Shown: piece after piece, positions 1 to 64,000 of the stretch
How the letters are laid out: the number at the start of each line of letters is the position of its first letter
Position numbering within the stretch: the stretch's first letter is position 1
Assembly (NCBI GenBank): GCA_002269645.1
Contig: NIVC01000084.1
Coordinates: 1-64,000, forward strand
Length of the DNA: 64,000 nucleotides
Direction: 5' to 3'
Source: Macrostomum lignano
Lineage: Eukaryota
The notes under the pieces: generated by a model
What the model was told of the DNA's origin: nothing
Database searches by the model: none
What the model saw: the letters and a program-made list of their open reading frames with translations, nothing else
Position numbers and translations under genes: made by a program

Positions 1-585
1 AAACATTTGCACCATACCATCCTCAGAGCAATGGAGCTGAAAGACTAGTACGAACACTGAAAGAGGCAATCAGAAGGTGGTGCTTCCTATCGGGCAGAGC
101 ATGGCGCTCATCAAGACAGATGAGGAACAACCAAAGTACAGGAAGGTTCACTTTGACCAAATTCAGCCATATGAACAGCCAAGTGAGCAAGCAGACGCAA
201 TGGCAGACCAACCGCGGACGGAAGAGCCTAGACCGGATGCAGAAGAAGACGCAAGTGCGAATAGTCCGGAGCCAGAACCGGATGGAGTTTAATGGGCTAA
301 GGCGCAGTCAGCGATTAATGCAAAAACCGCGAGTTGACTATGGTTGCTGATGCTGACTTCAGCAGCGAATTGACTGTTTCCAATCACTAACTGGCGTTAC
401 TTATTGTAAGGGGGAAGATGCTGTTTGTGGGCTCAATCAGTGCCATAGTGCCTTTTTGTATAAAATATAAGCTCTGCAGAGCGAAATAAAAAGTAATTCG
501 TTTAGCAAGACTCCGAGCGCTGAAAATATACAAGCATAAGACTCGTGTTACCTTTATGACTCCGACTCCCTAGTGCTACATAACA
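1..585 (+). mobile_element. 3' end of a Ty3/Gypsy LTR retrotransposon: pol tail, polypurine tract and probable 3' LTR
   Basis: Acidic/Pro-rich tail followed by the 'LRRSQRLMQKPRVDY' motif typical of Gypsy pol ends. Purine tract AAGGGGGAAGA (408-418) is directly followed by TG at 419; AATAAA at ~486; CA-ending candidates at 580/585. The right LTR boundary is uncertain. Confidence 0.55.
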
Positions 586-1689
586 GTTTGTGCTACACGT
601 CTGCGCTGCCCCAGCTCCACTAATACTTGCTTCTACCCAAAGTCGGAGTGGACTTTACGTCTGTGTAAATCTATAGCACATGAAACAATGGGAGATTATA
701 CATACGGTACTAGAGGTAAACAATAAGCAAAATCACGAGTGGCGTAAGCTGTTTTGCAGGCAAAGGTAATTATTTCTAGCACCTCATCAGAATAATGATG
801 GCAAGCAAAAGCGACACTTTGGAGTAGTTTTTTCATTTATACGAGATTTACGTTTGTATTTTTAGTAACTAAAAATGAGTACTTCAGCACTTTTTAAAAG
901 TAAGGAAAGACTTCTAGATAAAAATTGTGGAACATGATGTCTTGTTTACGAAATTAATGCCAATGACAAAAGGAACAAATAATGTCAATAGATTTAGCTG
1001 AATGCATATATTAGCTGTCAGTTTACCTGTCACCTAAATGTTATGCAAAGTTGTGGATAAAGCGCTGTTAAAGGTACGCCCATTCTTAGAGTGCAGTGAG
1101 CTATGCATGCTTACTTCTAGCGACATTGCCATAAGGAATGGTATCTTTTTAGATTTGGGTTAAAACTGCTGCTTTGTAGGTGGTAAAACAAATCTATCCT
1201 AATTAGCAAGTAAGCTGCAAAGTTTAAGGAGGGAATTCAGCCTGCGAAGGTCCAGACGGAGAAAGGCATTCGAGACAAGTATTTCGGTGTACTTCGCTGT
1301 AGACTAAGCCTCGTCGGTCATAATCATAAGCCAGGCTTCAATGCAAACAAGACTCGAATTATTTTTTGCAAATTGTAGCTACTTCCTAAATAAGACTCGC
1401 TTTACGGTTCTTTCTAAGAGCTCATCTTCTTGCATTACAGTAATGTAGTACAAGCTTCAATAAAAAAACAAACGGATGATTTGCTTTGGCATCCCAAAGG
1501 AATCTAAAAGGGATCTGCTGGCACACTATCACTTCAGTTTATCCCTATTATTCCAGATTTACAGTGTAAGCACCTAATAGGTTACACCCGTTAATGTAAG
1601 GAGATTTACTCAGCAATATTTCAATCTGAACCATTGCTAATTCCGTGGTCTTCATAAGCTGTTTTAATAGAATTCCGCCAACGTGGCAT

Positions 1690-1930
1690 CATGGCACTAG
1701 CGCTGCTGTACTAACACCGGATGGCCTGTCGGATTTCTTTGAGACACCTCTGGGATGCTTCAGGGAGACACGCTTGCGCCGTGCACTCACTGGGTGCTCT
1801 TTCTTCTAACGACGACGGCTTCCTGCTGCATCGACGCGTGGTTCGACGCCAACTGGAGTGGCGGCCCTCAGCACGCTTGGCTACGCCTGAAGAGTTTATT
1901 GGATGGTGATCAGTCACTCAATAACTCCCA
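1690..1930 (+). mobile_element. RTE-like LINE reverse-transcriptase fragment
   Basis: Encodes the 'GMLQGDTLAP' RT motif. Near-identical to the reverse complement of 43554-43655. Confidence 0.55.
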
Positions 1931-2214
1931 CTTCTAGACACTGGGGAACAGGTATATACAAAATCGAATAACTCTTACTGCAGCGGATCATCTTGTAGTT
2001 TGTAGACGTCTGGGTCTTGTAGTGTGTAGCGCTGTCTGACTTGGCTGAGCGGTGGCGGCGGCCGGTTCCGGTGAACCGCTGTTGTTTCTTGGAGTCCTTA
2101 ACTTTATCTGTGGGTCGACCAAAACGAGAGCGAATTAGAATTCTTGACGGTCCTCGAGCTCGGAATTAACAATAGAACGTATGAACAATTGACTTCTCTG
2201 AATATCTGTAATAG

Positions 2215-2261
2215 GTCCTCCTGAAGGGCGTCTTCTTTGTTACGTCCGAAACGTAACGGAC
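2215..2261 (+). ncRNA. degenerate minimal hammerhead-like motif (Penelope pLTR-type)
   Basis: GTCC..CTGAAG-GGCGT[loop]ACGTCC-GAAAC-GTA-..GGAC: stem II, GAAAC and a palindromic ACGT stem III are present, but A9 is missing and stem I has two mismatches. Confidence 0.3.
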
Positions 2262-2769
2262 AACTCAATTCAAATCAATAAATCCTTTAGGAATGTATCC
2301 TAGGAAACAAGGAGGCCTTTCTCAAATGTCTCGACAATAAGTGGCTCTCGTAGACTGAATTAATCAACTTGCTAGTGCTATAGGAAAGAACTAAATCAGG
2401 TAACGCTTACCAATCTATCCGGCTTTCTTCTTGGTTAACGTATTTCAAAGTCTTCATTAAGACCGCTCCGAGTCTGAATTTTTGACTCGGATTTTCGCTT
2501 ATATTTATAGTAAAATTTTGGTGAAAAACTGGTTTAAAATCGGTTATTTACTTAGCTCGTAGGTAACGTAAGTTTGATCATTACCATATATGGGATTAAG
2601 CAAATAAAACTCCAGAGAACCGGTTTCTTGATCAAATAAACGTTGATCCTACGTAGGGCTCTGACTCACTTCTGTTTGCATATGCAACTAATTCTAAAAA
2701 TAGATATTACTCATCATGACTCATTCTAAAAATGGATTGTTTAGAATTGTTTAGATTGTTTAGATAGCT

Positions 2770-4800
2770 GTAGGAATAAACTTGTCTCTGACTCTGATCA
2801 ATTCTTTGCCCAGACTCACGCTATTGTGAGTAGCAAGAAGAACAGGTTGATTCATGAAACTTTGAAACAACTGAGGGCTAATAAAGAGATTAAGGTTGTT
2901 GGCTATGATAAGGGTTACGGAGTTGCCATTCTTGATAGTGATGACTATCATAGAAAGTTGAATGACATCGTTAGTGATCAATCCAAGTTTCGTTGCTTAG
3001 GTCCTAACGACGAGGTGACGATGATGCACCCTGTGCTAAAGGCTGAACGCAGTATCCAAACCTACATCAGAACTCAGGTGAAGAGGTATGTGAAAGATGA
3101 AACGTACAAATGTATAATGCCCAGTGGTAGCCAGCCTGGCCAGTTGTATGGCCTGTGTTCAAAGTCCACAAAGAGGACAAGCCCCTGCGTCCCATCGTGT
3201 CTATGATTAATACTGCTGAGTATGAGTTGGCCAGGTTTTTAGACTCTATCATCAAGCCAAAAATGCGCCAAGAGTTTAGTGTCAATTCTAACCATCAGTT
3301 CATTGAAGCTCTGAAATCTGTGAGGCCGGACGGTAATGACAGTGTGTTCAGCTTTGATGTCACTTCGCTATTAACGAACATTCCTCTCAAGCTTGCTTTA
3401 GATCTTGTCACTGACGTTGTCTTTGTTGAGTCTCCTCCTGAAATACCTAAAGCGGTGTTTAGGAAGCTGCTGACTTTAGCTACTTCGGGTATCTTTCTCT
3501 TTCAAGACAAATACTATCGCCAAGTTGACGGGTGTGCTATGGGTAGCTCGCTTGCTCCAACGCTGGCTAACGTCTGCATGGCTTACTGGGAGAAGCAGTG
3601 GATGTCTCTTCCATGTGCTCCGACCTTTTATAGGAGGTATGTTGATGATACCTTTGCGATCTTCGATGAGGCTAGTAAGCAAAGTCAATTTCTCCAAGCG
3701 CTGAACTTTACTCACCCAAACATTCGGTTCACCGTGGAAGGGGGTGATAAGATAAGAAGTTGCCCTTTCTTGACATTGAGGTTGAGTTGAGTCTGGACAC
3801 TGTTAGCACTAAGGTGTAACGCAAACCCACGTTTACTGGTCTGATGCTCAACTTTAATGCGTTGTGGCCCGCGCCAATGGAAGGCTGGTCTTGTCCGTTG
3901 CATGATGCACAGAGCGTTCAGTATCTGTAGTACCTGGCAATCTTTCCACCAAGAAGTGGTCGAGCTCACTGACATTTTTCAACGTAATGGTTTCCCTAGG
4001 GGTTTTGTTGGTAAAGTGCTGAACAGATTTCTGACTAAGAAAATGACTGAGTCTAGTTTGACTGACGAAGCTAAGAGGTCGAATTCCAGTGATGTGCTGA
4101 TCAAACTCCCATTCCTTGGTGTCCCGTCCCTGAGTCTGGAAAAGAAGCTTAAAAGAACCTTCTTGAAGTATTTCAACTCTCGGGTCATGGTTGTGTTTCA
4201 GACCGCCAAAATCGGCCAGTTTGTTAGCAGGTTGAAGTCGAAGGCCCCTAGAGCTCTGTCTGCTGGTGTCATCTATCAATTTTGTTGCTCTGGTGATCAG
4301 AGCATTTCCTACATAGGAAAAACCAAAAGGCACCTGTACACAGGGCTAGGGAGCATAGAATGAATAACTCTGCTGTGCATGATCACTTGCTTAGTTGCAA
4401 TGCTTCTTGTGAGCATGAGCCGACTGAGCTTTTCATTGTTTTGGATAGATGTAAAATTGATGGCAAACTCAGAATGCTGGAAGCCTTGCTTGCAGGTGTA
4501 GGAGCCAGTTCACAGCTCAAAGTTTTCTAGGCTTGGTGTGGGTTTGCGGCTCTCTCCTCGCCATTATTGTTTGCTCTGTGTTTGTTTGTTCTTTGTGATG
4601 GCTAAAAATTTAATTTATTTTCGTCTCTTAATGTACAATTATCGACCGGACTGAACGTCTTATTACCCTGTACAGTTTTTGATTTTCTTTATTTATTTAA
4701 ATATACGGAACTGTTAATCATGAGTGCAAGCCCTGAAGATGACCGCCTGTGTCGAAACGCGTTGGCTGTAATAACAATTTACTCATACGTTGGTGTTGGC
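2770..4800 (+). mobile_element. Penelope-like retroelement (RT + GIY-YIG), frameshifted
   Basis: ORF pieces 2826-3206 (YDKG, LYGL), 3155-3790 (PLRPIVS, FDVTSL, GCAMGSSLAP, YRRYVDD) and 3857-4363 (GVIYQ..SYIGKTKR GIY-YIG), with frameshifts near 3160, 3770 and 4345. A hammerhead lies in the 3' end. Confidence 0.92.
4729..4770 (+). ncRNA. minimal type I hammerhead ribozyme
   Basis: AGCC-CUGAAGA-U-GAC(cgccugu)GUC-GAAAC-GC-GUU-GGCU: stem I AGCC/GGCU, stem II GAC/GUC, palindromic ACGCGU stem III. Located at the 3' end of a Penelope element. Confidence 0.7.
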
Positions 4801-4904
4801 CTTCATTTTTCTATTATTTATTAAACGAGCATCTCTACCAGATTGTGAGTTTAAAATGGTTTTATTAGAATATTACTTGAAGTAGTGCATTACGGTATGA
4901 CTAA

Positions 4905-5610
4905 CGGCTCTATACACGCCGACGATCTCGTCCTACTGTCATCGACCGTCAAGGCGCCCAACGCCAGCTGGAGCAGCTGGTAAATGTTGCGGCGAGCGTC
5001 GCCTTGTGGTCAAAACGCAGAAGACCGTCGTGCTCTGCGTGCAGGACGACATCGAGGCTGCTATTTTTTGCCGAGGCCGTGACGGACAGTTGACAAGGCT
5101 TCCGCGCTGTCAGCAGTTTTTCTATCTCGGCGGTCTGGTACCTGACGTTCGCCAGGATCTGCGACATCACCGTGGACTTTCCTGAGCTTCCTTCCGTTCC
5201 GCGAGGTCTGTCCTATAGTTCGAGGCCCTGTCTGACTTTGTAGGCGTCGATCGCGGTGTCGATCACTCCGAGGTTTATCACTCCGAGACCTGGACGCTGA
5301 CGGAATCGCTCGAACAGCAGATCGATGCGGCGTACGCTGACCAACTGCACGACGCCTTCAATATCGGCTACAAGCGAGTCAACAATGCGTCACTTTATCG
5401 CTGCACCGTCCCAGCGAACCGTTGCGCCGTCGGCGACTCCAGCTGGCAGGCTATTTCATGAGAGCCGAGTCGTACTGCCCGTAGCCGGTGTAGGAGGTGC
5501 TGCTGCTGACGCTGCAGGCACCCTACCGTCGACTGCCTGTCTGCTGATTCCGGCGCCCCGGAAACTGCTGGCGTTGCGGCCTACGTTCGCGCCCAAGCCT
5601 TGAAACGCGC
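4905..5610 (+). mobile_element. RTE-like LINE 3' half (RT to C-terminus), degraded
   Basis: 'Y.ADDLVLLSST' RT core at ~4915 and a downstream 'RRLQLAGY..RAESYCP.PV.EVLLLTLQ' RTE-type C-terminus. Homologous to 41590-42125. Confidence 0.75.
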
Positions 5611-8225
5611 CCTGTGACATTGTCCATAAGACACAGCCTGGCGTAATGACAAACTCAAGTGGCCATTGTGTGATTATGCTGTACGCACATTACTCAACGC
5701 TTAGGAATTATTATTTAAGGCTACTAAAAAAACATTCACGAGACAATGTGTTTGTGCATACGATTTGTCCATCTCCAAAACCTAATACACAGTCTATCAT
5801 TATTTCAGTCCCTTACCTACTACGCAATCACCATTGTCTAACGCTTGACTGGCTGAACAAAGTTTTTTGTTGTTTTTTGTGCTTAACAGAATATTCTTCC
5901 TTGGGGAAGATAGACAGTCGCTTGGGAATGCAGTGGAATCTGCATGACCAATCGCGGGATGCTTTCGGCTCATGTAGCTCGTATTCATGGGTTCGGCCAG
6001 GCGTGGTAAAGGCGGCATCTAACAAAAGTTAATATTGGTATTATTGTTATGAAATATTAACTATACTTTTAGTATTATGATTATGATTATTAATATGAAT
6101 GTTATTATATTTTTTATTACTATATAGTGTTACTAGACAACCGCACGCACAGGGGTTATTAAAGCACCCTCTGGTGGAAAATAGCTGTGTCCAGCCTAGC
6201 TGTAGATTGTGGGGTAAGGCCCAGACCCCGCAAGTCAAGGAGAAAATTTTGGTCAGAGTGGTGCGGCTTGGCCCCGGCGGAGTCTCCCACAGCCCAGACG
6301 CCTTGCTGAGGCGGCTCTCAGCGCCTGAAAACTTAAAAACAAAAACAAAAACAAACACAAAAAACAGCTTGCAAGAAGATTTTGGACAAAACCTAATGGT
6401 TTGGTCTGTCACTTGATGATCTGCCACTATCTGTCACTGTGACTTGATAATGTTCTGTCACTTGAAAAAAACGTTTAAAATAATGACAAGACCGATTTAA
6501 CATGAAAAATCGATTAATGCGTCGTTAGAGCAGCATGTGAGGCACAAAATATTGTGATTAGAACTTTCTCTGACACTTAAGAGACCCAATCACTGTTTTA
6601 GTGTTGAAAATCGTGAAATTTCCTATCTCCGTAGTGTATTATTTTGGTGAAACCTGCCTTTAAAACTATTTCTGAACAAAAAGCTTTATGAATATCGATA
6701 GAGCTATAAGAAAGGCAGGCACAACATATTAAAAGATTAATACTGGATCTGCCTCCTCTCAAAAGCAATAACAATTTTTGTGCTGAAAAAAATAAAACCT
6801 GCATTCTCTGTAGTCTTTTTTCGGCGAAAAGTTGCCTTCAAAACATTTACCATAGATTTCGAGTGTTGCGTCCTACTACTTAAGTTGTCCTTGCACGGGT
6901 GCACCGTGTTAACTTACTGTTCGAGCGAATCCCTCGAGCGGCTTCTAGCTCTTGCTACTAAAAAAAGAGGACGATCTGAACCACCAACTAAAACAACGCC
7001 GCTTCCTCAAACAACAAAGCTCGTCGCGACGCTGCAGATTTTTGCAGACAAACTGGTAAAAGTTTTCGAACTTCGCACAGCACGCACGCCGTCACTGGGT
7101 GCTCAAAGATTAAGAAAACCGAGACGAGACCAATTATGGGTCTAGCAGGAGCTGCTACTGCTGCAGCAAAATTCGGTTTAGCTGACAGCTGACAAGTGTC
7201 AATAAGCTTGATAAAGCCAAAATCTTGAATAGGAGAAAAATAGAGGCTACAAGCAACTTAAAACCAATTAAGCCCCGGATATTAACAGCACACTGTGGAA
7301 ATCTAGAATACTTCAAGCGTTGCTCACAGTTGCCGCCGTCCACCTGCAATCGAGTCCATTATAGTTTTCAAAAAATCGTCCAATCCTGCGCGGACTGCGC
7401 CACTGGCATGTTTCTCTACGAAGTGTTAATGTTTTACAAAAAACAAACCATTATTATTTTTTAACCACATTTAATATATGATTATTAAAAAAATTTGGGC
7501 CGATACCAGGGTATCAGTGTATATTTCTGGGAGCCAAAATTTAATCTTCAATGGAAATACTGAAAGTTCAACCCACCCGTTAGCCGCATGGCCATGGTAT
7601 ATGACAGTTTTCACTCAGGTTTGATTCACGTCACCCAGAAAACTAAACTATGGTCAAATAATTTTAACACGTAAAAAATCAGCTCAGTTGTTCAAACTTT
7701 TCAATAGCTAAGAAACTCGAAATTGAGGCTTAGCCTTAAATAAGGCTTTGGATTAGTTAGTAATGGAAAATATTTTTCCGAAGCAATATTCACACGAACT
7801 GCACGAATCAGAAAATCATCGCTTGGAAATTGCCAGGAGATTTCAGACAAAACTTAATGGAAAATATTTTCAAGTTAGAAAGTTATTTTCAGACGAGTTT
7901 CAATGCACTCTTACTTTTGATGGAATGCCAAAAAGCAGTAAAATTTGCCTGGCGACGAATTGTTTTAAATTTAAGTTTACAAGCCATAAAAATGCAAAAA
8001 ATATCTATGAATAAAATGCGAAGAATATTCTTCAGTAACTTAGATTGAAAGTTTTTATTTTAAATTCTACAAATCATAAAAAGTAACTTGAACTTTTAAA
8101 ATTTAAAAGTAAAAAGTAAAAATTTAAATTTACCATTTCATTTTTAAGCACTCAATCGGCGCATTGAAAAAAACCCATAAAGAATTCGATTCAATTTGAA
8201 GAAAATGAATTTCTGACCTCCCATT

Positions 8226-8474
8226 TGTTCTGTTGTTGAATTAACGAACGCAGAAACAAGATAGATAATTATCCGGGCGCTCAGTGGCACCAAAAGAAGG
8301 GGTTGGCCAATAGGAGGGCGGCTCGTATATTTATGCACGCGGGGAAGGAAAGTTCTAGAAAGACCGGGGAAGGAAACTTCTGGAACTATGCGTAAACAAG
8401 TCCGCGGTGGAAGTTTCTAGAAACGCTGTCCCCGAACTACCCCTACGCCTCGCATGCCTTTGCAATACACAACA
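8226..8474 (-). repeat. 3' LTR
   Basis: Direct repeat of 10648-10896, preceded on the minus strand by the PPT AAGGAGGGGAAGAA (8475-8488). Confidence 0.97.
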
Positions 8475-8571
8475 TTCTTCCCCTCCTTCAAGGAGTCCAA
8501 CAGTCCCCAAGCTTCACTTTAATCAGTCCCAGCGGCAGTTCATGAAGCGTATCGGCGGGTGCCTGGCTCGC

Positions 8572-10635
8572 TCAGATCGGCGGGGCGCTGCTGTTCTTGC
8601 CGGAGGCTCCGCCGCCGGTGCCGCCGGTGCCGCCGTGCCGGCTCCGGTCGTTGGCGCCGAGTCCACCAGTGGGTCGAACCGCTCTCTCGGCTGTGCCGGG
8701 TGCGGCGTTCGGATCAGCCGCTGCTGGTTCCACCTGGTGCCGTCGCTGAGCTCGAACGCGTGGTGTCCCACCTGATGGAGCACTTGTAGTGGCCGTGAGA
8801 GGCGGGTACCCAGCTTGCCCTTCTTGGTGGGCCGTCGGATTCTCACCCACTCGCCGGGGTGGAACGTCTCGGGGCGGGCCCTTCGTCTGGCATCGGTGTA
8901 GGCCTTGATCCGCTGCTGCCGCGCCTCGATTTGCTGCCGCAGTGCCTGAGGCGTCGCCTCGGTCATTGTCATTCCCCCTCCGGGAGACAGCATGGTGATC
9001 GCGGTGCGCCACTTCCGACCCAGCATGAGCTCGGCCGGTGACTTGCCCGTCAGGCTGTGCTTGGAGCTCCGGTAGGCAGACAAGAAGTTGGTCACGGCGT
9101 CTTGAAACGGCCTGTTCTCCACCATGGCCGCTCTGATGCTGGCGAGTAGCGACCGATTGAGACGCTCCGTCTGGCCGTTGGTTTGCGGATGGTAGAGGCT
9201 GGTCTTGACGTGCCGGATGCCCTGCTCGGCCAAGAAGTCCGAGAACTCGCTCGATGATGCCGTCCTTCTCCATCTTGTCGAGTTCGGCACCGACCTGCTC
9301 CTGTCGCATGAGGGGCAGGCGGCGGAGTGGCTGCTGGACGGGTCGCGCTGCTGGGTCGACCTTGGGCTGGTGTACAGCGCCGGCGCAGCATCCTATCGCA
9401 CCGCTGAAGGTCGTTGGGTACCGCGCCTGCAAGTCCGCCGTCAAGTCGCTGACCTTCGCGATTCCGGGTGGCTGCCCGCTAAGGTCGACTCGGAAGCCCA
9501 GCTTCTCCATCAGGTCTCTACCGACGATGTTGTCGCCGCCTGGCGCAACGAAGAACCGGTGCTGCATCGCCTTGTCGCCGTAGCGCACCTCCAGCTCGGT
9601 GACACCACTTAGCTGGATTGGCAGTCCGCCGTAGGCACGCAGCTTCGTCGTGGTGGGAGAGGTGACTGCACCTGAGATCCGGTCGGCGGTCTGTCGGGAC
9701 AGCAGCGACACCCTTGCGCCGCAGTCCACCATCAGGCTGACAGCGGTCCTGTCCGGTCCGAGTTCCAGCGTCGCCCGGACCTCCCTGTCGCCACCCGGCA
9801 CTGCGTAGACTGTGATCACCTCGTCCGCGGCATTGACAGCAGCCTGCTGGCTGCGACAGCAACTCCGGAAGTGGTTCTTCTTGCCACAAGCGTCGCATGT
9901 CTTGCCCTTGGCCGGACAGGGGGTCGTCGGTCCGTGGTCTCGCCCACAGCGTGTGCAGGCGCCGCCGGGTTTGGCCGTCCTGCCAGCTGGTGCTGGGCGG
10001 TGCCTCCCCTTTGCAGCGACCTTCTGGCCCCTCGGCTGTCGGATCGATTGGACGGCTGCCGTGCTCGAGGTTGATGGCGCCATCGCCTTGGCTTCTTTGG
10101 AGGCTTCCTCGATGGAGACCGCGATGCTGAGTGCTTTCGCCAGGTTGAGGTCCTCCACCTTCTCCGTCAGCAGCCTCTCTCGGATTCTGGGGTTACTGGT
10201 CTTCTCAGCCAGCTGGTCTCTGATGAGATCGTCCTGTATTGCGCCGTAGTTGCACAGCTCCGTCAGCTCCCTCAGGGCTGCCACGAAGGTCTTGACGTCC
10301 TCCCCGGGTAGCTGCTGGCGCTGGCGGAAGCGATATCTGGCTACCATCACGTTGGGCTTCTCGCCGAAAATTTTCTCGAGCTCCGCCTTAGTTGCTGCGA
10401 ACGTGTCGTTCTCCTTGATTGCTTGGCGTGCTCGAGCAACCCGCTGACCTTCGAACCCAAGCAGATGGAGCAGAAGGCTCCTCTTCAGCGGTTTCGCCTC
10501 TTCCTTCCCTTCGGGCTCCTTGAATTGGGCCGCCTCGTAATAAAATTCAAAGGCCTCAATCCATCGGCTCCATGGTACTGTCGGTGATCCGCAGTTCGCC
10601 AGGAAGGGCGTGGGTGCAGGGATGCTAGCCGCCAT
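8572..10635 (-). CDS. Gag-protease ORF fused out of frame to integrase-derived sequence (687 aa from the ATG)
   Basis: Capsid-like region, two zinc knuckles (CTRCGRDHGPTTPC, CDACGKKNHFRSCC), aspartic protease 'LMVDCGARVSLL', and the RT N-terminus up to 'KDGIIERV'. The tail after ~9250 is out of frame; the integrase frame is ORF 8523-9290 (SLYHPQTNGQTERLNR). Confidence 0.9.
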   Translation of the reverse strand: MAASIPAPTPFLANCGSPTVPWSRWIEAFEFYYEAAQFKEPEGKEEAKPLKRSLLLHLLGFEGQRVARARQAIKENDTFAATKAELEKIFGEKPNVMVARYRFRQRQQLPGEDVKTFVAALRELTELCNYGAIQDDLIRDQLAEKTSNPRIRERLLTEKVEDLNLAKALSIAVSIEEASKEAKAMAPSTSSTAAVQSIRQPRGQKVAAKGRHRPAPAGRTAKPGGACTRCGRDHGPTTPCPAKGKTCDACGKKNHFRSCCRSQQAAVNAADEVITVYAVPGGDREVRATLELGPDRTAVSLMVDCGARVSLLSRQTADRISGAVTSPTTTKLRAYGGLPIQLSGVTELEVRYGDKAMQHRFFVAPGGDNIVGRDLMEKLGFRVDLSGQPPGIAKVSDLTADLQARYPTTFSGAIGCCAGAVHQPKVDPAARPVQQPLRRLPLMRQEQVGAELDKMEKDGIIERVLGLLGRAGHPARQDQPLPSANQRPDGASQSVATRQHQSGHGGEQAVSRRRDQLLVCLPELQAQPDGQVTGRAHAGSEVAHRDHHAVSRRGNDNDRGDASGTAAANRGAAAADQGLHRCQTKGPPRDVPPRRVGENPTAHQEGQAGYPPLTATTSAPSGGTPRVRAQRRHQVEPAAADPNAAPGTAERAVRPTGGLGANDRSRHGGTGGTGGGASGKNSSAPPI

Positions 10636-10646
10636 CCTCGTCGCCA
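10632..10646 (-). other. primer-binding site complementary to the tRNA-Ser(GCU) 3' end
   Basis: Minus strand TGGCGACGAGGATGG, 1 nt inside the 5' LTR boundary, matches the 3' end CCAUCCUCGUCG-CCA of eukaryotic tRNA-Ser(GCU) as recalled. The gag ATG overlaps it. Confidence 0.85.
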
Positions 10647-10647
10647 A

Positions 10648-10896
10648 TGTTCTGTTGTTGAATTAACGAATGCAGAAACAAGATAGATAATTATCCGGGC
10701 GCTCAGTGGCACCAAAAGAAGGGGTTGGCCAATAGGAGGGCGGCTCGTATATTTATGCACGCGGGGAAGGAAAGTTCTAGAAAGACCGGGGAAGGAAACT
10801 TCTGGAACTATGCGTAAACAAGTCCGCGGTGGAAGTTTCTAGAAACGCTGTCCCCGAACTACCCCTACGCCTCGCATGCCTTTGCAATACACAACA
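10648..10896 (-). repeat. 5' LTR
   Basis: Direct repeat of 8226-8474. Confidence 0.97.
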
Positions 10897-11759
10897 CCAT
10901 TATTTTAATTGAAACATGAATAATCTCGAAAACTTTCAAATCGATAGATTTGTTAATTTAAACAAAATTTTCATTTCAAAATTGATTAAATTCATAATTA
11001 AATTACATGAGCACACTAGATGCATTTTAATCATTGATACTAAACATCCGTACTTTCAAACACAAATATTTGACTTAATACATTATTTACCGAATACATT
11101 TTAAACTAGAACAACCTGCACACAAGGCAGACACATGCGAAAAAACCTGCACACATGACATACACCCACCGAAACACCTGCACACATGGTAGAAGTAAGG
11201 TACCTTCTGCGTCCAAATTAGTTCTCTGCGCTGCTAGGCTGGAAGGCCGGGGAGTATAGTCCGGTCGCTAGCGGTCAGAGCGGTCGCTAGCGGTCGGTGG
11301 TCACAAAAATCGCTTCTGAGCCACCAGAAGGTGTCGAGCCTGGAGGAATCTTTTTTGGCATCCTGCCTGGTCAGGTGGAGCGGCCGGATAGTTTTCCTAC
11401 GATTTTGCGGGCCACAAGGCCCTCGAAATCGCCAGTGTCTGTCTGTGATTTTAGTCTATGGCATTTTTTATCAAGTGTAGAAATACATTGGGACAGAATT
11501 TTTGATTAAATACTCATTTGATCTTTGTTCTTTTTGCATTTTTGTATTGTTTGTCAAGTGAGCTACTCTCTCCGAATGCTACTTTGATAGTTATCGTCGC
11601 TGCCCGGACGCAACTGTCCCCTTTCTTCGGAAGTTTGAGCGCTACACCACCGCCTTTGGCAAGTGCCGTCGGACGGACGGTCAGTTCATTCAACATTAAA
11701 TTTAGCTGCAGCCTGAGCACCCTGGGCTCCTTGGCCACTCCCTGTGAGCCACACCATGT

Positions 11760-12040
11760 AAGTAATTCCCCTTGAGCTTTGACATCTCAAAATTTCCCTT
11801 ATAAGCCACAACATTTCAGGAATTCCCTCATAAATCTCGTGACGTCTTAAAATTCCTCATGTGCTCTGACAACTTAACGATTCCCCATGAGTGTCTTGAT
11901 GCTTTGGAAATTCCCTATGAGCCTTGAGATACGAAATTTCAGCAATTTCCTGCCTAAGCCATGGACTTTCTCTTCCTAGCTCGTAATGAGCCTTTACATC
12001 TTAGCAATTCCCTATAAGCCTTGATATCGTAGCTATATTG
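11760..12040. repeat. degenerate ~29-30 bp tandem repeat (AATTCCCT..TGAGCC..GAC core)
   Basis: About 8 diverged recurrences of aattcc(c)t/atgagcc motifs. Confidence 0.5.
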
Positions 12041-12397
12041 CCTCCGTGAGCATTGAGAACTTGACAATGCCTCCACCAATGAGTCGCTTATGGCTGACAG
12101 GGCGATTACGTTATGGTTGAAGGAGAGATGGTCTAGATGATGAGTTATCTTATATATATCTATGACCCCGACCTAAAGCCTACGTGCTAAGAGACAGGGC
12201 AGACAAATTTACAGTAACAAAATATTGGCTCGTTATCAGAGCAGCCCACATATGTACGTGTACACTCCTAGATATAACACTCTGCATCAGCAGAGTTTGT
12301 CAGAGAAATTGTATCATCGGGAAACATAAAGGCTGAGATTGCAGGAAATCAGTCTATTTATTGGCTCACAATATGAATGCTGTTTGGGGTTATTAGA

Positions 12398-15090
12398 TTA
12401 TTCTGAGAAAAATATTTCAAACGCGAGCATTCCGATTTCTCCACCGCACTTTTCTTTTCTGTTGCCGGGACAGTTCAAGTTGCAGTATCGCTTATTAGTT
12501 AAATAGTCCTCCTTAACGATCTCGTTGCCACAGTAACATTTTGTGCCATTAAGCAGTCCGAAAAAGCTAGCAGTATATTGCTTGTTGCAAATTCTGGCAC
12601 AGAATCTCTGATTCATGCTCACATCAGTGGCAGCCTGGGTGACTAGGATGTTGTTGGAGCCGTCGTCGACGAAGCAACCCACCATTGGTGCTGAAAATGT
12701 TAATCAGTTTAGGTTGCAAAAGACCAGTGTAGCTAGTGACTTTGTGGGGATGGGTGCATTAAGAAATGTTGCTAAGGAGAGAGGGTGCTGTAGGAAACGA
12801 TGCTGTAGGAGAGGGTGCTGTAGGATAGGGTGCTGTAGGAGAGGATGCTGTAGGAGAGGGTGCTGTAGTAGAGTGATGCTGTAGTGGAGTGATGCTGTAG
12901 TGGAGTGATGCTGTAGTGGAGTGATGCTGTAGTGGAGTGATGCTGTAGTGGAGTGATGCTGTAGTGGAGTGATGCTGTAGTGGAGTTGTGTTTCAACAAT
13001 AGCACGCGACGCACCAGGTATCATCAAGCTGGCAGTCCTAACTCCCTTGTAAATTTGCACATAACCCTTTCCGCCGCATGTTTCGGCGGAGCTGCCGGTG
13101 CAGATCGTTTTGCAAAAGGATGGTATAAGTTTGGGTGCCTTAATCCAGTTGCCGCACCAGCACTCTGAGCCCCTTTGTAGTCCGAAGTAAGCGTAGTCAT
13201 TCAAGGCGCATTGCTCAGCGCAGACGTCCGCAGTCATTTTGGATGAGTTGTCTACTTTGTCCTTTAATGGCGCTACTTGTGCGTATGGGGCTTCTGGGAA
13301 GCAGCCTTGGTACTGATCTGAAACAGAAGTAAATAACAAAAAGTGATAGTCTATGTGGCAAACCTTTTACTTCAGTATCGTCAGAACTAGACCCCAGAAT
13401 ATACATGACAATAATGCACTGGCGCACAGGGCATCCTCAATCAGCGAACTCAAAGACCAGTTGCACCTGCGTACTCTTCGGTAGCCTTTGAGATCCCCTG
13501 ATAGAACCCAATTGAACATGTGTGTGAATTCATCAAGCAGAGTATTCAACGGCAGAATCCGCCGCAGACAGTCGCTAAACTGCGAAAAGCTTTTGTTGTT
13601 GCGTGGTAGGAAATCCACACGATTTTTTCGACGCCTAGCTTGTTCTGGAAATGCTCGTCGAGTCAACGGCCATGTTACTTGCGATAGCAGGCTACACATG
13701 TCTCTGAAGCTCGATATGAACCATAGAGTTATGTGTTTTGACTCTACTCTTAATTTTCTCTCTGATTTTTCTTCTTTTTAGAGTGCTTGAGTTTTAAATG
13801 TTGCCAGTTTACTTCTAGAGAGAAATGATACACTTACAGTTTGAGTTGGTCTTGACTGAAATTGTTTTCGAATTGATTTTATTGCGGACCGGATGTAGCT
13901 CAAATGGTGATATTTTGTTAAGTATAGCGCATTTTGGATAACGTATTTAGCACCATGTCAGTCAGCGGTGGAAGAATTATCAAACTGCAGAATTAGAAGT
14001 GCGCTACACTCGCAACAAAAACATTCATTGAAAACTGGTTTCGGTTCAAAATACGCTAAGGAAATACGTATACACTGACCTTTTGCCGGAACCTTGCTTG
14101 TCCGTTTTATAGGCGTTTGGGCACATCAGACAAAACAAATGCTTGCTTTATTTGCAATCCACAAGCTCATAACGCGATATTTTGTAAATTTAAAGCTAAA
14201 AATAAAAAAGACTGGTTTTGCCTAATGCATTGTGAGCGAAAACCAGTCTTTAGCTTCAGTTGACCAACCTAAAAAATGTTTTTTAGGATTACTAGCAATT
14301 TTCGTCCCCAGTTGTAGAGGCAAGAAAAAGGAATTATGCCTGCAGTTTTTACTGTCAATATTGTTAGTTTTTTAGCTATCTAGCCTAAAATATCAGCATT
14401 ATCTTTAAGCTTTGTACTCAACGCCATTCATCACGCGTATCCCTATTAGCCAAAGTTTTTATCACTTCAGCCAAGAATACGTATCCTCATCAGCCAACGA
14501 AGTTTATCCAAATTAACCGACAAAATTCAATGTGAAGATTAGCCCAAACTGCCTAATTATAAAAGCAATAATTTCGTTTTTTGAGTAAAACGACTGTCCT
14601 TAACTGAACTGAGGTAACGCTGATTTATTCAGAGTGAAGCAAAAGGATAAAGCTACACAAATTCAACACAGCTTTCCGTTGCACAAAGTCTCACGGATGC
14701 ATTTTGGGCTAAATGTGCCAAAATAGTTATTTAGCTTGTACGAGCGTATGTTTAATCCTATGTGGACTCATGGCAGTTAATTACTCGCAGTTAAATGTGG
14801 AATTGTCAGCATCTGTAATCTTAAGGCACGATCTCTTTCCTCAAGTTGACCGTAGCGAAAACAAGACAGAAATGAAACTACGAACTACGAGCGTATGTAT
14901 CCATTTTGGCTTCTGTGGTGCAGTTTATGTATTTTATTCACGAGTGATTGTATTTAATTGTAGTTTTCCTGTGCATATGAATTAAAACAACAGTTGGTAA
15001 CTTACGGGACTCGACGTGTGTAAAGAAGTTGGCCAAGATGGCAGCGCTTATCAGCAAGACAGCAGTGCCCGTTGCTAAGGACCTCTGCAT
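12398..15090 (-). CDS. WSC-A: secreted protein, signal peptide + 2 WSC domains (~226 aa); exons 15090-15006, 13317-13015, 12690-12398
   Basis: Exon 1 is MQRSLATGTAVLLISAAILANFFTHVES followed by GTAAGT. Both introns are GT-AG phase 1 and the frame is continuous. Each domain has 8 Cys and a CxCG motif. Confidence 0.88.
12770..12985. repeat. compound minisatellite (15-bp GCTGTAGGAGAGGGT-like and 16-bp GCTGTAGTGGAGTGAT units) in WSC-A intron 2
   Basis: Direct tandem repeats; about 6 imperfect 15-mers followed by about 7 near-perfect 16-mers. Confidence 0.9.
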
Positions 15091-16479
15091 CGCTTGTTTG
15101 TCTGTTTATTAAAAAAATAGTTATTGCTGGTTAAAAAAGACTTGAAGATTTTTCATATCGAATGGTTCATGCTTTTCAGGTAGTTTGTATTGAGTTTTTT
15201 TTAGCAACAATGGAATGTGAATTTAAAGAAAAATTAACATTCTTTTCACTGAAAAAACTTCGATCTCGATTTAGCCACCAGTTTAACCGGAACATTCAGT
15301 TTGTTGAATGATACATTCTTGAGTTTAATACATGCAATAAATTACGATAAGTATTTTTAATACGAAAGCAATGTCTAAAATAACTATAATTGCAAAATTA
15401 ACGAGTTGATAAGATCAAATACAAGTTGCTGGGTGAATTCTTCCTTCTAAAATGCAAGACCGTTTTTGCTAGGCAAATTTCTGAGGGTAAACATTCGATC
15501 TAGTCAGTTGAACACAATGATTTTAGTGCTACACCATGGATTGACACCTGTGTTTTTCCATTCTCTGCAACTGTTAGGGGGGCTTTTTCGTAACGGAAGC
15601 GGTTTTACCTCTTAAAACCGCTTCTCGTGATGCGCAAGCAACAGGAGATGCGACCCAGAAAAATAAAGGCATGCAGTCAGGGTTCAAGTTTCCAGTCGGT
15701 CGCAAATTAAGAACTTATATACGAATAATAATAACTAACCTCAGCCTTCGCTGATCATTTTTTTCATATGGAAACAAACTCTTATTTTGAATAAATAAGA
15801 AGTACCTACAGCTCTAGAAACAACGTAAGTATATTTTGTGGTTTCGTCTTAGTATATTATATAAGTATATTAAAGCAAGTCTTTATTGTATCCTATCTTG
15901 TCCTGCCCTAAAACAGTATATATCACTAAGTCATGGTAGTGCTCAGCCTTACCCTTGATCCACCGGGTCAGTAGAAGCGATTTAAAGCAATGTTACAGCT
16001 GTGCTCTCTGTTAAAGGACTTTGGTCGTGGCACTCTTGTCAGCTCAAAAGACCGCTCGAAGCTGCTCCGAGTGTGCTGAGTCTAGCTGCTGTTCTACCCA
16101 GGCCGCCAGCGCCCACGCCTCGACTGTCTCGACAGATAGCAGGACTGTCTCGAGCACCGCCTGCCACAGCCTTCTGGTGGTCAGGCAGCGCTTCGGACTG
16201 AAGAATGGCCCTGATGGATCTGTATGCCTCCAAGGTGAGTCATCATCTGCTACTGGATGTTCCTCCTCTATGTGGGACACCACCAGACTTGACTTACTTG
16301 ACTTAGCTGCAGGGCTGTCCTGGAGGGGACACAGCGGAAAGGCGCGGACGCCCATTCCGCAAATCCCTGAACGGTATCGCTATGGACGAAGGGTTGGCGC
16401 CGCCCAGGGAGGTCCCCCAGTGTCGCCAGCAGCTATGGTGCCTTCTGGAAAGGAGAGTTCAGCCCTGCAGGTGGCCCGG

Positions 16480-17330
16480 AGGTAGCGCATGAGCTGGTTA
16501 AAGTTTTCGGGTTTGCACGCTTCAGTAATAGATGTGTGTGGCCCGAGGTAAGTGAGTCTGGCCCGCGTAAAGGCGGGACAGATGCTGACGAAATGCTCAG
16601 CGGTTTCATCACCTGAGCTGCAGAAACTGCAGATGGCGTTGGTGGCGTTGCCTTGCCGGTACTAGTGCCTGAAGAAGCAGCCGTGATCTGAGAGGATCAT
16701 GATGGCAGCCCGGATGTCTCTTCGCGAGAGGCGCGAGAGGAGTTTCCGGAGCTGGTGAGAGGGCTGAGGGACAGCCCCTCTGGATTGCCTGCAGGTAGTG
16801 CAGTTCGCCCAGGCAGAGCGATGCTGGGTCCTGATCCACGCTTTGATGCGCGAGTCGATGACACAGCCGGGAATCGGGACAAGGGGTTAGTTCGGGCCCG
16901 AGGGAGGAGCCGGAGGCACGAAAATGTTCAAGGGCGTCAGCCAACTCATTCTCTCGGATCCCCACATGTCCCGGAACCCACTTAAGGATAATTTTGTTGG
17001 TGGAACCCAATATTTTGAAGAGTTTGATACAGTCAAGGACTGTAGCAGAATTGGTACTACAGCCACTGATGGCGTGCAAGGCAGCTTGGCTTTCCGAATG
17101 GAAAATGATGTTCTTACCGGATACGCCAGTGGCGAGAAGCTCTGCAATGCAGGAGCTGATGGCGAGAACTTCATTTTGGAAGACACTGGAGTTGACCCCA
17201 GTGTACTGAGCGTGGGTTGCGATGACCCACCCGTTCAGGAAGATTCCAACACCAAAACCGGTGTTGGCTGACTGCTTAGAACCGTCGGTGTAGCAATGAA
17301 GCTCACCAAGGTTCGAGTGGTCATTGATGG
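16480..17330 (-). mobile_element. RNase H-containing LINE (I/R1-like) 3' fragment
   Basis: 'SSVFQNEVLAI...IIFHSESQAALHAI...KWVPGHVGIRENELAD' RNase H, followed by the C-terminal knuckle 'CSFCSSGDETAEHFVSIC'; contains stops and frameshifts. Confidence 0.85.
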
Positions 17331-18492
17331 TATCGTGCGAGTCGATAGCTACGGAGTAGCTTTGTCTCAGGTTGAGCGTTGAGGCACTTCAGCTAGGCCT
17401 TGACCCAACGCTGGGCTCACTTCACGTTTATTGCTTTTTGAAGAAGGCTGTTCGCGGGCGACAATCTCATGCTGACAGGAAAAAATCAACTGGGCCCAAA
17501 GATATAATCGACCCCAACGTTTTCTAGTCCAACGAAGAGACCTCGAGAAGAATCGCAAGGGTCCCACAAATTACCTGGCTGATATCAGCCGTAGGAAAAA
17601 TGCGCACAAAACTAATAGCTAAGCCAAAATTTTGATACCGACAGACAATTTAAAAAACATCACAAAGTTATTTTCATACGATAGAGGGTGATCTTTCGCC
17701 TTTTTTGGATTTCCCTGGGAAATCTGTATTTTTTAGATTTTTGTATGGCTCGTATGTCTATGGCCAAGCCAAATTTATGAAATTTAGTAAACGAATTCAA
17801 TTCGTGTTGGATATCAGGATAAACAAAAAAGTTGAAAAGAAAACTGGGAAGACCAATAACTTGTTCCTTAATTGAGAAACTCATAGCAGTATTTAGTTCA
17901 GAAAATTGTCCATTATTTGTAGTAAATGTTGAAGGTGCAGCCGCAGAGTTCTCCGTCTCCACTGAAGCCACTAGACGATGATAATGTTGCAGCAGACGAC
18001 AACGCAATCAGGCCATTGGCCGCAAGCACTGCACTGCCGCCTGCGCTGGTGCTCTGTCCACTACGACTGATCGCACCAGATATGTTGGACAGTCGTGACT
18101 TCTTCTTGGAGTATCGAATGTAGCGTTGCGTTGAAACGAACAGAACGATGACTAGTCACGTGACCAATATCCTTCATTTAAAATCCGGCATTGTGCAGCT
18201 CCGTGAAAACAGTCGCTCAATAAACAATAAACAATAAACAATGATAGTTTAAACAATGAGGTTTATGCCTCCTTGACAGTCCGGCTTTCTCCGAAATGGT
18301 CTGCATCATCGTGCCCAGTGTGTTGTGTCCAACAGCCTGCTTTCCGAAATACCACAAGTTTGATGTAGGTTTCGCCCAATTAAGCGCCGAACGACTGAAC
18401 TGCTCGTAACACCCAAGTGCTTAGCAGTCAAAATCTTCTTCACAAAATACTTTAATTATAAAACCAGCAGCTAAAGCAATTGGATAAGAAAC

Positions 18493-20100
18493 TGTCGTGC
18501 CGTGTAGTTGGCATAAAGAAACTTAAGGTTTATTTTAACTAGCAAGTAGCCTAATTAATATTGACACGAGCAGGTGCTGAGAGAACACGAAAATAGAGTC
18601 ACGTGATGACAATCAACTACGTACAAGTACATGGAAGCTTAGGGGCATGGCCAGTCAGAGCGAATGGAGAGGAAAGAATAGTGTGCACGTACGATGCACG
18701 TACATAGCATAAGTTAGTTAGTTAGTCAGTGCCTAGAGCTCAGCGCTCCGGCACCACATTCCGTCATCACCAACGAGCTGTCAAGCGATCAAGAGGAACG
18801 CCCTTGTTGCCGCGCTCGCTCCTTCTGGGCCGCGTATCAGCCGTATCGAGTTCACCGGCTTGGGGACGCTCAACAGTCGCTGACTCTCTCGAATCGTTAG
18901 ATGCGCCTCCGGGACGTCGAGCTCCGGACGGCCTCCGTCGGCTTTCGACCCGGCCGCGGCCAGAAGTGGCCAAAGCTGATCCCTGTGCGCCAGGACGGGC
19001 CGGTCCGACTCGGTCCGGGTGACGATCGCCGTGTTGTGCCCGGCCTGCACGACGAACTCGGCAAGTTCTGTCTGTGCGCTATGGCGAGCGTGGTAAACGA
19101 CCGGGGCGTCCGTCTCGAAGGTCAGCGTCAACGGACTTCTCAGCTGCCGACTCATCAGCGCCGAGGGGCTGCCTCGGCCGTCACTACGTGGAGTCGCTCG
19201 GTAGTTCAGCAGGAGCTTGGACAGGTATGCGTCAAAACGGTCCTTGATGAGCTGCAAACGCCTTGAGTCCTCGCTTGACAGTCTGCACCATCCGCTCGGC
19301 GCAGCCATTGGACTGCGGGTGGTACGGCGTGAAGAGCTGATTGCAGCCGATCCGCTCCAGCCAGCCTTTTTTATTTTTTTATTAGAGGCAGGGGGGTTGT
19401 GTGCACCCTGGCGCACTTTAAGCGACATTGTCACACAACCGGCGAGAGGCATTACTGCCCATTTCGCCGACTCCCCTGAGCAGGCATACAAGCGCGCGGA
19501 TACGTACGCAGGCACACACTCACACAGGAGTGTACAGCGGCCCTAACTTATTTTTATCGTTAGGCATGTACACTTCACTGCGATTTGGGGGTTGGCTCTC
19601 AAGGCCGCTAATTGCACGAGCAGAGCCAAGCCGAGATTCCAATTCAGCCCCAAACTAATGTGACTGCACTTGGAATCGAGCCTGGGTCGCTGGCACACCA
19701 GAGCCTGCGCTAGACCGCTGGGCTACGGCCCCCCTTCCAGCCAGCCTTGAAGCTCCTGATCGTGGAACTCGGGTGCGTTGTCAGACACCAGAGTGAGCGG
19801 CATGCCTTGCCTCGCGAGGATGGCCCGTAGAACTCGAATCACTGTCCTCGCGCTCTTGTCTGCCACTTGTACGTCTACCGGCCAGCCAGAGAAAGCGTCA
19901 ACCAGCACCAAAATCAGGCCGACTCCCAACACGTGAGCATGGTCCATGTGTACCCGCTTCCAAGGCGTCTCCTCGATAGGCCACGTGTGCACCGTGCGGT
20001 TGGGCAGTGGTCAGATCCTCGTACATGTCGTGCACTGCTTCACATACCGCTCAACATCATCGCAGTGCCCCGGCCACCATGCTTCGCGACTCACGAGCCA
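18493..20100 (-). mobile_element. 5'-truncated Gypsy element: integrase plus probable 3' LTR (18493-18758)
   Basis: 'WWPGHCDDVERYVKQCTTC' zinc finger, 'RVHMDHA..LVDAFSGW..LVSDNAPEF', 'YHPQSNGCAERMV'. The LTR is bounded by TGTGGTG/CACGACA and contains AATAAA. Interrupted by a SINE. Confidence 0.85.
19369..19735 (-). mobile_element. complete tRNA-derived SINE (family 1) with poly(A) tail and 13-bp TSD
   Basis: A box TAGCCCAGCGG, B box GGCTCGATTCC, A-rich tail at 19369-19385, TSD TCCAGCCAGCCTT (19356-19368, 19736-19748). The head is nearly identical to 63846-64000. Confidence 0.92.
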
Positions 20101-20456
20101 GAGGCCATAGGCATAAAATAAAGTAAGAAAGTGGTGCTTCGCGTTCCTCCAACTTGGTCATAGACATAAAAAAATGGCAGCGGTCATTGATCGAAATGGT
20201 AAATTGTATAGTATGCAACTGAGTTGAATAATGGCCAAAACATGAGTGCGCGTAGCATACTGTACAAGGGCATTGTATTTATACTTTTACCCAGCGCCAT
20301 GTTATTATTTCGCACTTTTTGAGGTCACTATTCAACACTTTCAGGCTCTGCTGCTATTGGCTGTTTTGCGATTTAGTTTACCATAGACGAAACACACGAG
20401 AGCTATACGATGTCTGCTATATAATTAGATGGGCCATAGACAAAACAGTTTCCTCC

Positions 20457-20595
20457 CCAGTAGAAAAAACATTCCGCCTAATATTCCGGCGACCGTCCGA
20501 ATTTGGACGGGCGGACGGATTTTAGGCGGAAAAATGTCCGCCCGCCTGGCATGCCTGGCGGGCCCGCCCCGGGCGACTGCATTTTATTTTTTGGG
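20457..20595. repeat. GC-rich nested inverted repeats with CCGCC motifs, possible DNA-transposon end
   Basis: Arms TCCGCCTAA/TTAGGCGGA enclose a CCGTCC/GGACGG hairpin; the segment begins CCCAG. Confidence 0.45.
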
Positions 20596-20974
20596 ATAAA
20601 TTTTTTAGAGTCTACTGTAAGTAGTATGTTTTGAAAATTCAACATTCCTATACTCGTACGTAGCTAGCTGGATCGACCATGCCTCGATCTTGCTTCTTTC
20701 CGCCCCTCTCCTTTTAGTAGAAAAATGTTGATTGATTGTTGATTGGTGATTGTTTCGACACTAGTTACTAAATATAATATTACGAGTACGAGCGTATATT
20801 TTATAGTTTATCAATTGTACATGCAGTTCATACAGAGAAAATTTTCATAGACATAAGTAATATAGACAATAGTAATAACTAATTTCACAGTTTATCTTAG
20901 TAAAAACTGAATATTGAATAATTAATAAAATTATTGATCCCATAAAAATCGGCCCGCTTAATGTTGATGGCTTT

Positions 20975-21200
20975 TTTCAGCTCTCTTCTCAGTTATCTCC
21001 TCTTTCCCCTCTTCTCTCTTATCTCGATCCTCTCCTCTCCTCTCTTATCTCCTCTCGTCTCTTCTCCCCTGCTCATATATATCTTCTCTCCTGCTATCTT
21101 TTCTCTCATCGCATCTCTAATCTCGCCTCTCACCTATCATCTCTTTCTTCTTCTCTCTCTCCTCTATTCCCGCTCTTTCTCGCTCATCTGGTCCGCAACA
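20975..21200. repeat. CT-rich low-complexity tract
   Basis: Pyrimidine-rich (CTC/CTT) sequence; a similar tract lies at 38370-38540. Confidence 0.8.
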
Positions 21201-21281
21201 ATAATCTAGAATTTTTATCTGGACTTCTAGTTTAAAAAGTTTGCCGACCTCTGATTTAATCAGTGCACATGATATAATAAT

Positions 21282-23696
21282 TTAATCATCGGATGAGGAT
21301 GAATCGTCAATGATGGGCCGGAAATGAGTCATTTGGCTAGATGATATCGTTTTTCTCTTCTTGGCTGCGGGCGAACGGCGCTGCTGCAGCCTGAACGCCG
21401 AAAAACTTGGCGACGCTGCTGCACCGGTGTCTTGACGCTGCGGTGTGGCTGGTGCAATTGACAAGCGTTGCTGCTGCTGTGCGGGCTGCTGCTGACATGT
21501 GCCGGTGAAATCGGTCACAGTTCGACGCCTATGGGCTCTGGGAGTGACACGATCGTTGGCGTGCTTCAACGTAGCCATAATGGCCTCCTTCACATCGTGT
21601 TTCAGCATTGAAGGCGGCTTCTCCGGCGGCACATAAAAGTGTTTAGCGGCGTCTGTTATAAAAAGATGAGTAAGAAATTTCTGAGCGCTTATCACTAGGC
21701 ATGCCAATGATGCGTTTAGATATAGAATATAAAATATTGAATATCGGTATAGTACTGTTGCCTAAATAAAATAGCTGTGTACATTGGACTGGCTGCTTAA
21801 AACAAAATTAAAATCGTTTAAAATACGGCCTACGTTTGCGCCAAGGTCCTCTCATGACTCCCTTCACTGGCTGACAACGTATTTTTAGCTGTTGTTGTCC
21901 CGAGCTAAGTCTTTTAAGATAGTTAATACTAGTAAGTTTACTTTTAGTAGCACGTTCCGAAAATTTACTTATGCGAATTTGCATCTCTCATTAATTTTTT
22001 AACCGCTCGAAAATTCTTACCGAGAAAAAGATCCAGGAAATTTGTACGGAAGCTTAGCTGCTTGTCGGTCAAATCAGTAGGAACTTCGTGCTGCACCTTG
22101 GCTGCCATGTTTAGTCCCAAGAGATTTACACCCGTCTGTATGACCGGTGTCATGGCCGTGTCCAGCATTGCCCGGACGGATGATCGGAGGTCTGTTCCTT
22201 GGCAGCAGCGCAGCAACGCCACCTGCTTCAGATAATTCAAGTAACCGATATTGGTAATCATGCAAGTTTGCGTCAACATTTTATTGATTATTTAATAAAC
22301 TCACCAGTTCCCGAATATTATCCAATGGGGATTTTGCGAAGTGGACGTAGTCCTGCCAACTGGAAGTAGGCCAGAAGCGCCTCGGCTGGTCTGTGAAAGC
22401 AGAGTTTTCAACCGATGCGACAGGCGCTGAGGTCGCGATCGCCGATATGCTAGCAAAAGCAGCACGTAATCCTGCCATGTCTTGCTGAAGAGCAGATAAA
22501 TGCTTTTCGAGAGTGGCACGCGTCCGGTTCCCTTCTCTTAATAAACAGAGCAAGAATGTATGGCCCTCGGGACTTTTTAGGCTGCATTTAACCGCATCTT
22601 GTGCTTTCTGTCCCAGCCGATGGATGACATCGGGACCCCAGTTCAAAAAAGAAAAGTCGTCAATTTCAGCCGCTGCCATTGAAGCTGACGAATCAGCATC
22701 AGCACCGGAAGACTGTTGCTCGAATGCTAGCATCGTTGATTTTGCTGCTGCCGCAGACCCAGCTGGAGACTTTGGAAGGCAGGTCAAGTCGGCGCTGAGA
22801 GCTCGATTGACCGCTGAACTCGTCGCTGCTGCCGCTGCCGCAGACCCAGCTGGAGACTCGGCAGCTGCAAGCGCCTGCTCGTTGGCCTCGGACCCCGAAT
22901 GCGTGTTCCCTTCTTGAGAATCCTCCGAGTCTTGAGCCTGGGGCATGGGGAGAAGTTGAGCCTCTGTCTCCGGCCTTCGAAGCGAAACGACGGGCACCTG
23001 TTCGGCTGTCCTAACTTTGACGGCCCGACCATGCACGAAAGCGTCGCTGGCAGGCAGGCAGCTCAGACATCTCTGACCTCTGTGCCTGTGTAATAAAGAA
23101 ATTATTTTTATACGTTACTGCTACTGCTAGAAATTACGAAAGAAAACAGAGTACAGAGCCCTCTCTACCCCTGAAAACAACTGCATGCAAAGAATGTATA
23201 ACAAGAGCATATTTATTAAGAAACGAACCTGTGACTGCCATAAACGACGAGCCCCCCGGCATCGGAAGACTCAAAGACACGCGGTTGTAGCCTCGTCAGG
23301 ATGTCGGGGATGCTGAACTTCTTCAGTAAGAGCTTTCGAACATACAAAATGCTAAGTGCGGTGTCAGTTAAATCCGCCCCATCTGGTTCATGTAGGTGGA
23401 CCTGGACAATTGACAGTGAAATAGATAAATGCGTTACAGATAGCTATTGATATAAATATGGTTATAAGCAATTTTAAGCGTACCATAGCAAGTGAGAGAT
23501 TGGAACATTAATAGGCAGACAGATAACCAACCTGAACAATTATGGCGTTGTATACAATGCCTTCGTAGCTTGCGTCGCATATCCACGCCTGTTGCGAGAA
23601 CTTCTTTTCAAGCCAATCATCCCGTGTCCAGTTTTCCATTTCTTCAGGTAGGAAGACATGGAATCCGTCCACCTCGACGACCTGTCTGTCCTTCTT
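21282..23696 (-). CDS. 5-exon gene with a C-terminal DUF4806/BEN-like domain (~544 aa from ATG 23639); exons ~23696-23532, 23401-23229, 23085-22305, 22222-22021, 21652-21282
   Basis: GT-AG introns with consistent phases 0, 2, 0, 1 and no internal stops. C-terminal pattern 'L...G.....VR.ML...MT..IQ..VNLLG...K.SF...L.LF.DAA...VKEAI...LKHANDR'. The true start is uncertain. Confidence 0.7.
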
Positions 23697-24046
23697 AAAA
23701 AATCACGATGAACTTCATCGTTTTTTGCTAATTGACGTCGACGAAACGAACTTCGTTGTCTAAATAAAATATATGCGCCTTATGTAATACAATTGCTAGA
23801 TGATGGCAGAGACGGGAGAGGAAATCAGCGAGTGAACAAAGCTTCATATCTGAATTCGGGTTTGGGGAGGTAAAAACATGAGGTGGTTCCAGTCCCATTT
23901 CATTGGCTCCTAGAAGTAATGTGGCCCTCCCTTTAGCCAAGAATGAAAATTATGATGAATTTCAAAGAAGTTCAATTCCAAAGAATTCCTTATATCATAA
24001 ATTTTTATCGTATTCACAGCGACACTTCCTGAAATTAATTCTGTGA

Positions 24047-24628
24047 GAAAATCTCATCAAACAGCAGAAAAAACGGAGACGTATTGAGAGGCTGGCAGAC
24101 GCTCTATTCTGTGCAAATAACCAAAAAGATAACGAAGTGAAGCACTCCGAAAACATCGAATTCTTTGACGCACTACAGGACCCTGTTGCTGAAGCAACGC
24201 CAACGGACTCCGCTAGCTTGGAAAATTTACCTGAGGAGCCACTGACAAGCGGCTTGGACTAAGAAGAAGACGTATTCCCAGAGCCCAACACAGATGATCA
24301 GCGGAGCGAGGAAGAGAAACTACGGGACCTTCTCGTTGTCTTCTTTATTCTTTACAATATCCAACGTGAAGGCATACACTTTCTCTGTCAAGGCCTTAAC
24401 AAGCTTGAAGTACCGGCTCCAAAGTCTGCTCACTACATTCAGCGTTTTATTGACGATGGAAAATCTGGAGGAAAGGAGAGGAATATTTCGATGGAAAAAA
24501 TGGATGACGGGTACTTTAAGTACGTTTCCATAGTCGACAATCTTAAATGGTTATTCTCTTTGATTATGTTATGCGATTCTGAAAAATTAAAACTCTCTCT
24601 ACAAAGCAACTATGGCTGCGCTTATTAA
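24047..24628 (+). pseudogene. EnSpm/CMC-like transposase N-terminal remnant
   Basis: About 190 codons with one internal stop (~24260). 'YNIQREGIHFLCQGLNKL..PAPKSA....MEKMDDGYFKYVSIVDNL..LKLSLQSN' resembles animal EnSpm transposase N-termini; the sequence breaks off at the first catalytic motif. Confidence 0.5.
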
Positions 24629-26596
24629 ATGGAAACATCTTCCCGTGGGCTAGTTTTATTGAGTGATCTATTCAGCCCTCAGTGCCGGTGCACCCGACAT
24701 TGCACTTTTCCTCACATGCCCGCCACCCGGCTTTGTCTGAAGGTTAACAAGTTTACTTAGTTATTAAAGATTAGGAAATTTACGCACACCGCCCACCCCC
24801 TTTCTGTGTGATTGTCTGAGCTGCCCGCCTAGCGTCCCACGTAGCGTCCCACCTTCACTCAGTTGTGACTTGTTCTTTGTGTACGCGCTCGCGCCGGCCC
24901 ATCGGCGGCCGAGAAAGGTCTGTGGTTCCAAACCCCAAAGCCGTTTGGAGTGGGTGTTGTGCGTGGTAAAAAAATTGTTGGAGTAGAGCGAGGGAGGAGA
25001 GTAGAGGAGAGTGCGCGTGTTAAACCTGCCTTGACAAATCAACTTGTAAGTACACAATATTACGAGTACAAGCTATCTCTAGTAAACTCTCGGCTCCTCT
25101 GCCACGCTCCTCTGAGAAGTAAACTGCCTTCGCTTAAATTTCTTGGGAAAACTGCCTACTGGAGCTTTCGAGTTGTGGGTTCCAGGGACGGACCGGCTCA
25201 GTGTTCGATGCGATGTCACGCTCAGATATTACAGTCAGTTTGGGCCAGTCGGCTGCAGCGATCCTTAGCTCGTCCGCTGAAGGGGATTCTGAGTCACACT
25301 AGATCAGGCCTAGTCACAACAGTGGTCGTCCTGGGACTGATGGATCTGATCGCCAGATGGGTCAGTCGTTGATCGCGTGATGACCCTGCTGACGCTCTTG
25401 TCATCTGGTCATCATGGTTATTTTGTCATTTAAGCATCTGAAAAGCTCCAAATAAAGGGATTGGCGTTGAGAAATCGGGACTCAATGCTTCAGGCTCCAT
25501 TCTGATTAATAAGTTGGTATCACCTGGTAGCTAGGACGTTTGTTGTCTAACTTGATTAATTATTAATGTTTGAGTATAACTGGCTGGCGGAGCCCACTAA
25601 AACCATATTAGGTATACTTCGGTCGTCAAAGTTGCTGCTTTGTTCCGGTGTACGCTCGTAAAAGGCGCAATTTGGAAATCATCTACTAGTCTGAGAAACG
25701 TAGAATCGTAAGAATTTTACGAATCTTACGTAGAATTGTAGAATCGTAAAAGAGTCGAAAAATTCGTCCAAGAATCATTGTGCTGGCGCTTAACTTTCTA
25801 CAACTCAGTAGGCTAGTTAGAGTGCAATTAGGGTTCAATAGGCTAAAACAGAGTTTTCATTGTGCGATGAAAACGGTACCTAAGCCAAGAAGCGTCCCGG
25901 AGTCACTCGTGTCGCCCCAAAATCGTTTCCGACGCGTTGCAGATGACAGGTCGAATAGGAAAGAAGTGGTTCTAAACAACTCTAAAACGACAAGATGTCA
26001 CAGTACAAATCACCAAAAAGTCGCAGAAGCTCTTCAACGTCGCTGTATAACCTTTAGTGCATCACTTCTAAGTCGATGAGCATGCGTTTTTTATTCACCC
26101 AGAAATGACGATCCAGCAGTCTGTTTAAGGCCGGTAGCGACGACTCTGTAACGGCGTCCAGAACGCCTCAGAAGTGACGCACTAACGATTCTACAGTGAC
26201 GCTAAAGAGCTTCTTCTGCGACTTTTATGCGACTGCAGAACGCCGCTGAAACGCCGGAAATGTGACTCTGATTCATCAAGCGACGCAAATGCGCTTCAAA
26301 CACAACTCAGCGACTCTAATGCGACTCTAAAACGTCTCAAATACGACTCTATCGCCCCAGAATCGTTATAATGATAGTGCGTGTTTTAAATGTCTTGTTA
26401 TTGTGTAAGAAGCGCATTTGTCTATGGTTTGAACACTAACACGGCTAACACGGCTAAAGACCATGCCTTCGCAAGTAATGCTAAGCACAGAATACCTGTG
26501 TTATATGATGCTAATTGAGTGCATTTTATTATCAGTTATTGGGATTAAATTTTTAGTCAAGTCCAGTTCAGTCAGTCGTGAACCAATTTAGTTACA

Positions 26597-27710
26597 TTAG
26601 GATTCTGTTGGAACTAAATCAAATATCTCAATTGCTAGTGGTCCTCCACATGTTTGTCCGTATTCGGCATTCTGACATTGCTGGTTACAAAATCTTTTCG
26701 CCATCGGATTTCCATTAAGTATTTGATTGCCACAGTAGCATCGGTTGCCGTTTGCTAGACCAAATAATTTTCTGTAGATTTTAAAACAACTTGAAGCACA
26801 TTCTTTTTGGTTCATGACTTGGAAATTCTTTTTTACTTCTTTATGTAGCACCCTTTCCGTAGGGGACCAAAAAAAGCATCCTTTTGACGGTGCTGAAATA
26901 GCGAAATGGAGCGCGACTCAATATAATTCTTTTGGCGGCTCACTTGATACTTACTAGATGACATGTAGTAAGAACATCTCAACTTACCTGGCACCAATGG
27001 AATGGTAACACCTGTCACCTTGTAGACGCTCATAACATTCAAACCACCACATCTTGTCTCTTGTTTTCCACTACATCTTTGATTGCATCGATAGCGAGGC
27101 ACTTCAATACTATGGAGTTCGTTTCCACAAAAGCATTGATTTTTGGTTATTCCAAAAAACTTTTGATCCATAACTTGACAATTTGGCAAACAGAGATAAG
27201 GAGCCATTTTAGTGAAGTTTTGGCTAAAAAATTTTAGCGCCCACTGATCATTAATACGATGCACAAAGCAACCCACATAGTTTTCTGAAATGTTTTTATA
27301 GATTAGAGACGTATTTACTCAACTGTGTCATATACTCACACAGTTACATAAAAAACTGCATTTAAACAAACTACTAAAATCTGACTTAGCCAGCAAAAAA
27401 AGCGGGAAGAAGACCCAGGCAGTAGACGTCGTCGCGGCTTGCGATTTAGTTTAATAGTGCAATAGTGGGTACTTGATAATCAGTGGTTTTCAAGCTTTAA
27501 TACAAAAAGTTGGATGAGTACAAAGAATGGGTAAAAGGGTAAATGGGTAAAAGAAAGCGCAAACTTCAGCATTACTACCTATGTAAAAATTCGAATATTC
27601 ATTACGTACGTAGTATAACAACTCATACAAACACTGAGTCTCTCACCATTAGCTACGAAGACTCCCTCAACAGCAACGAGAAGAATCACACCGAAAGTAA
27701 TGTACAGCAT
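26597..27710 (-). CDS. WSC-B: signal peptide + 2 WSC domains (218 aa); exons 27710-27647, 27284-26988, 26892-26597
   Basis: Exon 1 MLYITFGVILLVAVEGVFVAN; phase-1 GT-AG introns; 8 Cys per domain; AATAAA downstream (~26530). Confidence 0.92.
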
Positions 27711-28379
27711 GATTGCCTTTTGGTTCAATCGTTTAATAAAAAATTATTTCAGCAGCATCGAGGCGTCAACTCTTTTATGGAAAAATTTTGAATTTAAATT
27801 CTTAAAAATATTTGTCTCACGTGGCACACGTGATAGTTCTACGTTAAGAGTGCCACGAAGAAATCGATTTTGAATTTAAAATATCTCAATTTTTCTCGTA
27901 GCTAAGTAACTTTTTCCTATCTCTTCAATTGGCATGTGCATTTCTTTTAGAATATGTAAAGTCACTTCTAATAAAAAATTCAAATTCCATTTAAATTCCA
28001 TAAACTTGCATAACGTTACATGCAGGTTTTTGTAAAATTTTCATTTAAAACAATTTTTAGGAATTTTTATAACAATCGTATTTGATTGCTTTATACGAGC
28101 TAAGATGATTATTATTTCACTTTTTCACTTCAAAATCTGTTGTGTTATGTTTATATTTATATTTTAGCTGAGTAAATACATAACTTTATCTCTCAATTTG
28201 AAAATTAAATAAAACATTTAAAAACTCAACCACATCTTGAATAGGCCCTGATTTCTTGCATAAAAATGTAAAGATCCACAGATTTGTGTAAAAATAGTAA
28301 AAGCTTTTTTTTCGTCATTAATTTTGCCTCAGCTAGGTGTAGCGACTTCAGTTGTAAGGCCACATCGTCACCTCTAAGT

Positions 28380-28630
28380 CTTACCTGCTCACAGCCAGTG
28401 CACGAGGTGCTCTTCTTGACTCTGCAGGCGACTTACAGGCGAGGACAGACGAGCACTCCACTTTGAAGTATCTCCTGCACCTGGACACTTGACCCTGGTC
28501 TTCACAGGCTGCCATTCCTTCTTTAGCCCTGCAGCTAAGTAGTTGATTGATGATGTAACATCGATCAGGCCCAAATAAAGTTTTCATGCATTCCTAAAAT
28601 CCTCCTGGATATTAGTGCTCACTTCCTCAC
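28380..28630 (+). mobile_element. old RTE-like relic upstream of WSC-B
   Basis: 'CSQPVHEVLFLTLQATYRRGQ' matches the RTE C-terminus at 5480-5530; homologous to 39440-39690 and to the end of 49430-49900. Confidence 0.6.
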
Positions 28631-28639
28631 CCACAGTTG

Positions 28640-31600
28640 CAAAGTGGAAACTGGAGTTCAACTAGAGTCGGTGGAAGGGCAAACTTTTGCGGGCAGACAC
28701 AACATGTTGCATAGGCTCGCAACACTAAATTCAGCATTCAAATTCAGCTGGAACCAGCCAGGCACACGATGGACAGTAGCAATAACGTTTTGCTTCAGTC
28801 AAAGCAGAGTAACAGGTTTCAGCAACTGCAGAAACCGGGGCTTCCTGAAAGACGGCGACCGGCAGTTGTGCAGCTGACCGCAGCAACCTCCTTGTGATGC
28901 AGCACTTGATGAAGATGCTGTCATTAGCAGTGAGAGTAATAGGGCATAGTGTACGCTGTGTACCTCTGGGTGGCGTGTGTACATTAAAGGGGGTTGTTGC
29001 AAATGGCAAATAAGATAAATATGCGCGTTGTAAGTCGGCACTTGTGCTAGTATTGACAAACTACGCGTTTTCAAGTCTTCACATCGGTGGCAGCGTGTTA
29101 TGTCCAGTGACGAGTCGTCCCCTGCGCTACGCCAGTCGCGTGAGTGCAGGCTGAATCGCAGTTTTGGTGAAGACGTGTCCCTGCCAGCTTGGATTGCGTT
29201 CCGAGAGCATGTGGGCCTAGTCATTAAGGCCAACACTATGGGTGGCCACAAGCAGTGGAGTGACCCAGAATTTGTGGCGGTGCAAAACCGGCTGCAGCTG
29301 AAGGGGGAGACCGAGCTACTGGTCTGCAGGCAGCGTCGGCGAAGGAGCCTTGGGTTGATAATAGCGATGAGCTGCTCAAAAAACTGGCGGAGCGCTATGA
29401 GACGGGACAAGGCGTGGAGGTGGCGATCCAGAATTTCGAGAGTGCTGCGCAGCTGAATATTGAGACTTTGGAAAAATTTTTGACTCGGCTCCGGCGGTTG
29501 GGAGCGAGTGCTTTCCATCACGATTCGGCGGACACGTTGAGGTCCCGCGTTCTGTGAAAGTTCATATCGAATATCCAAAAATGCAGAAGTACGCAAGGAA
29601 GTGCTTCGTCAGGGCTGGATGCAATCAGACGGACGGGCGGCAAAGACCTACGACGAAGTTTTTAAGGTGGCCAAAGCAGCGGAAGCGATGCTGCGGGTCG
29701 GTTGTGGCGTTGAAGTGGCGGAACCGTCCGGGATTGTGGCCGCAGTTGAAGCCCTGACCCAGAGGGTCAACAGCTTGACTGGCCGCCATGGACAGCGCCC
29801 AACGACGGCGCGGGCGACGGATGGACGCGTTGACTGCTGGTACTGCCGCTGCACCCATCGCGGGGGATAGCAAAAGTGCTTCAAGCGACTGAGGGAGAAT
29901 CCAAGCTGGCGGCCGGCATCGGCACCTGAGAGAGCGAATCCGGTGAGTGCAGAGGGGATGTCTGGGGTTCATATTATGGCTTTTAACGATGTTGGGGCAT
30001 GCATGATTCTTCGTTTGTCCGGTTTGAGAGCTCACCCGGCTGGAGCATGATTCGGAGCCCTTACGCGGACATCCGCATGGGCAATAGGTCGGTGATAAGC
30101 TTAATTGACACGGGGGCCGACAACAGCATCATTAGTGAAGAGCTGAGCAAGCAGTTGGGGGCACAATTACGAGCGTAGTAAACCACTTGCCACAGACATC
30201 GTTGCAGAGTGTGAACGGAGGACTGTTGAGTCTTAGGGGCGTGGCTATTCTGCCAGTTGATATTGGTGGTCGGACGTTAGAGCATGAGTTTTTGGTGGTC
30301 AGCAACATGGTGGTTCCGTCGATTGTTGGAGTGGACTTGCTTTGTAAGCTGGGAAACTTGACTTTTGATCTTAAAAAAACTCAACGCTTACTATTGACGC
30401 AACGCATCAAGTCGTCCCTCTGTTGAAGTCTCCGAGTCGGCAAGGCTTTGATTCCTGCATGCTATTGACGGCGGAAAAGACGTCGCTGCCGCCGAGGACA
30501 GAGGCTCTAGTCGAGTGTCATGCTTCTCACTTGAGTGCCGGTCTGGCTTACTTGGTTGAGGACGACGACGAAAATGATTCTGCGTTGACGGTCGCAACAT
30601 CGGTTGGCTGTGGGCTTGATGGAAGGGTAGCGGTCCTTCTTCGGAATGGGTCTGACGATGTTGTCGAGGTGCCATCCGGCGTTCCCGTTGCCCGAGCTTA
30701 TGCAGTGGCGTCAGTGAGCTTGGTCTCGGCGAAAACAACAAGGTCACCACCTGCGAAAGGGAACGTTTCCTACAAGGTGAACCCAGATCTCACAGGTTAG
30801 CAGCAAGAGAAAATTAATGCTCTCTTAGAAGAGTTTGATGACGTGATGTGGAAGGAGGGCGAGAGCTTACCGTTAGTCGATGTTGGGGTGCAGCACGTAA
30901 TACGGCTGAAACCAGAGGCCGTCCCCTTTCACGCAAAAGCGCGCCAGCTCTCTCCCACTGAGGAAGGGGAAGTGCGGCGTGAAATCGAGAAGCTAGTGGA
31001 CACTGGGCTGATACGGCCGAGCTCGTCACCCTGGGCCGCTCCGATCGTCTGCGCCAGGAAAAAAGATGGACGGCCCAGGCTTGCCATAGACTATCGAGGG
31101 CTCAATGCCCGGTCTCTACCTAACACCATGCATCCACTGCCGCACATCGAGGATTTGATTGACAGGCTAGGGGAAGGTCGCTATTTCTTGACGCTGGATG
31201 CCAAGTCCGGGTACTATCAGATGCCGCTGAGGGACGAGGATAAGCATCTGACGAGCTTTGTGGTACCATGGGGTCAGTATCACTGGGAGCGAGGCTGTCC
31301 GTTTGGGTTCTCGGGTATGCCGTCCAGTTTTCAGCGGCTAATGAGCGTCGCTTTGGGGGATCTCTTATGTTTAGGGACGCATTGTGCTACATGGATGACG
31401 TTTTCTGCTTTGGGCGGACCTGGTCGGAGCACATGAAAAGGTTGCAGAGAGTTTTGGAAAGAAATCGGGAATCCGGAATGAAAATGGCTACGGAAAAGTG
31501 CGTCTTTGGGGTCACGGAAATTAAGTACCTGAGGCACGTGGTGAGCAACGGGCGGGTAGCCATTTCTCCGAATAGAGTCGAAGCTCTGAAAGACGTTCCG

Positions 31601-34600
31601 CAGCCGAATAAAGCTGGCGAACTGCAGAAAGCTTTAGGTGCCTTCGGTTTTGTTCAGAAGTGAATTCCGGGTTACGCGGATCTCACCAAGCCGTTTCATG
31701 CCATGCTGCGGCGAGCGAAGAAGAATGACACCCTTCAATGGACGCCGGCGAGCGAAAAGGCGTTTTCGGAAATCAAAAGTAGCCAAGCCTCAGCCGTCTT
31801 TGAAAATTCCTGATTTTGACCGGCGTGTGACGCCAGCAAGAACGCAACTGGGGCGCTCCTGGCGCAGAGGCTCCCCGATGGTACCTTGGATCCGATAGGT
31901 TTTTATCATTACACTCTGAATAAGGCGGAGCAGAATTACTGCACGACGGATCGGGAGCTCCTTGCTATCGTGAAGGCTGTCAAACGTTTCCGGCTGTATT
32001 TGGTCGTTTGACCTTATCACAGACCATCGACCGCTGACTTACCTGCACAATTTAGACATACAAGATCCTCAAGGCAGACGCGGTCGCTGGGTAGAGCGAC
32101 TTCAGGGCTATGATTTTACTCCCATCTACAAGGAGGGCAGGAGCCCGGAGCTGAGCATGGCAGACTTTCTGTCGCGGTTGACAGTAATGGGCAGGTGCGA
32201 CGTGGGGGGGGGGTACTCCCGGGACAGCGCACGCGGCTGGCGTGCTTGCAGTACAGTGGGAACCGGCGCAGATTGCCCAGGAGCAAGCCAATGATCCGGA
32301 GCTTGCCAGGCTCCATGAAGAGGCCCGCAGAAGTTGGAGGTGGGGGCTGATGGAGTCCTCCGTTATCTTAACTTCAAGGGGCGTAGTTGCATGGAAAACA
32401 AGTTTGGTCGGATGCTGCAGAAACTTGTGGTGGTACCAGTTAATCGGCGAAAAGAGCTGTTGCGGGTCTCACATGACCACGAGTTGAGTGGGCACATGGG
32501 TGTCACTCGTACGTGGCACCACTTGTAGTCTCTAGCTTGGTGGCCACAGATGAAAAACGACGTAGAGGAGTATATTCGGTCGTGCGATCTCTCTTTGGCT
32601 TTAAAAGACCAAAGCATCTAGAAGTGCCACCGTGGCAGCCAACAGACGTTCCTTCTCGCCCATTAGAGAAGCTTCAAGTGGACTTTTGTAAGCCATTGCC
32701 CACGGCGGTCGATGGCAGTCGCTATTTTTTGGCGATTCAGGATGTCTTCTCGAGGTACACCGTGTTCGTACCGACCGCAGACTCTACGGCAGCAGCCGCG
32801 GTCAGTGCCATCGTTGACGGCTGGCTTCCGACGTTTGGGATCCCTAACGTCATTCAGTCAGACAGAGGGACTCACTTCACGAGCAGCGTCTTCGAGCAGA
32901 TGTGCGCCGAGCTGGGAGTGCGGCAGGTGCTCAGCTCCCCCGAGCATCCGGAGTCCCAAGGTCAGGTGGAACGGCAAAATCAGCTTTTAGATAGCGTGCG
33001 AATGTTGGTTGACTCGGATAGGGCTGCTTGGCCTCAGAATTTGCGCTCTGTGCAGTTTGCACATAACTCTGCGCCAAATCAGACGACTGGTTTCAGTCCG
33101 CACGAGATTTTGTTCGCTACCTCAGCCTTTCGGCCGGAAAACATCTTGATGCAGCGGTTGACGGGAAAGGAGAAGGGGAGGAAGGCACCCGCATGCAGCA
33201 ACACGGTTGTGCTCCGCAAGTTGCGCTCCCAAATGAAGGTTGCCGATTTTGTGCGCCGGCAGATTCTAAAGGCCCAGTCTGACAGGCGTGAGTGCCAGAA
33301 GGCCACGGCGGAGCCCTTTGCTTTGGGGCAGTTGGTTCGGAAGAAGCTCAGCACCGCGGAAAGGGGGCGTACGGGAGGAAAGCTTGCTGCTTTCAAGTCG
33401 AAGAGCAAGTACCGGGTGGTGGGCCGGAACGGGTGGACGTATCGTCTCACACCAGAGGGAGGCAACGCGGTGATTTTCCGGCACCACAACCGCTTGGAGC
33501 GGGCACCGAAGAGCAGTCGGTTTCATTCACAGACAAAGTTGACAGTACCGGAAGGGGGTCGAAAAGGGGAAGCCACACAGGAACACGCACCGAGCTCGGA
33601 CATAAACACAAGTGATTCCGAAGCAAATGACGATCTTGGGGACGCTCGCACGGTGAGAATCGCTGAGGCTGCCGCACCCTCCTTTTCAGATCTCCGGCGG
33701 AGCCGACGGACCAGCCAACAACGCCAGCTACTTCAAGTGAACCCGATCGGGACCAAGCGGTACCACGAGGCGCCCCCCCGGCGTCGGATATTGATTAACA
33801 GTACCCGAATTTCCCTGTTTCGGTGACGCTTTGGCAATGCAAGCGTATAATACTGACATGAAAGTTCGAGTCTTTTTTGAGGGGAGGAGTGTCATGAGCA
33901 GTGAGAGTAATAGGGCATAGTGTACGCTGTGTACCTCTGGGTGGCGTGTGTACATTAAGGGGGGGTTGTTGCAAATAGCAAATAAGATAAATATACGCGT
34001 CTCGGCTTGTAAGTCGGCACTTGTGCTTGTATTGACAAGTCTTCACAATGCCAACAGCATCAAAATCGCACTTCAGGTAGCACCAGTCAAAACCAACCGG
34101 TCACGCAAAATAGCTGTCGCTCTCACTAGGCAGGCGTCCGTCTCCATGGCAACTGGTCTCCTGCCCGTGGGCCAAATCTCACTACCTCGCTGCTGCCGCA
34201 ATGCCACCTTCCACCAGCCGAGGATGCTCTTCAACTGGTCATCCACCGACAGCCGATCCTTTGGGCTTGACAGGTTGTCGACGTGGTCGATCAAGTCGCG
34301 CAAGAACGGCCGGCCGTTGCCGATCACTTGGCAGGCCCAGTTGAGCTTGCCCACCAGCTTCTGCAGCTCATGCTTGGAGATCCGCCGCATCGCACAGCAC
34401 TGATCAAGGCTGACCGCAGCTCTTCCACTTTGGATCCTGCCAAGCTCATGAGTCCTGATAGAGCATTGAATTGAATGCCTAGGAAGCACATTTCCTGAGT
34501 CGACTGCACACACTTCTTCCAGTTAACAGTCAGGCCCAGCCTCTGCACGAGCTGCATCAGCTCCGTGTAGAAATACCGGCAATCAGTCAGCAACCCCGCG

Positions 34601-35430
34601 AAGCCGAAGTCGTTCATGCAGACGCCGAAGTTTTAGAACATGAGCTTGAGCATCATGAACCGGATGGCATTACTAATCTGGAAGAAGTTGCTAAGAGATG
34701 CCGCAGCACCAAACGGCTGCCGGGTGTCCACCGTGTAGATCAGCTCAGCATCGCCTTCGAACGTGAACTTCAGGCCGGTGAGGCAGTGGTCACTCGAGTG
34801 AATGCCGCCAGATCTGTAGGCCTGGCTCAGGTCCACCTTGCACATGTACGAGTGCATACCGTTGTGCAGCCTTCTGCCAAAAGCCCCTGCCGAAGAAAAC
34901 TGAAGCTTTCATTGTCAAACGAACATGTCATTGCCAGCGCGACCTTGAGGCTGCAGGCTGCAGTCATGGATGAGCCGGATGCCTCCACCCGACTTGGGAA
35001 TGGCGCCCAGGGCGCTCACAATCACTGGCTTGGCGCAAACGCAATATCTGCCCTCTGTAGTTCCTCACGAACTTGAGCCTGAACACCTGCACGGTGATGA
35101 TTGACGGATCTGTAGATATTCTGCTCAACAGTGTCAACGGTACAACTGACATTCAGATTTGTTCAGCTCCAGCCGCTTCTGAGTGCTGATGAAGCACCCG
35201 ATACGTGCTCGGATGCTGCTTTCCTGGCTGCTGCAGTTCGCCCTCCAGCTGTGGGTCCTAACCCTAAGTCCTCAAAGCATGAGTACGCACCGGGCACTGC
35301 AACATCAACCAAGGCAGCGAGGCCTACTTCCCTAAACATGGCATAACCCCCCTGGCCGGCGGGGGGAGATGCAAACACGCGAGGGGATGTGGAGCGTACG
35401 CAAAAGCCGGTTATCGCCGCAGTGCAAACC
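28640..35430 (-). mobile_element. Ngaro/DIRS-like retroelement RT-RNase H remnant (28640-28918 and 34048-35430), split by the Gypsy insertion
   Basis: 'VSALGAIPKSGGGIRLIHDCS', 'CKVDLSQAYR..DTRQPFG', 'LVGKLNWACQV', 'METDAC'. The RNase H motif 'LHHKEVAAV' resumes on the far side of the Gypsy element. Confidence 0.8.
28919..34047 (+). mobile_element. full-length but decayed Ty3/Gypsy LTR retrotransposon (5129 bp)
   Basis: LTRs 28919-29083 and 33890-34047 (several substitutions plus indels); 4-bp TSD ATGC; PBS-like CGGTGGCAGCG (tRNA-Leu-like); PPT GAGGGGAGGAG; gag knuckle, protease LIDTGAD, RT (AIDYRGLN, LDAKSGYYQ, YMDD), RNase H and integrase, with many stops and frameshifts. Confidence 0.95.
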
Positions 35431-37119
35431 AATAAGAATTTGCGACAACTTTGCTGCTAAAATTATGCTTTCTAGTAATAAGTTTACTGATTTTTATCAA
35501 TGAAGTCTGTACTTTAACGTTAAAGGCGTAAGACTGAAAAATGGCCTTTTTAATTAAAAATGTCCATTTCTATTAATTTATTTTTCATTTACCAAAATTG
35601 TTTGTAGGAAATCCAACTAATATTGATGAATTGTACATTATATGGAGAGGTCAGTGTGTTATTCATTTCTGCTTCGAGGGATCGAAGTTGATCTCAGAGT
35701 AAAATATGGCAAAAGAGACGTGGCGGAGAGGTAGAATTGCATAGCAGCACGTATTTAGGTATAGGCGGGTGGACTTCACTACCTCTAGTATGACGCAGGG
35801 TAAGATAAGAGTGTGAGTATTTATTTGACAATGAAAATTGCATGCGAAAGGGAGGTATGGATGATGTAACCAGAGAAGAGGGTTGATGATTAAATCAGGC
35901 TCGATATATGGGTCTGTGTTGGGAATATATCTGATTGTCCATCAGAATGTAATGCGATAGAGATCGGGTTGGAATTTGTTGACGGTTAGAAATGGAAAGA
36001 TTTTGCCTGAGAGCAAGGACAAGTGTCTCTATTAGATTTGCTAGATGGGGTCTAAGCTGTGAGGACGAGTCTGCCAACCATTGAATATTATAAGGAGGGG
36101 TGGCTGGTGTGGAAAATGTATACAATTTATACATTTACGAGTATACAAGTCAAAATGGTTAGAGTTGGAGAATTAAAGTTGGTTCAACATGCAAAGTGTG
36201 CAATATATTTGATTTAGTGCGTATGAGCTTCGAGGGGAGAAGATGTAAGTGTACAGCAGCATCTGCTATGGCATGTTTACGCGTACGGTAATTACCAAAG
36301 AGAGCTCGACAAGCCGTCTTGTATCATCCTCACTGTCAATAGAAACAGATAGTGTATCGCTTCAACACAGTCTTGTATTGGGGACAGACTTGGACGGAGA
36401 TTTATAATGCCGCAACCCACCCATTGCTTCGATAGAGAGTTCGTACGGGGCCACGCCTCTATAGAGACATACGCATTGTAGGCTATTGTATAAATTCGAG
36501 TGATTTCGAAAAAGAATTCTTCAGCATATTTAAAGCAGTTTCCGATGGAAAAAATTACCTTGGGCTCTATTGTATGAACCTTGTTTTGGGGTATGTGGCG
36601 GATATTAATGGAGGTTGTCGATATACACAAAGGCACAAGTATAGTAGAACCATACACTGCGCATGAGGTAATACTAGCTAGACAATATATACACATAGAC
36701 ATGCAGGTAATGGGACTATAAATGTACATACAGGTATATAAGTAGATGTAAAAGTAGACAATACACGAGCGTACATAAAGAAGCAGATATTTAAATTTAG
36801 CCGGCTTAGGATAGCATCTTGGCAGACTACTTACTTTTTTATGAAAGTAGAATAACATGCGTTTTTGCGACAAAAAATCTAAAAACCCAATTACGAGCCA
36901 ATTAAGTCTACCTGCGCATTGCCTCCATTGCCTTTTAGGTAATGATGTCAAGAGAGTTGAAATAAGAAATGACGGAGTCAGAATTTTTTACAGACTTTAA
37001 ATAATTTTATTGAACGCTGTTAATGGTGTTTGAACTTTTTATTTTATTATCAATTTTTCAGATCACATTTTGAGTCCAGTTCAGTTTAGTTAGTTGCGTT
37101 CCGGTCAGTTTAGTTGAAT

Positions 37120-38801
37120 TTAGACCTTTATAAGGACTAAATCGAATATCTCAATTCCCAATGATCCTCCACATTTTAGACCGTATTGGGCATTTTGACA
37201 TTGCTGGTTACAATAATATTGGGTCACCGCAGTTGCCCTAATTATTTTATTGCCACAGTAGCATCGGTTGCCGTTTGCTAGACCAAATAACTTTGCGCTT
37301 TTTTTAAGGCAGCTTCTGGCACAATTTTCCTGGTTCATGACTGGGAAATTTTCTTTCATTTCAGAATCTAGCACCAGTTCAATGGGGTCCCACAAAAAGC
37401 ATCCCCTTGAAGGCGCTGAAATGGCGAAACATAAGCGAGAAAAAAAATTTGGCGGCTAGCTAACTTGACACTTACTAAATGACATGATGTAGTTAAAAAA
37501 CTGTTTCACTTACCTGGCACCAATGGAATGGTAATGCCTGTCACATTGTAGACGCTCATAGCGTTCAAACCACCACATCTTGTCTCTTCTTTTGCACTAC
37601 ATCTTTGATTGCATCTGTTTGGTGTAATTTTCAGAGTTAAGAGATCGTTTCCACAATAGCATTTATTTTTGGTTATTCCAAAAAACCTTTTTCCCAAAAC
37701 TTGACAATTGGGCAAACAGAGGTAAGGAGCCATTCTAGTGGATTCTTGACTAAAAAATTTTAGAGCCTCGGATTCGCCTCTCTTGTGCACAAAGCAACCT
37801 GCATAATGTTCTGAAATGGTTTGATAGATTAGAGACGTATTTAATCAACTTGTTTATAAACTCAGTTACAAACTGAGTTACAAACATTTACTAAAAGCTG
37901 CCTTAGCCAGCAAAAAATTGGAATGAAGACCCAGACAGTAGACGTTGTTGGGGCTTGCAATTTGATTGAATAGTGATTGGGGGGTACTTGATAGCAAGTG
38001 ATTTCCAAGCTTAAGCATAAGGATGAGCATAAAGAAAGAGTAAATAAAAAGGCAAAAAGTTGGACGTCGGGCAGACCAAAAGGGTTCTACACTTTGATCT
38101 GTAAACACCCCCTTCCACACAAGCTGCTATGTAGAGATAGCTATAGATTGTGGCCTATTTAACTGATCTACGAGTATTTATGGGCTGGGGCATCAAATGG
38201 CTGGGAACTTACTGATTTGATCTGAAATTAAGGTGGAAATTTATTACTTTTGAAAAATGTAGATTCTCATTACATAAAGTTTACAGGCCACGTGCAAAGC
38301 CTCTCTGTATGGCCCTCGGGCCCTTTAAAACTTCACAATAGCAATCCAGCCCGCCAATATTTATACTCTTCTCTCTAATCTCCTCTCTCTTCCTTTCATC
38401 TCCTCGCCTCTCCTCTTTTCTCTCTTCTTTTATTCATCACTCCTCTCCTGTCGTCTCATTTCTTCTCATTTATTCACTCGCCTCTCTTTTCTCATCCCCC
38501 CTCTATCTTCTCTCTCCCCTCTCCCCTCCCCCCCCCCAGCCCGCAGCCATGCTCTATAGGCTATCTATCTGCCCCTTGAGGTAAAAACGTCAAGATCACG
38601 ATCTCAGGCGTGCTTTGGCTTATTCAGTACTTACTGAATTCGGCTGAAATTTAGTGCGCAAACTTAGCATTAATTAAAAAATAGAATAGCTTCATGTACG
38701 TGCGAATTATAACAACCCAAATCAAAACAGAGTCTCTTACCACCGGCAGCGAAGACGCCCGGAGCAGCAACGAGAATAATCATAGCGAGAGAAAAATACA
38801 T
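37120..38801 (-). CDS. WSC-C: signal peptide + 2 WSC domains (217 aa); exons 38801-38741, 37810-37514, 37415-37120
   Basis: Exon 1 MYFSLAMIILVAAPGVFAAG; phase-1 GT-AG introns; 8 Cys per domain; TATAAAA at 38884-38890 on the minus strand. Confidence 0.92.
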
Positions 38802-39439
38802 ATTCTTTTTTGCTTGGGATATTTTTATTAGACTTTATAGAGTTCGTCGAAAATTTGATTCGGCAGTCCCGTAGGTTTCATTCTTTTATAGAAAAGAATT
38901 CCTGAAAATATTTTGCCACGTTGAATTTAAAAAATTTAAAAAATTCAACAGTCAAATTTTTTCTTGTAATTAATTTAATTTTTTTACTTTTTTTGAGCCT
39001 CTCATTTGGAATTTAAAATGCTTTTAGTATATACGCTCGCAGTTGAAGTAATCTTGCAATGTAAAAGCAAATTGCCATTCAAATTCCATTCAAATTTACA
39101 AACTTCGGTTTTTCTAAACTTTTCGTTTTTGAACGACAAATTTTTTATTAGGAATTCTATATTTTTTGCATTACTTAGTTTTAACTTTTTTAGGAAACTT
39201 CCGTAATAAACTTTCAACTCATTTTTTAGCTGGTTGAGTTTATAATTTCAGCCTCCGTTTCAAAAATTAAATGAAGAATATCAAATTATAATTATGTTAT
39301 TCACATCTTACATAACAAAAGCATAAAATACCTCTATACCTATACCTATGATAAAGTCATCATTTTTCATAGATCATAGGTTTTTCTCAAGCTAGGTTCA
39401 AGCTTGATTCAGTTGGAGGGCCAATATGTCAGCTCTGTG

Positions 39440-39690
39440 TTGTACTGCTCACAAGCCAGTGCACGAGAGGTTCTTTTCCTGACGCTGCAGACGACTCTCA
39501 GCCGATGACAGACGAGCAGTCGGAGCTTTGTCGAATTGGAAGTACCTCTTGCACCTGGATACTTGGCCAGGAAAGCCGCGGTCAATTCCTCTTCCCTCTT
39601 CAAGCATGCAGCTAAAAGTATTGATAATGTAACAGCGGTCAGGCCCCAATTCAGATCTTCATGCACTCCACAGAATCCTCACCCTTGAAT
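39440..39690 (+). mobile_element. old RTE-like relic upstream of WSC-C
   Basis: Homologous to 28380-28630 and at the same position relative to the WSC gene. Confidence 0.6.
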
Positions 39691-39745
39691 CGTCAGCAGC
39701 CCATTCAACAAATAAAGTTACATGCCACCTGCAAGATCACCTTAA

Positions 39746-39749
<4 letters not shown>

Positions 39750-39835
<86 letters not shown>
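39750..39835. repeat. (CT)n microsatellite
   Basis: About 43 perfect dinucleotide units; a shorter tract lies at ~39898-39914. Confidence 0.98.
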
Positions 39836-39838
<3 letters not shown>

Positions 39839-40619
39839 CTGACTCACGCCACGAGTGGATGTACAAAGACCCATACTCAGCCTAGGCAGGATCCTGCCCT
39901 CTCTCTCTCTCTCTCGGCAAGTTGATTTGGTCAGTCTGGTTCCAACATGCTCCCCCACTCAGATCCACACCAACTCGATCCGGTCAACTGTCCACTGGCT
40001 TACTACACAAGTTAGTGCACTTGCTGCTGCTAGTAAACATTTTATTAACCACAAAACAATATGCATATACTGATACGAACAGCATTTAATCAAATGCTAA
40101 TTTTAGAAAAGTAATACCCCATACTATACTAATTGGGTTAAAAAACCAAGGGTCCATGAAGAGGAGGGGAAAAAGGAAAAAATGCTTTAGTGAGCGCGAA
40201 TGTCGAAAAACTCTACAGTCCGATCTCCTGAAATAGGCTCTTTTGCTTAGGAGCCCTTCACTCAGCTGATAGTTTGTGCTCGGAACTGCATATGGCCCGT
40301 TAAATTCCAATCTAAATCGAACTAAACTAATCTATGGGTTATGAGTTTTAGATGATCCAAGTCAACATCTATCCAAGGACCACAGGAATATATCTAGTCT
40401 AGTAGTCCTTGCTTCTATCTTCTGTATGGTCGAGCAGCCCCACTTCACGTTACTACCTTAAAACTTGATTTTAAACCAATGAATTGAAAAAGCTGGAGGA
40501 CTGAAGAGCCGTCAATCACTAAGTGCTACCAATTTGTTTTTATTTCCAGGAATTTTTGCAAGTCTTCCTGAGTAAACTTCTGAGTAAACTCCCTAAGCCA
40601 CTTCCTCCCTAAAATTGGG

Positions 40620-40870
40620 CCCAGACTAAAAGTTTGGGGGTTCGATTCTCGACCCACTCAAAACAATTTGTGTCCTTGAGCAAGACACTTAACTCTGCAT
40701 TGCTTCAGTTCACCCAGCTGTAAAATGGGTGCCAGCATTAGCTGAGGTAATTGAGGGTGCGTGGCGACCCTCCAGTCCTTGGACTGAACAGCCGTACGCA
40801 GCCTTCAGATGCACGACGCAATAGCTGCAACCGAGCTGTTGGTTGCGCATCTGCCCATTAGGCCGGGTTT
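40620..40870 (+). mobile_element. tRNA-derived CORE-like SINE (family 2), 5'-damaged copy
   Basis: B box GGTTCGATTC, then TGTGTCCTTGAGCAAGACACTTAAC..CAGTTCACCCAGCTGTAAAATGGG. Body shared with 51751-52005 and 62865-63120. Confidence 0.85.
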
Positions 40871-41589
40871 CATATGCAATAATTATATTATTTGTTATTA
40901 CTGAGTAAATAAATCATGTCTTTGGACTCGTTATGGAGGGCCTAGCCCGCCTCCGCAAACACTAGCAGAAACGGATCGTGAATTAAAGTCCGAGCAGAAT
41001 ACTTGTAATAGAATTTTTTATTTGGGATTCGCATTCAAGAAGCTATTAGGTTTTGTTGCAAACTTAATAAAACATTTTCATATTTAGCTGTAGCTAAGGC
41101 TGAACTTTTTTTCACTGGTTAATGGGAAGAGGCAGTGAACAACTAACAATTTTTACGAGCTAGTTCAGTTACTAGGTGTCTTTGGGGCCCTCATACGAGT
41201 ATTGACCTACATTAATCACAGGAAATTAAATGTTGGGGTCAGGGAGCTAAGTGGCGTTACGCACTCGTAATTCCTAGTGCCAGTGCTAAAACAGATTGGG
41301 GAGGACTACAAACTGAATCCACACGTAATGCACCCAGCTGCACCTTTTTCTACTTGCCGCTTCATCCCTCTTTTAGTCTATCAAGGTATGGGATAATGTA
41401 TGATCGATGCTTAGATTTGAACAATATAGTACACACACAAAGAGATCAAATTATGTGTTTCCAATTCCTACGAATACAGCGGAAATAGCAAAGAAACAAT
41501 AAAAATAAAGGAGTTGACTTAGCTCAACATCATAACAACAACAAAAGCAACAAAAAATAGGCCGTCAGCCAGTCAGGTGAGTCATGAGA

Positions 41590-42125
41590 GTAGAGACATC
41601 ACAGGGCTAGCTTGAGGGCCTGAACACGAACGTAGGCCGTAGGCCGCTTACGGCAGTCTTTGAAACGACGAGTGCGAGGCCTGCCCCCGCCCGTAGGGTT
41701 GCCTGCAGCGTCAGCAGCAGCACCTCCTGCCCCGGCTGTGGGCAGTAGGACTCTGCACGGATAATGTGGCCTGCCAGCTGGAGACGCCGATGGCGCAACA
41801 GTTCGCGGCAATAGAATGCCGCATTAGGGACGTGCTCGCAGCCGAACTTGAAGGTGGTGCGCAGCAGGCCCAGCGTGCGCCGCATCGACCTGCTTTTCAG
41901 GCGATTCCGTCTGCATTCAGGTCTCCGCGTTGTACAACAGGACGGTGTCGATTACCGCCTGGAACAGCGACGCCCTCTGGCGGTTGGGCAGGGCTTCGTA
42001 CTGCAGGACAACCCTCACGGAACGGAAGGCAGCCCAGGCAAGTCCACGGCGACGTCGTAGGTCCTCGCAAACGTCAGGCACCAGACCGCCAAGGTAGACG
42101 AACTGCTGACAGCACGGAGCAGGGA
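41590..42125 (-). mobile_element. RTE-like LINE 3' fragment
   Basis: 'RELLRHRRLQLAGHIIRAESYCPQPGQEVLLLTLQ'; reverse-complement homologue of 5100-5600. Confidence 0.8.
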
Positions 42126-43154
42126 GAAGTTGCCTGGCAATACTATCAGCTACAACACAATTAACGCACCAAAATGCAGTGGATTTTCAAATTAAGTTCA
42201 ATAACTCTCCAGAGCCTCTACGCCTCTAGTTAAAAACGGATGCACCAAATATGCAACTGCGCAATTTAAATGTCTCAAGAAAATGATTGAATTAGTACTA
42301 TTTATTACGAACCATCTGTAAAATAAATCAAGTCTCCATAGCGCTATTTTGAATATTTGTTTGAAGTAATAAATTTAATGAAGTAGACTTGGTTTTACGT
42401 TATTGTTTAATTACTTACCTCATTAATTATTCAATACGTTCACTACTTGATCCATTTCTTTCATTTCGTACATGATACTCTATCACTCCTCAAGCATGTT
42501 CTTCATCAGAATACTTACTATTTTTCGCCTTTACTTAGTCTTAAACCAGGGGCGTAGCCAGGATTTCAGATGAGGGGGCACGTCAAAGGGGGGCGCCAAG
42601 TCTGCTGGCAAGGGGGTGTCATGTTTTGCCAGCCGACTGCCAGCCGGCTTCTTTTGCCCCATCCATGGTTACGACCTGCTATTGCTTCTTTATTTTACTA
42701 AGAAACTACATACTCTTATAAATCTTCTCTCCTTGCTTACAAATATTCCATTAGACTCCCGTCTTGGCTTTAGCGTTGTATTATATTGTGACAGTGTGGT
42801 TCGTTAAAGGCATGTACATATGTCATATCGTATTTCATTATTTCGCTCGCATACCGTACTTCTTGTAATCATTCATTCATTTTAACAATATTCTATACGT
42901 GTTAATATTGCGCTTATGTTTCTTTTTTGTATTTGTAATTTATTTTCGCCTCGCATGTATTTATTTTATTATTTGTATTTCATGCATATCGTGTTACTTC
43001 TCATAAAGTAGTTCGTATCTATGTACATGTATTTACTTTACAAAAACAACAACAGGCACGAGGAATGGACCTCGGGGGGACTGTTATCTGTCGTGGCGCG
43101 TTCCGTCGGACCTTCACGACCGAAGCTACAACGAAGCTGACTGGAGTATGAGAG

Positions 43155-43553
43155 ATGCTGGCGAGCGCGGCCCGGCTGACTCGGCTCGGAGTAGATAAAC
43201 GCGCAGTGGTGACGTCGAATCCAATCCAGGACCGGCCGGAACCGAGTGCGCCACGTGTGGCAAGGGACTCAGGAAGACCTGGTTGACCTGTGCGGAGTGT
43301 CGAGATCGGGTGCACCAAAAGTGCGCCGGTAGTACGAGAAGCGCGACGGCGCAGTACCTGATGGGGCGGGACGTGTGGTTGTGTATGGGTTTCTCGCCGC
43401 AAGAGGCCAACGTCGAGTGCAAACGGTGCCACTCCAGGATCAGAGCGATCGCGAAGGCGGTCAACTGCTCTGGCTGTAAAAGCGCCTGCCACAAGGCGTG
43501 CACGAGCCTCACCCGGCGCCAGTTGAAGCTGCCGGGAAACAATGAGGTAAGAG
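43155..43553 (+). mobile_element. LINE N-terminal fragment with a 2A-like peptide (GDVESNPGP) and two PHD-type fingers
   Basis: The frame of ORF 43283-43594 extended upstream reads RSGDVESNPGPAGTECATCGKGLRKTWLTCAECRDRVHQKC...CKRC..CSGCKSACHKAC. It is truncated by an inverted RTE piece. Confidence 0.7.
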
Positions 43554-43655
43554 CCCTGAAGCACCCCAGAGGATGTCTCAAAGAAATCCGATAGGCTGTC
43601 CAGTGTTAGCACAGCAGCGTTAAGCACAGTAGCGGCACAGGGCCATGACGGCGGA
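43554..43655 (-). mobile_element. short RTE-like RT fragment
   Basis: 'DFFETSSGVLQG'; homologous to 1690-1765. Confidence 0.65.
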
Positions 43656-44499
43656 AATCAGCAGCTTTTTACTTTTATTTTTTTATTTTACTTATTTACT
43701 TTTACTTTTATTTTATTTGTTTTAATCATTTACTTTGCAGTATTCTAGCACTACTCGATTAATTTGTACATTGCGCCTGGGGGTTTGTCTGATTAGCTAG
43801 GCTTGTTTTATCAATTTTTGTCATATTTACAATTTTAAATATGCACTTGCAGTCAGCAGCCGCTTTCTCACTTCTTCTCTGCTCGCGGGCCCTTAGCCGT
43901 CTGGCTTTCCTCGCCCTCACAAGTTTACCCTTCCGCCGCCTATTTCGGCCCACCAATCAACAGGGTCCCGACCGGCCTTCGCAAGGCGCAAACAGAGCCC
44001 ATTGCATTAAAGTCCATCGTACCAATTTACATTACGCTAGTGTGAAATCGCGGCTGCTGATACTGGATCGTTGACTCAAATAAAATAAAATTAAACTATT
44101 CGCTACACAAAGTCTTCCGCCTTAATCGTCACAATTTACTTTTCTTTCTAATCTTTCAGTCCAATTTACTTCAGGTTTTGTTTACCTCTCATCCTAACTA
44201 TTACCAAGTTTTTGTTTGAGTATGAGTTTGCAAAAATAGTTCCGGGGATTCAAATTTCGCCGGATTCAAAATCCGCGGGTTTTAACAACATGCTTTTTGT
44301 TATATTTATGATTGCAAAACGTAACATCCTTCCGATATGAAATTTCTCTTGCTGTGCTTTGCGTCATCGATTTTTCTGCGTCTTAATTTTCGCAATTCTT
44401 TTCTTCTCAATTTTCATCTTAAAATGTCTGATTTTTCAATGACATTTTAAGATAAAAATTTATTAGGAGAGAGACTCTTCGAGAGACTCGAGAGACGCC

Positions 44500-44600
44500 C
44501 ACGAGAGGCCAACTGCCCAGAGCACACAGAGTGTACATGTTTGATGATTTGAAAGTCAGAGCCGATGTATATCCTGTACTGGGCATCACTGATTGCCTCT
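44500..44600 (+). mobile_element. fragment of the SINE family 1 central domain
   Basis: The reverse complement matches 59765-59810 (CCCTGACTTTCTAATCATCAGGCATGTACACTCT). Confidence 0.5.
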
Positions 44601-46886
44601 TTTTGGCTGTGATAATTTTTTTAACATTGCGTATGACGTTCTAGTACGTATTGAAAGCAACAGCTATTGCTTGTCACGGAAAATTATTACGATCAATTCT
44701 GCATCATCCACTATCGAGACATCTTCCCCATCACTGTAAACTCTATACTGTAAAACTCTATACTGTAACACTAATTTTGAATACTAATCTCTAATTAATT
44801 GCTCACATTTATATAATATAGCTAATACAAATTGTCGTCTCTTTGTACATCACAACATACTTTGTGTTTTGTTGGTATTTTAATGACAAGTGCCCCTAGC
44901 TCTTCTTATGCATATGATGAGGACGCACTTTTTCCCAAATCCCACGCTAGCACATGGGCTCTAAACTTACTAGCCTACTAACAGTGGGCAATGGGCATTT
45001 TTATCCTTTTTCTGCGGATTGTCATAGAATCTGTACTAGATATAATGTTTGGTCATACTAGTAGTCATAATACCATAGGCGCAGCTTTTTGGGTCATAAA
45101 TCATCGCTTTCGAAGCTGGTCTGACAGCCACCTGCGCCTCACTCAGTGTTGAGGCGGGCGCCAGATGGTCTGAGGGGATGCGAATGATAGCTTTTTTCTC
45201 ATCATTTTGACAGGCCATCAAGATTTATGAGGTCAGGGCCTATTGTTCGTGTTCACTCAAGCGTGTGACAGTTTTGACAGCTATGCATTTTACCCCTATA
45301 AGTACTTTGGGATTAGCAATTAGCGATTTCTCTTCATTATCTTCACTTTCTATTTAATAAGAGCTTTCTAATGTATTTTTGTCATTAATTTTTTTCAATT
45401 CTACGCGAAAAGTCATAAATCATTTTGTTGCGATTTTGATTGATTTATGGCCGCACCTGTCATGTTTTTAAGACCCCGGGGGAACTGATAGGATCTCCCG
45501 GTCACGTGATTCTGGGTAGCAACGAGCTTAGCCAATCTGAAAATTCGACGCTCATTTTAACAAAACGGCTCAGCCAATCAGAATCGACGTGTTCCATTAT
45601 AACAAACTGCGGTCCAGTTGGCGGCAATTTAAACCGGTGTTTTTGGCCCGCAAGGACTTCATCCCGTTCCCGTTCCCGGTGCCGTTCTGGGAGCTAACCC
45701 TGCAAACCTTCTTGGACCGGGTGCTACCCTTGGCTCCACCGGCCAGGAATTGACCGTCGTTTCTTGATCCCCGGATTGCGACTTCCCCCCATCATCATCA
45801 AGGACGAATCCCCTCGGTCATCAGCAGTGAACATCAAAGTTAAGAGCATCACCTGCTAGCTATCAGCGAAGATTGTGACATCAGCATCATCCCGCGCCTA
45901 CAGCTGCGAAGCACTAAGCCGATTCGGTCACTGTGGATTACCTGGTCTCCGGCTGTTGAGTTTCTGATTGGTTGGGTGAGAGGCTGCCTAGACTTGCTTG
46001 ATTGGGTGATTCCTTACCTGTCCCCTGTTTTAGTTGCTGGATTAGGCGCACACTTTTGCTCATTTTGTTCAGTAGTGCTGTTGCTGAGGCAGAAGTCATT
46101 CAATAATACTGCTAGTAGTCTGAAACTCCAATTCAATCTGAAGTGTGAAGTGAACTAAGGAGAAGGTTAAATCTAGCAGTTATTTTTATCGGTTTTATTT
46201 CTTTGTTCGCCGATGGCTCAGATGAGGAGCTAAGCTAGTAGGCGCCGGTCACAGTGGACCAATGGCAAGGCAGTTCTCAGTCGATCAATCTATCAAATCA
46301 GGTAGCGAAATTGCCAATAGTGCCGAAACGGCTCCAGAGATGCACTCTGTGCACTCTAGGTTCGCCAAGCGGCTCGGGTAAATGAATCATGCGGTCTCTG
46401 AAGTTCAAGTTAGCCTATCATCAGCGCTAGGAGAGGCTGGTCGGCGCGTTGAAGGCCAAAAGTACATCTTCGTATTTAGCAATGTAATAGTACATGTAGC
46501 TACCCCATAGTCTCGCCACTGCAAGAATCCCCTGCACAAGTCCCCTCTGTACCTGCATGGCCAATGCGATCTAGTCCCAGCAGTGTCTCTTATCATCGGC
46601 TATTACTTCGAGATTGACAGCAAAAAGACACTAGTTTGCAGGTAAGTGCAAAGCCCCTTCTAGTCGGAAGCCCGATTTCGAGAGTCCCGGTGTGGTGAGC
46701 CAGGGCGCACGGGCTGGTGGCAGCGAGTTAGCTAATCTGCGGATTAACTAATTTCTACCTTCAAAATTCTCCCTGCTTGTCTCTCACTGTCCCTCTCTTA
46801 GCTATAGGACCTAGACTGCTCGCCACAAGATCAAGCTACCAAGGGGCTGACCATCTGACAGGAGTGGGGGGCCAGGACTCTAATTG

Positions 46887-46959
46887 ATTTATTTCTGAGA
46901 CCTGAGGCCCGAAGGCTTCCCCACAAGGGGGCCGAAAGGTCGAAACCCATCACATAAAT
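46887..46959 (+). ncRNA. hammerhead-like structured motif with a branched stem II region (degenerate)
   Basis: ATTTATTT-CTGA-GACC...GGCCGAAAGGTC-GAAAC-CC-ATC-ACATAAAT: stem I 7/8 bp, internal hairpins GAGGCC(cgaa)GGCTTC and CCC(acaa)GGG; the CUGANGA core is incomplete. Confidence 0.4.
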
Positions 46960-47167
46960 GGTTGATATTATTCCTGGCCTATAATTATTAAAAAAGAGTT
47001 GCAAAATAAGATATCCCAGAGGAAAATTTGATAGCTGCTATTTTTATGCAGATCTTAAATAATTTCATTGAATGCTGTTCATGACGTTTTAACTTTTCAT
47101 TTTATTATCAGTTATTGGGATTAAATTTACTGTCAAGTTTAGCTTTAGTTGATCGATTGAGTTTGAT

Positions 47168-48714
47168 TTAGATCTGTATTTTAACTAAATCGAATATCTC
47201 AATTCCATATTCTCCTCCACATTTTTGTCCGTATTGCGCATTCTGACATTGCTGGTTACAAAACTCTTTGCTCACTGGACTTCCACGCGCTATTGTATTG
47301 CCACAGTAGCATCGGTTGCCGTTTGCTAGACCAAATAATTTTTTTCGCTTTTCAAGGCAACTTCTAGCACAATTGTCCTGGTTCATGATTAGAAAATTTT
47401 CTTTGACTTTTTCAGTTAGCACGCCTTCAGTAGGAGACCAATAAAAGCATCCCTTTGAGGGCGCTGAAATGGCGGCATAAAAGTGACTCCGTATTTTTGC
47501 AGCTTACTTGACATTTACCAAAAAAACAGCTCCACTTACCTGGCACCAATGGAATGGTAAGCTTTGGCACTTTGTAGATACTAATGAAATTGCTACCACC
47601 ACATTCTGCCTCTTTATGTGCACCACATCTTCGATTGCATCTATTGAGACCTGAAGCTGGATGACTGTAGATTTCGTTTCCACAAAAGCATTGATTGTCG
47701 AATATTCCGAAAAAATTACTCTCAAAATATTGACATTTTGGCCAACAGAGATTAGGTTCCATTTCAGTATTTCTATGACTCGAAAATTTTAGAGCTCTAA
47801 ACCCATTTGAATTAAAATAGCAACCCACGTAGTCTTCTGAAATGGTTTGATTAATTACAGACATATTACCCTCAGCTGTGTTCATAAAGTACGAGTAACA
47901 GTTAAAAAGCTGCTGCATTTAAGCAAACTAAGAAATCCGGACGAAGCCCAGGCAACAGGGCGTTGTTGCGGCATGCAATTTGTTTTATTAGTGATTGTGC
48001 GCATTCGATAATCAGTGATTTTTCAAGCCTAAAGTGAAGCATTGAATGCGCGTAAAGAAAGGGGGAAATAAAAAGACAAAAATGTACGTTATACGAATCT
48101 AAAAGGTTATACGAGCGTACGAACGTATTTACACCGAGCCGTGAACAACTTATGCGGCAAATTGTCATAGGGAGAGACTGTAACGTTGCGTATTAATGTT
48201 CTATTTAATGCTAGTGCAGTAAATGAATAGAAACTTACCGCTTGGATCTGAAATGAAGGTGGGAACTCAAATTTTTTTTACGTATTTTTGTAAATTTCTA
48301 ATTCTCGTTAACTACAAATGTGAGCAAACCATTGGCATATTTAGCTGCGAACAGATAGATAAAATCGTTTTACTTTTTTGGATATAAAGCTTAACAAGTT
48401 TCAATATCAACTCAATGAAGATTCTCGTTTCAAAGGCTAAAAACAGCTGAATTCTTGTACAAAAATGTTTATTGGCAACGAAACTTCCTATACCTAGTTA
48501 ATCTAGATCTTAGAAGTGAATTGTAGTATTCGGTACTCACGGAAGTTGGCTGAAATGAAGGGCGCAAACTTCAGAATTATGTTAAAGTTTTTAAATGACT
48601 ACACATCAAAAAGCCATTCTCTGAGTAGCTCGTAATACACAGAATCTCACCATCGTCTCCAAAGATGCCTGGAGCAGTAACGAGAAGAGTCAGAGCGAGA
48701 GTATGGAACAGCAT
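47168..48714 (-). CDS. WSC-D: signal peptide + 2 WSC domains (218 aa); exons 48714-48651, 47836-47540, 47463-47168
   Basis: Exon 1 MLFHTLALTLLVTAPGIFGDD; phase-1 GT-AG introns; 8 Cys per domain; AATAAA at ~47101-47106. Confidence 0.92.
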
Positions 48715-49429
48715 GTCGAATTTATTGGATTTAGGCTTTTTTGCAATCGTCGAAAATTTTATCGATATGTCAGGCTCGAACAGTGCTTCTTTATAGAAAA
48801 ATGTATGTGAAATTCAGAAAGTATTTGTGCCACGTAGAAATTGATTTTAGAAATTCAAAATTATTTGTGTCAATAATTTTTGTTCTTGATTGCAGCTTTA
48901 AAATGCTTCAAGAAAAGGTGTCTTCAAAATTCCATTCAAATTCCTGTTCAACGATACTAAGTTTTTGAAAATTTTTAGTTTTTTAGAGACAAAAATTTTT
49001 AATTTATCAATTTATCAGCCGTGGCCAAAAATATTGGACTATACTTTTTTGGTCTGTAGCTATTAAAGGTCTATTTTTCAATATTGGATGTACTTGCATG
49101 CTAGGTGGAGCTTGCCCCTCAAAAATTTTCTGGGTATACCCATGTGGGAGGTCACAAGCAGAAAAAAAAATGGAATACTACATGTAGATAATTTTGCCTT
49201 GTATTGTTAGTATCCTAAGGAAACCGATGTATAAAGCAAAAAAGCATCAGACCTGAAAGACAGCTATCTAGCCTTGAGCTTCAGTATCCCTGTGAGCTCT
49301 GGCATCAAAGCCTCCCTTTAACCGTAGAACTACAAAGAGGGGTTGGGAATTCCCCCCCCCCCTGACAATATTTTTGCTGCGCTGGAACGGAGCAGCGCAG
49401 GCACACGAAATTCATGAACACAGACTAAC

Positions 49430-49900
49430 TTTTTGTTGCGCACCTTCTCAAACAAGAATCAAGTCGCCAGCCTTCCGGACCGTCGAGATATTCGACGATT
49501 CTGCCAGAAGGTCGGATTTTTCCCATAAGCGCAAGTGATTCATGCAGAGCACTGCGCCTCTGTGCAGCCTTGCCAAGCCTCAAAATTTCATCAGCACGTC
49601 GATCACATGTGTCTGCATCAGCTCTGATTCGTTGGTCACTGGCCTTCACCCAGATGGAGCTTCTGGACCTTCAACAGGTGGTACCATGTGACTATGAATG
49701 TCTCTAGTTTCGCTGATCTCGCCTCGACAGTGGGCAAGCCTCAACTGCCGGACATTCTCAGCTATTCTCTCAAGCTTTCTGTCATCACATTCACATCCGT
49801 GTGAGGAAACATGCAGCTAACGTATTAATAATGTAACAGCGGTCAGGCCCCAATAAAGATTTTTATGCATTCCCCAAATGCATACCACCTGAACCCGTGC
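49430..49900 (+). mobile_element. old RTE-like relic upstream of WSC-D
   Basis: Its 3' part (CATGCAGCTAA..ATAATGTAACAGCGGTCAGGCCCCAAT) aligns with 39604-39650 and 28530-28580. Confidence 0.55.
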
Positions 49901-50089
49901 TCGCCTCCGCAACCTTACCCTAGACGAGCCGCCCCTTCCCTTGGATTGGCAGCAGTCCATCCAACGAATACGAGCGTAAAGTTACATGTAAGAGAAGTCC
50001 AAATCCCAGATTGATCGATAATTCATATCTGCGGTAACAGCCGTCGCCACGACAGCCCCAGTTGAAATTCTAAACGACAATAGCGACGC

Positions 50090-51330
50090 CAGAGTTAAAC
50101 CGCCTAAATTGCTCGGACAGCCGCCAGCACCGAGAGTCACCTGTCGGCCTTACCGGACCCGGTACAGCAAGCCGGCTACGTGGACGATGGCGTCCCCGCT
50201 ACTGTGGCTAGACCATCACCCACAATCCTAGGAGATCTCCTTCAAGTTTTCATCCCCCGTGCCGAATGCCTCGTTACAACTGCGGTCTCAAGCTGTGAGT
50301 TCGAAATCGGGACTAACATGCTTATCAGCCACCGGAACCGGAAGATCCAACCTCTGTGTCTCATTAGCAAACCCGTCACCATAAAGAAACAAACCGGATG
50401 TCTGGGCGTCATCCTTGAACATATATTTAGCCGGACCCCACACGTCCAAAGTCCAAAGCTCTCGCGACTCTTGCGCAGATCCTGGGGCCTCACCCTCGCC
50501 GCCATTAGTGAATTTCCACTACCACTGTGAGACCGGCCATCTCCGTTGGTGGTTTAAATTTTCGAAATAGCGCCCTAAATGTAAAAGGAGTTCTTGCAGC
50601 TCTCAACAGAGTGCTGCTAGGCCGCGCTTGTCGAGCTATCATGAGCGCGATTCCTACTACGCACTTTGCTGGCATAGAGAGTCCTTCATGTACCTTCTTC
50701 CCCCTTTGCTTTTTTGTTTAAGGGGGGAGCAATGAATACCATCCTCTCTGCCCTAATTATATTAAATTAAAAACCACTAAATATACCACCACGTCAAGAA
50801 GCCTTGGACAACTGGCAACCCCGTAAAATTCCCTGCTTCACTGAAAAATCTCAAATCAACTCCGCCGGTGGCTACGACTACCTCATTGTGTCAGAAGGGA
50901 GAACCGTGACCTACCAGCACATTGACAGTTTTTCTACCGTCTTCCAGTTCGAAATTCTCACCATCATGGAGCTGTACAATCAACAAGTCTGAGGGAAGGA
51001 GATCATCCTCCTCTGTGACAATCAAGCTTGCATTTAACTGTTGGTGACCATGGCCCTTTCAATGAATTGCTGTTTTGCCAGGCATCAGAACCTCCAGGTA
51101 AAAATCCGTAGTGAGGAATGCTCATTATGCCTCTCCGGTGCTGAGAATGCGGAGCACTTTATCTGTGAATGACTCACCTTTACCCAGAACAGGCTCACCT
51201 ACCTCAGCCCAAACCCAGACCTTTCCGACGTGTTCAGCTCTTCCGCTACCTGCGTGTGAGGTAAGTCATGCAGTGCCAAGCTCTAGGCCCTGTCTGACAG
51301 CTAGAAGGTGGCGCTGTACTAAGCAGTAGT
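50090..51330 (+). mobile_element. RNase H-containing LINE (I/R1-like) RT-RNase H remnant
   Basis: 'GYVDDG' at ~50175, 'CLGVILE..RSWGL', and RNase H 'STVFQFEILTI...IILLCDNQAC'; many deletions. Confidence 0.75.
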
Positions 51331-51600
51331 AGAGATCATATCCTGCTTTCTTTACAAACCCCAAGACTTGGAAATTGACGGATTAACTTGCGCATACAAG
51401 ACTGTCGGCAGAAACCAGAGGACTCTTCGCGCAAGGGCCACCGTTATAAGGACGGACATAAGTTTCTCTCAACAATTTCTCTAAATAATCTATGGAGCGC
51501 ACGTGTATCTTTTTGCTAATTTCACAAAAACCAATGTGGCCTAAGCGCGCAGGGCGCAGGCCATCCTCGATTTAAATCGGAGAAACTCGACAGCTACTCG

Positions 51601-51675
51601 CGCGGCTGCGTGAAGTGCCTTCGCTTCTTGATGCTAAACGTCGCCAAGATTTCAATCTGCTGCTGTCTCACCATG
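51601..51675 (+). repeat. 75-bp exact copy of 52598-52672 (GT31 N-terminal coding sequence)
   Basis: Base-by-base identity by eye; offset 997 bp. Confidence 0.92.
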
Positions 51676-51750
51676 ACATCATATTCTCGGGCAACATACG
51701 AGCTAATGTTTGGGACAGAAGCTTTAGTAGCCACTGTTTTACTGTTTGAA

Positions 51751-52005
51751 GGGGTTGTAGCCTAGTGGTTAGAGCGTCAGACTCATGACTTGAAGGTCGG
51801 GGGTTCGATTTCCGATCCCACTGGAACGTTTGTGTCCTTGGGCAAGACACTTAATACTGCATTGCTTCAGTTCACCCAGCTGTAAAATGGGTGCCAGCAT
51901 TAGCTGAGGTAATTGAAGGTGTGTGTGGCGACCCTCCAGTCCTTGGACTAAACAGCCGTACGCAGCCTTCAGATGCGCCACGCAGTGCAGGGCCGCGGCT
52001 GAGCT
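51751..52005 (+). mobile_element. tRNA(Met-like)-derived CORE-like SINE (family 2), best-preserved copy
   Basis: Head GGGGTTGTAGCCTAGTGGTTAGAGCGTCAGACTCATGACTTGAAGGTCGGGGGTTCGATTTCC has A and B boxes and a CAT anticodon-like loop, followed by the CORE-like block. Confidence 0.88.
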
Positions 52006-52531
52006 GTCGTTTATTTGTCGCATCGCCAGTGCATTTTTTCTGCTCTAGAGAACACATAGCGCTCAATGGGGCTTCGCCATCGTCTCTTTACAAGCTTTTA
52101 GGCTTTAGAAGATAAAAAAATATTTGTGACGGCAACGCCCTCGCTTAGCAGTTTTTGGACATGTGGGCTGTGCACAGAGAAAATCGATCGATGTTAAAGC
52201 ATAGAGGCTGGGTGGAGAAGAAAAAGACAAAGAGCTATCATTGTACTGGTTTGGGTATCCAGTGATTAGGAAGCATTCACTGGCGAATCTGGAATTTCTT
52301 TTTAGAGGGACACGTGCGGCAGATTCTATGGATTCCTGATAAAGAGAGCTCCGCATAGAGCTTATCTGCTCACAAAAGACTTCAAAGATAAAATTCTCCA
52401 TCAGTTATTCGAATCGCAAAACCTTTATTCTTGTCAGGCAGAGTGTTTCATCATAAAAATCAGTTGCAAAAAGCCAAGAGCCACTGTAATATTGCTCCCA
52501 ACTCTGAGCACCCCAGCTGAGCGATCGGCAA

Positions 52532-54150
52532 ATGCGAGCCAACAAGCTTCTTGCTGCGCCGCTGCGGGCAGCCTGCCAGCTGCAAAGTTTGGCTAAGCGC
52601 GGCTGCGTGAAGTGCCTTCGCTTCTTGATGCTAAACGTCGCCAAGATTTCAATCTGCTGCTGTCTCACCATGGCGGCCATGTTTATGCTGCTAGTATTCT
52701 CCACTCTGTTCTACAGCGTCTACATGTCAGTGAAGTACGGCCGGATGAACTCTGCGCCAGACCCGCTTGAAGCGTTTTCCAGCGAATTCGATGAATATGA
52801 TCAGTCAGAAGGCGCGGATTGGAGTGCCCGAAGGCAGCGTCAACGGCTACTAAGGTTGCAACATGACCTGGAGCAGCGCGGCGGCGGTGGCGGCTGGAGG
52901 CGTCGAATTCGACTGACAAAAGCTCGACTCTCCAGAAAGCGACAACGAGTTGCAAAGTCCGATGACTTCGTCGACGAGGAGCCGTTCGTCGGCGAGAACA
53001 TCAACGATGGCCAACTGCAGGATGCGCCGCTGACAACGCAAAAACCTATCAGAGCGATGGAAGTCAAGCCCCGGCATCTGTCACGAAAGGTAAATCTGAT
53101 GAACAGCATGTTGACCTCTCTTAATCATAGCGAAGTTAAAGTCCAAAAATTCTTAGTGGATACTTTTCTTTCTTTAGTACACTAATGCACCCATAATCTT
53201 ACTGAAACTCACAGGCTCGAGACACGCGTGCGCGCTTAAGGCAGCTTGAAGAGGATTCCAGGCTCAAGTGTCGAAACGCCGTGGCAGAAGTTTTTTCCAA
53301 CCCGTTTGCCAAAGTAAAGTATCGCCATGTTGAGCAGGGGGTATGTACCAGCGAAGTTGATATTCTTATCTTGGTCCAGTCGCACTGGTCGCACTACGAG
53401 CGCAGAGAGCTCATTAGGAGCACCTATGGATCGCTGAAAAATGTCAGGGACAGCATTGTCCGATTGGTGTTCGTCACCGGCTTGCCTGAGGGCAGCGGCG
53501 AGCGAGTTGCAATCCTACAAGAAAGCCGCAGTTATCGTGACATTGTTCTCGGCGAGTTTTCCGATAGGGTTTCGAAGAGATTGGAGAAAGACTTTCTAAG
53601 CTTGCACTGGGCCCTGAATTATTGTCCGACGGCGAAGTTTGTCGCCAAGTTATCCGATGACACGTTCGTGGACACGGTGCATCTGGCCACATTTCTTGAT
53701 AGGTCTCCAATGCAGGAGTTTCTCTACTGCAATATCAAGCGCGATCGCAAACCGTTGCCTCGTTTCATGGGTCGGCGGATACTTAGAGGCGTCAAAGCCA
53801 AGATAAAAACGCTGCCGCACTGCGCTTCAACCGGTTTCGTGGCGACATCGTCCAGCTTGGCTCAAATGCTTGGCTGCAGTCAAGCCCTCCATCCGCTCGT
53901 CCCCGGTTGGTCAGCAGGGGACTTCTTTACAGGAGCCGCGGTGACAACAGCGGGACTGAGCCTCGTAGATACCTGGAAAGGGCATGAATTCGGCGAGCTA
54001 AACCGCAACACGGCTTTGCCACCAGTGGCCAACGACTACATCTTCCTGACCGTGCGACGAAAGCCCGACGGTCAATCAATGCCAGGCGACGAGTCCGTAC
54101 AGAGATTTTTGTGGCGAGCCACGTGGAAGTACCTTGTTGCGCAGATCTAA
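52532..54150 (+). CDS. GT31-family (beta-1,3-galactosyltransferase/GlcNAc-transferase-like) type II membrane protein, ~497 aa; exons 52532-53089 and 53215-54150
   Basis: N-terminal TM segment (ISICCCLTMAAMFMLLVFSTLFYSVYM) and stem; phase-0 intron of 125 bp (GTAAAT..CTAAT..CAG); GT31 motifs 'RRELIRSTYG', 'VFVTG', 'ESRSYRDIV', 'CPTAKFVAKLSDDTFV'. Confidence 0.88.
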
Positions 54151-55679
54151 CGAAGGATCACTTGCAAGCAGTAAGAAACTGTGACATTATGAACTATAGT
54201 CGTCTAAAACAGATTATTGACATTCGATTCCATGAGATGTTCATTTAAAGGTTAAAAACTCTAGCTAAAGTCATCTTGGTGTTATATGGTTCTGTACGTT
54301 TTGTAATACGAGCTACAACCGTAAAAATTAATTTTTAGCGAGAGAATCAAGCTATTGACGACTTGCTATTGAAGGGAACTTCGTTGTTTGTTGTTGATTC
54401 GCCCGCCGCAATTGATTGAATTGCTTCCTCCAAGTATCAGTTAGTTGGCTTGGAAAACGATAGATATATACCTTTGAATCGCGACTTCGTCAAAAGTGAC
54501 TTAATTCAATTTTGGCAACACAGTAAACTGAATGGAAAGCTGCGGAGGTGCCAATCTCCTATTTGAAAGCAGATCTAACGAGGCGCCTGACTGACCCACG
54601 CACTTTAAAGGAGACTTGGGACAGGCAGGCTACAGTACAGGCTGGTGAGCCGCTACAGCAGCAGCGTCGTCGCCTGGACGCATTTCGACGGCTCAAATGG
54701 AGGCAGTGTCCACAGTTCCACCCCTATCAGCAGTGGCACGAACACGTGCTGCGCTATGGACCCCTCTGTCTCACCTGCATTGACATTTTCTTGCCTTCTT
54801 GTTCGTTTGTTACACTTTGCCGTTCAGTTTATTTTGCTGCCAAAATTGAAGTTCAAATTGTTGAATACAAACTTTAACCTACAGCTAATTATGTCTACCT
54901 CCAAAACCATATGCACGACTAACCATCGACATGTCTGTTTTATGTATGGGCTGCCAAAAATCTAGTCGCTTGGGAGACTTAAAGTTGAGATTCAAAATGT
55001 ATACTAGCGATTTATTAAACTCGCTGCATCTAATTCGGTAATACTGTCTCTTGGATAAGGTTGTAAGAAAAAGTTTGTTATGAACAATCGATACCATTTC
55101 CATGGCATAACTACGTGAAGTTTTCATTGCGACAGGTCTTCGTTAGAAAAAATGGGTAGCTAGTTTACTTTGAAGTTATGCTTAATTACTTTAACTAGCT
55201 TGTTTATAGGAAGCACTACACTGACGAAATTATATAATTAGCAATATTCTCATACCAACCCCTCCTCACCTCACCTCAACCACGGCTCTAGTAAGGAAAA
55301 CCATGTCATTTTCGGATTAATAATCAAATTTTACTCGGAATTTTAAGCTCGATATTATAAACAAAAGTAGCTCGTAATTTACATTTTTATGTTTCAAAAA
55401 ATGAGTTTTCTTTTGCCAATGGCGTGTATATGCGCACTAAGCTTAATTACATCAGTTTGTTTTTCTATGATTTCCTGAAGCCAAAGAATGCTTCAAAAGC
55501 TTCTTTACAACTCTGGATAACTTTAGGTTAAATGAATAAAAATATCAGTTGATATTTAACGAGTTAATTCAAAAAGTAAAAAAAGCAATTTGGCCAGAGC
55601 AAGCGGGGAGTGCAAATTTAAACAATTCTCACTCTGTGATAAGTACAAACTTTTAACAGAAAGCACTGGTTAGAGAACA

Positions 55680-56146
55680 TTGAATCCAGACTCGTGATAG
55701 CGCTCCATGCTTAATTCCAATCCAGAATCTCATTAGCACTCCATGCTTTCCAATCCAGAGTCCTATTAGCGCTCCATGCTTTCCAATCCAGACTCTCATT
55801 AGCACTACATGCTTTCCAATCCAGACTTCTATTAGCACTACATGCTTTCCAATCCAGACTATTATTAGCAATTCATGCTTTCCAATCCAGACTATTATTA
55901 GCACTACATGCTTTCCAATCCAGACTCCTATTAGCACTCCATGCTTTCCAATCCAGACTCCTATTAGCACTCCATGCTTTCCAATCCAGACTCCTATCCA
56001 GCACTCCATGCTTTCCAATCCAGACTCTTATTAGCACTCCATGCTTAATTCCAATCCAGACTCTTATTAGCACTCCATGCTTTCCAATCCAGACTCCTAT
56101 TAGCACTCCATGCTTTCCAATCCAGACTCTTATTAGCACTCCATGC
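55680..56146. repeat. 33-bp minisatellite (AGCACTCCATGCTTTCCAATCCAGACTCCTATT), ~14 copies, with 36-bp variants
   Basis: Direct tandem repeats; these generate the spurious 11-aa repeat ORFs. Confidence 0.95.
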
Positions 56147-56386
56147 TGTCTAATCGAGCCATATCAAGACTGGCTGCGTGATGCAGTGAAAACAGGAATT
56201 TATTAAGGTTTCTACGAGCTATGTCGTTTATTTTAAGGAGGAATTCAACGTTAAGATAATAAATTTCAAAAAGAAGAATTACAACACAAACTAATAAAAG
56301 ATATAATAGCCTACAACTGTTAGAAACAAAAGTACACACAGAATCGAACGAGCTGTCAATCACAATGGCTCAGAATTTCCAATTGT

Positions 56387-59300
56387 TCAACGAGCACTCG
56401 GCGGTTTCATCTGCATGGTCTTGAAGAAGTCGCCACCCCTGTACTTCTGCGCCGTTTCGGCCGCCTCAGGCCGGACGCGGGGCCCGGCACGCGCCGATGA
56501 TGGCGCCGCGGCGCCTGTGATAACCAGCGACGCCGTGCCGCGATTCCTCGCCGCGTGTTCCTCCGCCAAGCCGGGGGTTGCCTTCGACTTGCGCGGCGGT
56601 TCCGGTGGCAGATTTGAGCTTCCCAGCAGGGATTTGGCGGCGTCGCCGCGGCCTTTGGCTGCGAGCTCCTTGGCTACGTCGGACTTTAGCGCGCGCTCGT
56701 GCGTCTTGTGATCTTTCGGCGGAGCCCGGTAGTCTGTATCGCCTAGGCAACTGTCCATGACGCCCCGGTTGCGTTCGGCCGCCTGTTTAGTGATGGTGCG
56801 ATAGGGGGACAATGGAATCAATTTTTCAGGAAGCCTGGGGCCACCCTGGCGCAAGGCCTTCGGTGACAGCGTCTCACAACCATTGCTGACGGCAATTCTG
56901 CAACTTTGTGCCTTGGGGGTTGGCCCTTATGGGTGTAAAAACCAGGATGAGATCCCGGAAAATTTTGGTGCCTAATTCAGCCTCCAGCCCACCCCCTGTT
57001 GAATGAATTCACACAAAAAATCAATATGGGCCACTCCGTCAGTTAAATGCGCAGCTCTCATATCAGTAGTGCGTTGCAAAAATTGTCAGCAGTTTGTTGC
57101 AGGAAAAATGTTGTAAGAAAACCAGAGTGTCAAGGTACTCAGCAACCTCAATGCTGTTTTGGAGGAAAGCATGCTACTTTTGTCCTATACCATTGATCCC
57201 CCTTGAATCCCATTGATCCCACTCGAATCCTATTGATTCCACTTGAATCCCATGGATTTCACTCAAACCCCATTGATCCCACTTGAATCCCATTGATCCC
57301 ACTCAAGCATCATTGATCCCACTCAAGCATCATTGATTCCACTTAAATCCAGTTAATCCAAATAAAACCCGAGGGACCAAATTAAAAGCACCCTCATTGA
57401 TTTCATTCCCTTTGAAAATACGGATCAATTTCCACCAACCTCCTGGGCGGGCCCCGGACGAACTCTGGGCTGAGGCCGTGGCGAGCTGTACTGCCGGTTC
57501 TGTTCCTGGTTGAACCACTGCGACATCTGGCCTTTGGCTCGGTTGGCGAACTCCTCAGCCTCCGGCCTGGTCTTCCTGACAACCCGAGCATCCGCTGCCT
57601 GCTCGGCCGCCGATGCTGCCGACGAACTCACGCCGATGTGCCCGCGGGTGTTGCGCTGGTACACCTCCTGGGCCAAGTCGCCCTTTACCTTGGCGGCCGC
57701 GACTGGTGGCTCTTGGTGGCTGGCGCCGCGTGAATAATCAAAGCAGTCGCGCATCTGCGAGCCCTGCAGCGATCAGGTTCAATGTTGCAGCGCAGTGAGA
57801 AATTGGGATGGGTGAGATGGGGAGAGATAGTGAGAAACGGAAAAGAGATAGGGGAGAGATTGAGAGAGATGAGGAGAGGTGAGATAAAGGAATTTTAGGA
57901 GAGTGTTTGGCATGAAGCCAAGAAGGAAAGACTATAGAATAAGCTCTTAGTACGAGCTAGAAGATATAAGGAGGAATATCGAATACAGATGATGAACAAT
58001 GAGAGTATTGGCGCTAATGAAGACTCTACCAAAATGTTTCAAATCAACGATAGAGCATCGGCAGCGCTATTCAACTCTCAATTACCTTCGAAGAGGCCTC
58101 GTAGTTGGCCAACGAGCTGCTGGTGGGGCACCGGTGGCCGTATACAGCAACACCATCCTCAGCCGGATCTACTTTGCGCGTCATCCAGTCAGTGCCAGTC
58201 CCGTGCCGGTTCCGCTCGGCGTATTCAGCGCCTTCGCCTCTAGTCCGCGAGGACGGCCGCGTTGAAGGCGCCGTAGTCGGTCGGGCGTCGTGTCGGTACC
58301 AGTCGGCCTGGGAGCGCATCGACCTGGCGATCTCGCGTCCAGCCTCGGATGTGCACTTTGGCCCGGGCGCCGCCTGCGGGTCCGGCTTCTTGTTGTGATC
58401 GAACCAGTCGCCCTCGCGAGCCTGGTTAGCACGCTGCATCAGCTCCACATTAGACGGTGGATAAACTTTAACTGGACGCGGCTTCGGCCTGAACGCGTAA
58501 TTTCCGTGGAAGTCGAACCACTTGTCCTCCTGGTTGTTGAACTTGTCGGCGATGCGTCTGGCGTCCTCGTCGCGCAGTCGAACTGGCGCCGGCGCGTCGT
58601 CCGGCGGCAGGCGGTAGTTGTGGAACACCTCGCCGACTGTCGGCTTGTTTCTGATGGTAAGAAGCAATGCTATGTAGCTAAATAATTTTAACTATAAGCA
58701 GCGATCTAGAGCCAGATAGCAGCTTCCAATTTACACATTTTACTGAATTTACCGCAACTTCGGTTTGATTAAACCGAGTTTTGTTAATTTGGCTTTATCC
58801 GACAAAAATATGCAATACGTATCTAACTGTGGTCACCCTGACATCGTCCTAGCACCAGTTGCGAGGCAATCCTGCTCATTCCGCTGACTCCTGAGAGACA
58901 ATACAGTTACGCAGGCACGCACTCATACATGCTCACGCATACTCATTCACAATCTCACGCATACTCATACATGCTCACGCATACTCATACACAATCTCAC
59001 ACATACTCATACATGCTCACGCATACTCATACACAATCTCACGCATACTCATTCACAATCTCACGCATACTCATACATGCTCACGCATACTCATACACAA
59101 TCTCACGCATACTCATACACAATCTCACACATACTCATACACAATCTCATGCATACTCATACACAATCTCACGCATACTCATACACAATCTCACGCATAC
59201 TCATTCACAATCTCACGCATACTCATACATGCTCACGCATACTCATACACAATCTCACACATACTCATACACAATCTCATGCATACTCATACACAATCTC

Positions 59301-60174
59301 ACGCATACTCATACACAATCTCACGCATACTCATACACAATCTCACGCATACTCATACACAATCTCATGCATACTCATACACAATCTCATGCATACTCAT
59401 ACACAATCTCACGCATACTCATACACAATCTCACACATACTCATACACAATCTCACGCATACTCATACACAATCTCACGCATACTCATACATGCTCACGC
59501 ATACTCATACACAATCTCACGCATACTCATACACAATCTCACGCATACTCATACACAATCTCACGCATACTCATACACAATCTCACGCATACTCATACAC
59601 AGTCTCACGCATACTCATACACAATCTCACGCATACTCATACACAATCTCACGCATACTCATACACAATCTCACGCATACTCATACACAATCTCACGCAT
59701 ACTCATACACAATCTCACGCATACTCATACACAATCTCACGCATACTCACGCAGGGTGTAAAGCAGCCCTGACTTTCTAATCATCAGGCATGTACACTCT
59801 CTGTGTCTTCGGGGTTGACCCGTCGTGAGTTAAAAACGCAGACAACCTCTTAGCCAATTGTTTGGCGCTCACAAGCCACAAATGAATGCGGCCGCGCGCG
59901 GAATCGAACCAGGGATCGCGGCGTGAGAGACACGCCACTCCAACATTCCATGAGTCAAATGGTTATATAAATCAGCTACCCGATGAGATATTTAGCCGAG
60001 AAAAAATATTTTAAAAACGCACTTTTGAGCAATCTCCTGAGCCTCGGGCCGAACCCGCGGCGCTGGCTGCGGCTCTCGATAATCGGCCTTGTGCTGAAAC
60101 CATTGGCCCGGATTGCCGCGATTCTTCAAATAGTTGCTCTGCGCCTGGTCCTTAGACGATTCCACTAGCGCCAT
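56387..60174 (-). CDS. uncharacterised repeat protein R1 (478 aa, ~13 repeats of 35-39 aa); exons 60174-60023, 58650-58086, 57763-57440, 56782-56387
   Basis: GT-AG introns with phases 2, 0, 0 give a 1437-nt stop-free frame. Repeat consensus ~ P.PRVRPEA.E.A.RNRG...W/F. Confidence 0.85.
57189..57350. repeat. 20-bp minisatellite (CCCATTGATCCCACTTGAAT-like), ~8 copies, intronic
   Basis: Direct imperfect tandem repeats. Confidence 0.9.
58850..59950 (-). mobile_element. tRNA-derived SINE related to family 1, carrying an internal minisatellite
   Basis: B box GGTTCGATTCC (minus strand, ~59900-59911). Flanks 58860-58925 and 59745-59800 align collinearly with 19445-19575. Confidence 0.75.
58920..59750. 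repeat. 22-bp minisatellite (TCATACACAATCTCACGCATAC) with interspersed 20-bp variant units, ~38 copies
   Basis: Near-perfect tandem array; it generates the spurious His/Thr-rich ORFs. Confidence 0.97.
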
Positions 60175-60495
60175 GCTAATGTGACTATTGATTAACCTTA
60201 CCTTTAGTATTGAACAGATCACAACTCGAATACACGGCAAGTAAGCAGACACAGTTTGCTGCTCTATCTATTGTACTCGCAGCTCTGAATTCCAACTAGA
60301 CTTAGGAGGCGGGGAGAGGGCTGAGAGGAGGGGCAAAGCAAATGAATGGAGCGACAGTGAGACAGTGCAGCTCTCACGAACACACCTGGCTGCTCAGTGA
60401 CAACCCCGCTCGTAGCGCTCTCCACCATCCCTTTCTCTCTCTCTCTCTCCCGCTTACCGTCACAGTCTTACTACCCCAAAAAGGGTAGAAAGGTG

Positions 60496-60510
60496 GTCCC
60501 CCCTAGCAAC
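60496..60510 (+). promoter_or_regulatory. RFX/X-box-like site in the shared divergent promoter
   Basis: GTCCCCCCTAGCAAC contains the strong half-site CCTAGCAAC; the left half is imperfect. Confidence 0.4.
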
Positions 60511-60917
60511 ATGGGGTTGGCTACAGATAGGGCGACAGTACGCAGCCTCTTTCTATAATGTCTGTCTCTCTTTCTGTGCTCACGCGCATGCAATTTCTCT
60601 CTCCCTCTATTCCAGCAGTGCGCTAAGGCAAAAGCAGCAAAAGGGGTGGCAGCATAACACCGGTAGGCAATAAGACTTAAATGAGGCACTGCAGTCAGTG
60701 TACGTACGTTTTGCTGCTGAGCGATCGAGGCGGCTCCAAGGGTGTGTATTTCCTGCCGCTGTCAAGAAAGCCGGAACGGTCGACCCGAAAGCCGCAGAGC
60801 GGGCGTCTCTCTCTTCACAGTTTATTTAGTCAAACAAATAAGAAAGGCAACAAAGAAGCGGAGAACTTATTTGGAATTTGAACAGCTTTGGACTCCAAAG
60901 CTGCAGCAGATAGTCAG

Positions 60918-62704
60918 ATGGCTTCAATCAGCAGAACAAACGGCAATCAAAACGGCCTGGGCGTCTATGGAAGGACCATGAAAACCTCAGTAGACTTTGC
61001 TGAAGATTACTATCAGCCGGACAAATACGGTTTCAAGCTGCACGGAGCCCCTGAAAGCAACGGTTTTGGCGCTACAACCGAGCCAAAGAAGCGCAGCAAG
61101 CCCATTAAAGTGCACAGCCCGAAGGTTCGCACCGGCTGGGACAAGGCAGCCGTTGTGGCAAACGGTGAACGCTCGCGCAGCAGCGCCGTGAAAGCGAACT
61201 TCGACTACAGGCCAGAGAATGCCGAACGCACCGAGAAGCAGCAGCCAAGGGGCAGCGCCATCGACGGCAGGTTCGCCGAAATCCAGCGCAAGCAGACGCA
61301 CACTGAGATGGACAAAGTACTCAATCCGAGCAAGGAGCGCTTCTACCAGCCAGAGATGAATCCCAAGTGTCCGACCGAGGACAGCAAGGAGTTCTGCAGG
61401 CGCAACCAGAGAGGCACGTACGGATTCATGGAGCCACTCAGGGCCAATTACCCCACGGACGAACCCGGCAAGGTGCGCTGTCCATCCGCAGCGGCCCGGG
61501 AGAATCTGGAGAAGGGCCGCGGAATGGCTGGCCGGCTCATTCACCAAGAGGAGCGGTCGCGCACACCGCCGCCCAGCCTTCGCCTCGGCGCGTCGCAGGA
61601 GACCCGCGAGAACTACGACCGATCGCGCGGCGGCTGCATGTCGGCCGTGTTCAACCAGTCGGAGAACATTCGGGCCGGCGCGCAGGACCCGGCCCCGGCC
61701 GGTCGCGTGATCAAAGGCGAAGCGGCCGAACAGAACGCGTCTAGGAATCGCGGCCAAACTGCGCAGCTGTTTGCGCCCGGTCGCGGCGCTCAGCCGGATC
61801 CGCAGCCGGCGCCGCGCGTGCGGCCTGAGGCGCAGGAGACGGCGGCCAGAGAGGGTGCCGGGATGCGGGGCACCTTCTACGGCGGGCCGCAGACGGAGCC
61901 GCAGCCGGCGCCGAGGGTTCGGCTGGGCGGTGGCGAGGTGGCCAGCAAGCTGCAGGGTACACTGACTAGCGAGCAGTACAACTATCGGCAGATGCCGCCT
62001 GATCCGCCGCCTGCACCGAAAGTGCGACCTGAGGCTCAGGTACGTCTCTCTTTGAGGTGGTGTGAATTAAAAGACGTATTAAACCATACCTATGTAGGTA
62101 CGTGCACTTTTCGGAAGTGAGGCTTTGGTAGAAATTGCAGTTCCCTAGCAACAGATTAGACGGGCCAAATGCAAATTCTCAAATGGGCCTGCTGGGATGC
62201 TAATGCTCAAATGAGTTGATGTGATGCCAATGCTCAAGTGAGTTGATCGATGTGATGCCAATGCTCAAGTGAGTTGATCGATGTGATGCCAATGCTCAAA
62301 TGAGTTGATGTGATTCCAATGCTTAAATGAGGGCTGTTTAGATCCGAAAGTTCTACTAGAAAAATGTTCGAGTCAAAAATCTATTTTACATGTAAAAATA
62401 TACATTATACAATTGAGTCTAAATAAAGTTTTTGTCTCAAAAGGTTTTGCGTGGAAATTTTCGCAAAGTTTTCTTTCCTTTGTATCACACGCAGGAGTAC
62501 GCCAACAGGGAGCGAGCAGTGGTGACAAAGAACCTTCTGCAGAAGTACGGCCAGTTGCCATCGGACTTGCCGCCGAAGCCGCACGTGCCACCGCAGGCGT
62601 GGAACACGGCCTATAGATCGAGGGGCAGCGCCATGAAGGACTGCATCAATCCAAGCAAGCCGAGGCGAGTCCGGCGACACAGGAGGCCCGTTTCCGCGCA
62701 CTGA
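60918..62704 (+). CDS. uncharacterised repeat protein R2 (~443 aa, ~10 repeats), paralogue of R1; exons 60918-62039 and 62495-62704
   Basis: Phase-0 intron (CAG|GTACGT ... GCAG|GAG). Repeats include PQPAPRVRPEAQETA, PPAPKVRPEAQEYANR and EQNASRNRG. The start codon is uncertain. Confidence 0.85.
62140..62152 (+). promoter_or_regulatory. X-box (RFX-binding) motif in the R2 intron
   Basis: GTTCCC-T-AGCAAC fits GTYNCY-N(1-2)-RGNAAC. Confidence 0.5.
62197..62330. repeat. 28/31-bp minisatellite (GATGCCAATGCTCAAGTGAGTTGATCGATGT), ~5 copies, intronic
   Basis: Direct tandem repeats. Confidence 0.9.
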
Positions 62705-62864
62705 GCTGCGTTGGGATTCTAAGAAACGAGCTCCGTTTCTGTTTTTGATTAAACACGCGTGCATTGACAGCTAAATGGCTATGACGCTTTTATACTGCTT
62801 GCAGCGAGCGTAATAACAGGCAGACATATTAATCATCAAAGTTTGAATATGTATAACTGATTTG

Positions 62865-63120
62865 AGGGGTTCGAGCCTGGTGGTTGGGGCGTCGGACTCA
62901 CGACTGAAAGGTCGGGTGTTCGATTCTCGGAACAAATTGTATATTTGAGAAAGACAATTCAGTTCACCCAGCTGTAAAATTAGCATTATCTGGGGTAATT
63001 GAGGGTGTGTGTGGCAACCCCCCCTCAGTCCTTGGACTGAACAGCCGTACGCAGCCTTCAGATGCGCCGCGCAATAGCTGTGGCTGAGCTGTCGGTTGCA
63101 CATCTGCCTATTAGGGCAGG
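62865..63120 (+). mobile_element. CORE-like SINE (family 2), diverged copy with an internal deletion
   Basis: tRNA-like head; CAGTTCACCCAGCTGTAAAA and the 3' body are shared with 40620 and 51751. Confidence 0.85.
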
Positions 63121-63845
63121 TGTAATCAATTGTTATATTTATTACCAATTAATTTGAACTATTGACACATTTTGTGATCTAATTTATTCCCCAAATGATT
63201 AGATTTTCATTCTGGCTGAACGACATCAAGTCGGGACTTTCGGGATGCTAAAGGAAATTCGATGTCACTATATTAACTACTGCAAGTATAATATATGTAT
63301 TCTTTAATAGCATCAGATACGTCAGTAAAAGACCACTTAATATAGATTGTTTTTTAATCATTTTAACTAGTTTACAGTTGTTTTTGTGCCTTAGTTTTTT
63401 TCCTGCTCCGTCCGACCTTTTTAAAAATCCTCTTTACTAAAGAATGCTATTTGATTTTATTTAACTACAATTAACAAACTGGGTAACTTATTTTGTCATT
63501 TCTACTGTCAGAGTAGGTCTACCAAGGGGCTACGTTGGTTGACACTGTTTTTTTATGGCTTTAAATCCTTTATTTGCCCCCTCCTGCACTTTTGTCGGAA
63601 CCAAAACAACTCCGTCATATCCTTCATTGTTTAAATGTCTGCTTGTCGTGTCAGAAAATATATACATACGAGCTACATGTATGCTAATTTTATGTACACT
63701 GTAGCACACCCGTTATTAAATATTTGAACTGAGTACGTTGACCCGCGGCAGTTAGGTGACAAAACATAATCCTTTATTTTTAAGCATATGCGTATATTAG
63801 CTGCTAACCGCAACCAAATCGGCTTAATTTTCATGTGCTATGTGA

Positions 63846-64000
63846 AGGGGGCCGTAGCCCAGCGGTCTAGCGCAGGCTCTGGTGTGCCAGCGACCCAGGC
63901 TCGATTCCAAGTGCAGTCACATTAATTTGGGGCTGATTTGAAATCTCGGCTTGGCTCTGCTCGTGCAATTAGCGGCCTTGAGAGCCAACCCCCCAAGGCA
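63846..64000 (+). mobile_element. SINE family 1 head (runs off the window end)
   Basis: Near-identical reverse complement of 19585-19735. Confidence 0.92.

What the first reader, a model, noticed from the sequence alone, without database searches (positions are those of the whole stretch)
12398..48714. Tandem family of four intact secreted double-WSC-domain genes with rapidly diverging surfaces
Seen: four minus-strand genes share one design (signal-peptide exon plus one exon per WSC domain; all introns phase 1; B, C and D have identical 297/296-nt domain exons). All 16 cysteines are kept in every copy while inter-cysteine residues differ strongly, and all four remain stop-free despite being embedded in dead transposons. 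Established: WSC is a carbohydrate (glucan/xylan)-binding module, usually attached to enzymes or membrane stalks. Inference: free, minimal two-WSC proteins in an expanding array may form an undescribed lectin-like repertoire (microbial or algal glycan recognition, mucus/adhesive, or reproductive secretion) under diversifying selection.
Basis: partly seen in the sequence, partly recalled or inferred. Interest (0 to 1): 0.75.

Follow-up and report, generated by a model that had tools for sequence, protein, structure and literature searches.

The report
Flatworm prostate two-WSC seminal protein genes
The four genes are real and intact, but they belong to a family already described in the flatworm Macrostomum lignano: small secreted proteins with two WSC domains made in the prostate gland, two of which are the published seminal-fluid candidates Mlig-pro5 and Mlig-pro28.

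Summary
The window is Macrostomum lignano DNA. It carries four intact minus-strand genes, each encoding a signal peptide and two WSC domains with 16 cysteines, about 10 kb apart among broken retroelements.

One correction: the three-exon design is true only for gene B. Genes C and D each have two extra 9-nt micro-exons, and gene A has one of 18 nt. All are phase 1.

The family is not undescribed.
- Gene C is transcript RNA815_80.4, also called Mlig-pro5 (397/399 nt identity, both primers exact). It is prostate-gland-specific, was annotated in 2015 with two WSC domains, and has been tested by RNAi.
- Gene D is Mlig-pro28 (RNA815_19361): both primers are exact and the 251-nt product length matches.
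- About 27 of the 76 published prostate-limited transcripts have WSC-type BLAST hits.

Diversifying selection is not shown. Pairwise dN/dS among B, C and D is 0.5-0.75, up to 0.9 for D's first domain. Loop-specific tests were not significant.

New here: the tandem-array layout, the micro-exons, a shared upstream motif and a retroelement missing from the second assembled copy.

Glycan binding and transfer to the mating partner are untested.

The parts
12398..15090 (-). Gene A (232 aa). Exons: 15090..15006 (signal peptide), 13855..13838 (18-nt micro-exon encoding LKTNSN), 13317..13015 (WSC1, 303 nt), 12690..12398 (WSC2, 293 nt).
   Evidence: Pfam WSC on both domain exons. The spliced product matches annotated M. 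lignano protein P0004 (BOX15_Mlig003972g1) at 231 of 232 residues. About 31% identical to B, C and D. Expression site unknown.
26597..27710 (-). Gene B (218 aa). Three exons: 27710..27647, 27284..26988 (297 nt), 26892..26597 (296 nt). No micro-exons.
   Evidence: 99% identical to P0001 (BOX15_Mlig020751g3). The structure model of P0001 has two WSC folds. Intron 1 lacks the roughly 570-nt segment that carries the micro-exons in C and D.
37120..38801 (-). Gene C (223 aa), identical to published transcript RNA815_80.4 / Mlig-pro5. Exons: 38801..38741, 38643..38635 (9 nt), 38221..38213 (9 nt), 37810..37514 (297 nt), 37415..37120 (296 nt).
   Evidence: 397/399 nt identity between the published transcript fragment and the spliced model including both micro-exons. 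Both primers are exact, and the spliced amplicon of 557 nt equals the published probe length.
47168..48714 (-). Gene D (224 aa), identical to published Mlig-pro28 (RNA815_19361). Exons: 48714..48651, 48549..48541 (9 nt), 48247..48239 (9 nt), 47836..47540 (297 nt), 47463..47168 (296 nt).
   Evidence: Both Mlig-pro28 RNAi primers match exactly (47742-47765 and 47439-47460). The spliced amplicon of 251 nt equals the published length. The micro-exons are inferred from conservation with C, splice sites included.
27805..27822 (-). Conserved upstream motif ACGTGNNA(N)AAATAYTTT, gene B copy, about 95 nt upstream of the ATG.
   Evidence: The motif occurs only three times in the 64-kb window, each time upstream of B, C or D; 0 hits on average in 200 shuffles.
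38905..38921 (-). The same upstream motif, gene C copy.
48818..48835 (-). The same upstream motif, gene D copy.
28918..34048 (+). Retroelement of about 5.1 kb between B and C. Its reverse transcriptase is split over two frames (30843-31436 and 31268-31663); its integrase ORF is 32513-33826.
   Evidence: Pfam RVT_1 and rve hits. The element is absent from the otherwise 91-97% identical locus L001 in GCA_002269645.1. No long terminal repeats were detected.
16609..19992 (-). Retroelement debris between A and B: an RNase H fragment (16609-17079) and an integrase core fragment (19723-19992).
12799..12986 (.). 16-nt minisatellite, 12 copies, inside the intron between the two WSC exons of gene A.

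Best explanation
The locus is a tandem array of four paralogous genes of the Macrostomum lignano prostate-gland two-WSC family.

Shown:
- Each gene encodes a protein of about 220 aa: a cleavable signal peptide, a short linker encoded by micro-exons (absent in B), and two disulfide-rich WSC modules (8 cysteines each) joined by a conserved (L/I)(V/I)PAPxxGC hinge.
- There is no membrane anchor and no catalytic domain.
- Gene C is Mlig-pro5 and gene D is Mlig-pro28. Both are published, in situ-validated, prostate-limited transcripts whose expression changes with social group size.

Inferred:
- The proteins are packed into prostate secretory granules and delivered with sperm through the stylet into the partner's antrum.
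- There, the two WSC modules act as a bivalent lectin. They would bind or cross-link glycans on sperm, on the ejaculate matrix or on the antrum epithelium, and so influence sperm storage or displacement and the partner's post-mating responses.
- The array grew by duplication of a unit holding the promoter, the gene and the 3' UTR. The copies then diverged under weak constraint everywhere except the cysteine/glycine/aromatic scaffold, while retroelements filled the spacers.
For: Species and gene identity:
- B is 99% identical to an M. lignano protein.
- C matches RNA815_80.4 at 397/399 nt with exact primers and a 557-nt amplicon.
- RNA815_80.4 is Mlig-pro5, and both Mlig-pro28 primers match D with a 251-nt amplicon.

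Expression and phenotype (literature):
- RNA815_80.4 is tail-specific by RNA-seq and confined to prostate gland cells by in situ hybridization. RNAi abolishes staining by the prostate antibody MPr-1. It was annotated with two WSC domains (PMC4490696).
- The Mlig-pro set is defined by plastic, prostate-limited expression and is numbered by expression level (PMC5977470).
- RNAi of Mlig-pro5 raised P2 (paternity share when the male mates second) from 0.67 to 0.85, unadjusted p = .03. RNAi of Mlig-pro28 raised partner offspring from 4.54 to 5.50, unadjusted p = .017. Neither survived FDR correction (PMC6953679).

Domain and fold:
- Pfam WSC on all eight exons.
- The AlphaFold model of the 99%-identical B protein has pLDDT 82 and matches the yeast Wsc1 domain 7PZ2 (target-normalised TM-score 0.77, rmsd 2.1 A), Kremen and a glyoxal oxidase WSC domain.
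- The sequence profile hits the same PDB entries.

Secretion:
- Hydrophobic N-termini, no later hydrophobic segment, and a polyadenylation signal right after each stop codon.

Family context:
- About 27 of 76 prostate-limited transcripts have WSC-type BLAST hits.
- Further M. lignano two-WSC paralogues exist.

Shared regulation:
- A motif unique in the window lies upstream of B, C and D.
Against: - Prostate expression is documented only for C and D. A and B did not match any of the 18 primer pairs I could obtain, and A lacks the shared upstream motif.
- No carbohydrate-binding assay and no proof of transfer to the mating partner exist for any member.
- The RNAi phenotypes are weak, run in unexpected directions, and are not significant after correction.
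- Loss of MPr-1 staining could be indirect.
- WSC domains can also mediate protein-protein contacts, as in Kremen and in Wsc1 clustering (from my own knowledge).
Confidence: 0.8

Rival explanations
1. The proteins are structural or packaging components of prostate secretory granules, or of the ejaculate matrix or plug. They would have no signalling or lectin action on the partner.
For: Mlig-pro5 ranks fifth in expression among the 76 prostate transcripts. Its RNAi removes the MPr-1 prostate antibody signal. The fitness effects of knock-down are weak.
Against: Knock-down worms keep normal prostate gland shape and normal accumulation of secretory granules. A purely structural role does not easily explain many divergent paralogues with dN/dS of 0.5-0.9.
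Confidence: 0.2
2. The proteins are antimicrobial or immune lectins that protect the ejaculate and genital tract. They would bind fungal or algal beta-glucan, chitin or xylan, as fungal WSC modules do.
For: The closest sequence relatives outside flatworms are fungal and bivalve WSC proteins, including small fungal two-WSC proteins and oyster proteins annotated 'putative fungistatic metabolite'. WSC modules with known ligands bind cell-wall polysaccharides (from my own knowledge).
Against: Expression of the Mlig-pro set responds to social group size, that is, to sperm-competition level. That points to a mating role rather than an infection response. No infection data exist.
Confidence: 0.15
3. 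The proteins are mucus or adhesive-gland lectins, or general epidermal secretions. This is one of the reader's other options.
For: Only the architecture: a secreted, cysteine-rich, carbohydrate-binding module.
Against: In situ signal for RNA815_80.4 is confined to prostate gland cells. The Mlig-pro set excludes transcripts with adhesive-gland or other tail patterns.
Confidence: 0.03
4. The array is decaying duplicated DNA: pseudogenes among transposons, kept open by chance.
For: The surroundings are transposon-rich. dN/dS is high, and differences between the two assembled copies of B and C are mostly nonsynonymous (at least 9 of 10).
Against: All frames, splice sites, 16 cysteines and polyadenylation signals are intact in all four genes. 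C and D are abundantly transcribed. dN/dS for B versus C is significantly below 1.
Confidence: 0.02

Closest known systems
Mlig-pro5 (RNA815_80.4) and Mlig-pro28 (RNA815_19361), prostate-limited putative seminal fluid proteins of Macrostomum lignano (Arbore 2015, PMC4490696; Weber 2018, PMC5977470; Weber/Patlar 2019, PMC6953679)
   Same: They are the same genes as C and D. Published features: two WSC domains, prostate-limited expression, RNAi phenotypes.
   Different: The papers work from transcripts. They do not describe the genomic tandem array, the exon and micro-exon structure, neighbours A and B, or the transposon context. PMC6953679 even calls Mlig-pro5 'currently unannotated'.
Other WSC-type Mlig-pro transcripts, e.g. 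Mlig-pro46 (RNA815_16008.2), Mlig-pro63 (39357), Mlig-pro4 (15018.1), Mlig-pro11 (15432.2)
   Same: Same species, same gland, WSC-type BLAST hits, and transcripts of about 0.5-1.1 kb. Mlig-pro46 is described as WSCD2-like, and its knock-down lowers P2 (paternity share of the second-mating male).
   Different: They are different loci: none of their primers match this window. I could not obtain their sequences, so their relationship to A and B is unknown.
Small secreted fungal WSC proteins, and WSC modules of fungal enzymes (glyoxal/copper-radical oxidases, glucanases); PDB 9N3U
   Same: Signal peptide plus tandem WSC modules with no other domain occurs in fungi too: P0008, P0009 and P0012, at 228-276 aa. 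The fold is the same.
   Different: Only 22-30% identity. The fungal proteins act in cell-wall or plant-polysaccharide biology, not in an animal reproductive gland.
Yeast Wsc1 cell-wall stress sensor (cysteine-rich domain, PDB 7PZ2)
   Same: Best single-domain structural match: target-normalised TM-score 0.77, rmsd 2.1 A, with the same eight-cysteine scaffold.
   Different: Wsc1 has one WSC domain on a Ser/Thr-rich stalk, plus a membrane-spanning helix and a cytoplasmic tail. None of these is present here.
Vertebrate WSC proteins: KREMEN1/2 (kringle-WSC-CUB, PDB 5FWS) and WSCD1/2 (WSC plus sulfotransferase)
   Same: The WSC fold. The M. lignano literature uses WSCD2 as the named homologue.
   Different: No kringle, CUB, sulfotransferase or membrane-spanning region here; Pfam finds only WSC. 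The similarity is at domain level only, not orthology.
Lectin-type seminal fluid proteins of other animals, e.g. Drosophila C-type lectins CG1652/CG1656 and Acp29AB, and mammalian spermadhesins (from my own knowledge)
   Same: Functional analogy: small, secreted, carbohydrate-binding accessory-gland proteins that evolve fast and occur as duplicated genes.
   Different: The folds are unrelated. The analogy is a working model, not a tested similarity.

Membership tests
WSC domain (Pfam PF01822) | Profile HMM score above the curated gathering threshold | tested here: met
   All eight domain exons score 40.7-63.1 bits against a 27.8-bit cutoff.
WSC domain (Pfam PF01822) | Eight conserved cysteines per domain | tested here: met
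   16 invariant cysteine columns across A-D and P0003.
WSC domain (Pfam PF01822) | WSC (PAN/apple-like) three-dimensional fold | tested here: met
   The AlphaFold2 model of P0001 (99% identical to B) has mean pLDDT 82. Foldseek matches 7PZ2 (target-normalised TM-score 0.77), KREMEN1 and 9N3U, then the apple domains.
WSC domain (Pfam PF01822) | Carbohydrate binding | not testable with these tools
   Needs recombinant protein and glycan arrays.
M. lignano prostate-limited transcripts (Mlig-pro1-76, putative seminal fluid proteins) | Sequence identity to a published Mlig-pro transcript or its primers | tested here: met
   Met for C (Mlig-pro5: 397/399 nt, primers exact, 557-nt amplicon) and D (Mlig-pro28: primers exact, 251-nt amplicon). 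Inconclusive for A and B: only 18 of the 76 primer pairs were available and none matched them.
M. lignano prostate-limited transcripts (Mlig-pro1-76, putative seminal fluid proteins) | Prostate-limited in situ hybridization signal and socially plastic expression | not testable with these tools
   Taken from the literature for C and D. No data for A and B.
M. lignano prostate-limited transcripts (Mlig-pro1-76, putative seminal fluid proteins) | Secretory signal peptide and no membrane anchor | tested here: met
   Hydrophobic N-terminus (peak 19-residue Kyte-Doolittle hydropathy 1.64-2.34) and no later segment above 1.35. SignalP itself was not available.
M. lignano prostate-limited transcripts (Mlig-pro1-76, putative seminal fluid proteins) | Transfer to the mating partner in the ejaculate | not testable with these tools
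   I found no proteomic or imaging evidence.
Schistosome-type micro-exon genes (MEGs) | Symmetric micro-exons (length a multiple of 3, same phase at both ends) after a signal-peptide exon | tested here: met
   9-, 9- and 18-nt exons, all phase 1 at both ends.
Schistosome-type micro-exon genes (MEGs) | Most of the coding sequence built from micro-exons | tested here: not met
   Micro-exons contribute 18 of about 670 coding nt; the rest lies in two exons of about 300 nt. These are not MEGs.
WSCD1/WSCD2 (WSC plus sulfotransferase) | Sulfotransferase domain and membrane anchor | tested here: not met
   Pfam finds only WSC, and the protein ends a few residues after WSC2.
Wsc1-type cell-wall sensors | Ser/Thr-rich stalk, membrane-spanning helix and cytoplasmic tail | tested here: not met
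   No hydrophobic segment after the signal peptide; the stop codon lies in the WSC2 exon.

The most novel reading that the evidence does not exclude
Two-WSC proteins may be the dominant glycan-binding class of Macrostomum seminal fluid. On this reading, the loops between the fifth and sixth cysteines are recognition surfaces driven by sexual conflict; in WSC2 this loop is also where three of the seven amino-acid differences between the two assembled copies of gene C fall. A variable set of symmetric micro-exons after the signal peptide would add N-terminal variation by alternative splicing, as in schistosome micro-exon genes. The array would then be a flatworm counterpart of the lectin gene clusters of insect accessory glands.
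Probability: 0.2. Interest if true: 0.55.

Novelty: already known. Interest (0 to 1): 0.3.

Why it matters
The locus gives a genomic anchor to a well-studied model of sexual selection in hermaphrodites. It shows that two RNAi-tested seminal-fluid candidates, Mlig-pro5 and Mlig-pro28, are neighbouring paralogues. They sit in one array with two untested relatives and share a candidate regulatory motif.

This bears on the weak, hard-to-interpret single-gene RNAi phenotypes, where redundancy among paralogues is a likely cause. It suggests combined knock-downs and family-wide evolutionary tests. It also provides correct gene models, micro-exons included, for probe, dsRNA and antibody design.

It does not reveal a new kind of system.

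Tried and rejected
- **Structure prediction on the spliced window proteins.** I used the 99%-identical database protein P0001 instead.
- **Tests for positive selection.** Bootstrapped pairwise NG86 dN/dS and loop-versus-rest contingency tests gave no significant excess of nonsynonymous change. A versus B, C or D is saturated at synonymous sites. No site-model software was available.
- **Comparison of the two assembled copies (window versus GCA_002269645.1).** Ten differences in all across B and C: both B differences are nonsynonymous, and C has 8 nt differences giving 7 amino-acid changes (dN/dS 1.9). These are too few for a test.
- **Long terminal repeats for the retroelements.** None of 80 nt or more found.
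- **Locus L003 (the A orthologue).**
- **The all-library HMM search.** It returned mostly long multi-WSC proteins from fungi, bivalves and protists, without names. It was useful only for finding one more M. lignano subfamily.
- **Literature searches.** Gene-model IDs, and 'WSC domain' together with 'seminal fluid', returned nothing. 'Micro-exon gene' together with 'Macrostomum' returned nothing that looked relevant from titles and abstracts.
- **Readings considered and rejected.** WSCD2 orthology, a Wsc1-like sensor and a schistosome-type micro-exon gene were each rejected on tested features (see the membership tests).

Full report
**1. What is in the sequence**

The window is AT-rich eukaryotic DNA with patches of GC-rich transposon sequence. 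Eight minus-strand ORF pieces between 12.4 and 47.9 kb each hit Pfam WSC (PF01822). They score 40.7-63.1 bits against a 27.8-bit cutoff.

Reading the DNA and locating splice sites gives four genes:

| Gene | Exons (minus strand) | Protein |
|---|---|---|
| A | 15090..15006, 13855..13838, 13317..13015, 12690..12398 | 232 aa |
| B | 27710..27647, 27284..26988, 26892..26597 | 218 aa |
| C | 38801..38741, 38643..38635, 38221..38213, 37810..37514, 37415..37120 | 223 aa |
| D | 48714..48651, 48549..48541, 48247..48239, 47836..47540, 47463..47168 | 224 aa |

- All introns are phase 1 with GT/AG ends.
- B, C and D share 297-nt and 296-nt domain exons.
- Each product has exactly 16 cysteines in aligned columns.
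- Each has a hydrophobic N-terminus and no later hydrophobic segment.
- An AATAAA signal lies 36-72 nt after each stop codon.
- A tblastn search found no further WSC domain anywhere in the window.
- B, C and D recur at 10.5-kb and 10.0-kb spacing.

**2. Correction to the gene design**

The 'signal-peptide exon plus one exon per domain' design holds only for B.
- C carries two 9-nt micro-exons.
- D carries the two homologous ones. Their exon sequence, acceptor (tttcag) and donor (gtaagt/gtgagt) are all conserved.
- A carries one 18-nt micro-exon.
- B has lost the roughly 570-nt intron segment that holds them.

**3. Identity**

Gene B is 99% identical to Macrostomum lignano protein BOX15_Mlig020751g3. 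Gene A matches BOX15_Mlig003972g1 at 231 of 232 residues, including the signal peptide I had predicted independently and the micro-exon residues LKTNSN.

A literature search for M. lignano plus WSC led to two papers.
- Arbore et al. 2015 (PMC4490696) describe transcript RNA815_80.4. It is tail-specific by positional RNA-seq and confined to prostate gland cells by in situ hybridization. Its RNAi abolishes staining by the prostate antibody MPr-1, and it was annotated with 'two WSC carbohydrate binding domains'.
- Their supplementary table holds the first 399 nt of the transcript and the primers.

The fragment matches my spliced model of gene C at 397 of 399 positions, but only when both micro-exons are included. 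Both primers match exactly. The spliced amplicon is 557 nt, the published probe length; without the micro-exons it would be 539 nt.

The primer table of PMC6953679 equates RNA815_80.4 with Mlig-pro5. It also lists Mlig-pro28 (RNA815_19361). Both of its primers match gene D exactly, and the spliced product is 251 nt as published.

So C is Mlig-pro5 and D is Mlig-pro28. None of the other 16 primer pairs matches the window, so A and B are not among the 18 RNAi-tested transcripts.

**4. What is already known about these genes**

Weber et al. 2018 (PMC5977470) defined Mlig-pro1-76 as transcripts with socially plastic, prostate-limited expression, numbered by expression level. Mlig-pro5 is therefore among the most abundant.

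Their BLAST table shows that about 27 of the 76 rows, from 18 transcript clusters, hit WSC-containing proteins.
- Thirteen rows name WSC outright.
- The rest hit 'fungistatic metabolite', oyster 'plasminogen' EKC22375, oyster LOC105345065 or fungal glucanases. The first three are also hits of RNA815_80.4, and the glucanases are, from my own knowledge, WSC-bearing enzymes.
- That these rows match through the WSC domain is my inference.

The paper summarised them as 'fungistatic metabolites or transmembrane receptors'.

In PMC6953679:
- Mlig-pro5 knock-down raised P2, the paternity share of the second-mating male (0.85 versus 0.67, unadjusted p = .03, adjusted .24).
- Mlig-pro28 knock-down raised partner offspring number (5.50 versus 4.54, unadjusted p = .017, adjusted .10).
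[quoted passage not shown] Mlig-pro5 is called unannotated.

The family is thus described, though never laid out as a genomic array or as one family.

**5. Fold and relatives**

A profile of the family hits the yeast Wsc1 cysteine-rich domain (7PZ2), KREMEN1 and a glyoxal oxidase (9N3U) in the PDB.

The AlphaFold2 model of the 99%-identical B protein has mean pLDDT 82, with domain blocks near 90. It shows two alpha/beta modules. Its best Foldseek matches are the same entries (7PZ2: target-normalised TM-score 0.77, rmsd 2.1 A), followed by apple/PAN domains.

Beyond M. lignano, the nearest sequences are fungal WSC proteins, including small two-WSC ones, and bivalve multi-WSC proteins. M. lignano has further paralogues:
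- P0003;
- a WSC2-WSC2 variant, P0005;
- A-like single-domain forms, P0006 and P0007;
- the Mlig011934/Mlig016501 subfamily, two members of which (P0171, P0173) lie on the contigs that carry the A and B/C orthologues.

**6. Evolution**

Protein identity is 63% for C versus B, 56% for C versus D, and 31% for C versus A.

| Pair | dN/dS (NG86) | Bootstrap 95% interval |
|---|---|---|
| B-C | 0.52 | 0.34-0.80 |
| B-D | 0.75 | 0.51-1.19 |
| C-D | 0.70 | 0.48-1.05 |

- For WSC1 in comparisons with D, dN/dS reaches 0.84-0.90 with intervals spanning 1.
- dS of about 0.4 equals the intron K2P distance of about 0.3-0.6.
- Half of the aligned positions are invariant among B, C and D, more in WSC2 (61) than in WSC1 (44).
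- The least conserved stretches are the loops between the fifth and sixth cysteines of both domains (33-36% identity), the loop between the seventh and eighth cysteines of WSC1 (38%), and the stretch between the first and second cysteines of WSC1 (48%).
- pN/pS in the loops between the fifth and sixth cysteines is 0.7-1.5 against 0.5-0.8 elsewhere, but no contrast is significant (p of 0.25 or more).

Against the GCA_002269645.1 assembly, B differs by two nonsynonymous changes and no synonymous ones. C differs by eight nucleotides giving seven amino-acid changes, all in WSC2, three of them in the loop between its fifth and sixth cysteines.

The picture is weak constraint on everything but the scaffold. 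Positive selection is possible but not demonstrated.

**7. Surroundings**

The spacers hold reverse transcriptase, integrase and RNase H fragments in broken frames.

A retroelement of about 5.1 kb at roughly 28.9-34.05 kb is missing from the otherwise 91-97% identical copy of the locus in GCA_002269645.1. There, B and C lie 23 kb apart rather than 10 kb, and no D copy lies within 10 kb upstream of C. The array is therefore structurally polymorphic between haplotypes or subgenomes.

A motif, ACGTGNNA(N)AAATAYTTT, occurs exactly three times in the window. Each copy lies about 95-120 nt upstream of the ATG of B, C or D, just before a TATAAAAG-like box. None is expected by chance. A lacks it.

**8. 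Mechanism and verdict**

Shown:
- gene structures, domain family and fold;
- secretory design;
- identity of C and D with prostate-limited transcripts.

Inferred:
- export in prostate granules and transfer in the ejaculate;
- bivalent glycan binding in the partner's antrum or on sperm;
- redundancy among paralogues as the reason for weak single-gene RNAi effects.

Rival roles (granule matrix, antimicrobial lectin) remain open. The adhesive/mucus and pseudogene readings are rejected for C and D.

The finding is a correct observation of a gene family that the M. lignano community already knows as WSC-type seminal-fluid candidates. The array layout, the micro-exons, the shared motif and the retroelement difference between the two copies are incremental additions.

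Noticed in passing
window 38635-38643, 38213-38221 (C); 48541-48549, 48239-48247 (D); 13838-13855 (A): Symmetric phase-1 micro-exons of 9, 9 and 18 nt lie between the signal-peptide exon and the WSC1 exon. Their number varies among paralogues: B has none, and P0003 and P0171 carry extra residues at the same place. This resembles the micro-exon genes of schistosomes, another flatworm group. Whether they are alternatively spliced is unknown.
   Followed up: partly
window 27805-27822, 38905-38921, 48818-48835 (minus strand): The motif ACGTGNNA(N)AAATAYTTT occurs only three times in 64 kb, each time just upstream of a TATAAAAG-like box of genes B, C and D. It is a candidate prostate-specific regulatory element. 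Oddly, the published transcript RNA815_80.4 starts at 38896, upstream of the TATA-like box of C.
   Followed up: partly
window about 28918-34048, compared with L001 8364-8943: A retroelement of about 5.1 kb (frameshifted reverse transcriptase, 437-aa integrase ORF) is present here but absent from the 91-97% identical locus in GCA_002269645.1. In that assembly B and C are also 23 kb apart instead of 10 kb. The array is structurally polymorphic.
   Followed up: partly
window 37120-37415 (gene C, WSC2 exon), compared with L002 10320-10615: The two assembled copies of gene C differ by seven amino acids from eight nucleotide changes, all in WSC2 and none in WSC1. Three fall in the loop between the fifth and sixth cysteines, which is also hypervariable between paralogues. 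The published reverse primer matches the window's version.
   Followed up: partly
window 12799-12986: A 16-nt minisatellite (GATGCTGTAGTGGAGT, 12 copies) sits in the intron between the two WSC exons of gene A. It creates long spurious ORFs.
   Followed up: no
window 52532-54150 (+): Probable GT31-type galactosyltransferase gene. One ORF carries an N-terminal membrane anchor (52532-53185) and the next carries a Pfam Galactosyl_T domain (53281-54150, E = 1.8e-20). It is the nearest non-transposon neighbour of the lectin-like array.
   Followed up: partly
window 55653-62120: ORFs at 56387-56854 (-), 58071-58667 (-) and 60888-62120 (+) share 'APRVRPEA..ETA' and 'RNRG' motifs and have no Pfam match. 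Between them, 58929-59780 is a long minisatellite that reads as HTHTQSHAYSYTISRILIHNL repeats. This may be an inverted duplication of an unknown repeat-protein gene.
   Followed up: no
P0005 (BOX15_Mlig001653g2), not in the window: This M. lignano paralogue has two copies of the WSC2-type domain and no WSC1-type domain. It shows domain-level reshuffling, consistent with the shared phase-1 exon boundaries.
   Followed up: no
PMC5977470 Table S1: Besides WSC, the prostate-limited transcript list holds several fibrinogen-related/ficolin-like entries (RNA815_9549.x, 11128.1, 14220, 50917). Lectin-like domains as a group dominate the annotated part of the M. lignano seminal-fluid candidates.
   Followed up: no

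What the first reader, a model, noticed from the sequence alone, without database searches (positions are those of the whole stretch)
56387..62704. Head-to-head pair of paralogous genes built from an unrecognised ~37-aa repeat (PRVRPEA..A.RNRG)
Seen: manual splicing gives two stop-free proteins (478 and ~443 aa) whose ATGs face apart 743 bp from each other (60174 and 60918). Both consist almost entirely of one repeat: a Pro-rich extended segment ending in (R/K)(V/C), a short predicted helix 'E.A.(R/K)N(R/K)G', then an aromatic residue (e.g. PQPAPRV-RPEAQEIAQKNK, PRPQPRV-RPGPAQEAAERNRG, PAPAGRV-IKGEAAEQNASRNRG). I cannot assign it to a named domain. Established: ciliary microtubule-inner proteins and MAP6/SAXO proteins are disordered chains of similarly sized basic helix-plus-proline repeats that register on the tubulin lattice. 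Inference: this may be an undescribed, co-regulated pair of axonemal or sperm microtubule-binding proteins driven by a bidirectional promoter.
Basis: partly seen in the sequence, partly recalled or inferred. Interest (0 to 1): 0.8.

Follow-up and report, generated by a model that had tools for sequence, protein, structure and literature searches.

The report
Paired flatworm genes of ENKD1-type repeats
Two neighbouring, back-to-back genes of the flatworm Macrostomum lignano encode disordered, basic proteins made of 10-13 copies of a ~37-residue motif. I find the same motif in the microtubule-binding end of the cilium/centriole protein ENKD1, so they are probably uncharacterised microtubule-binding proteins, though that function is inferred and not shown.

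Summary
GT-AG splicing gives a 478-aa protein (minus strand) and a 443-aa protein (plus strand) whose ATGs are 743 bp apart. Both match deposited Macrostomum lignano proteins. A repeat HMM built only from other species scores 167 and 84 bits against them, versus at most 6.3 bits for shuffled versions. AlphaFold2 finds no globular fold, only 13 and 10 short helices about 37 residues apart.

There is no match to Pfam (including the MAP6/SAXO family) or to any PDB chain. Each gene has full-length orthologues in trematodes and annelids or in related short proteins; every named free-standing repeat protein is spiralian (flatworm, annelid, mollusc, brachiopod).

New here: the same motif occurs in the N-terminus of ENKD1, with 3 copies in tunicates, 4 in a ctenophore and 1 degenerate copy in vertebrates. 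Published work shows that the ENKD1 N-terminal fragment binds microtubules and that ENKD1 is a microtubule inner protein of the ciliary transition zone.

Still untested are ciliary or sperm expression, co-regulation and tubulin binding. The head-to-head arrangement is not seen next to the orthologues of the minus gene examined in other species. The UniRef names "SPM2" and "MAP6" are unsupported.

The parts
60023..60174 (-). Minus gene, exon 1 (ATG at 60174; aa 1-50 and the first two bases of codon 51)
   Evidence: Own splicing, donor GTGCGT. The product is identical to UniRef100_A0A1I8J7B2.
58086..58650 (-). Minus gene, exon 2 (to aa 239)
   Evidence: Acceptor CATCAG, donor GTAATT.
57440..57763 (-). 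Minus gene, exon 3 (aa 240-347)
   Evidence: Acceptor CTGCAG, donor GTTGGT.
56387..56782 (-). Minus gene, exon 4 with the stop codon (aa 348-478)
   Evidence: Acceptor AAACAG; the stop codon occupies 56387-56389.
60918..62039 (+). Plus gene, exon 1 (ATG at 60918; aa 1-374)
   Evidence: Donor GTACGT. The product is identical to PAA91524.1.
62495..62704 (+). Plus gene, exon 2 with the stop codon (aa 375-443)
   Evidence: Acceptor ACGCAG.
60175..60917 (.). 743-bp spacer between the two diverging ATGs; presumed to hold both 5'UTRs and promoters
   Evidence: Coordinates. It is 95.8% identical to the other two genome copies, about the same as synonymous divergence, so there is no extra conservation.
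60496..60510 (+). X-box-like (RFX) site GTCCCCCCTAGCAAC with one mismatch to GTNRCC-N3-RGYAAC; weak lead only
   Evidence: 24 such sites occur in the 64 kb on both strands, so 0.28 are expected in 743 bp.
56399..56500 (-). Repeat unit, minus aa 442-475 (SSARAGPRVRPEAAETAQKYRGGDFFKTMQMKPP)
   Evidence: 30.5 bits; mapping.
57485..57592 (-). Repeat unit, minus aa 297-332 (DARVVRKTRPEAEEFANRAKGQMSQWFNQEQNRQYS)
   Evidence: 43.5 bits; mapping.
58161..58268 (-). Repeat unit, minus aa 179-214 (PSTRPSSRTRGEGAEYAERNRHGTGTDWMTRKVDPA)
   Evidence: 39.9 bits; mapping.
61794..61895 (+). Repeat unit, plus aa 293-326 (PDPQPAPRVRPEAQETAAREGAGMRGTFYGGPQT)
   Evidence: 34.1 bits; mapping.
61896..62006 (+). Repeat unit, plus aa 327-363 (EPQPAPRVRLGGGEVASKLQGTLTSEQYNYRQMPPDP)
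   Evidence: 33.9 bits; mapping.
62564..62671 (+). Last repeat unit, plus aa 398-433 (DLPPKPHVPPQAWNTAYRSRGSAMKDCINPSKPRRV)
   Evidence: 31.6 bits; mapping.

Best explanation
The window is Macrostomum lignano DNA. The locus holds two diverging, anciently paralogous genes. Each belongs to its own subfamily of an uncharacterised family; every named free-standing member is spiralian.

Both products are basic, intrinsically disordered chains. Each is a tandem array (13 and 10 units, ~37 aa each) of a Pro-rich extended segment ending in PRV(K/R), a 10-17-residue helix 'PEAxxxAxxN(K/R)G', and a short hydrophobic or aromatic tail.

Shown: the unit is homologous to a motif in the N-terminal part of ENKD1, a centriole/cilium microtubule-associated protein.

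Inferred: each unit is a tubulin-lattice contact. The arrays would then lie along a protofilament, roughly one unit per tubulin dimer, and stabilise or pattern stable microtubules of cilia, centrioles or sperm. This is the way tau, SPM1 and SAXO-type repeat proteins work.

Also inferred, and unsupported by any data here: shared regulation from the 743-bp spacer.
For: Identity and gene models.

Repeat significance with an independent HMM.

Disorder with periodic helices: pLDDT 52-53, pTM 0.16-0.17, helices every ~37 aa. pI is 9.7 and 10.0, with ~15% hydrophobic residues.

Functional constraint: pN/pS between M. lignano genome copies is 0.07 (plus) and 0 (minus, partial) at pS ~0.04.

Family: a repeat profile finds 233 proteins at E<=1e-3 among 1.84 billion representatives. 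The minus protein aligns collinearly over its full length with proteins of Schistosoma mekongi, Calicophoron, Capitella, Dimorphilus and Helobdella. The plus protein aligns with a shorter subfamily.

ENKD1 link:
- Profile hits P0090, P0092, P0124 and P0155 (E 9e-17 to 2e-8 library-wide) carry a C-terminal Pfam Enkurin domain.
- Their relatives are named ENKD1 in Ciona, Styela, Lingula, Polypterus, frogs, birds and fish.
- The spiralian-only HMM finds 3 units in tunicate ENKD1 (up to 51 bits), 4 in Mnemiopsis and 1 in vertebrates (Coturnix 24 bits, Polypterus 22.5 bits).
- The vertebrate unit is positionally homologous to the last tunicate unit.
- It corresponds to residues ~54-83 of the 346-aa ENKD1 chain in PDB 11yj.

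Literature: ENKD1 fragments 1-150 and 1-250 co-pellet with and bundle microtubules, while the enkurin domain does not. ENKD1 is a microtubule inner protein of the bovine transition-zone doublet.
Against: - No direct evidence of tubulin binding, localisation or expression exists for any member of the spiralian family. Identifier searches in the literature and in four Macrostomum supplements found nothing.
- In ENKD1 the microtubule-binding activity was mapped only to 1-150 and 1-250. That stretch also contains a very basic coiled-coil region, so the motif itself has not been shown to be the binding element.
- The mammalian copy is so degenerate that the profile alone does not find it in the PDB sequence.
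- No chain of any solved axoneme, centriole or cortical-microtubule structure matches the repeat. It is therefore not one of the known inner proteins of the model organisms studied so far.
- The spacer shows no conservation above the neutral level and no significant X-box.
Confidence: 0.55

Rival explanations
1. The unit is a short linear motif for a non-tubulin partner of ENKD1, for example another centriolar or transition-zone protein such as CEP41. The spiralian arrays would then be multivalent scaffolds or sponges for that partner rather than lattice binders.
For: ENKD1 forms an 8-nm repeating unit together with CEP41. The motif's own binding partner has never been mapped. Multivalent arrays of short motifs are typical of scaffolds (general knowledge).
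Against: The ENKD1 fragment that contains the motif does pellet with microtubules. The regular ~37-aa spacing, basic charge and helix-plus-extended-linker build are what lattice-binding repeat proteins look like.
Confidence: 0.15
2. The proteins are disordered and have no cytoskeletal role (for example nuclear, RNA-binding or condensate-forming). The similarity to the ENKD1 N-terminus would reflect a shared ancestral disordered segment without a shared function.
For: No expression or localisation data were found. The models are low-confidence. Basic disordered repeats also occur in nucleic-acid-binding proteins (general knowledge).
Against: Motif positions are strongly conserved across phyla and across two protein architectures. 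Purifying selection is strong. This argues for a specific, conserved binding function, and the only experimentally studied carrier is a microtubule protein.
Confidence: 0.2
3. The genes are true members of the MAP6/SAXO (Mn-module) family or of the apicomplexan SPM2 family, as two UniRef names suggest.
For: UniRef labels near-identical sequences 'Microtubule associated protein 6' and 'Microtubule associated protein SPM2'.
Against: - The two names contradict each other for sequences that are 99% identical.
- There is no Pfam hit at E<=10, and Pfam includes the MAP6/SAXO family.
- There is no hit to any PDB chain by sequence or profile.
- The one 'apicomplexan' hit (a Siedleckia transcriptome) is 38% identical over its full length to Capitella, so it is most likely annelid host material.
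- SPM2 itself could not be compared, because no sequence or paper was available.
Confidence: 0.05

Closest known systems
ENKD1 (enkurin domain-containing protein 1), N-terminal region
   Same: It carries the same PRV(K/R)PEAxxxAxxxxG unit: 3 copies in tunicates, 4 in Mnemiopsis and 1 in vertebrates. The unit is found by an HMM built only from spiralian repeat proteins and is positionally conserved. ENKD1 is basic, and its N-terminal part binds microtubules.
   Different: ENKD1 has a C-terminal Enkurin domain (PF13864) and a conserved 'KALWRSxKYxxVESRV' / 'KDHEKENxRRxREIQ' core. The two window proteins lack both and instead carry 10-13 tandem units and nothing else.
MAP6 / SAXO (Mn-module) proteins and Toxoplasma SPM1
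   Same: Same working principle as proposed here: disordered, basic chains of short tandem modules that line and stabilise stable microtubules. SPM1 is described as having six Mn motifs and binding nearly all protofilaments from the lumen.
   Different: There is no detectable sequence relationship: no Pfam hit and no PDB-chain hit. From my own knowledge, the Mn module is a (S/T)xYxxxF-type motif, not PRVKPEA...NRG. The N-terminal Cys-rich segment of MAP6/SAXO is also absent from the first 30 residues of both window proteins (sequence).
Tau/MAP2/MAP4 microtubule-binding repeats
   Same: Tandem ~31-37-aa units in a disordered basic protein. From established knowledge, each tau repeat lies extended along a protofilament and spans about one tubulin dimer.
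   Different: The sequences are unrelated. The tau family has 3-5 repeats flanked by long projection domains, whereas here the whole protein is the array.
Toxoplasma SPM2
   Same: Only the name given by UniRef to the minus-gene product. SPM2 decorates the middle section of cortical microtubules.
   Different: No sequence comparison was possible. All named relatives of the window proteins are animals.

Membership tests
Spiralian PRV(K/R)PEA-repeat proteins (family delimited here; no public name) | Seven or more tandem ~33-38-aa units matching the consensus RPxPRVKPEAxxxAxxNxGxMxxxL | tested here: met
   The independent HMM gives 83.8 and 167.1 bits versus <=6.3 bits for shuffles. There are 8-14 HMM units and 10-13 predicted helices per protein.
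Spiralian PRV(K/R)PEA-repeat proteins (family delimited here; no public name) | Collinear full-length alignment with orthologues in other phyla | tested here: met
   Minus protein: 25-30% identity over 430-518 columns with trematode and annelid proteins. Plus protein: collinear over its C-terminal ~260 aa with the short subfamily.
ENKD1 | C-terminal Enkurin domain (Pfam PF13864) | tested here: not met
   Neither window protein has any Pfam hit at E<=10. The ENKD1-type hits score 50-80 bits.
ENKD1 | N-terminal PRV(K/R)PEA...G motif preceding the basic 'KDHEKEN..R.REIQ' segment | tested here: inconclusive
   The motif is present many times. The adjoining ENKD1 core segment is absent from the window proteins. 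They share a module, not the architecture.
MAP6 / SAXO (STOP family) | Match to the Pfam family for MAP6/SAXO Mn modules | tested here: not met
   0 families at E<=10 for both proteins.
MAP6 / SAXO (STOP family) | Sequence similarity to SAXO or SPM1 chains in solved microtubule structures | tested here: not met
   phmmer of both proteins and hmmsearch of the repeat profile against all PDB chains gave nothing better than E = 0.3, and those were chance SepF matches.
Toxoplasma SPM2 family | Sequence homology to TgSPM2 | not testable with these tools
   No TgSPM2 sequence is available here, and the describing paper is not held. The UniRef name is the only link.
Ciliary/axonemal microtubule inner proteins | Location inside, or on, axonemal, centriolar or sperm microtubules | not testable with these tools
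   This needs localisation, proteomics or cryo-EM. No solved structure contains a matching chain.
Bidirectionally promoted, co-regulated gene pair | Correlated expression, or shared regulatory elements in the spacer | tested here: inconclusive
   There is a single one-mismatch X-box against 0.28 expected. The spacer is no more conserved than synonymous sites. The pair is kept in three M. lignano copies but not next to the minus-gene orthologues examined in four other genomes. No expression data were found.

The most novel reading that the evidence does not exclude
The PRV(K/R)PEA-helix-N(K/R)G unit is a previously unrecognised tubulin-lattice-binding module that is shared across animal phyla from ctenophores to vertebrates. 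ENKD1 carries 1-4 copies. Spiralians amplified it into free-standing 10-13-unit proteins that lie along protofilaments of ciliary, centriolar or sperm microtubules with one unit per 8-nm tubulin dimer. The 12-13-unit protein would then span about 96 nm and could act as a ruler or stabiliser.
Probability: 0.2. Interest if true: 0.75.

Novelty: new variant of a known kind. Interest (0 to 1): 0.5.

Why it matters
If the unit is a tubulin contact, three things follow. It defines a new microtubule-binding repeat that is missing from Pfam and from every solved microtubule structure. It points to which part of ENKD1's N-terminus may do the binding (residues ~54-83 in the human-length protein). It also gives a family of unnamed proteins in flatworms, including schistosomes and other trematodes, annelids, molluscs and brachiopods a testable function. 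M. lignano has RNAi and transgenesis, so the prediction can be tested directly. If the unit does not bind tubulin, the locus is simply a conserved pair of disordered proteins of unknown role.

Tried and rejected
- **Pfam:** scans of both proteins found nothing at E<=10.
- **PDB by sequence:** both proteins singly and the 49-unit repeat profile gave only chance hits to SepF and an enterotoxin at E>=0.3.
- **PDB by fold:** Foldseek of the AlphaFold model gave nothing, best E = 6. This was expected for a model with pLDDT 52.
- **RNA genes:** Rfam and ARAGORN over the locus found nothing, so the tRNA-like stretches seen by eye in intron 1 and downstream of the plus gene are unverified.
- **Word-indexed protein search:** run with the full-length family alignment, it returned only 7 hits because the prefilter saturated. 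The exhaustive profile search was the informative one.
- **Conserved head-to-head pairing:** no second repeat gene lies within 10 kb of the minus-gene orthologues in Schistosoma mekongi, Dimorphilus, Capitella or one further unnamed assembly. In Calicophoron the representatives of the two subfamilies lie on different contigs.
- **Other repeat-bearing genes in the window:** none.
- **X-box/RFX scan of the spacer:** not above chance.
- **Footprinting with the other M. lignano copies:** uninformative at ~96% identity.
- **Literature:** gene or protein identifiers gave no hits. The motif strings gave one hit, an unrelated bacterial dehydrogenase paper.
- **Supplements of four Macrostomum transcriptome papers:** no mention of the three Mlig gene numbers.
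- **SPM2 description (Tran et al. 2012):** not held.
- **Apicomplexan origin of hit P0021:** rejected, because it is 38% identical over its full length to the Capitella protein.

Full report
**1. What is in the sequence**

Region 56387-62704 contains two diverging protein-coding genes.
- My own splicing gives the plus-strand gene as exons 60918-62039 and 62495-62704 (443 aa).
- The minus-strand gene is exons 60174-60023, 58650-58086, 57763-57440 and 56782-56387 (478 aa).
- All four introns are GT..AG, and there are 743 bp between the two ATGs.
- The window is Macrostomum lignano. The plus product is identical to PAA91524.1. The minus product is identical to UniRef100_A0A1I8J7B2 and to residues 20-497 of PAA91523.1.
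- Consecutive accessions (PAA69442/3, PAA91523/4, PAA46200/1) show that the pair is retained in three copies of this polyploid genome.
- Against two of those copies, pN/pS is 0.07 (plus) and 0 (minus, over the part recovered) at pS of about 0.04. Both are therefore functional coding genes.

**2. The repeat is real**

- Iterated HMM building on the two proteins plus six homologues converges on the consensus RPAPRVKPEAEENAEKNRGTAMDWLMHNYGN, with successive units 32-38 residues apart.
- As a non-circular test, I built an HMM only from units of the six non-window homologues. It scores 83.8 bits (plus) and 167.1 bits (minus). The best of 200 shuffles of each protein reaches 6.3 bits.
- AlphaFold2, given family alignments, finds no globular fold (mean pLDDT 52-53, pTM 0.16-0.17).
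- It places 13 short helices in the minus protein and 10 in the plus protein, about 37 residues apart. Confidence peaks on the helices.
- The first ~75 residues of the plus protein carry no unit.
- Both proteins are basic (pI 10.0 and 9.7), rich in Pro and Ala, and only ~15% hydrophobic.
- They are paralogues at 29% identity (E = 3e-9).

**3. Family and distribution**

- Neither protein matches Pfam at E<=10 or any PDB chain.
- A profile of 49 units (alignment A1) was searched exhaustively against 1.84 billion representative proteins. It finds 233 proteins at E<=1e-3 and 119 at E<=1e-10.
- Every named free-standing repeat protein is spiralian: Schistosoma mekongi, Calicophoron daubneyi, Capitella teleta, Dimorphilus gyrociliatus, Helobdella robusta, Lingula anatina, Nucella, Pinctada, Argopecten and Babylonia.
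- One hit is labelled as the apicomplexan Siedleckia. It is 38% identical over its full length to the Capitella protein and is most likely annelid host material.
- The minus protein aligns unit by unit over its whole length with 440-520-aa proteins of trematodes and annelids.
- The plus protein groups with a shorter subfamily (P0018, P0143 and others) and shares its C-terminal units and basic tail.
- The two genes are therefore ancient paralogues, each with its own orthologues.
- They are the only repeat-bearing genes in the window.
- No second family member lies within 10 kb of the minus-gene orthologue in S. mekongi, Dimorphilus, Capitella or one further unnamed assembly. The head-to-head arrangement was therefore seen only in Macrostomum among the genomes examined.

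**4. The link to ENKD1**

- Four of the profile hits (P0090, P0092, P0124, P0155; library-wide E from 9e-17 to 2e-8) have 2-4 N-terminal units followed by a C-terminal Pfam Enkurin domain.
- Their relatives are annotated as enkurin domain-containing protein 1 in Ciona, Styela, Lingula, Polypterus, frogs, a lizard, quail and many fishes. Mnemiopsis also has one.
- Scanning these with the HMM built only from spiralian repeat proteins gives:
  - three units in tunicate ENKD1, up to 51 bits, for example RSARPVPRVRPEAQEVAEKSKGCMGVLFNNYGKPDP;
  - four units in Mnemiopsis;
  - one unit in Lingula ENKD1;
  - one unit in vertebrates: Coturnix 24 bits, Polypterus 22.5 bits, frogs 15-18 bits and teleosts 3-9 bits or none.
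- In an alignment of ENKD1 orthologues the single vertebrate unit lines up with the last tunicate and ctenophore unit. It sits immediately before the conserved basic 'KDHEKENVRRMREIQR' segment.
- In the 346-aa ENKD1 chain of PDB 11yj it corresponds to the degenerate PRGPCIGPGAGEILERGQRGVGDVLLQLEG, about residues 54-83. The profile alone does not reach that copy.
- The oomycete ENKD1-like protein has only the Enkurin domain.

**5. What is known about ENKD1**

- Tiryaki et al. (bioRxiv 10.1101/2021.07.20.453048) report that ENKD1 binds microtubules directly and promotes their polymerisation and bundling.
- In their hands fragments 1-150 and 1-250 co-pellet with microtubules, whereas the enkurin domain (250-346) does not.
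[quoted passage not shown] It spans protofilaments A13-A11 with 8-nm periodicity, together with CEP41.
- The motif therefore lies inside the only part of ENKD1 shown to bind microtubules.
- That fragment also contains a strongly basic coiled-coil segment, and nobody has isolated the motif.

**6. Most likely mechanism**

- Shown: two constrained genes encode disordered basic arrays of a unit that is homologous to an ENKD1 N-terminal motif.
- Inferred: each unit is one lattice contact, with its helix and a basic, proline-rich linker long enough to reach about 8 nm. The arrays would then lie along protofilaments of stable microtubules and stabilise or pattern them. This is how tau, SPM1 and SAXO-type proteins work (SPM1; tau and SAXO: established knowledge).
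- I put about 0.55 on this.
- Rivals:
  - the unit binds another ENKD1 partner rather than tubulin (0.15);
  - a non-cytoskeletal disordered protein (0.2);
  - genuine MAP6/SAXO/SPM2 membership (0.05).
- Whether the site of action is cilia, centrioles or sperm is open.

**7. Comparison with the known, and the UniRef names**

- UniRef%-identical sequences 'Microtubule associated protein SPM2' and 'Microtubule associated protein 6'.
- These names contradict each other. I take them to be machine-predicted (my inference).
- MAP6/SAXO membership fails the tests I could run: no Pfam hit, no hit to any PDB chain, and no N-terminal Cys-rich segment.
- SPM2 could not be compared.
- ENKD1 membership also fails, because the window proteins have no Enkurin domain and no ENKD1 core. 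The relationship is a shared module, not a shared architecture.

**8. Promoter and co-regulation**

- The 743-bp spacer has one X-box-like site (GTCCCCCCTAGCAAC, 60496-60510) with one mismatch. There are 24 such sites in the 64 kb, so 0.28 are expected in the spacer.
- The spacer is 95.8% identical to the other genome copies, no better than synonymous sites.
- No expression data could be found. Co-regulation remains an untested idea.

**9. Verdict**

'Microtubule-lattice repeat protein' now rests on homology to a module of a real centriole/cilium microtubule protein rather than on a general resemblance.
- Tubulin binding, ciliary or sperm expression and shared regulation are still inference.
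- The MAP6/SAXO comparison is analogy only.
- I found no description of the repeat in Pfam or in the searched literature, and every named member of the family is annotated only as hypothetical or uncharacterised.
- I rate it a new variant of a known kind (repeat-built microtubule-associated proteins), of moderate interest.

Noticed in passing
window 57190-57350, 58932-59749, 62169-62331, 55683-56155: Three of the four introns of the two genes carry a minisatellite: a 20-mer x8 in minus intron 3, a 22-mer x37.6 in minus intron 1, and a 31-mer x5.7 in the plus intron. A 33-mer x14 array lies just beyond the 3' end of the minus gene. The 22-mer array is about 2.1 kb in the other genome copies L005 and L006 against 0.8 kb here. 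The mechanical ORF 55653-56018 is just the 33-mer array read in frame.
   Followed up: partly
window 60022/60023, 57439/57440, 62039/62040 (exon-intron junctions): Three of the four introns interrupt a repeat unit inside or at the start of its helix, at nearly the same place: PEAQEIAQK|NK, PGPAQE|AAERNRG and RPEAQ|EYANRE. The orthologues in Capitella (L003) and in one ENA assembly (L004) are single-exon genes.
   Followed up: no
window 12524-12537: This is the only exact match in the 64 kb to the RFX X-box consensus GTNRCC-N(1-3)-RGYAAC (GTTGCCACAGTAAC). The neighbouring gene was not examined.
   Followed up: no
window 53281-54150 (+), 52532-53185 (+), 47427-47918 (-): Upstream neighbours of the locus include an ORF with a Galactosyl_T domain (PF01762, E = 2e-20), preceded by a 217-aa ORF with a hydrophobic N-terminal stretch and no Pfam hit. 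There is also an ORF with a WSC domain (PF01822, E = 2e-11). In the other genome copy L005, a Neurensin-domain gene lies ~2.2 kb downstream of the plus gene.
   Followed up: partly
protein P0021 (EukProt 'Siedleckia nematoides' transcriptome): A family member filed under an apicomplexan is 38% identical over 469 aa to the Capitella protein and 42% identical to another unnamed member. It is probably contamination from the polychaete host.
   Followed up: partly
UniRef100_A0A1I8GEM9 and UniRef100_A0A1I8J7B2 (products of copies of the minus gene): Two 99%-identical proteins carry different functional names in UniRef (SPM2 versus MAP6). No domain or homology evidence that I could reproduce supports either name.
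   Followed up: yes
window 59880-59960, 62860-62925, 63850-63925: By eye these stretches look like tRNA-derived (SINE-like) sequence, for example GGTTCGAGCC...GGTCGGGTGTTCGATTCTCGG. ARAGORN and Rfam report nothing there.
   Followed up: partly
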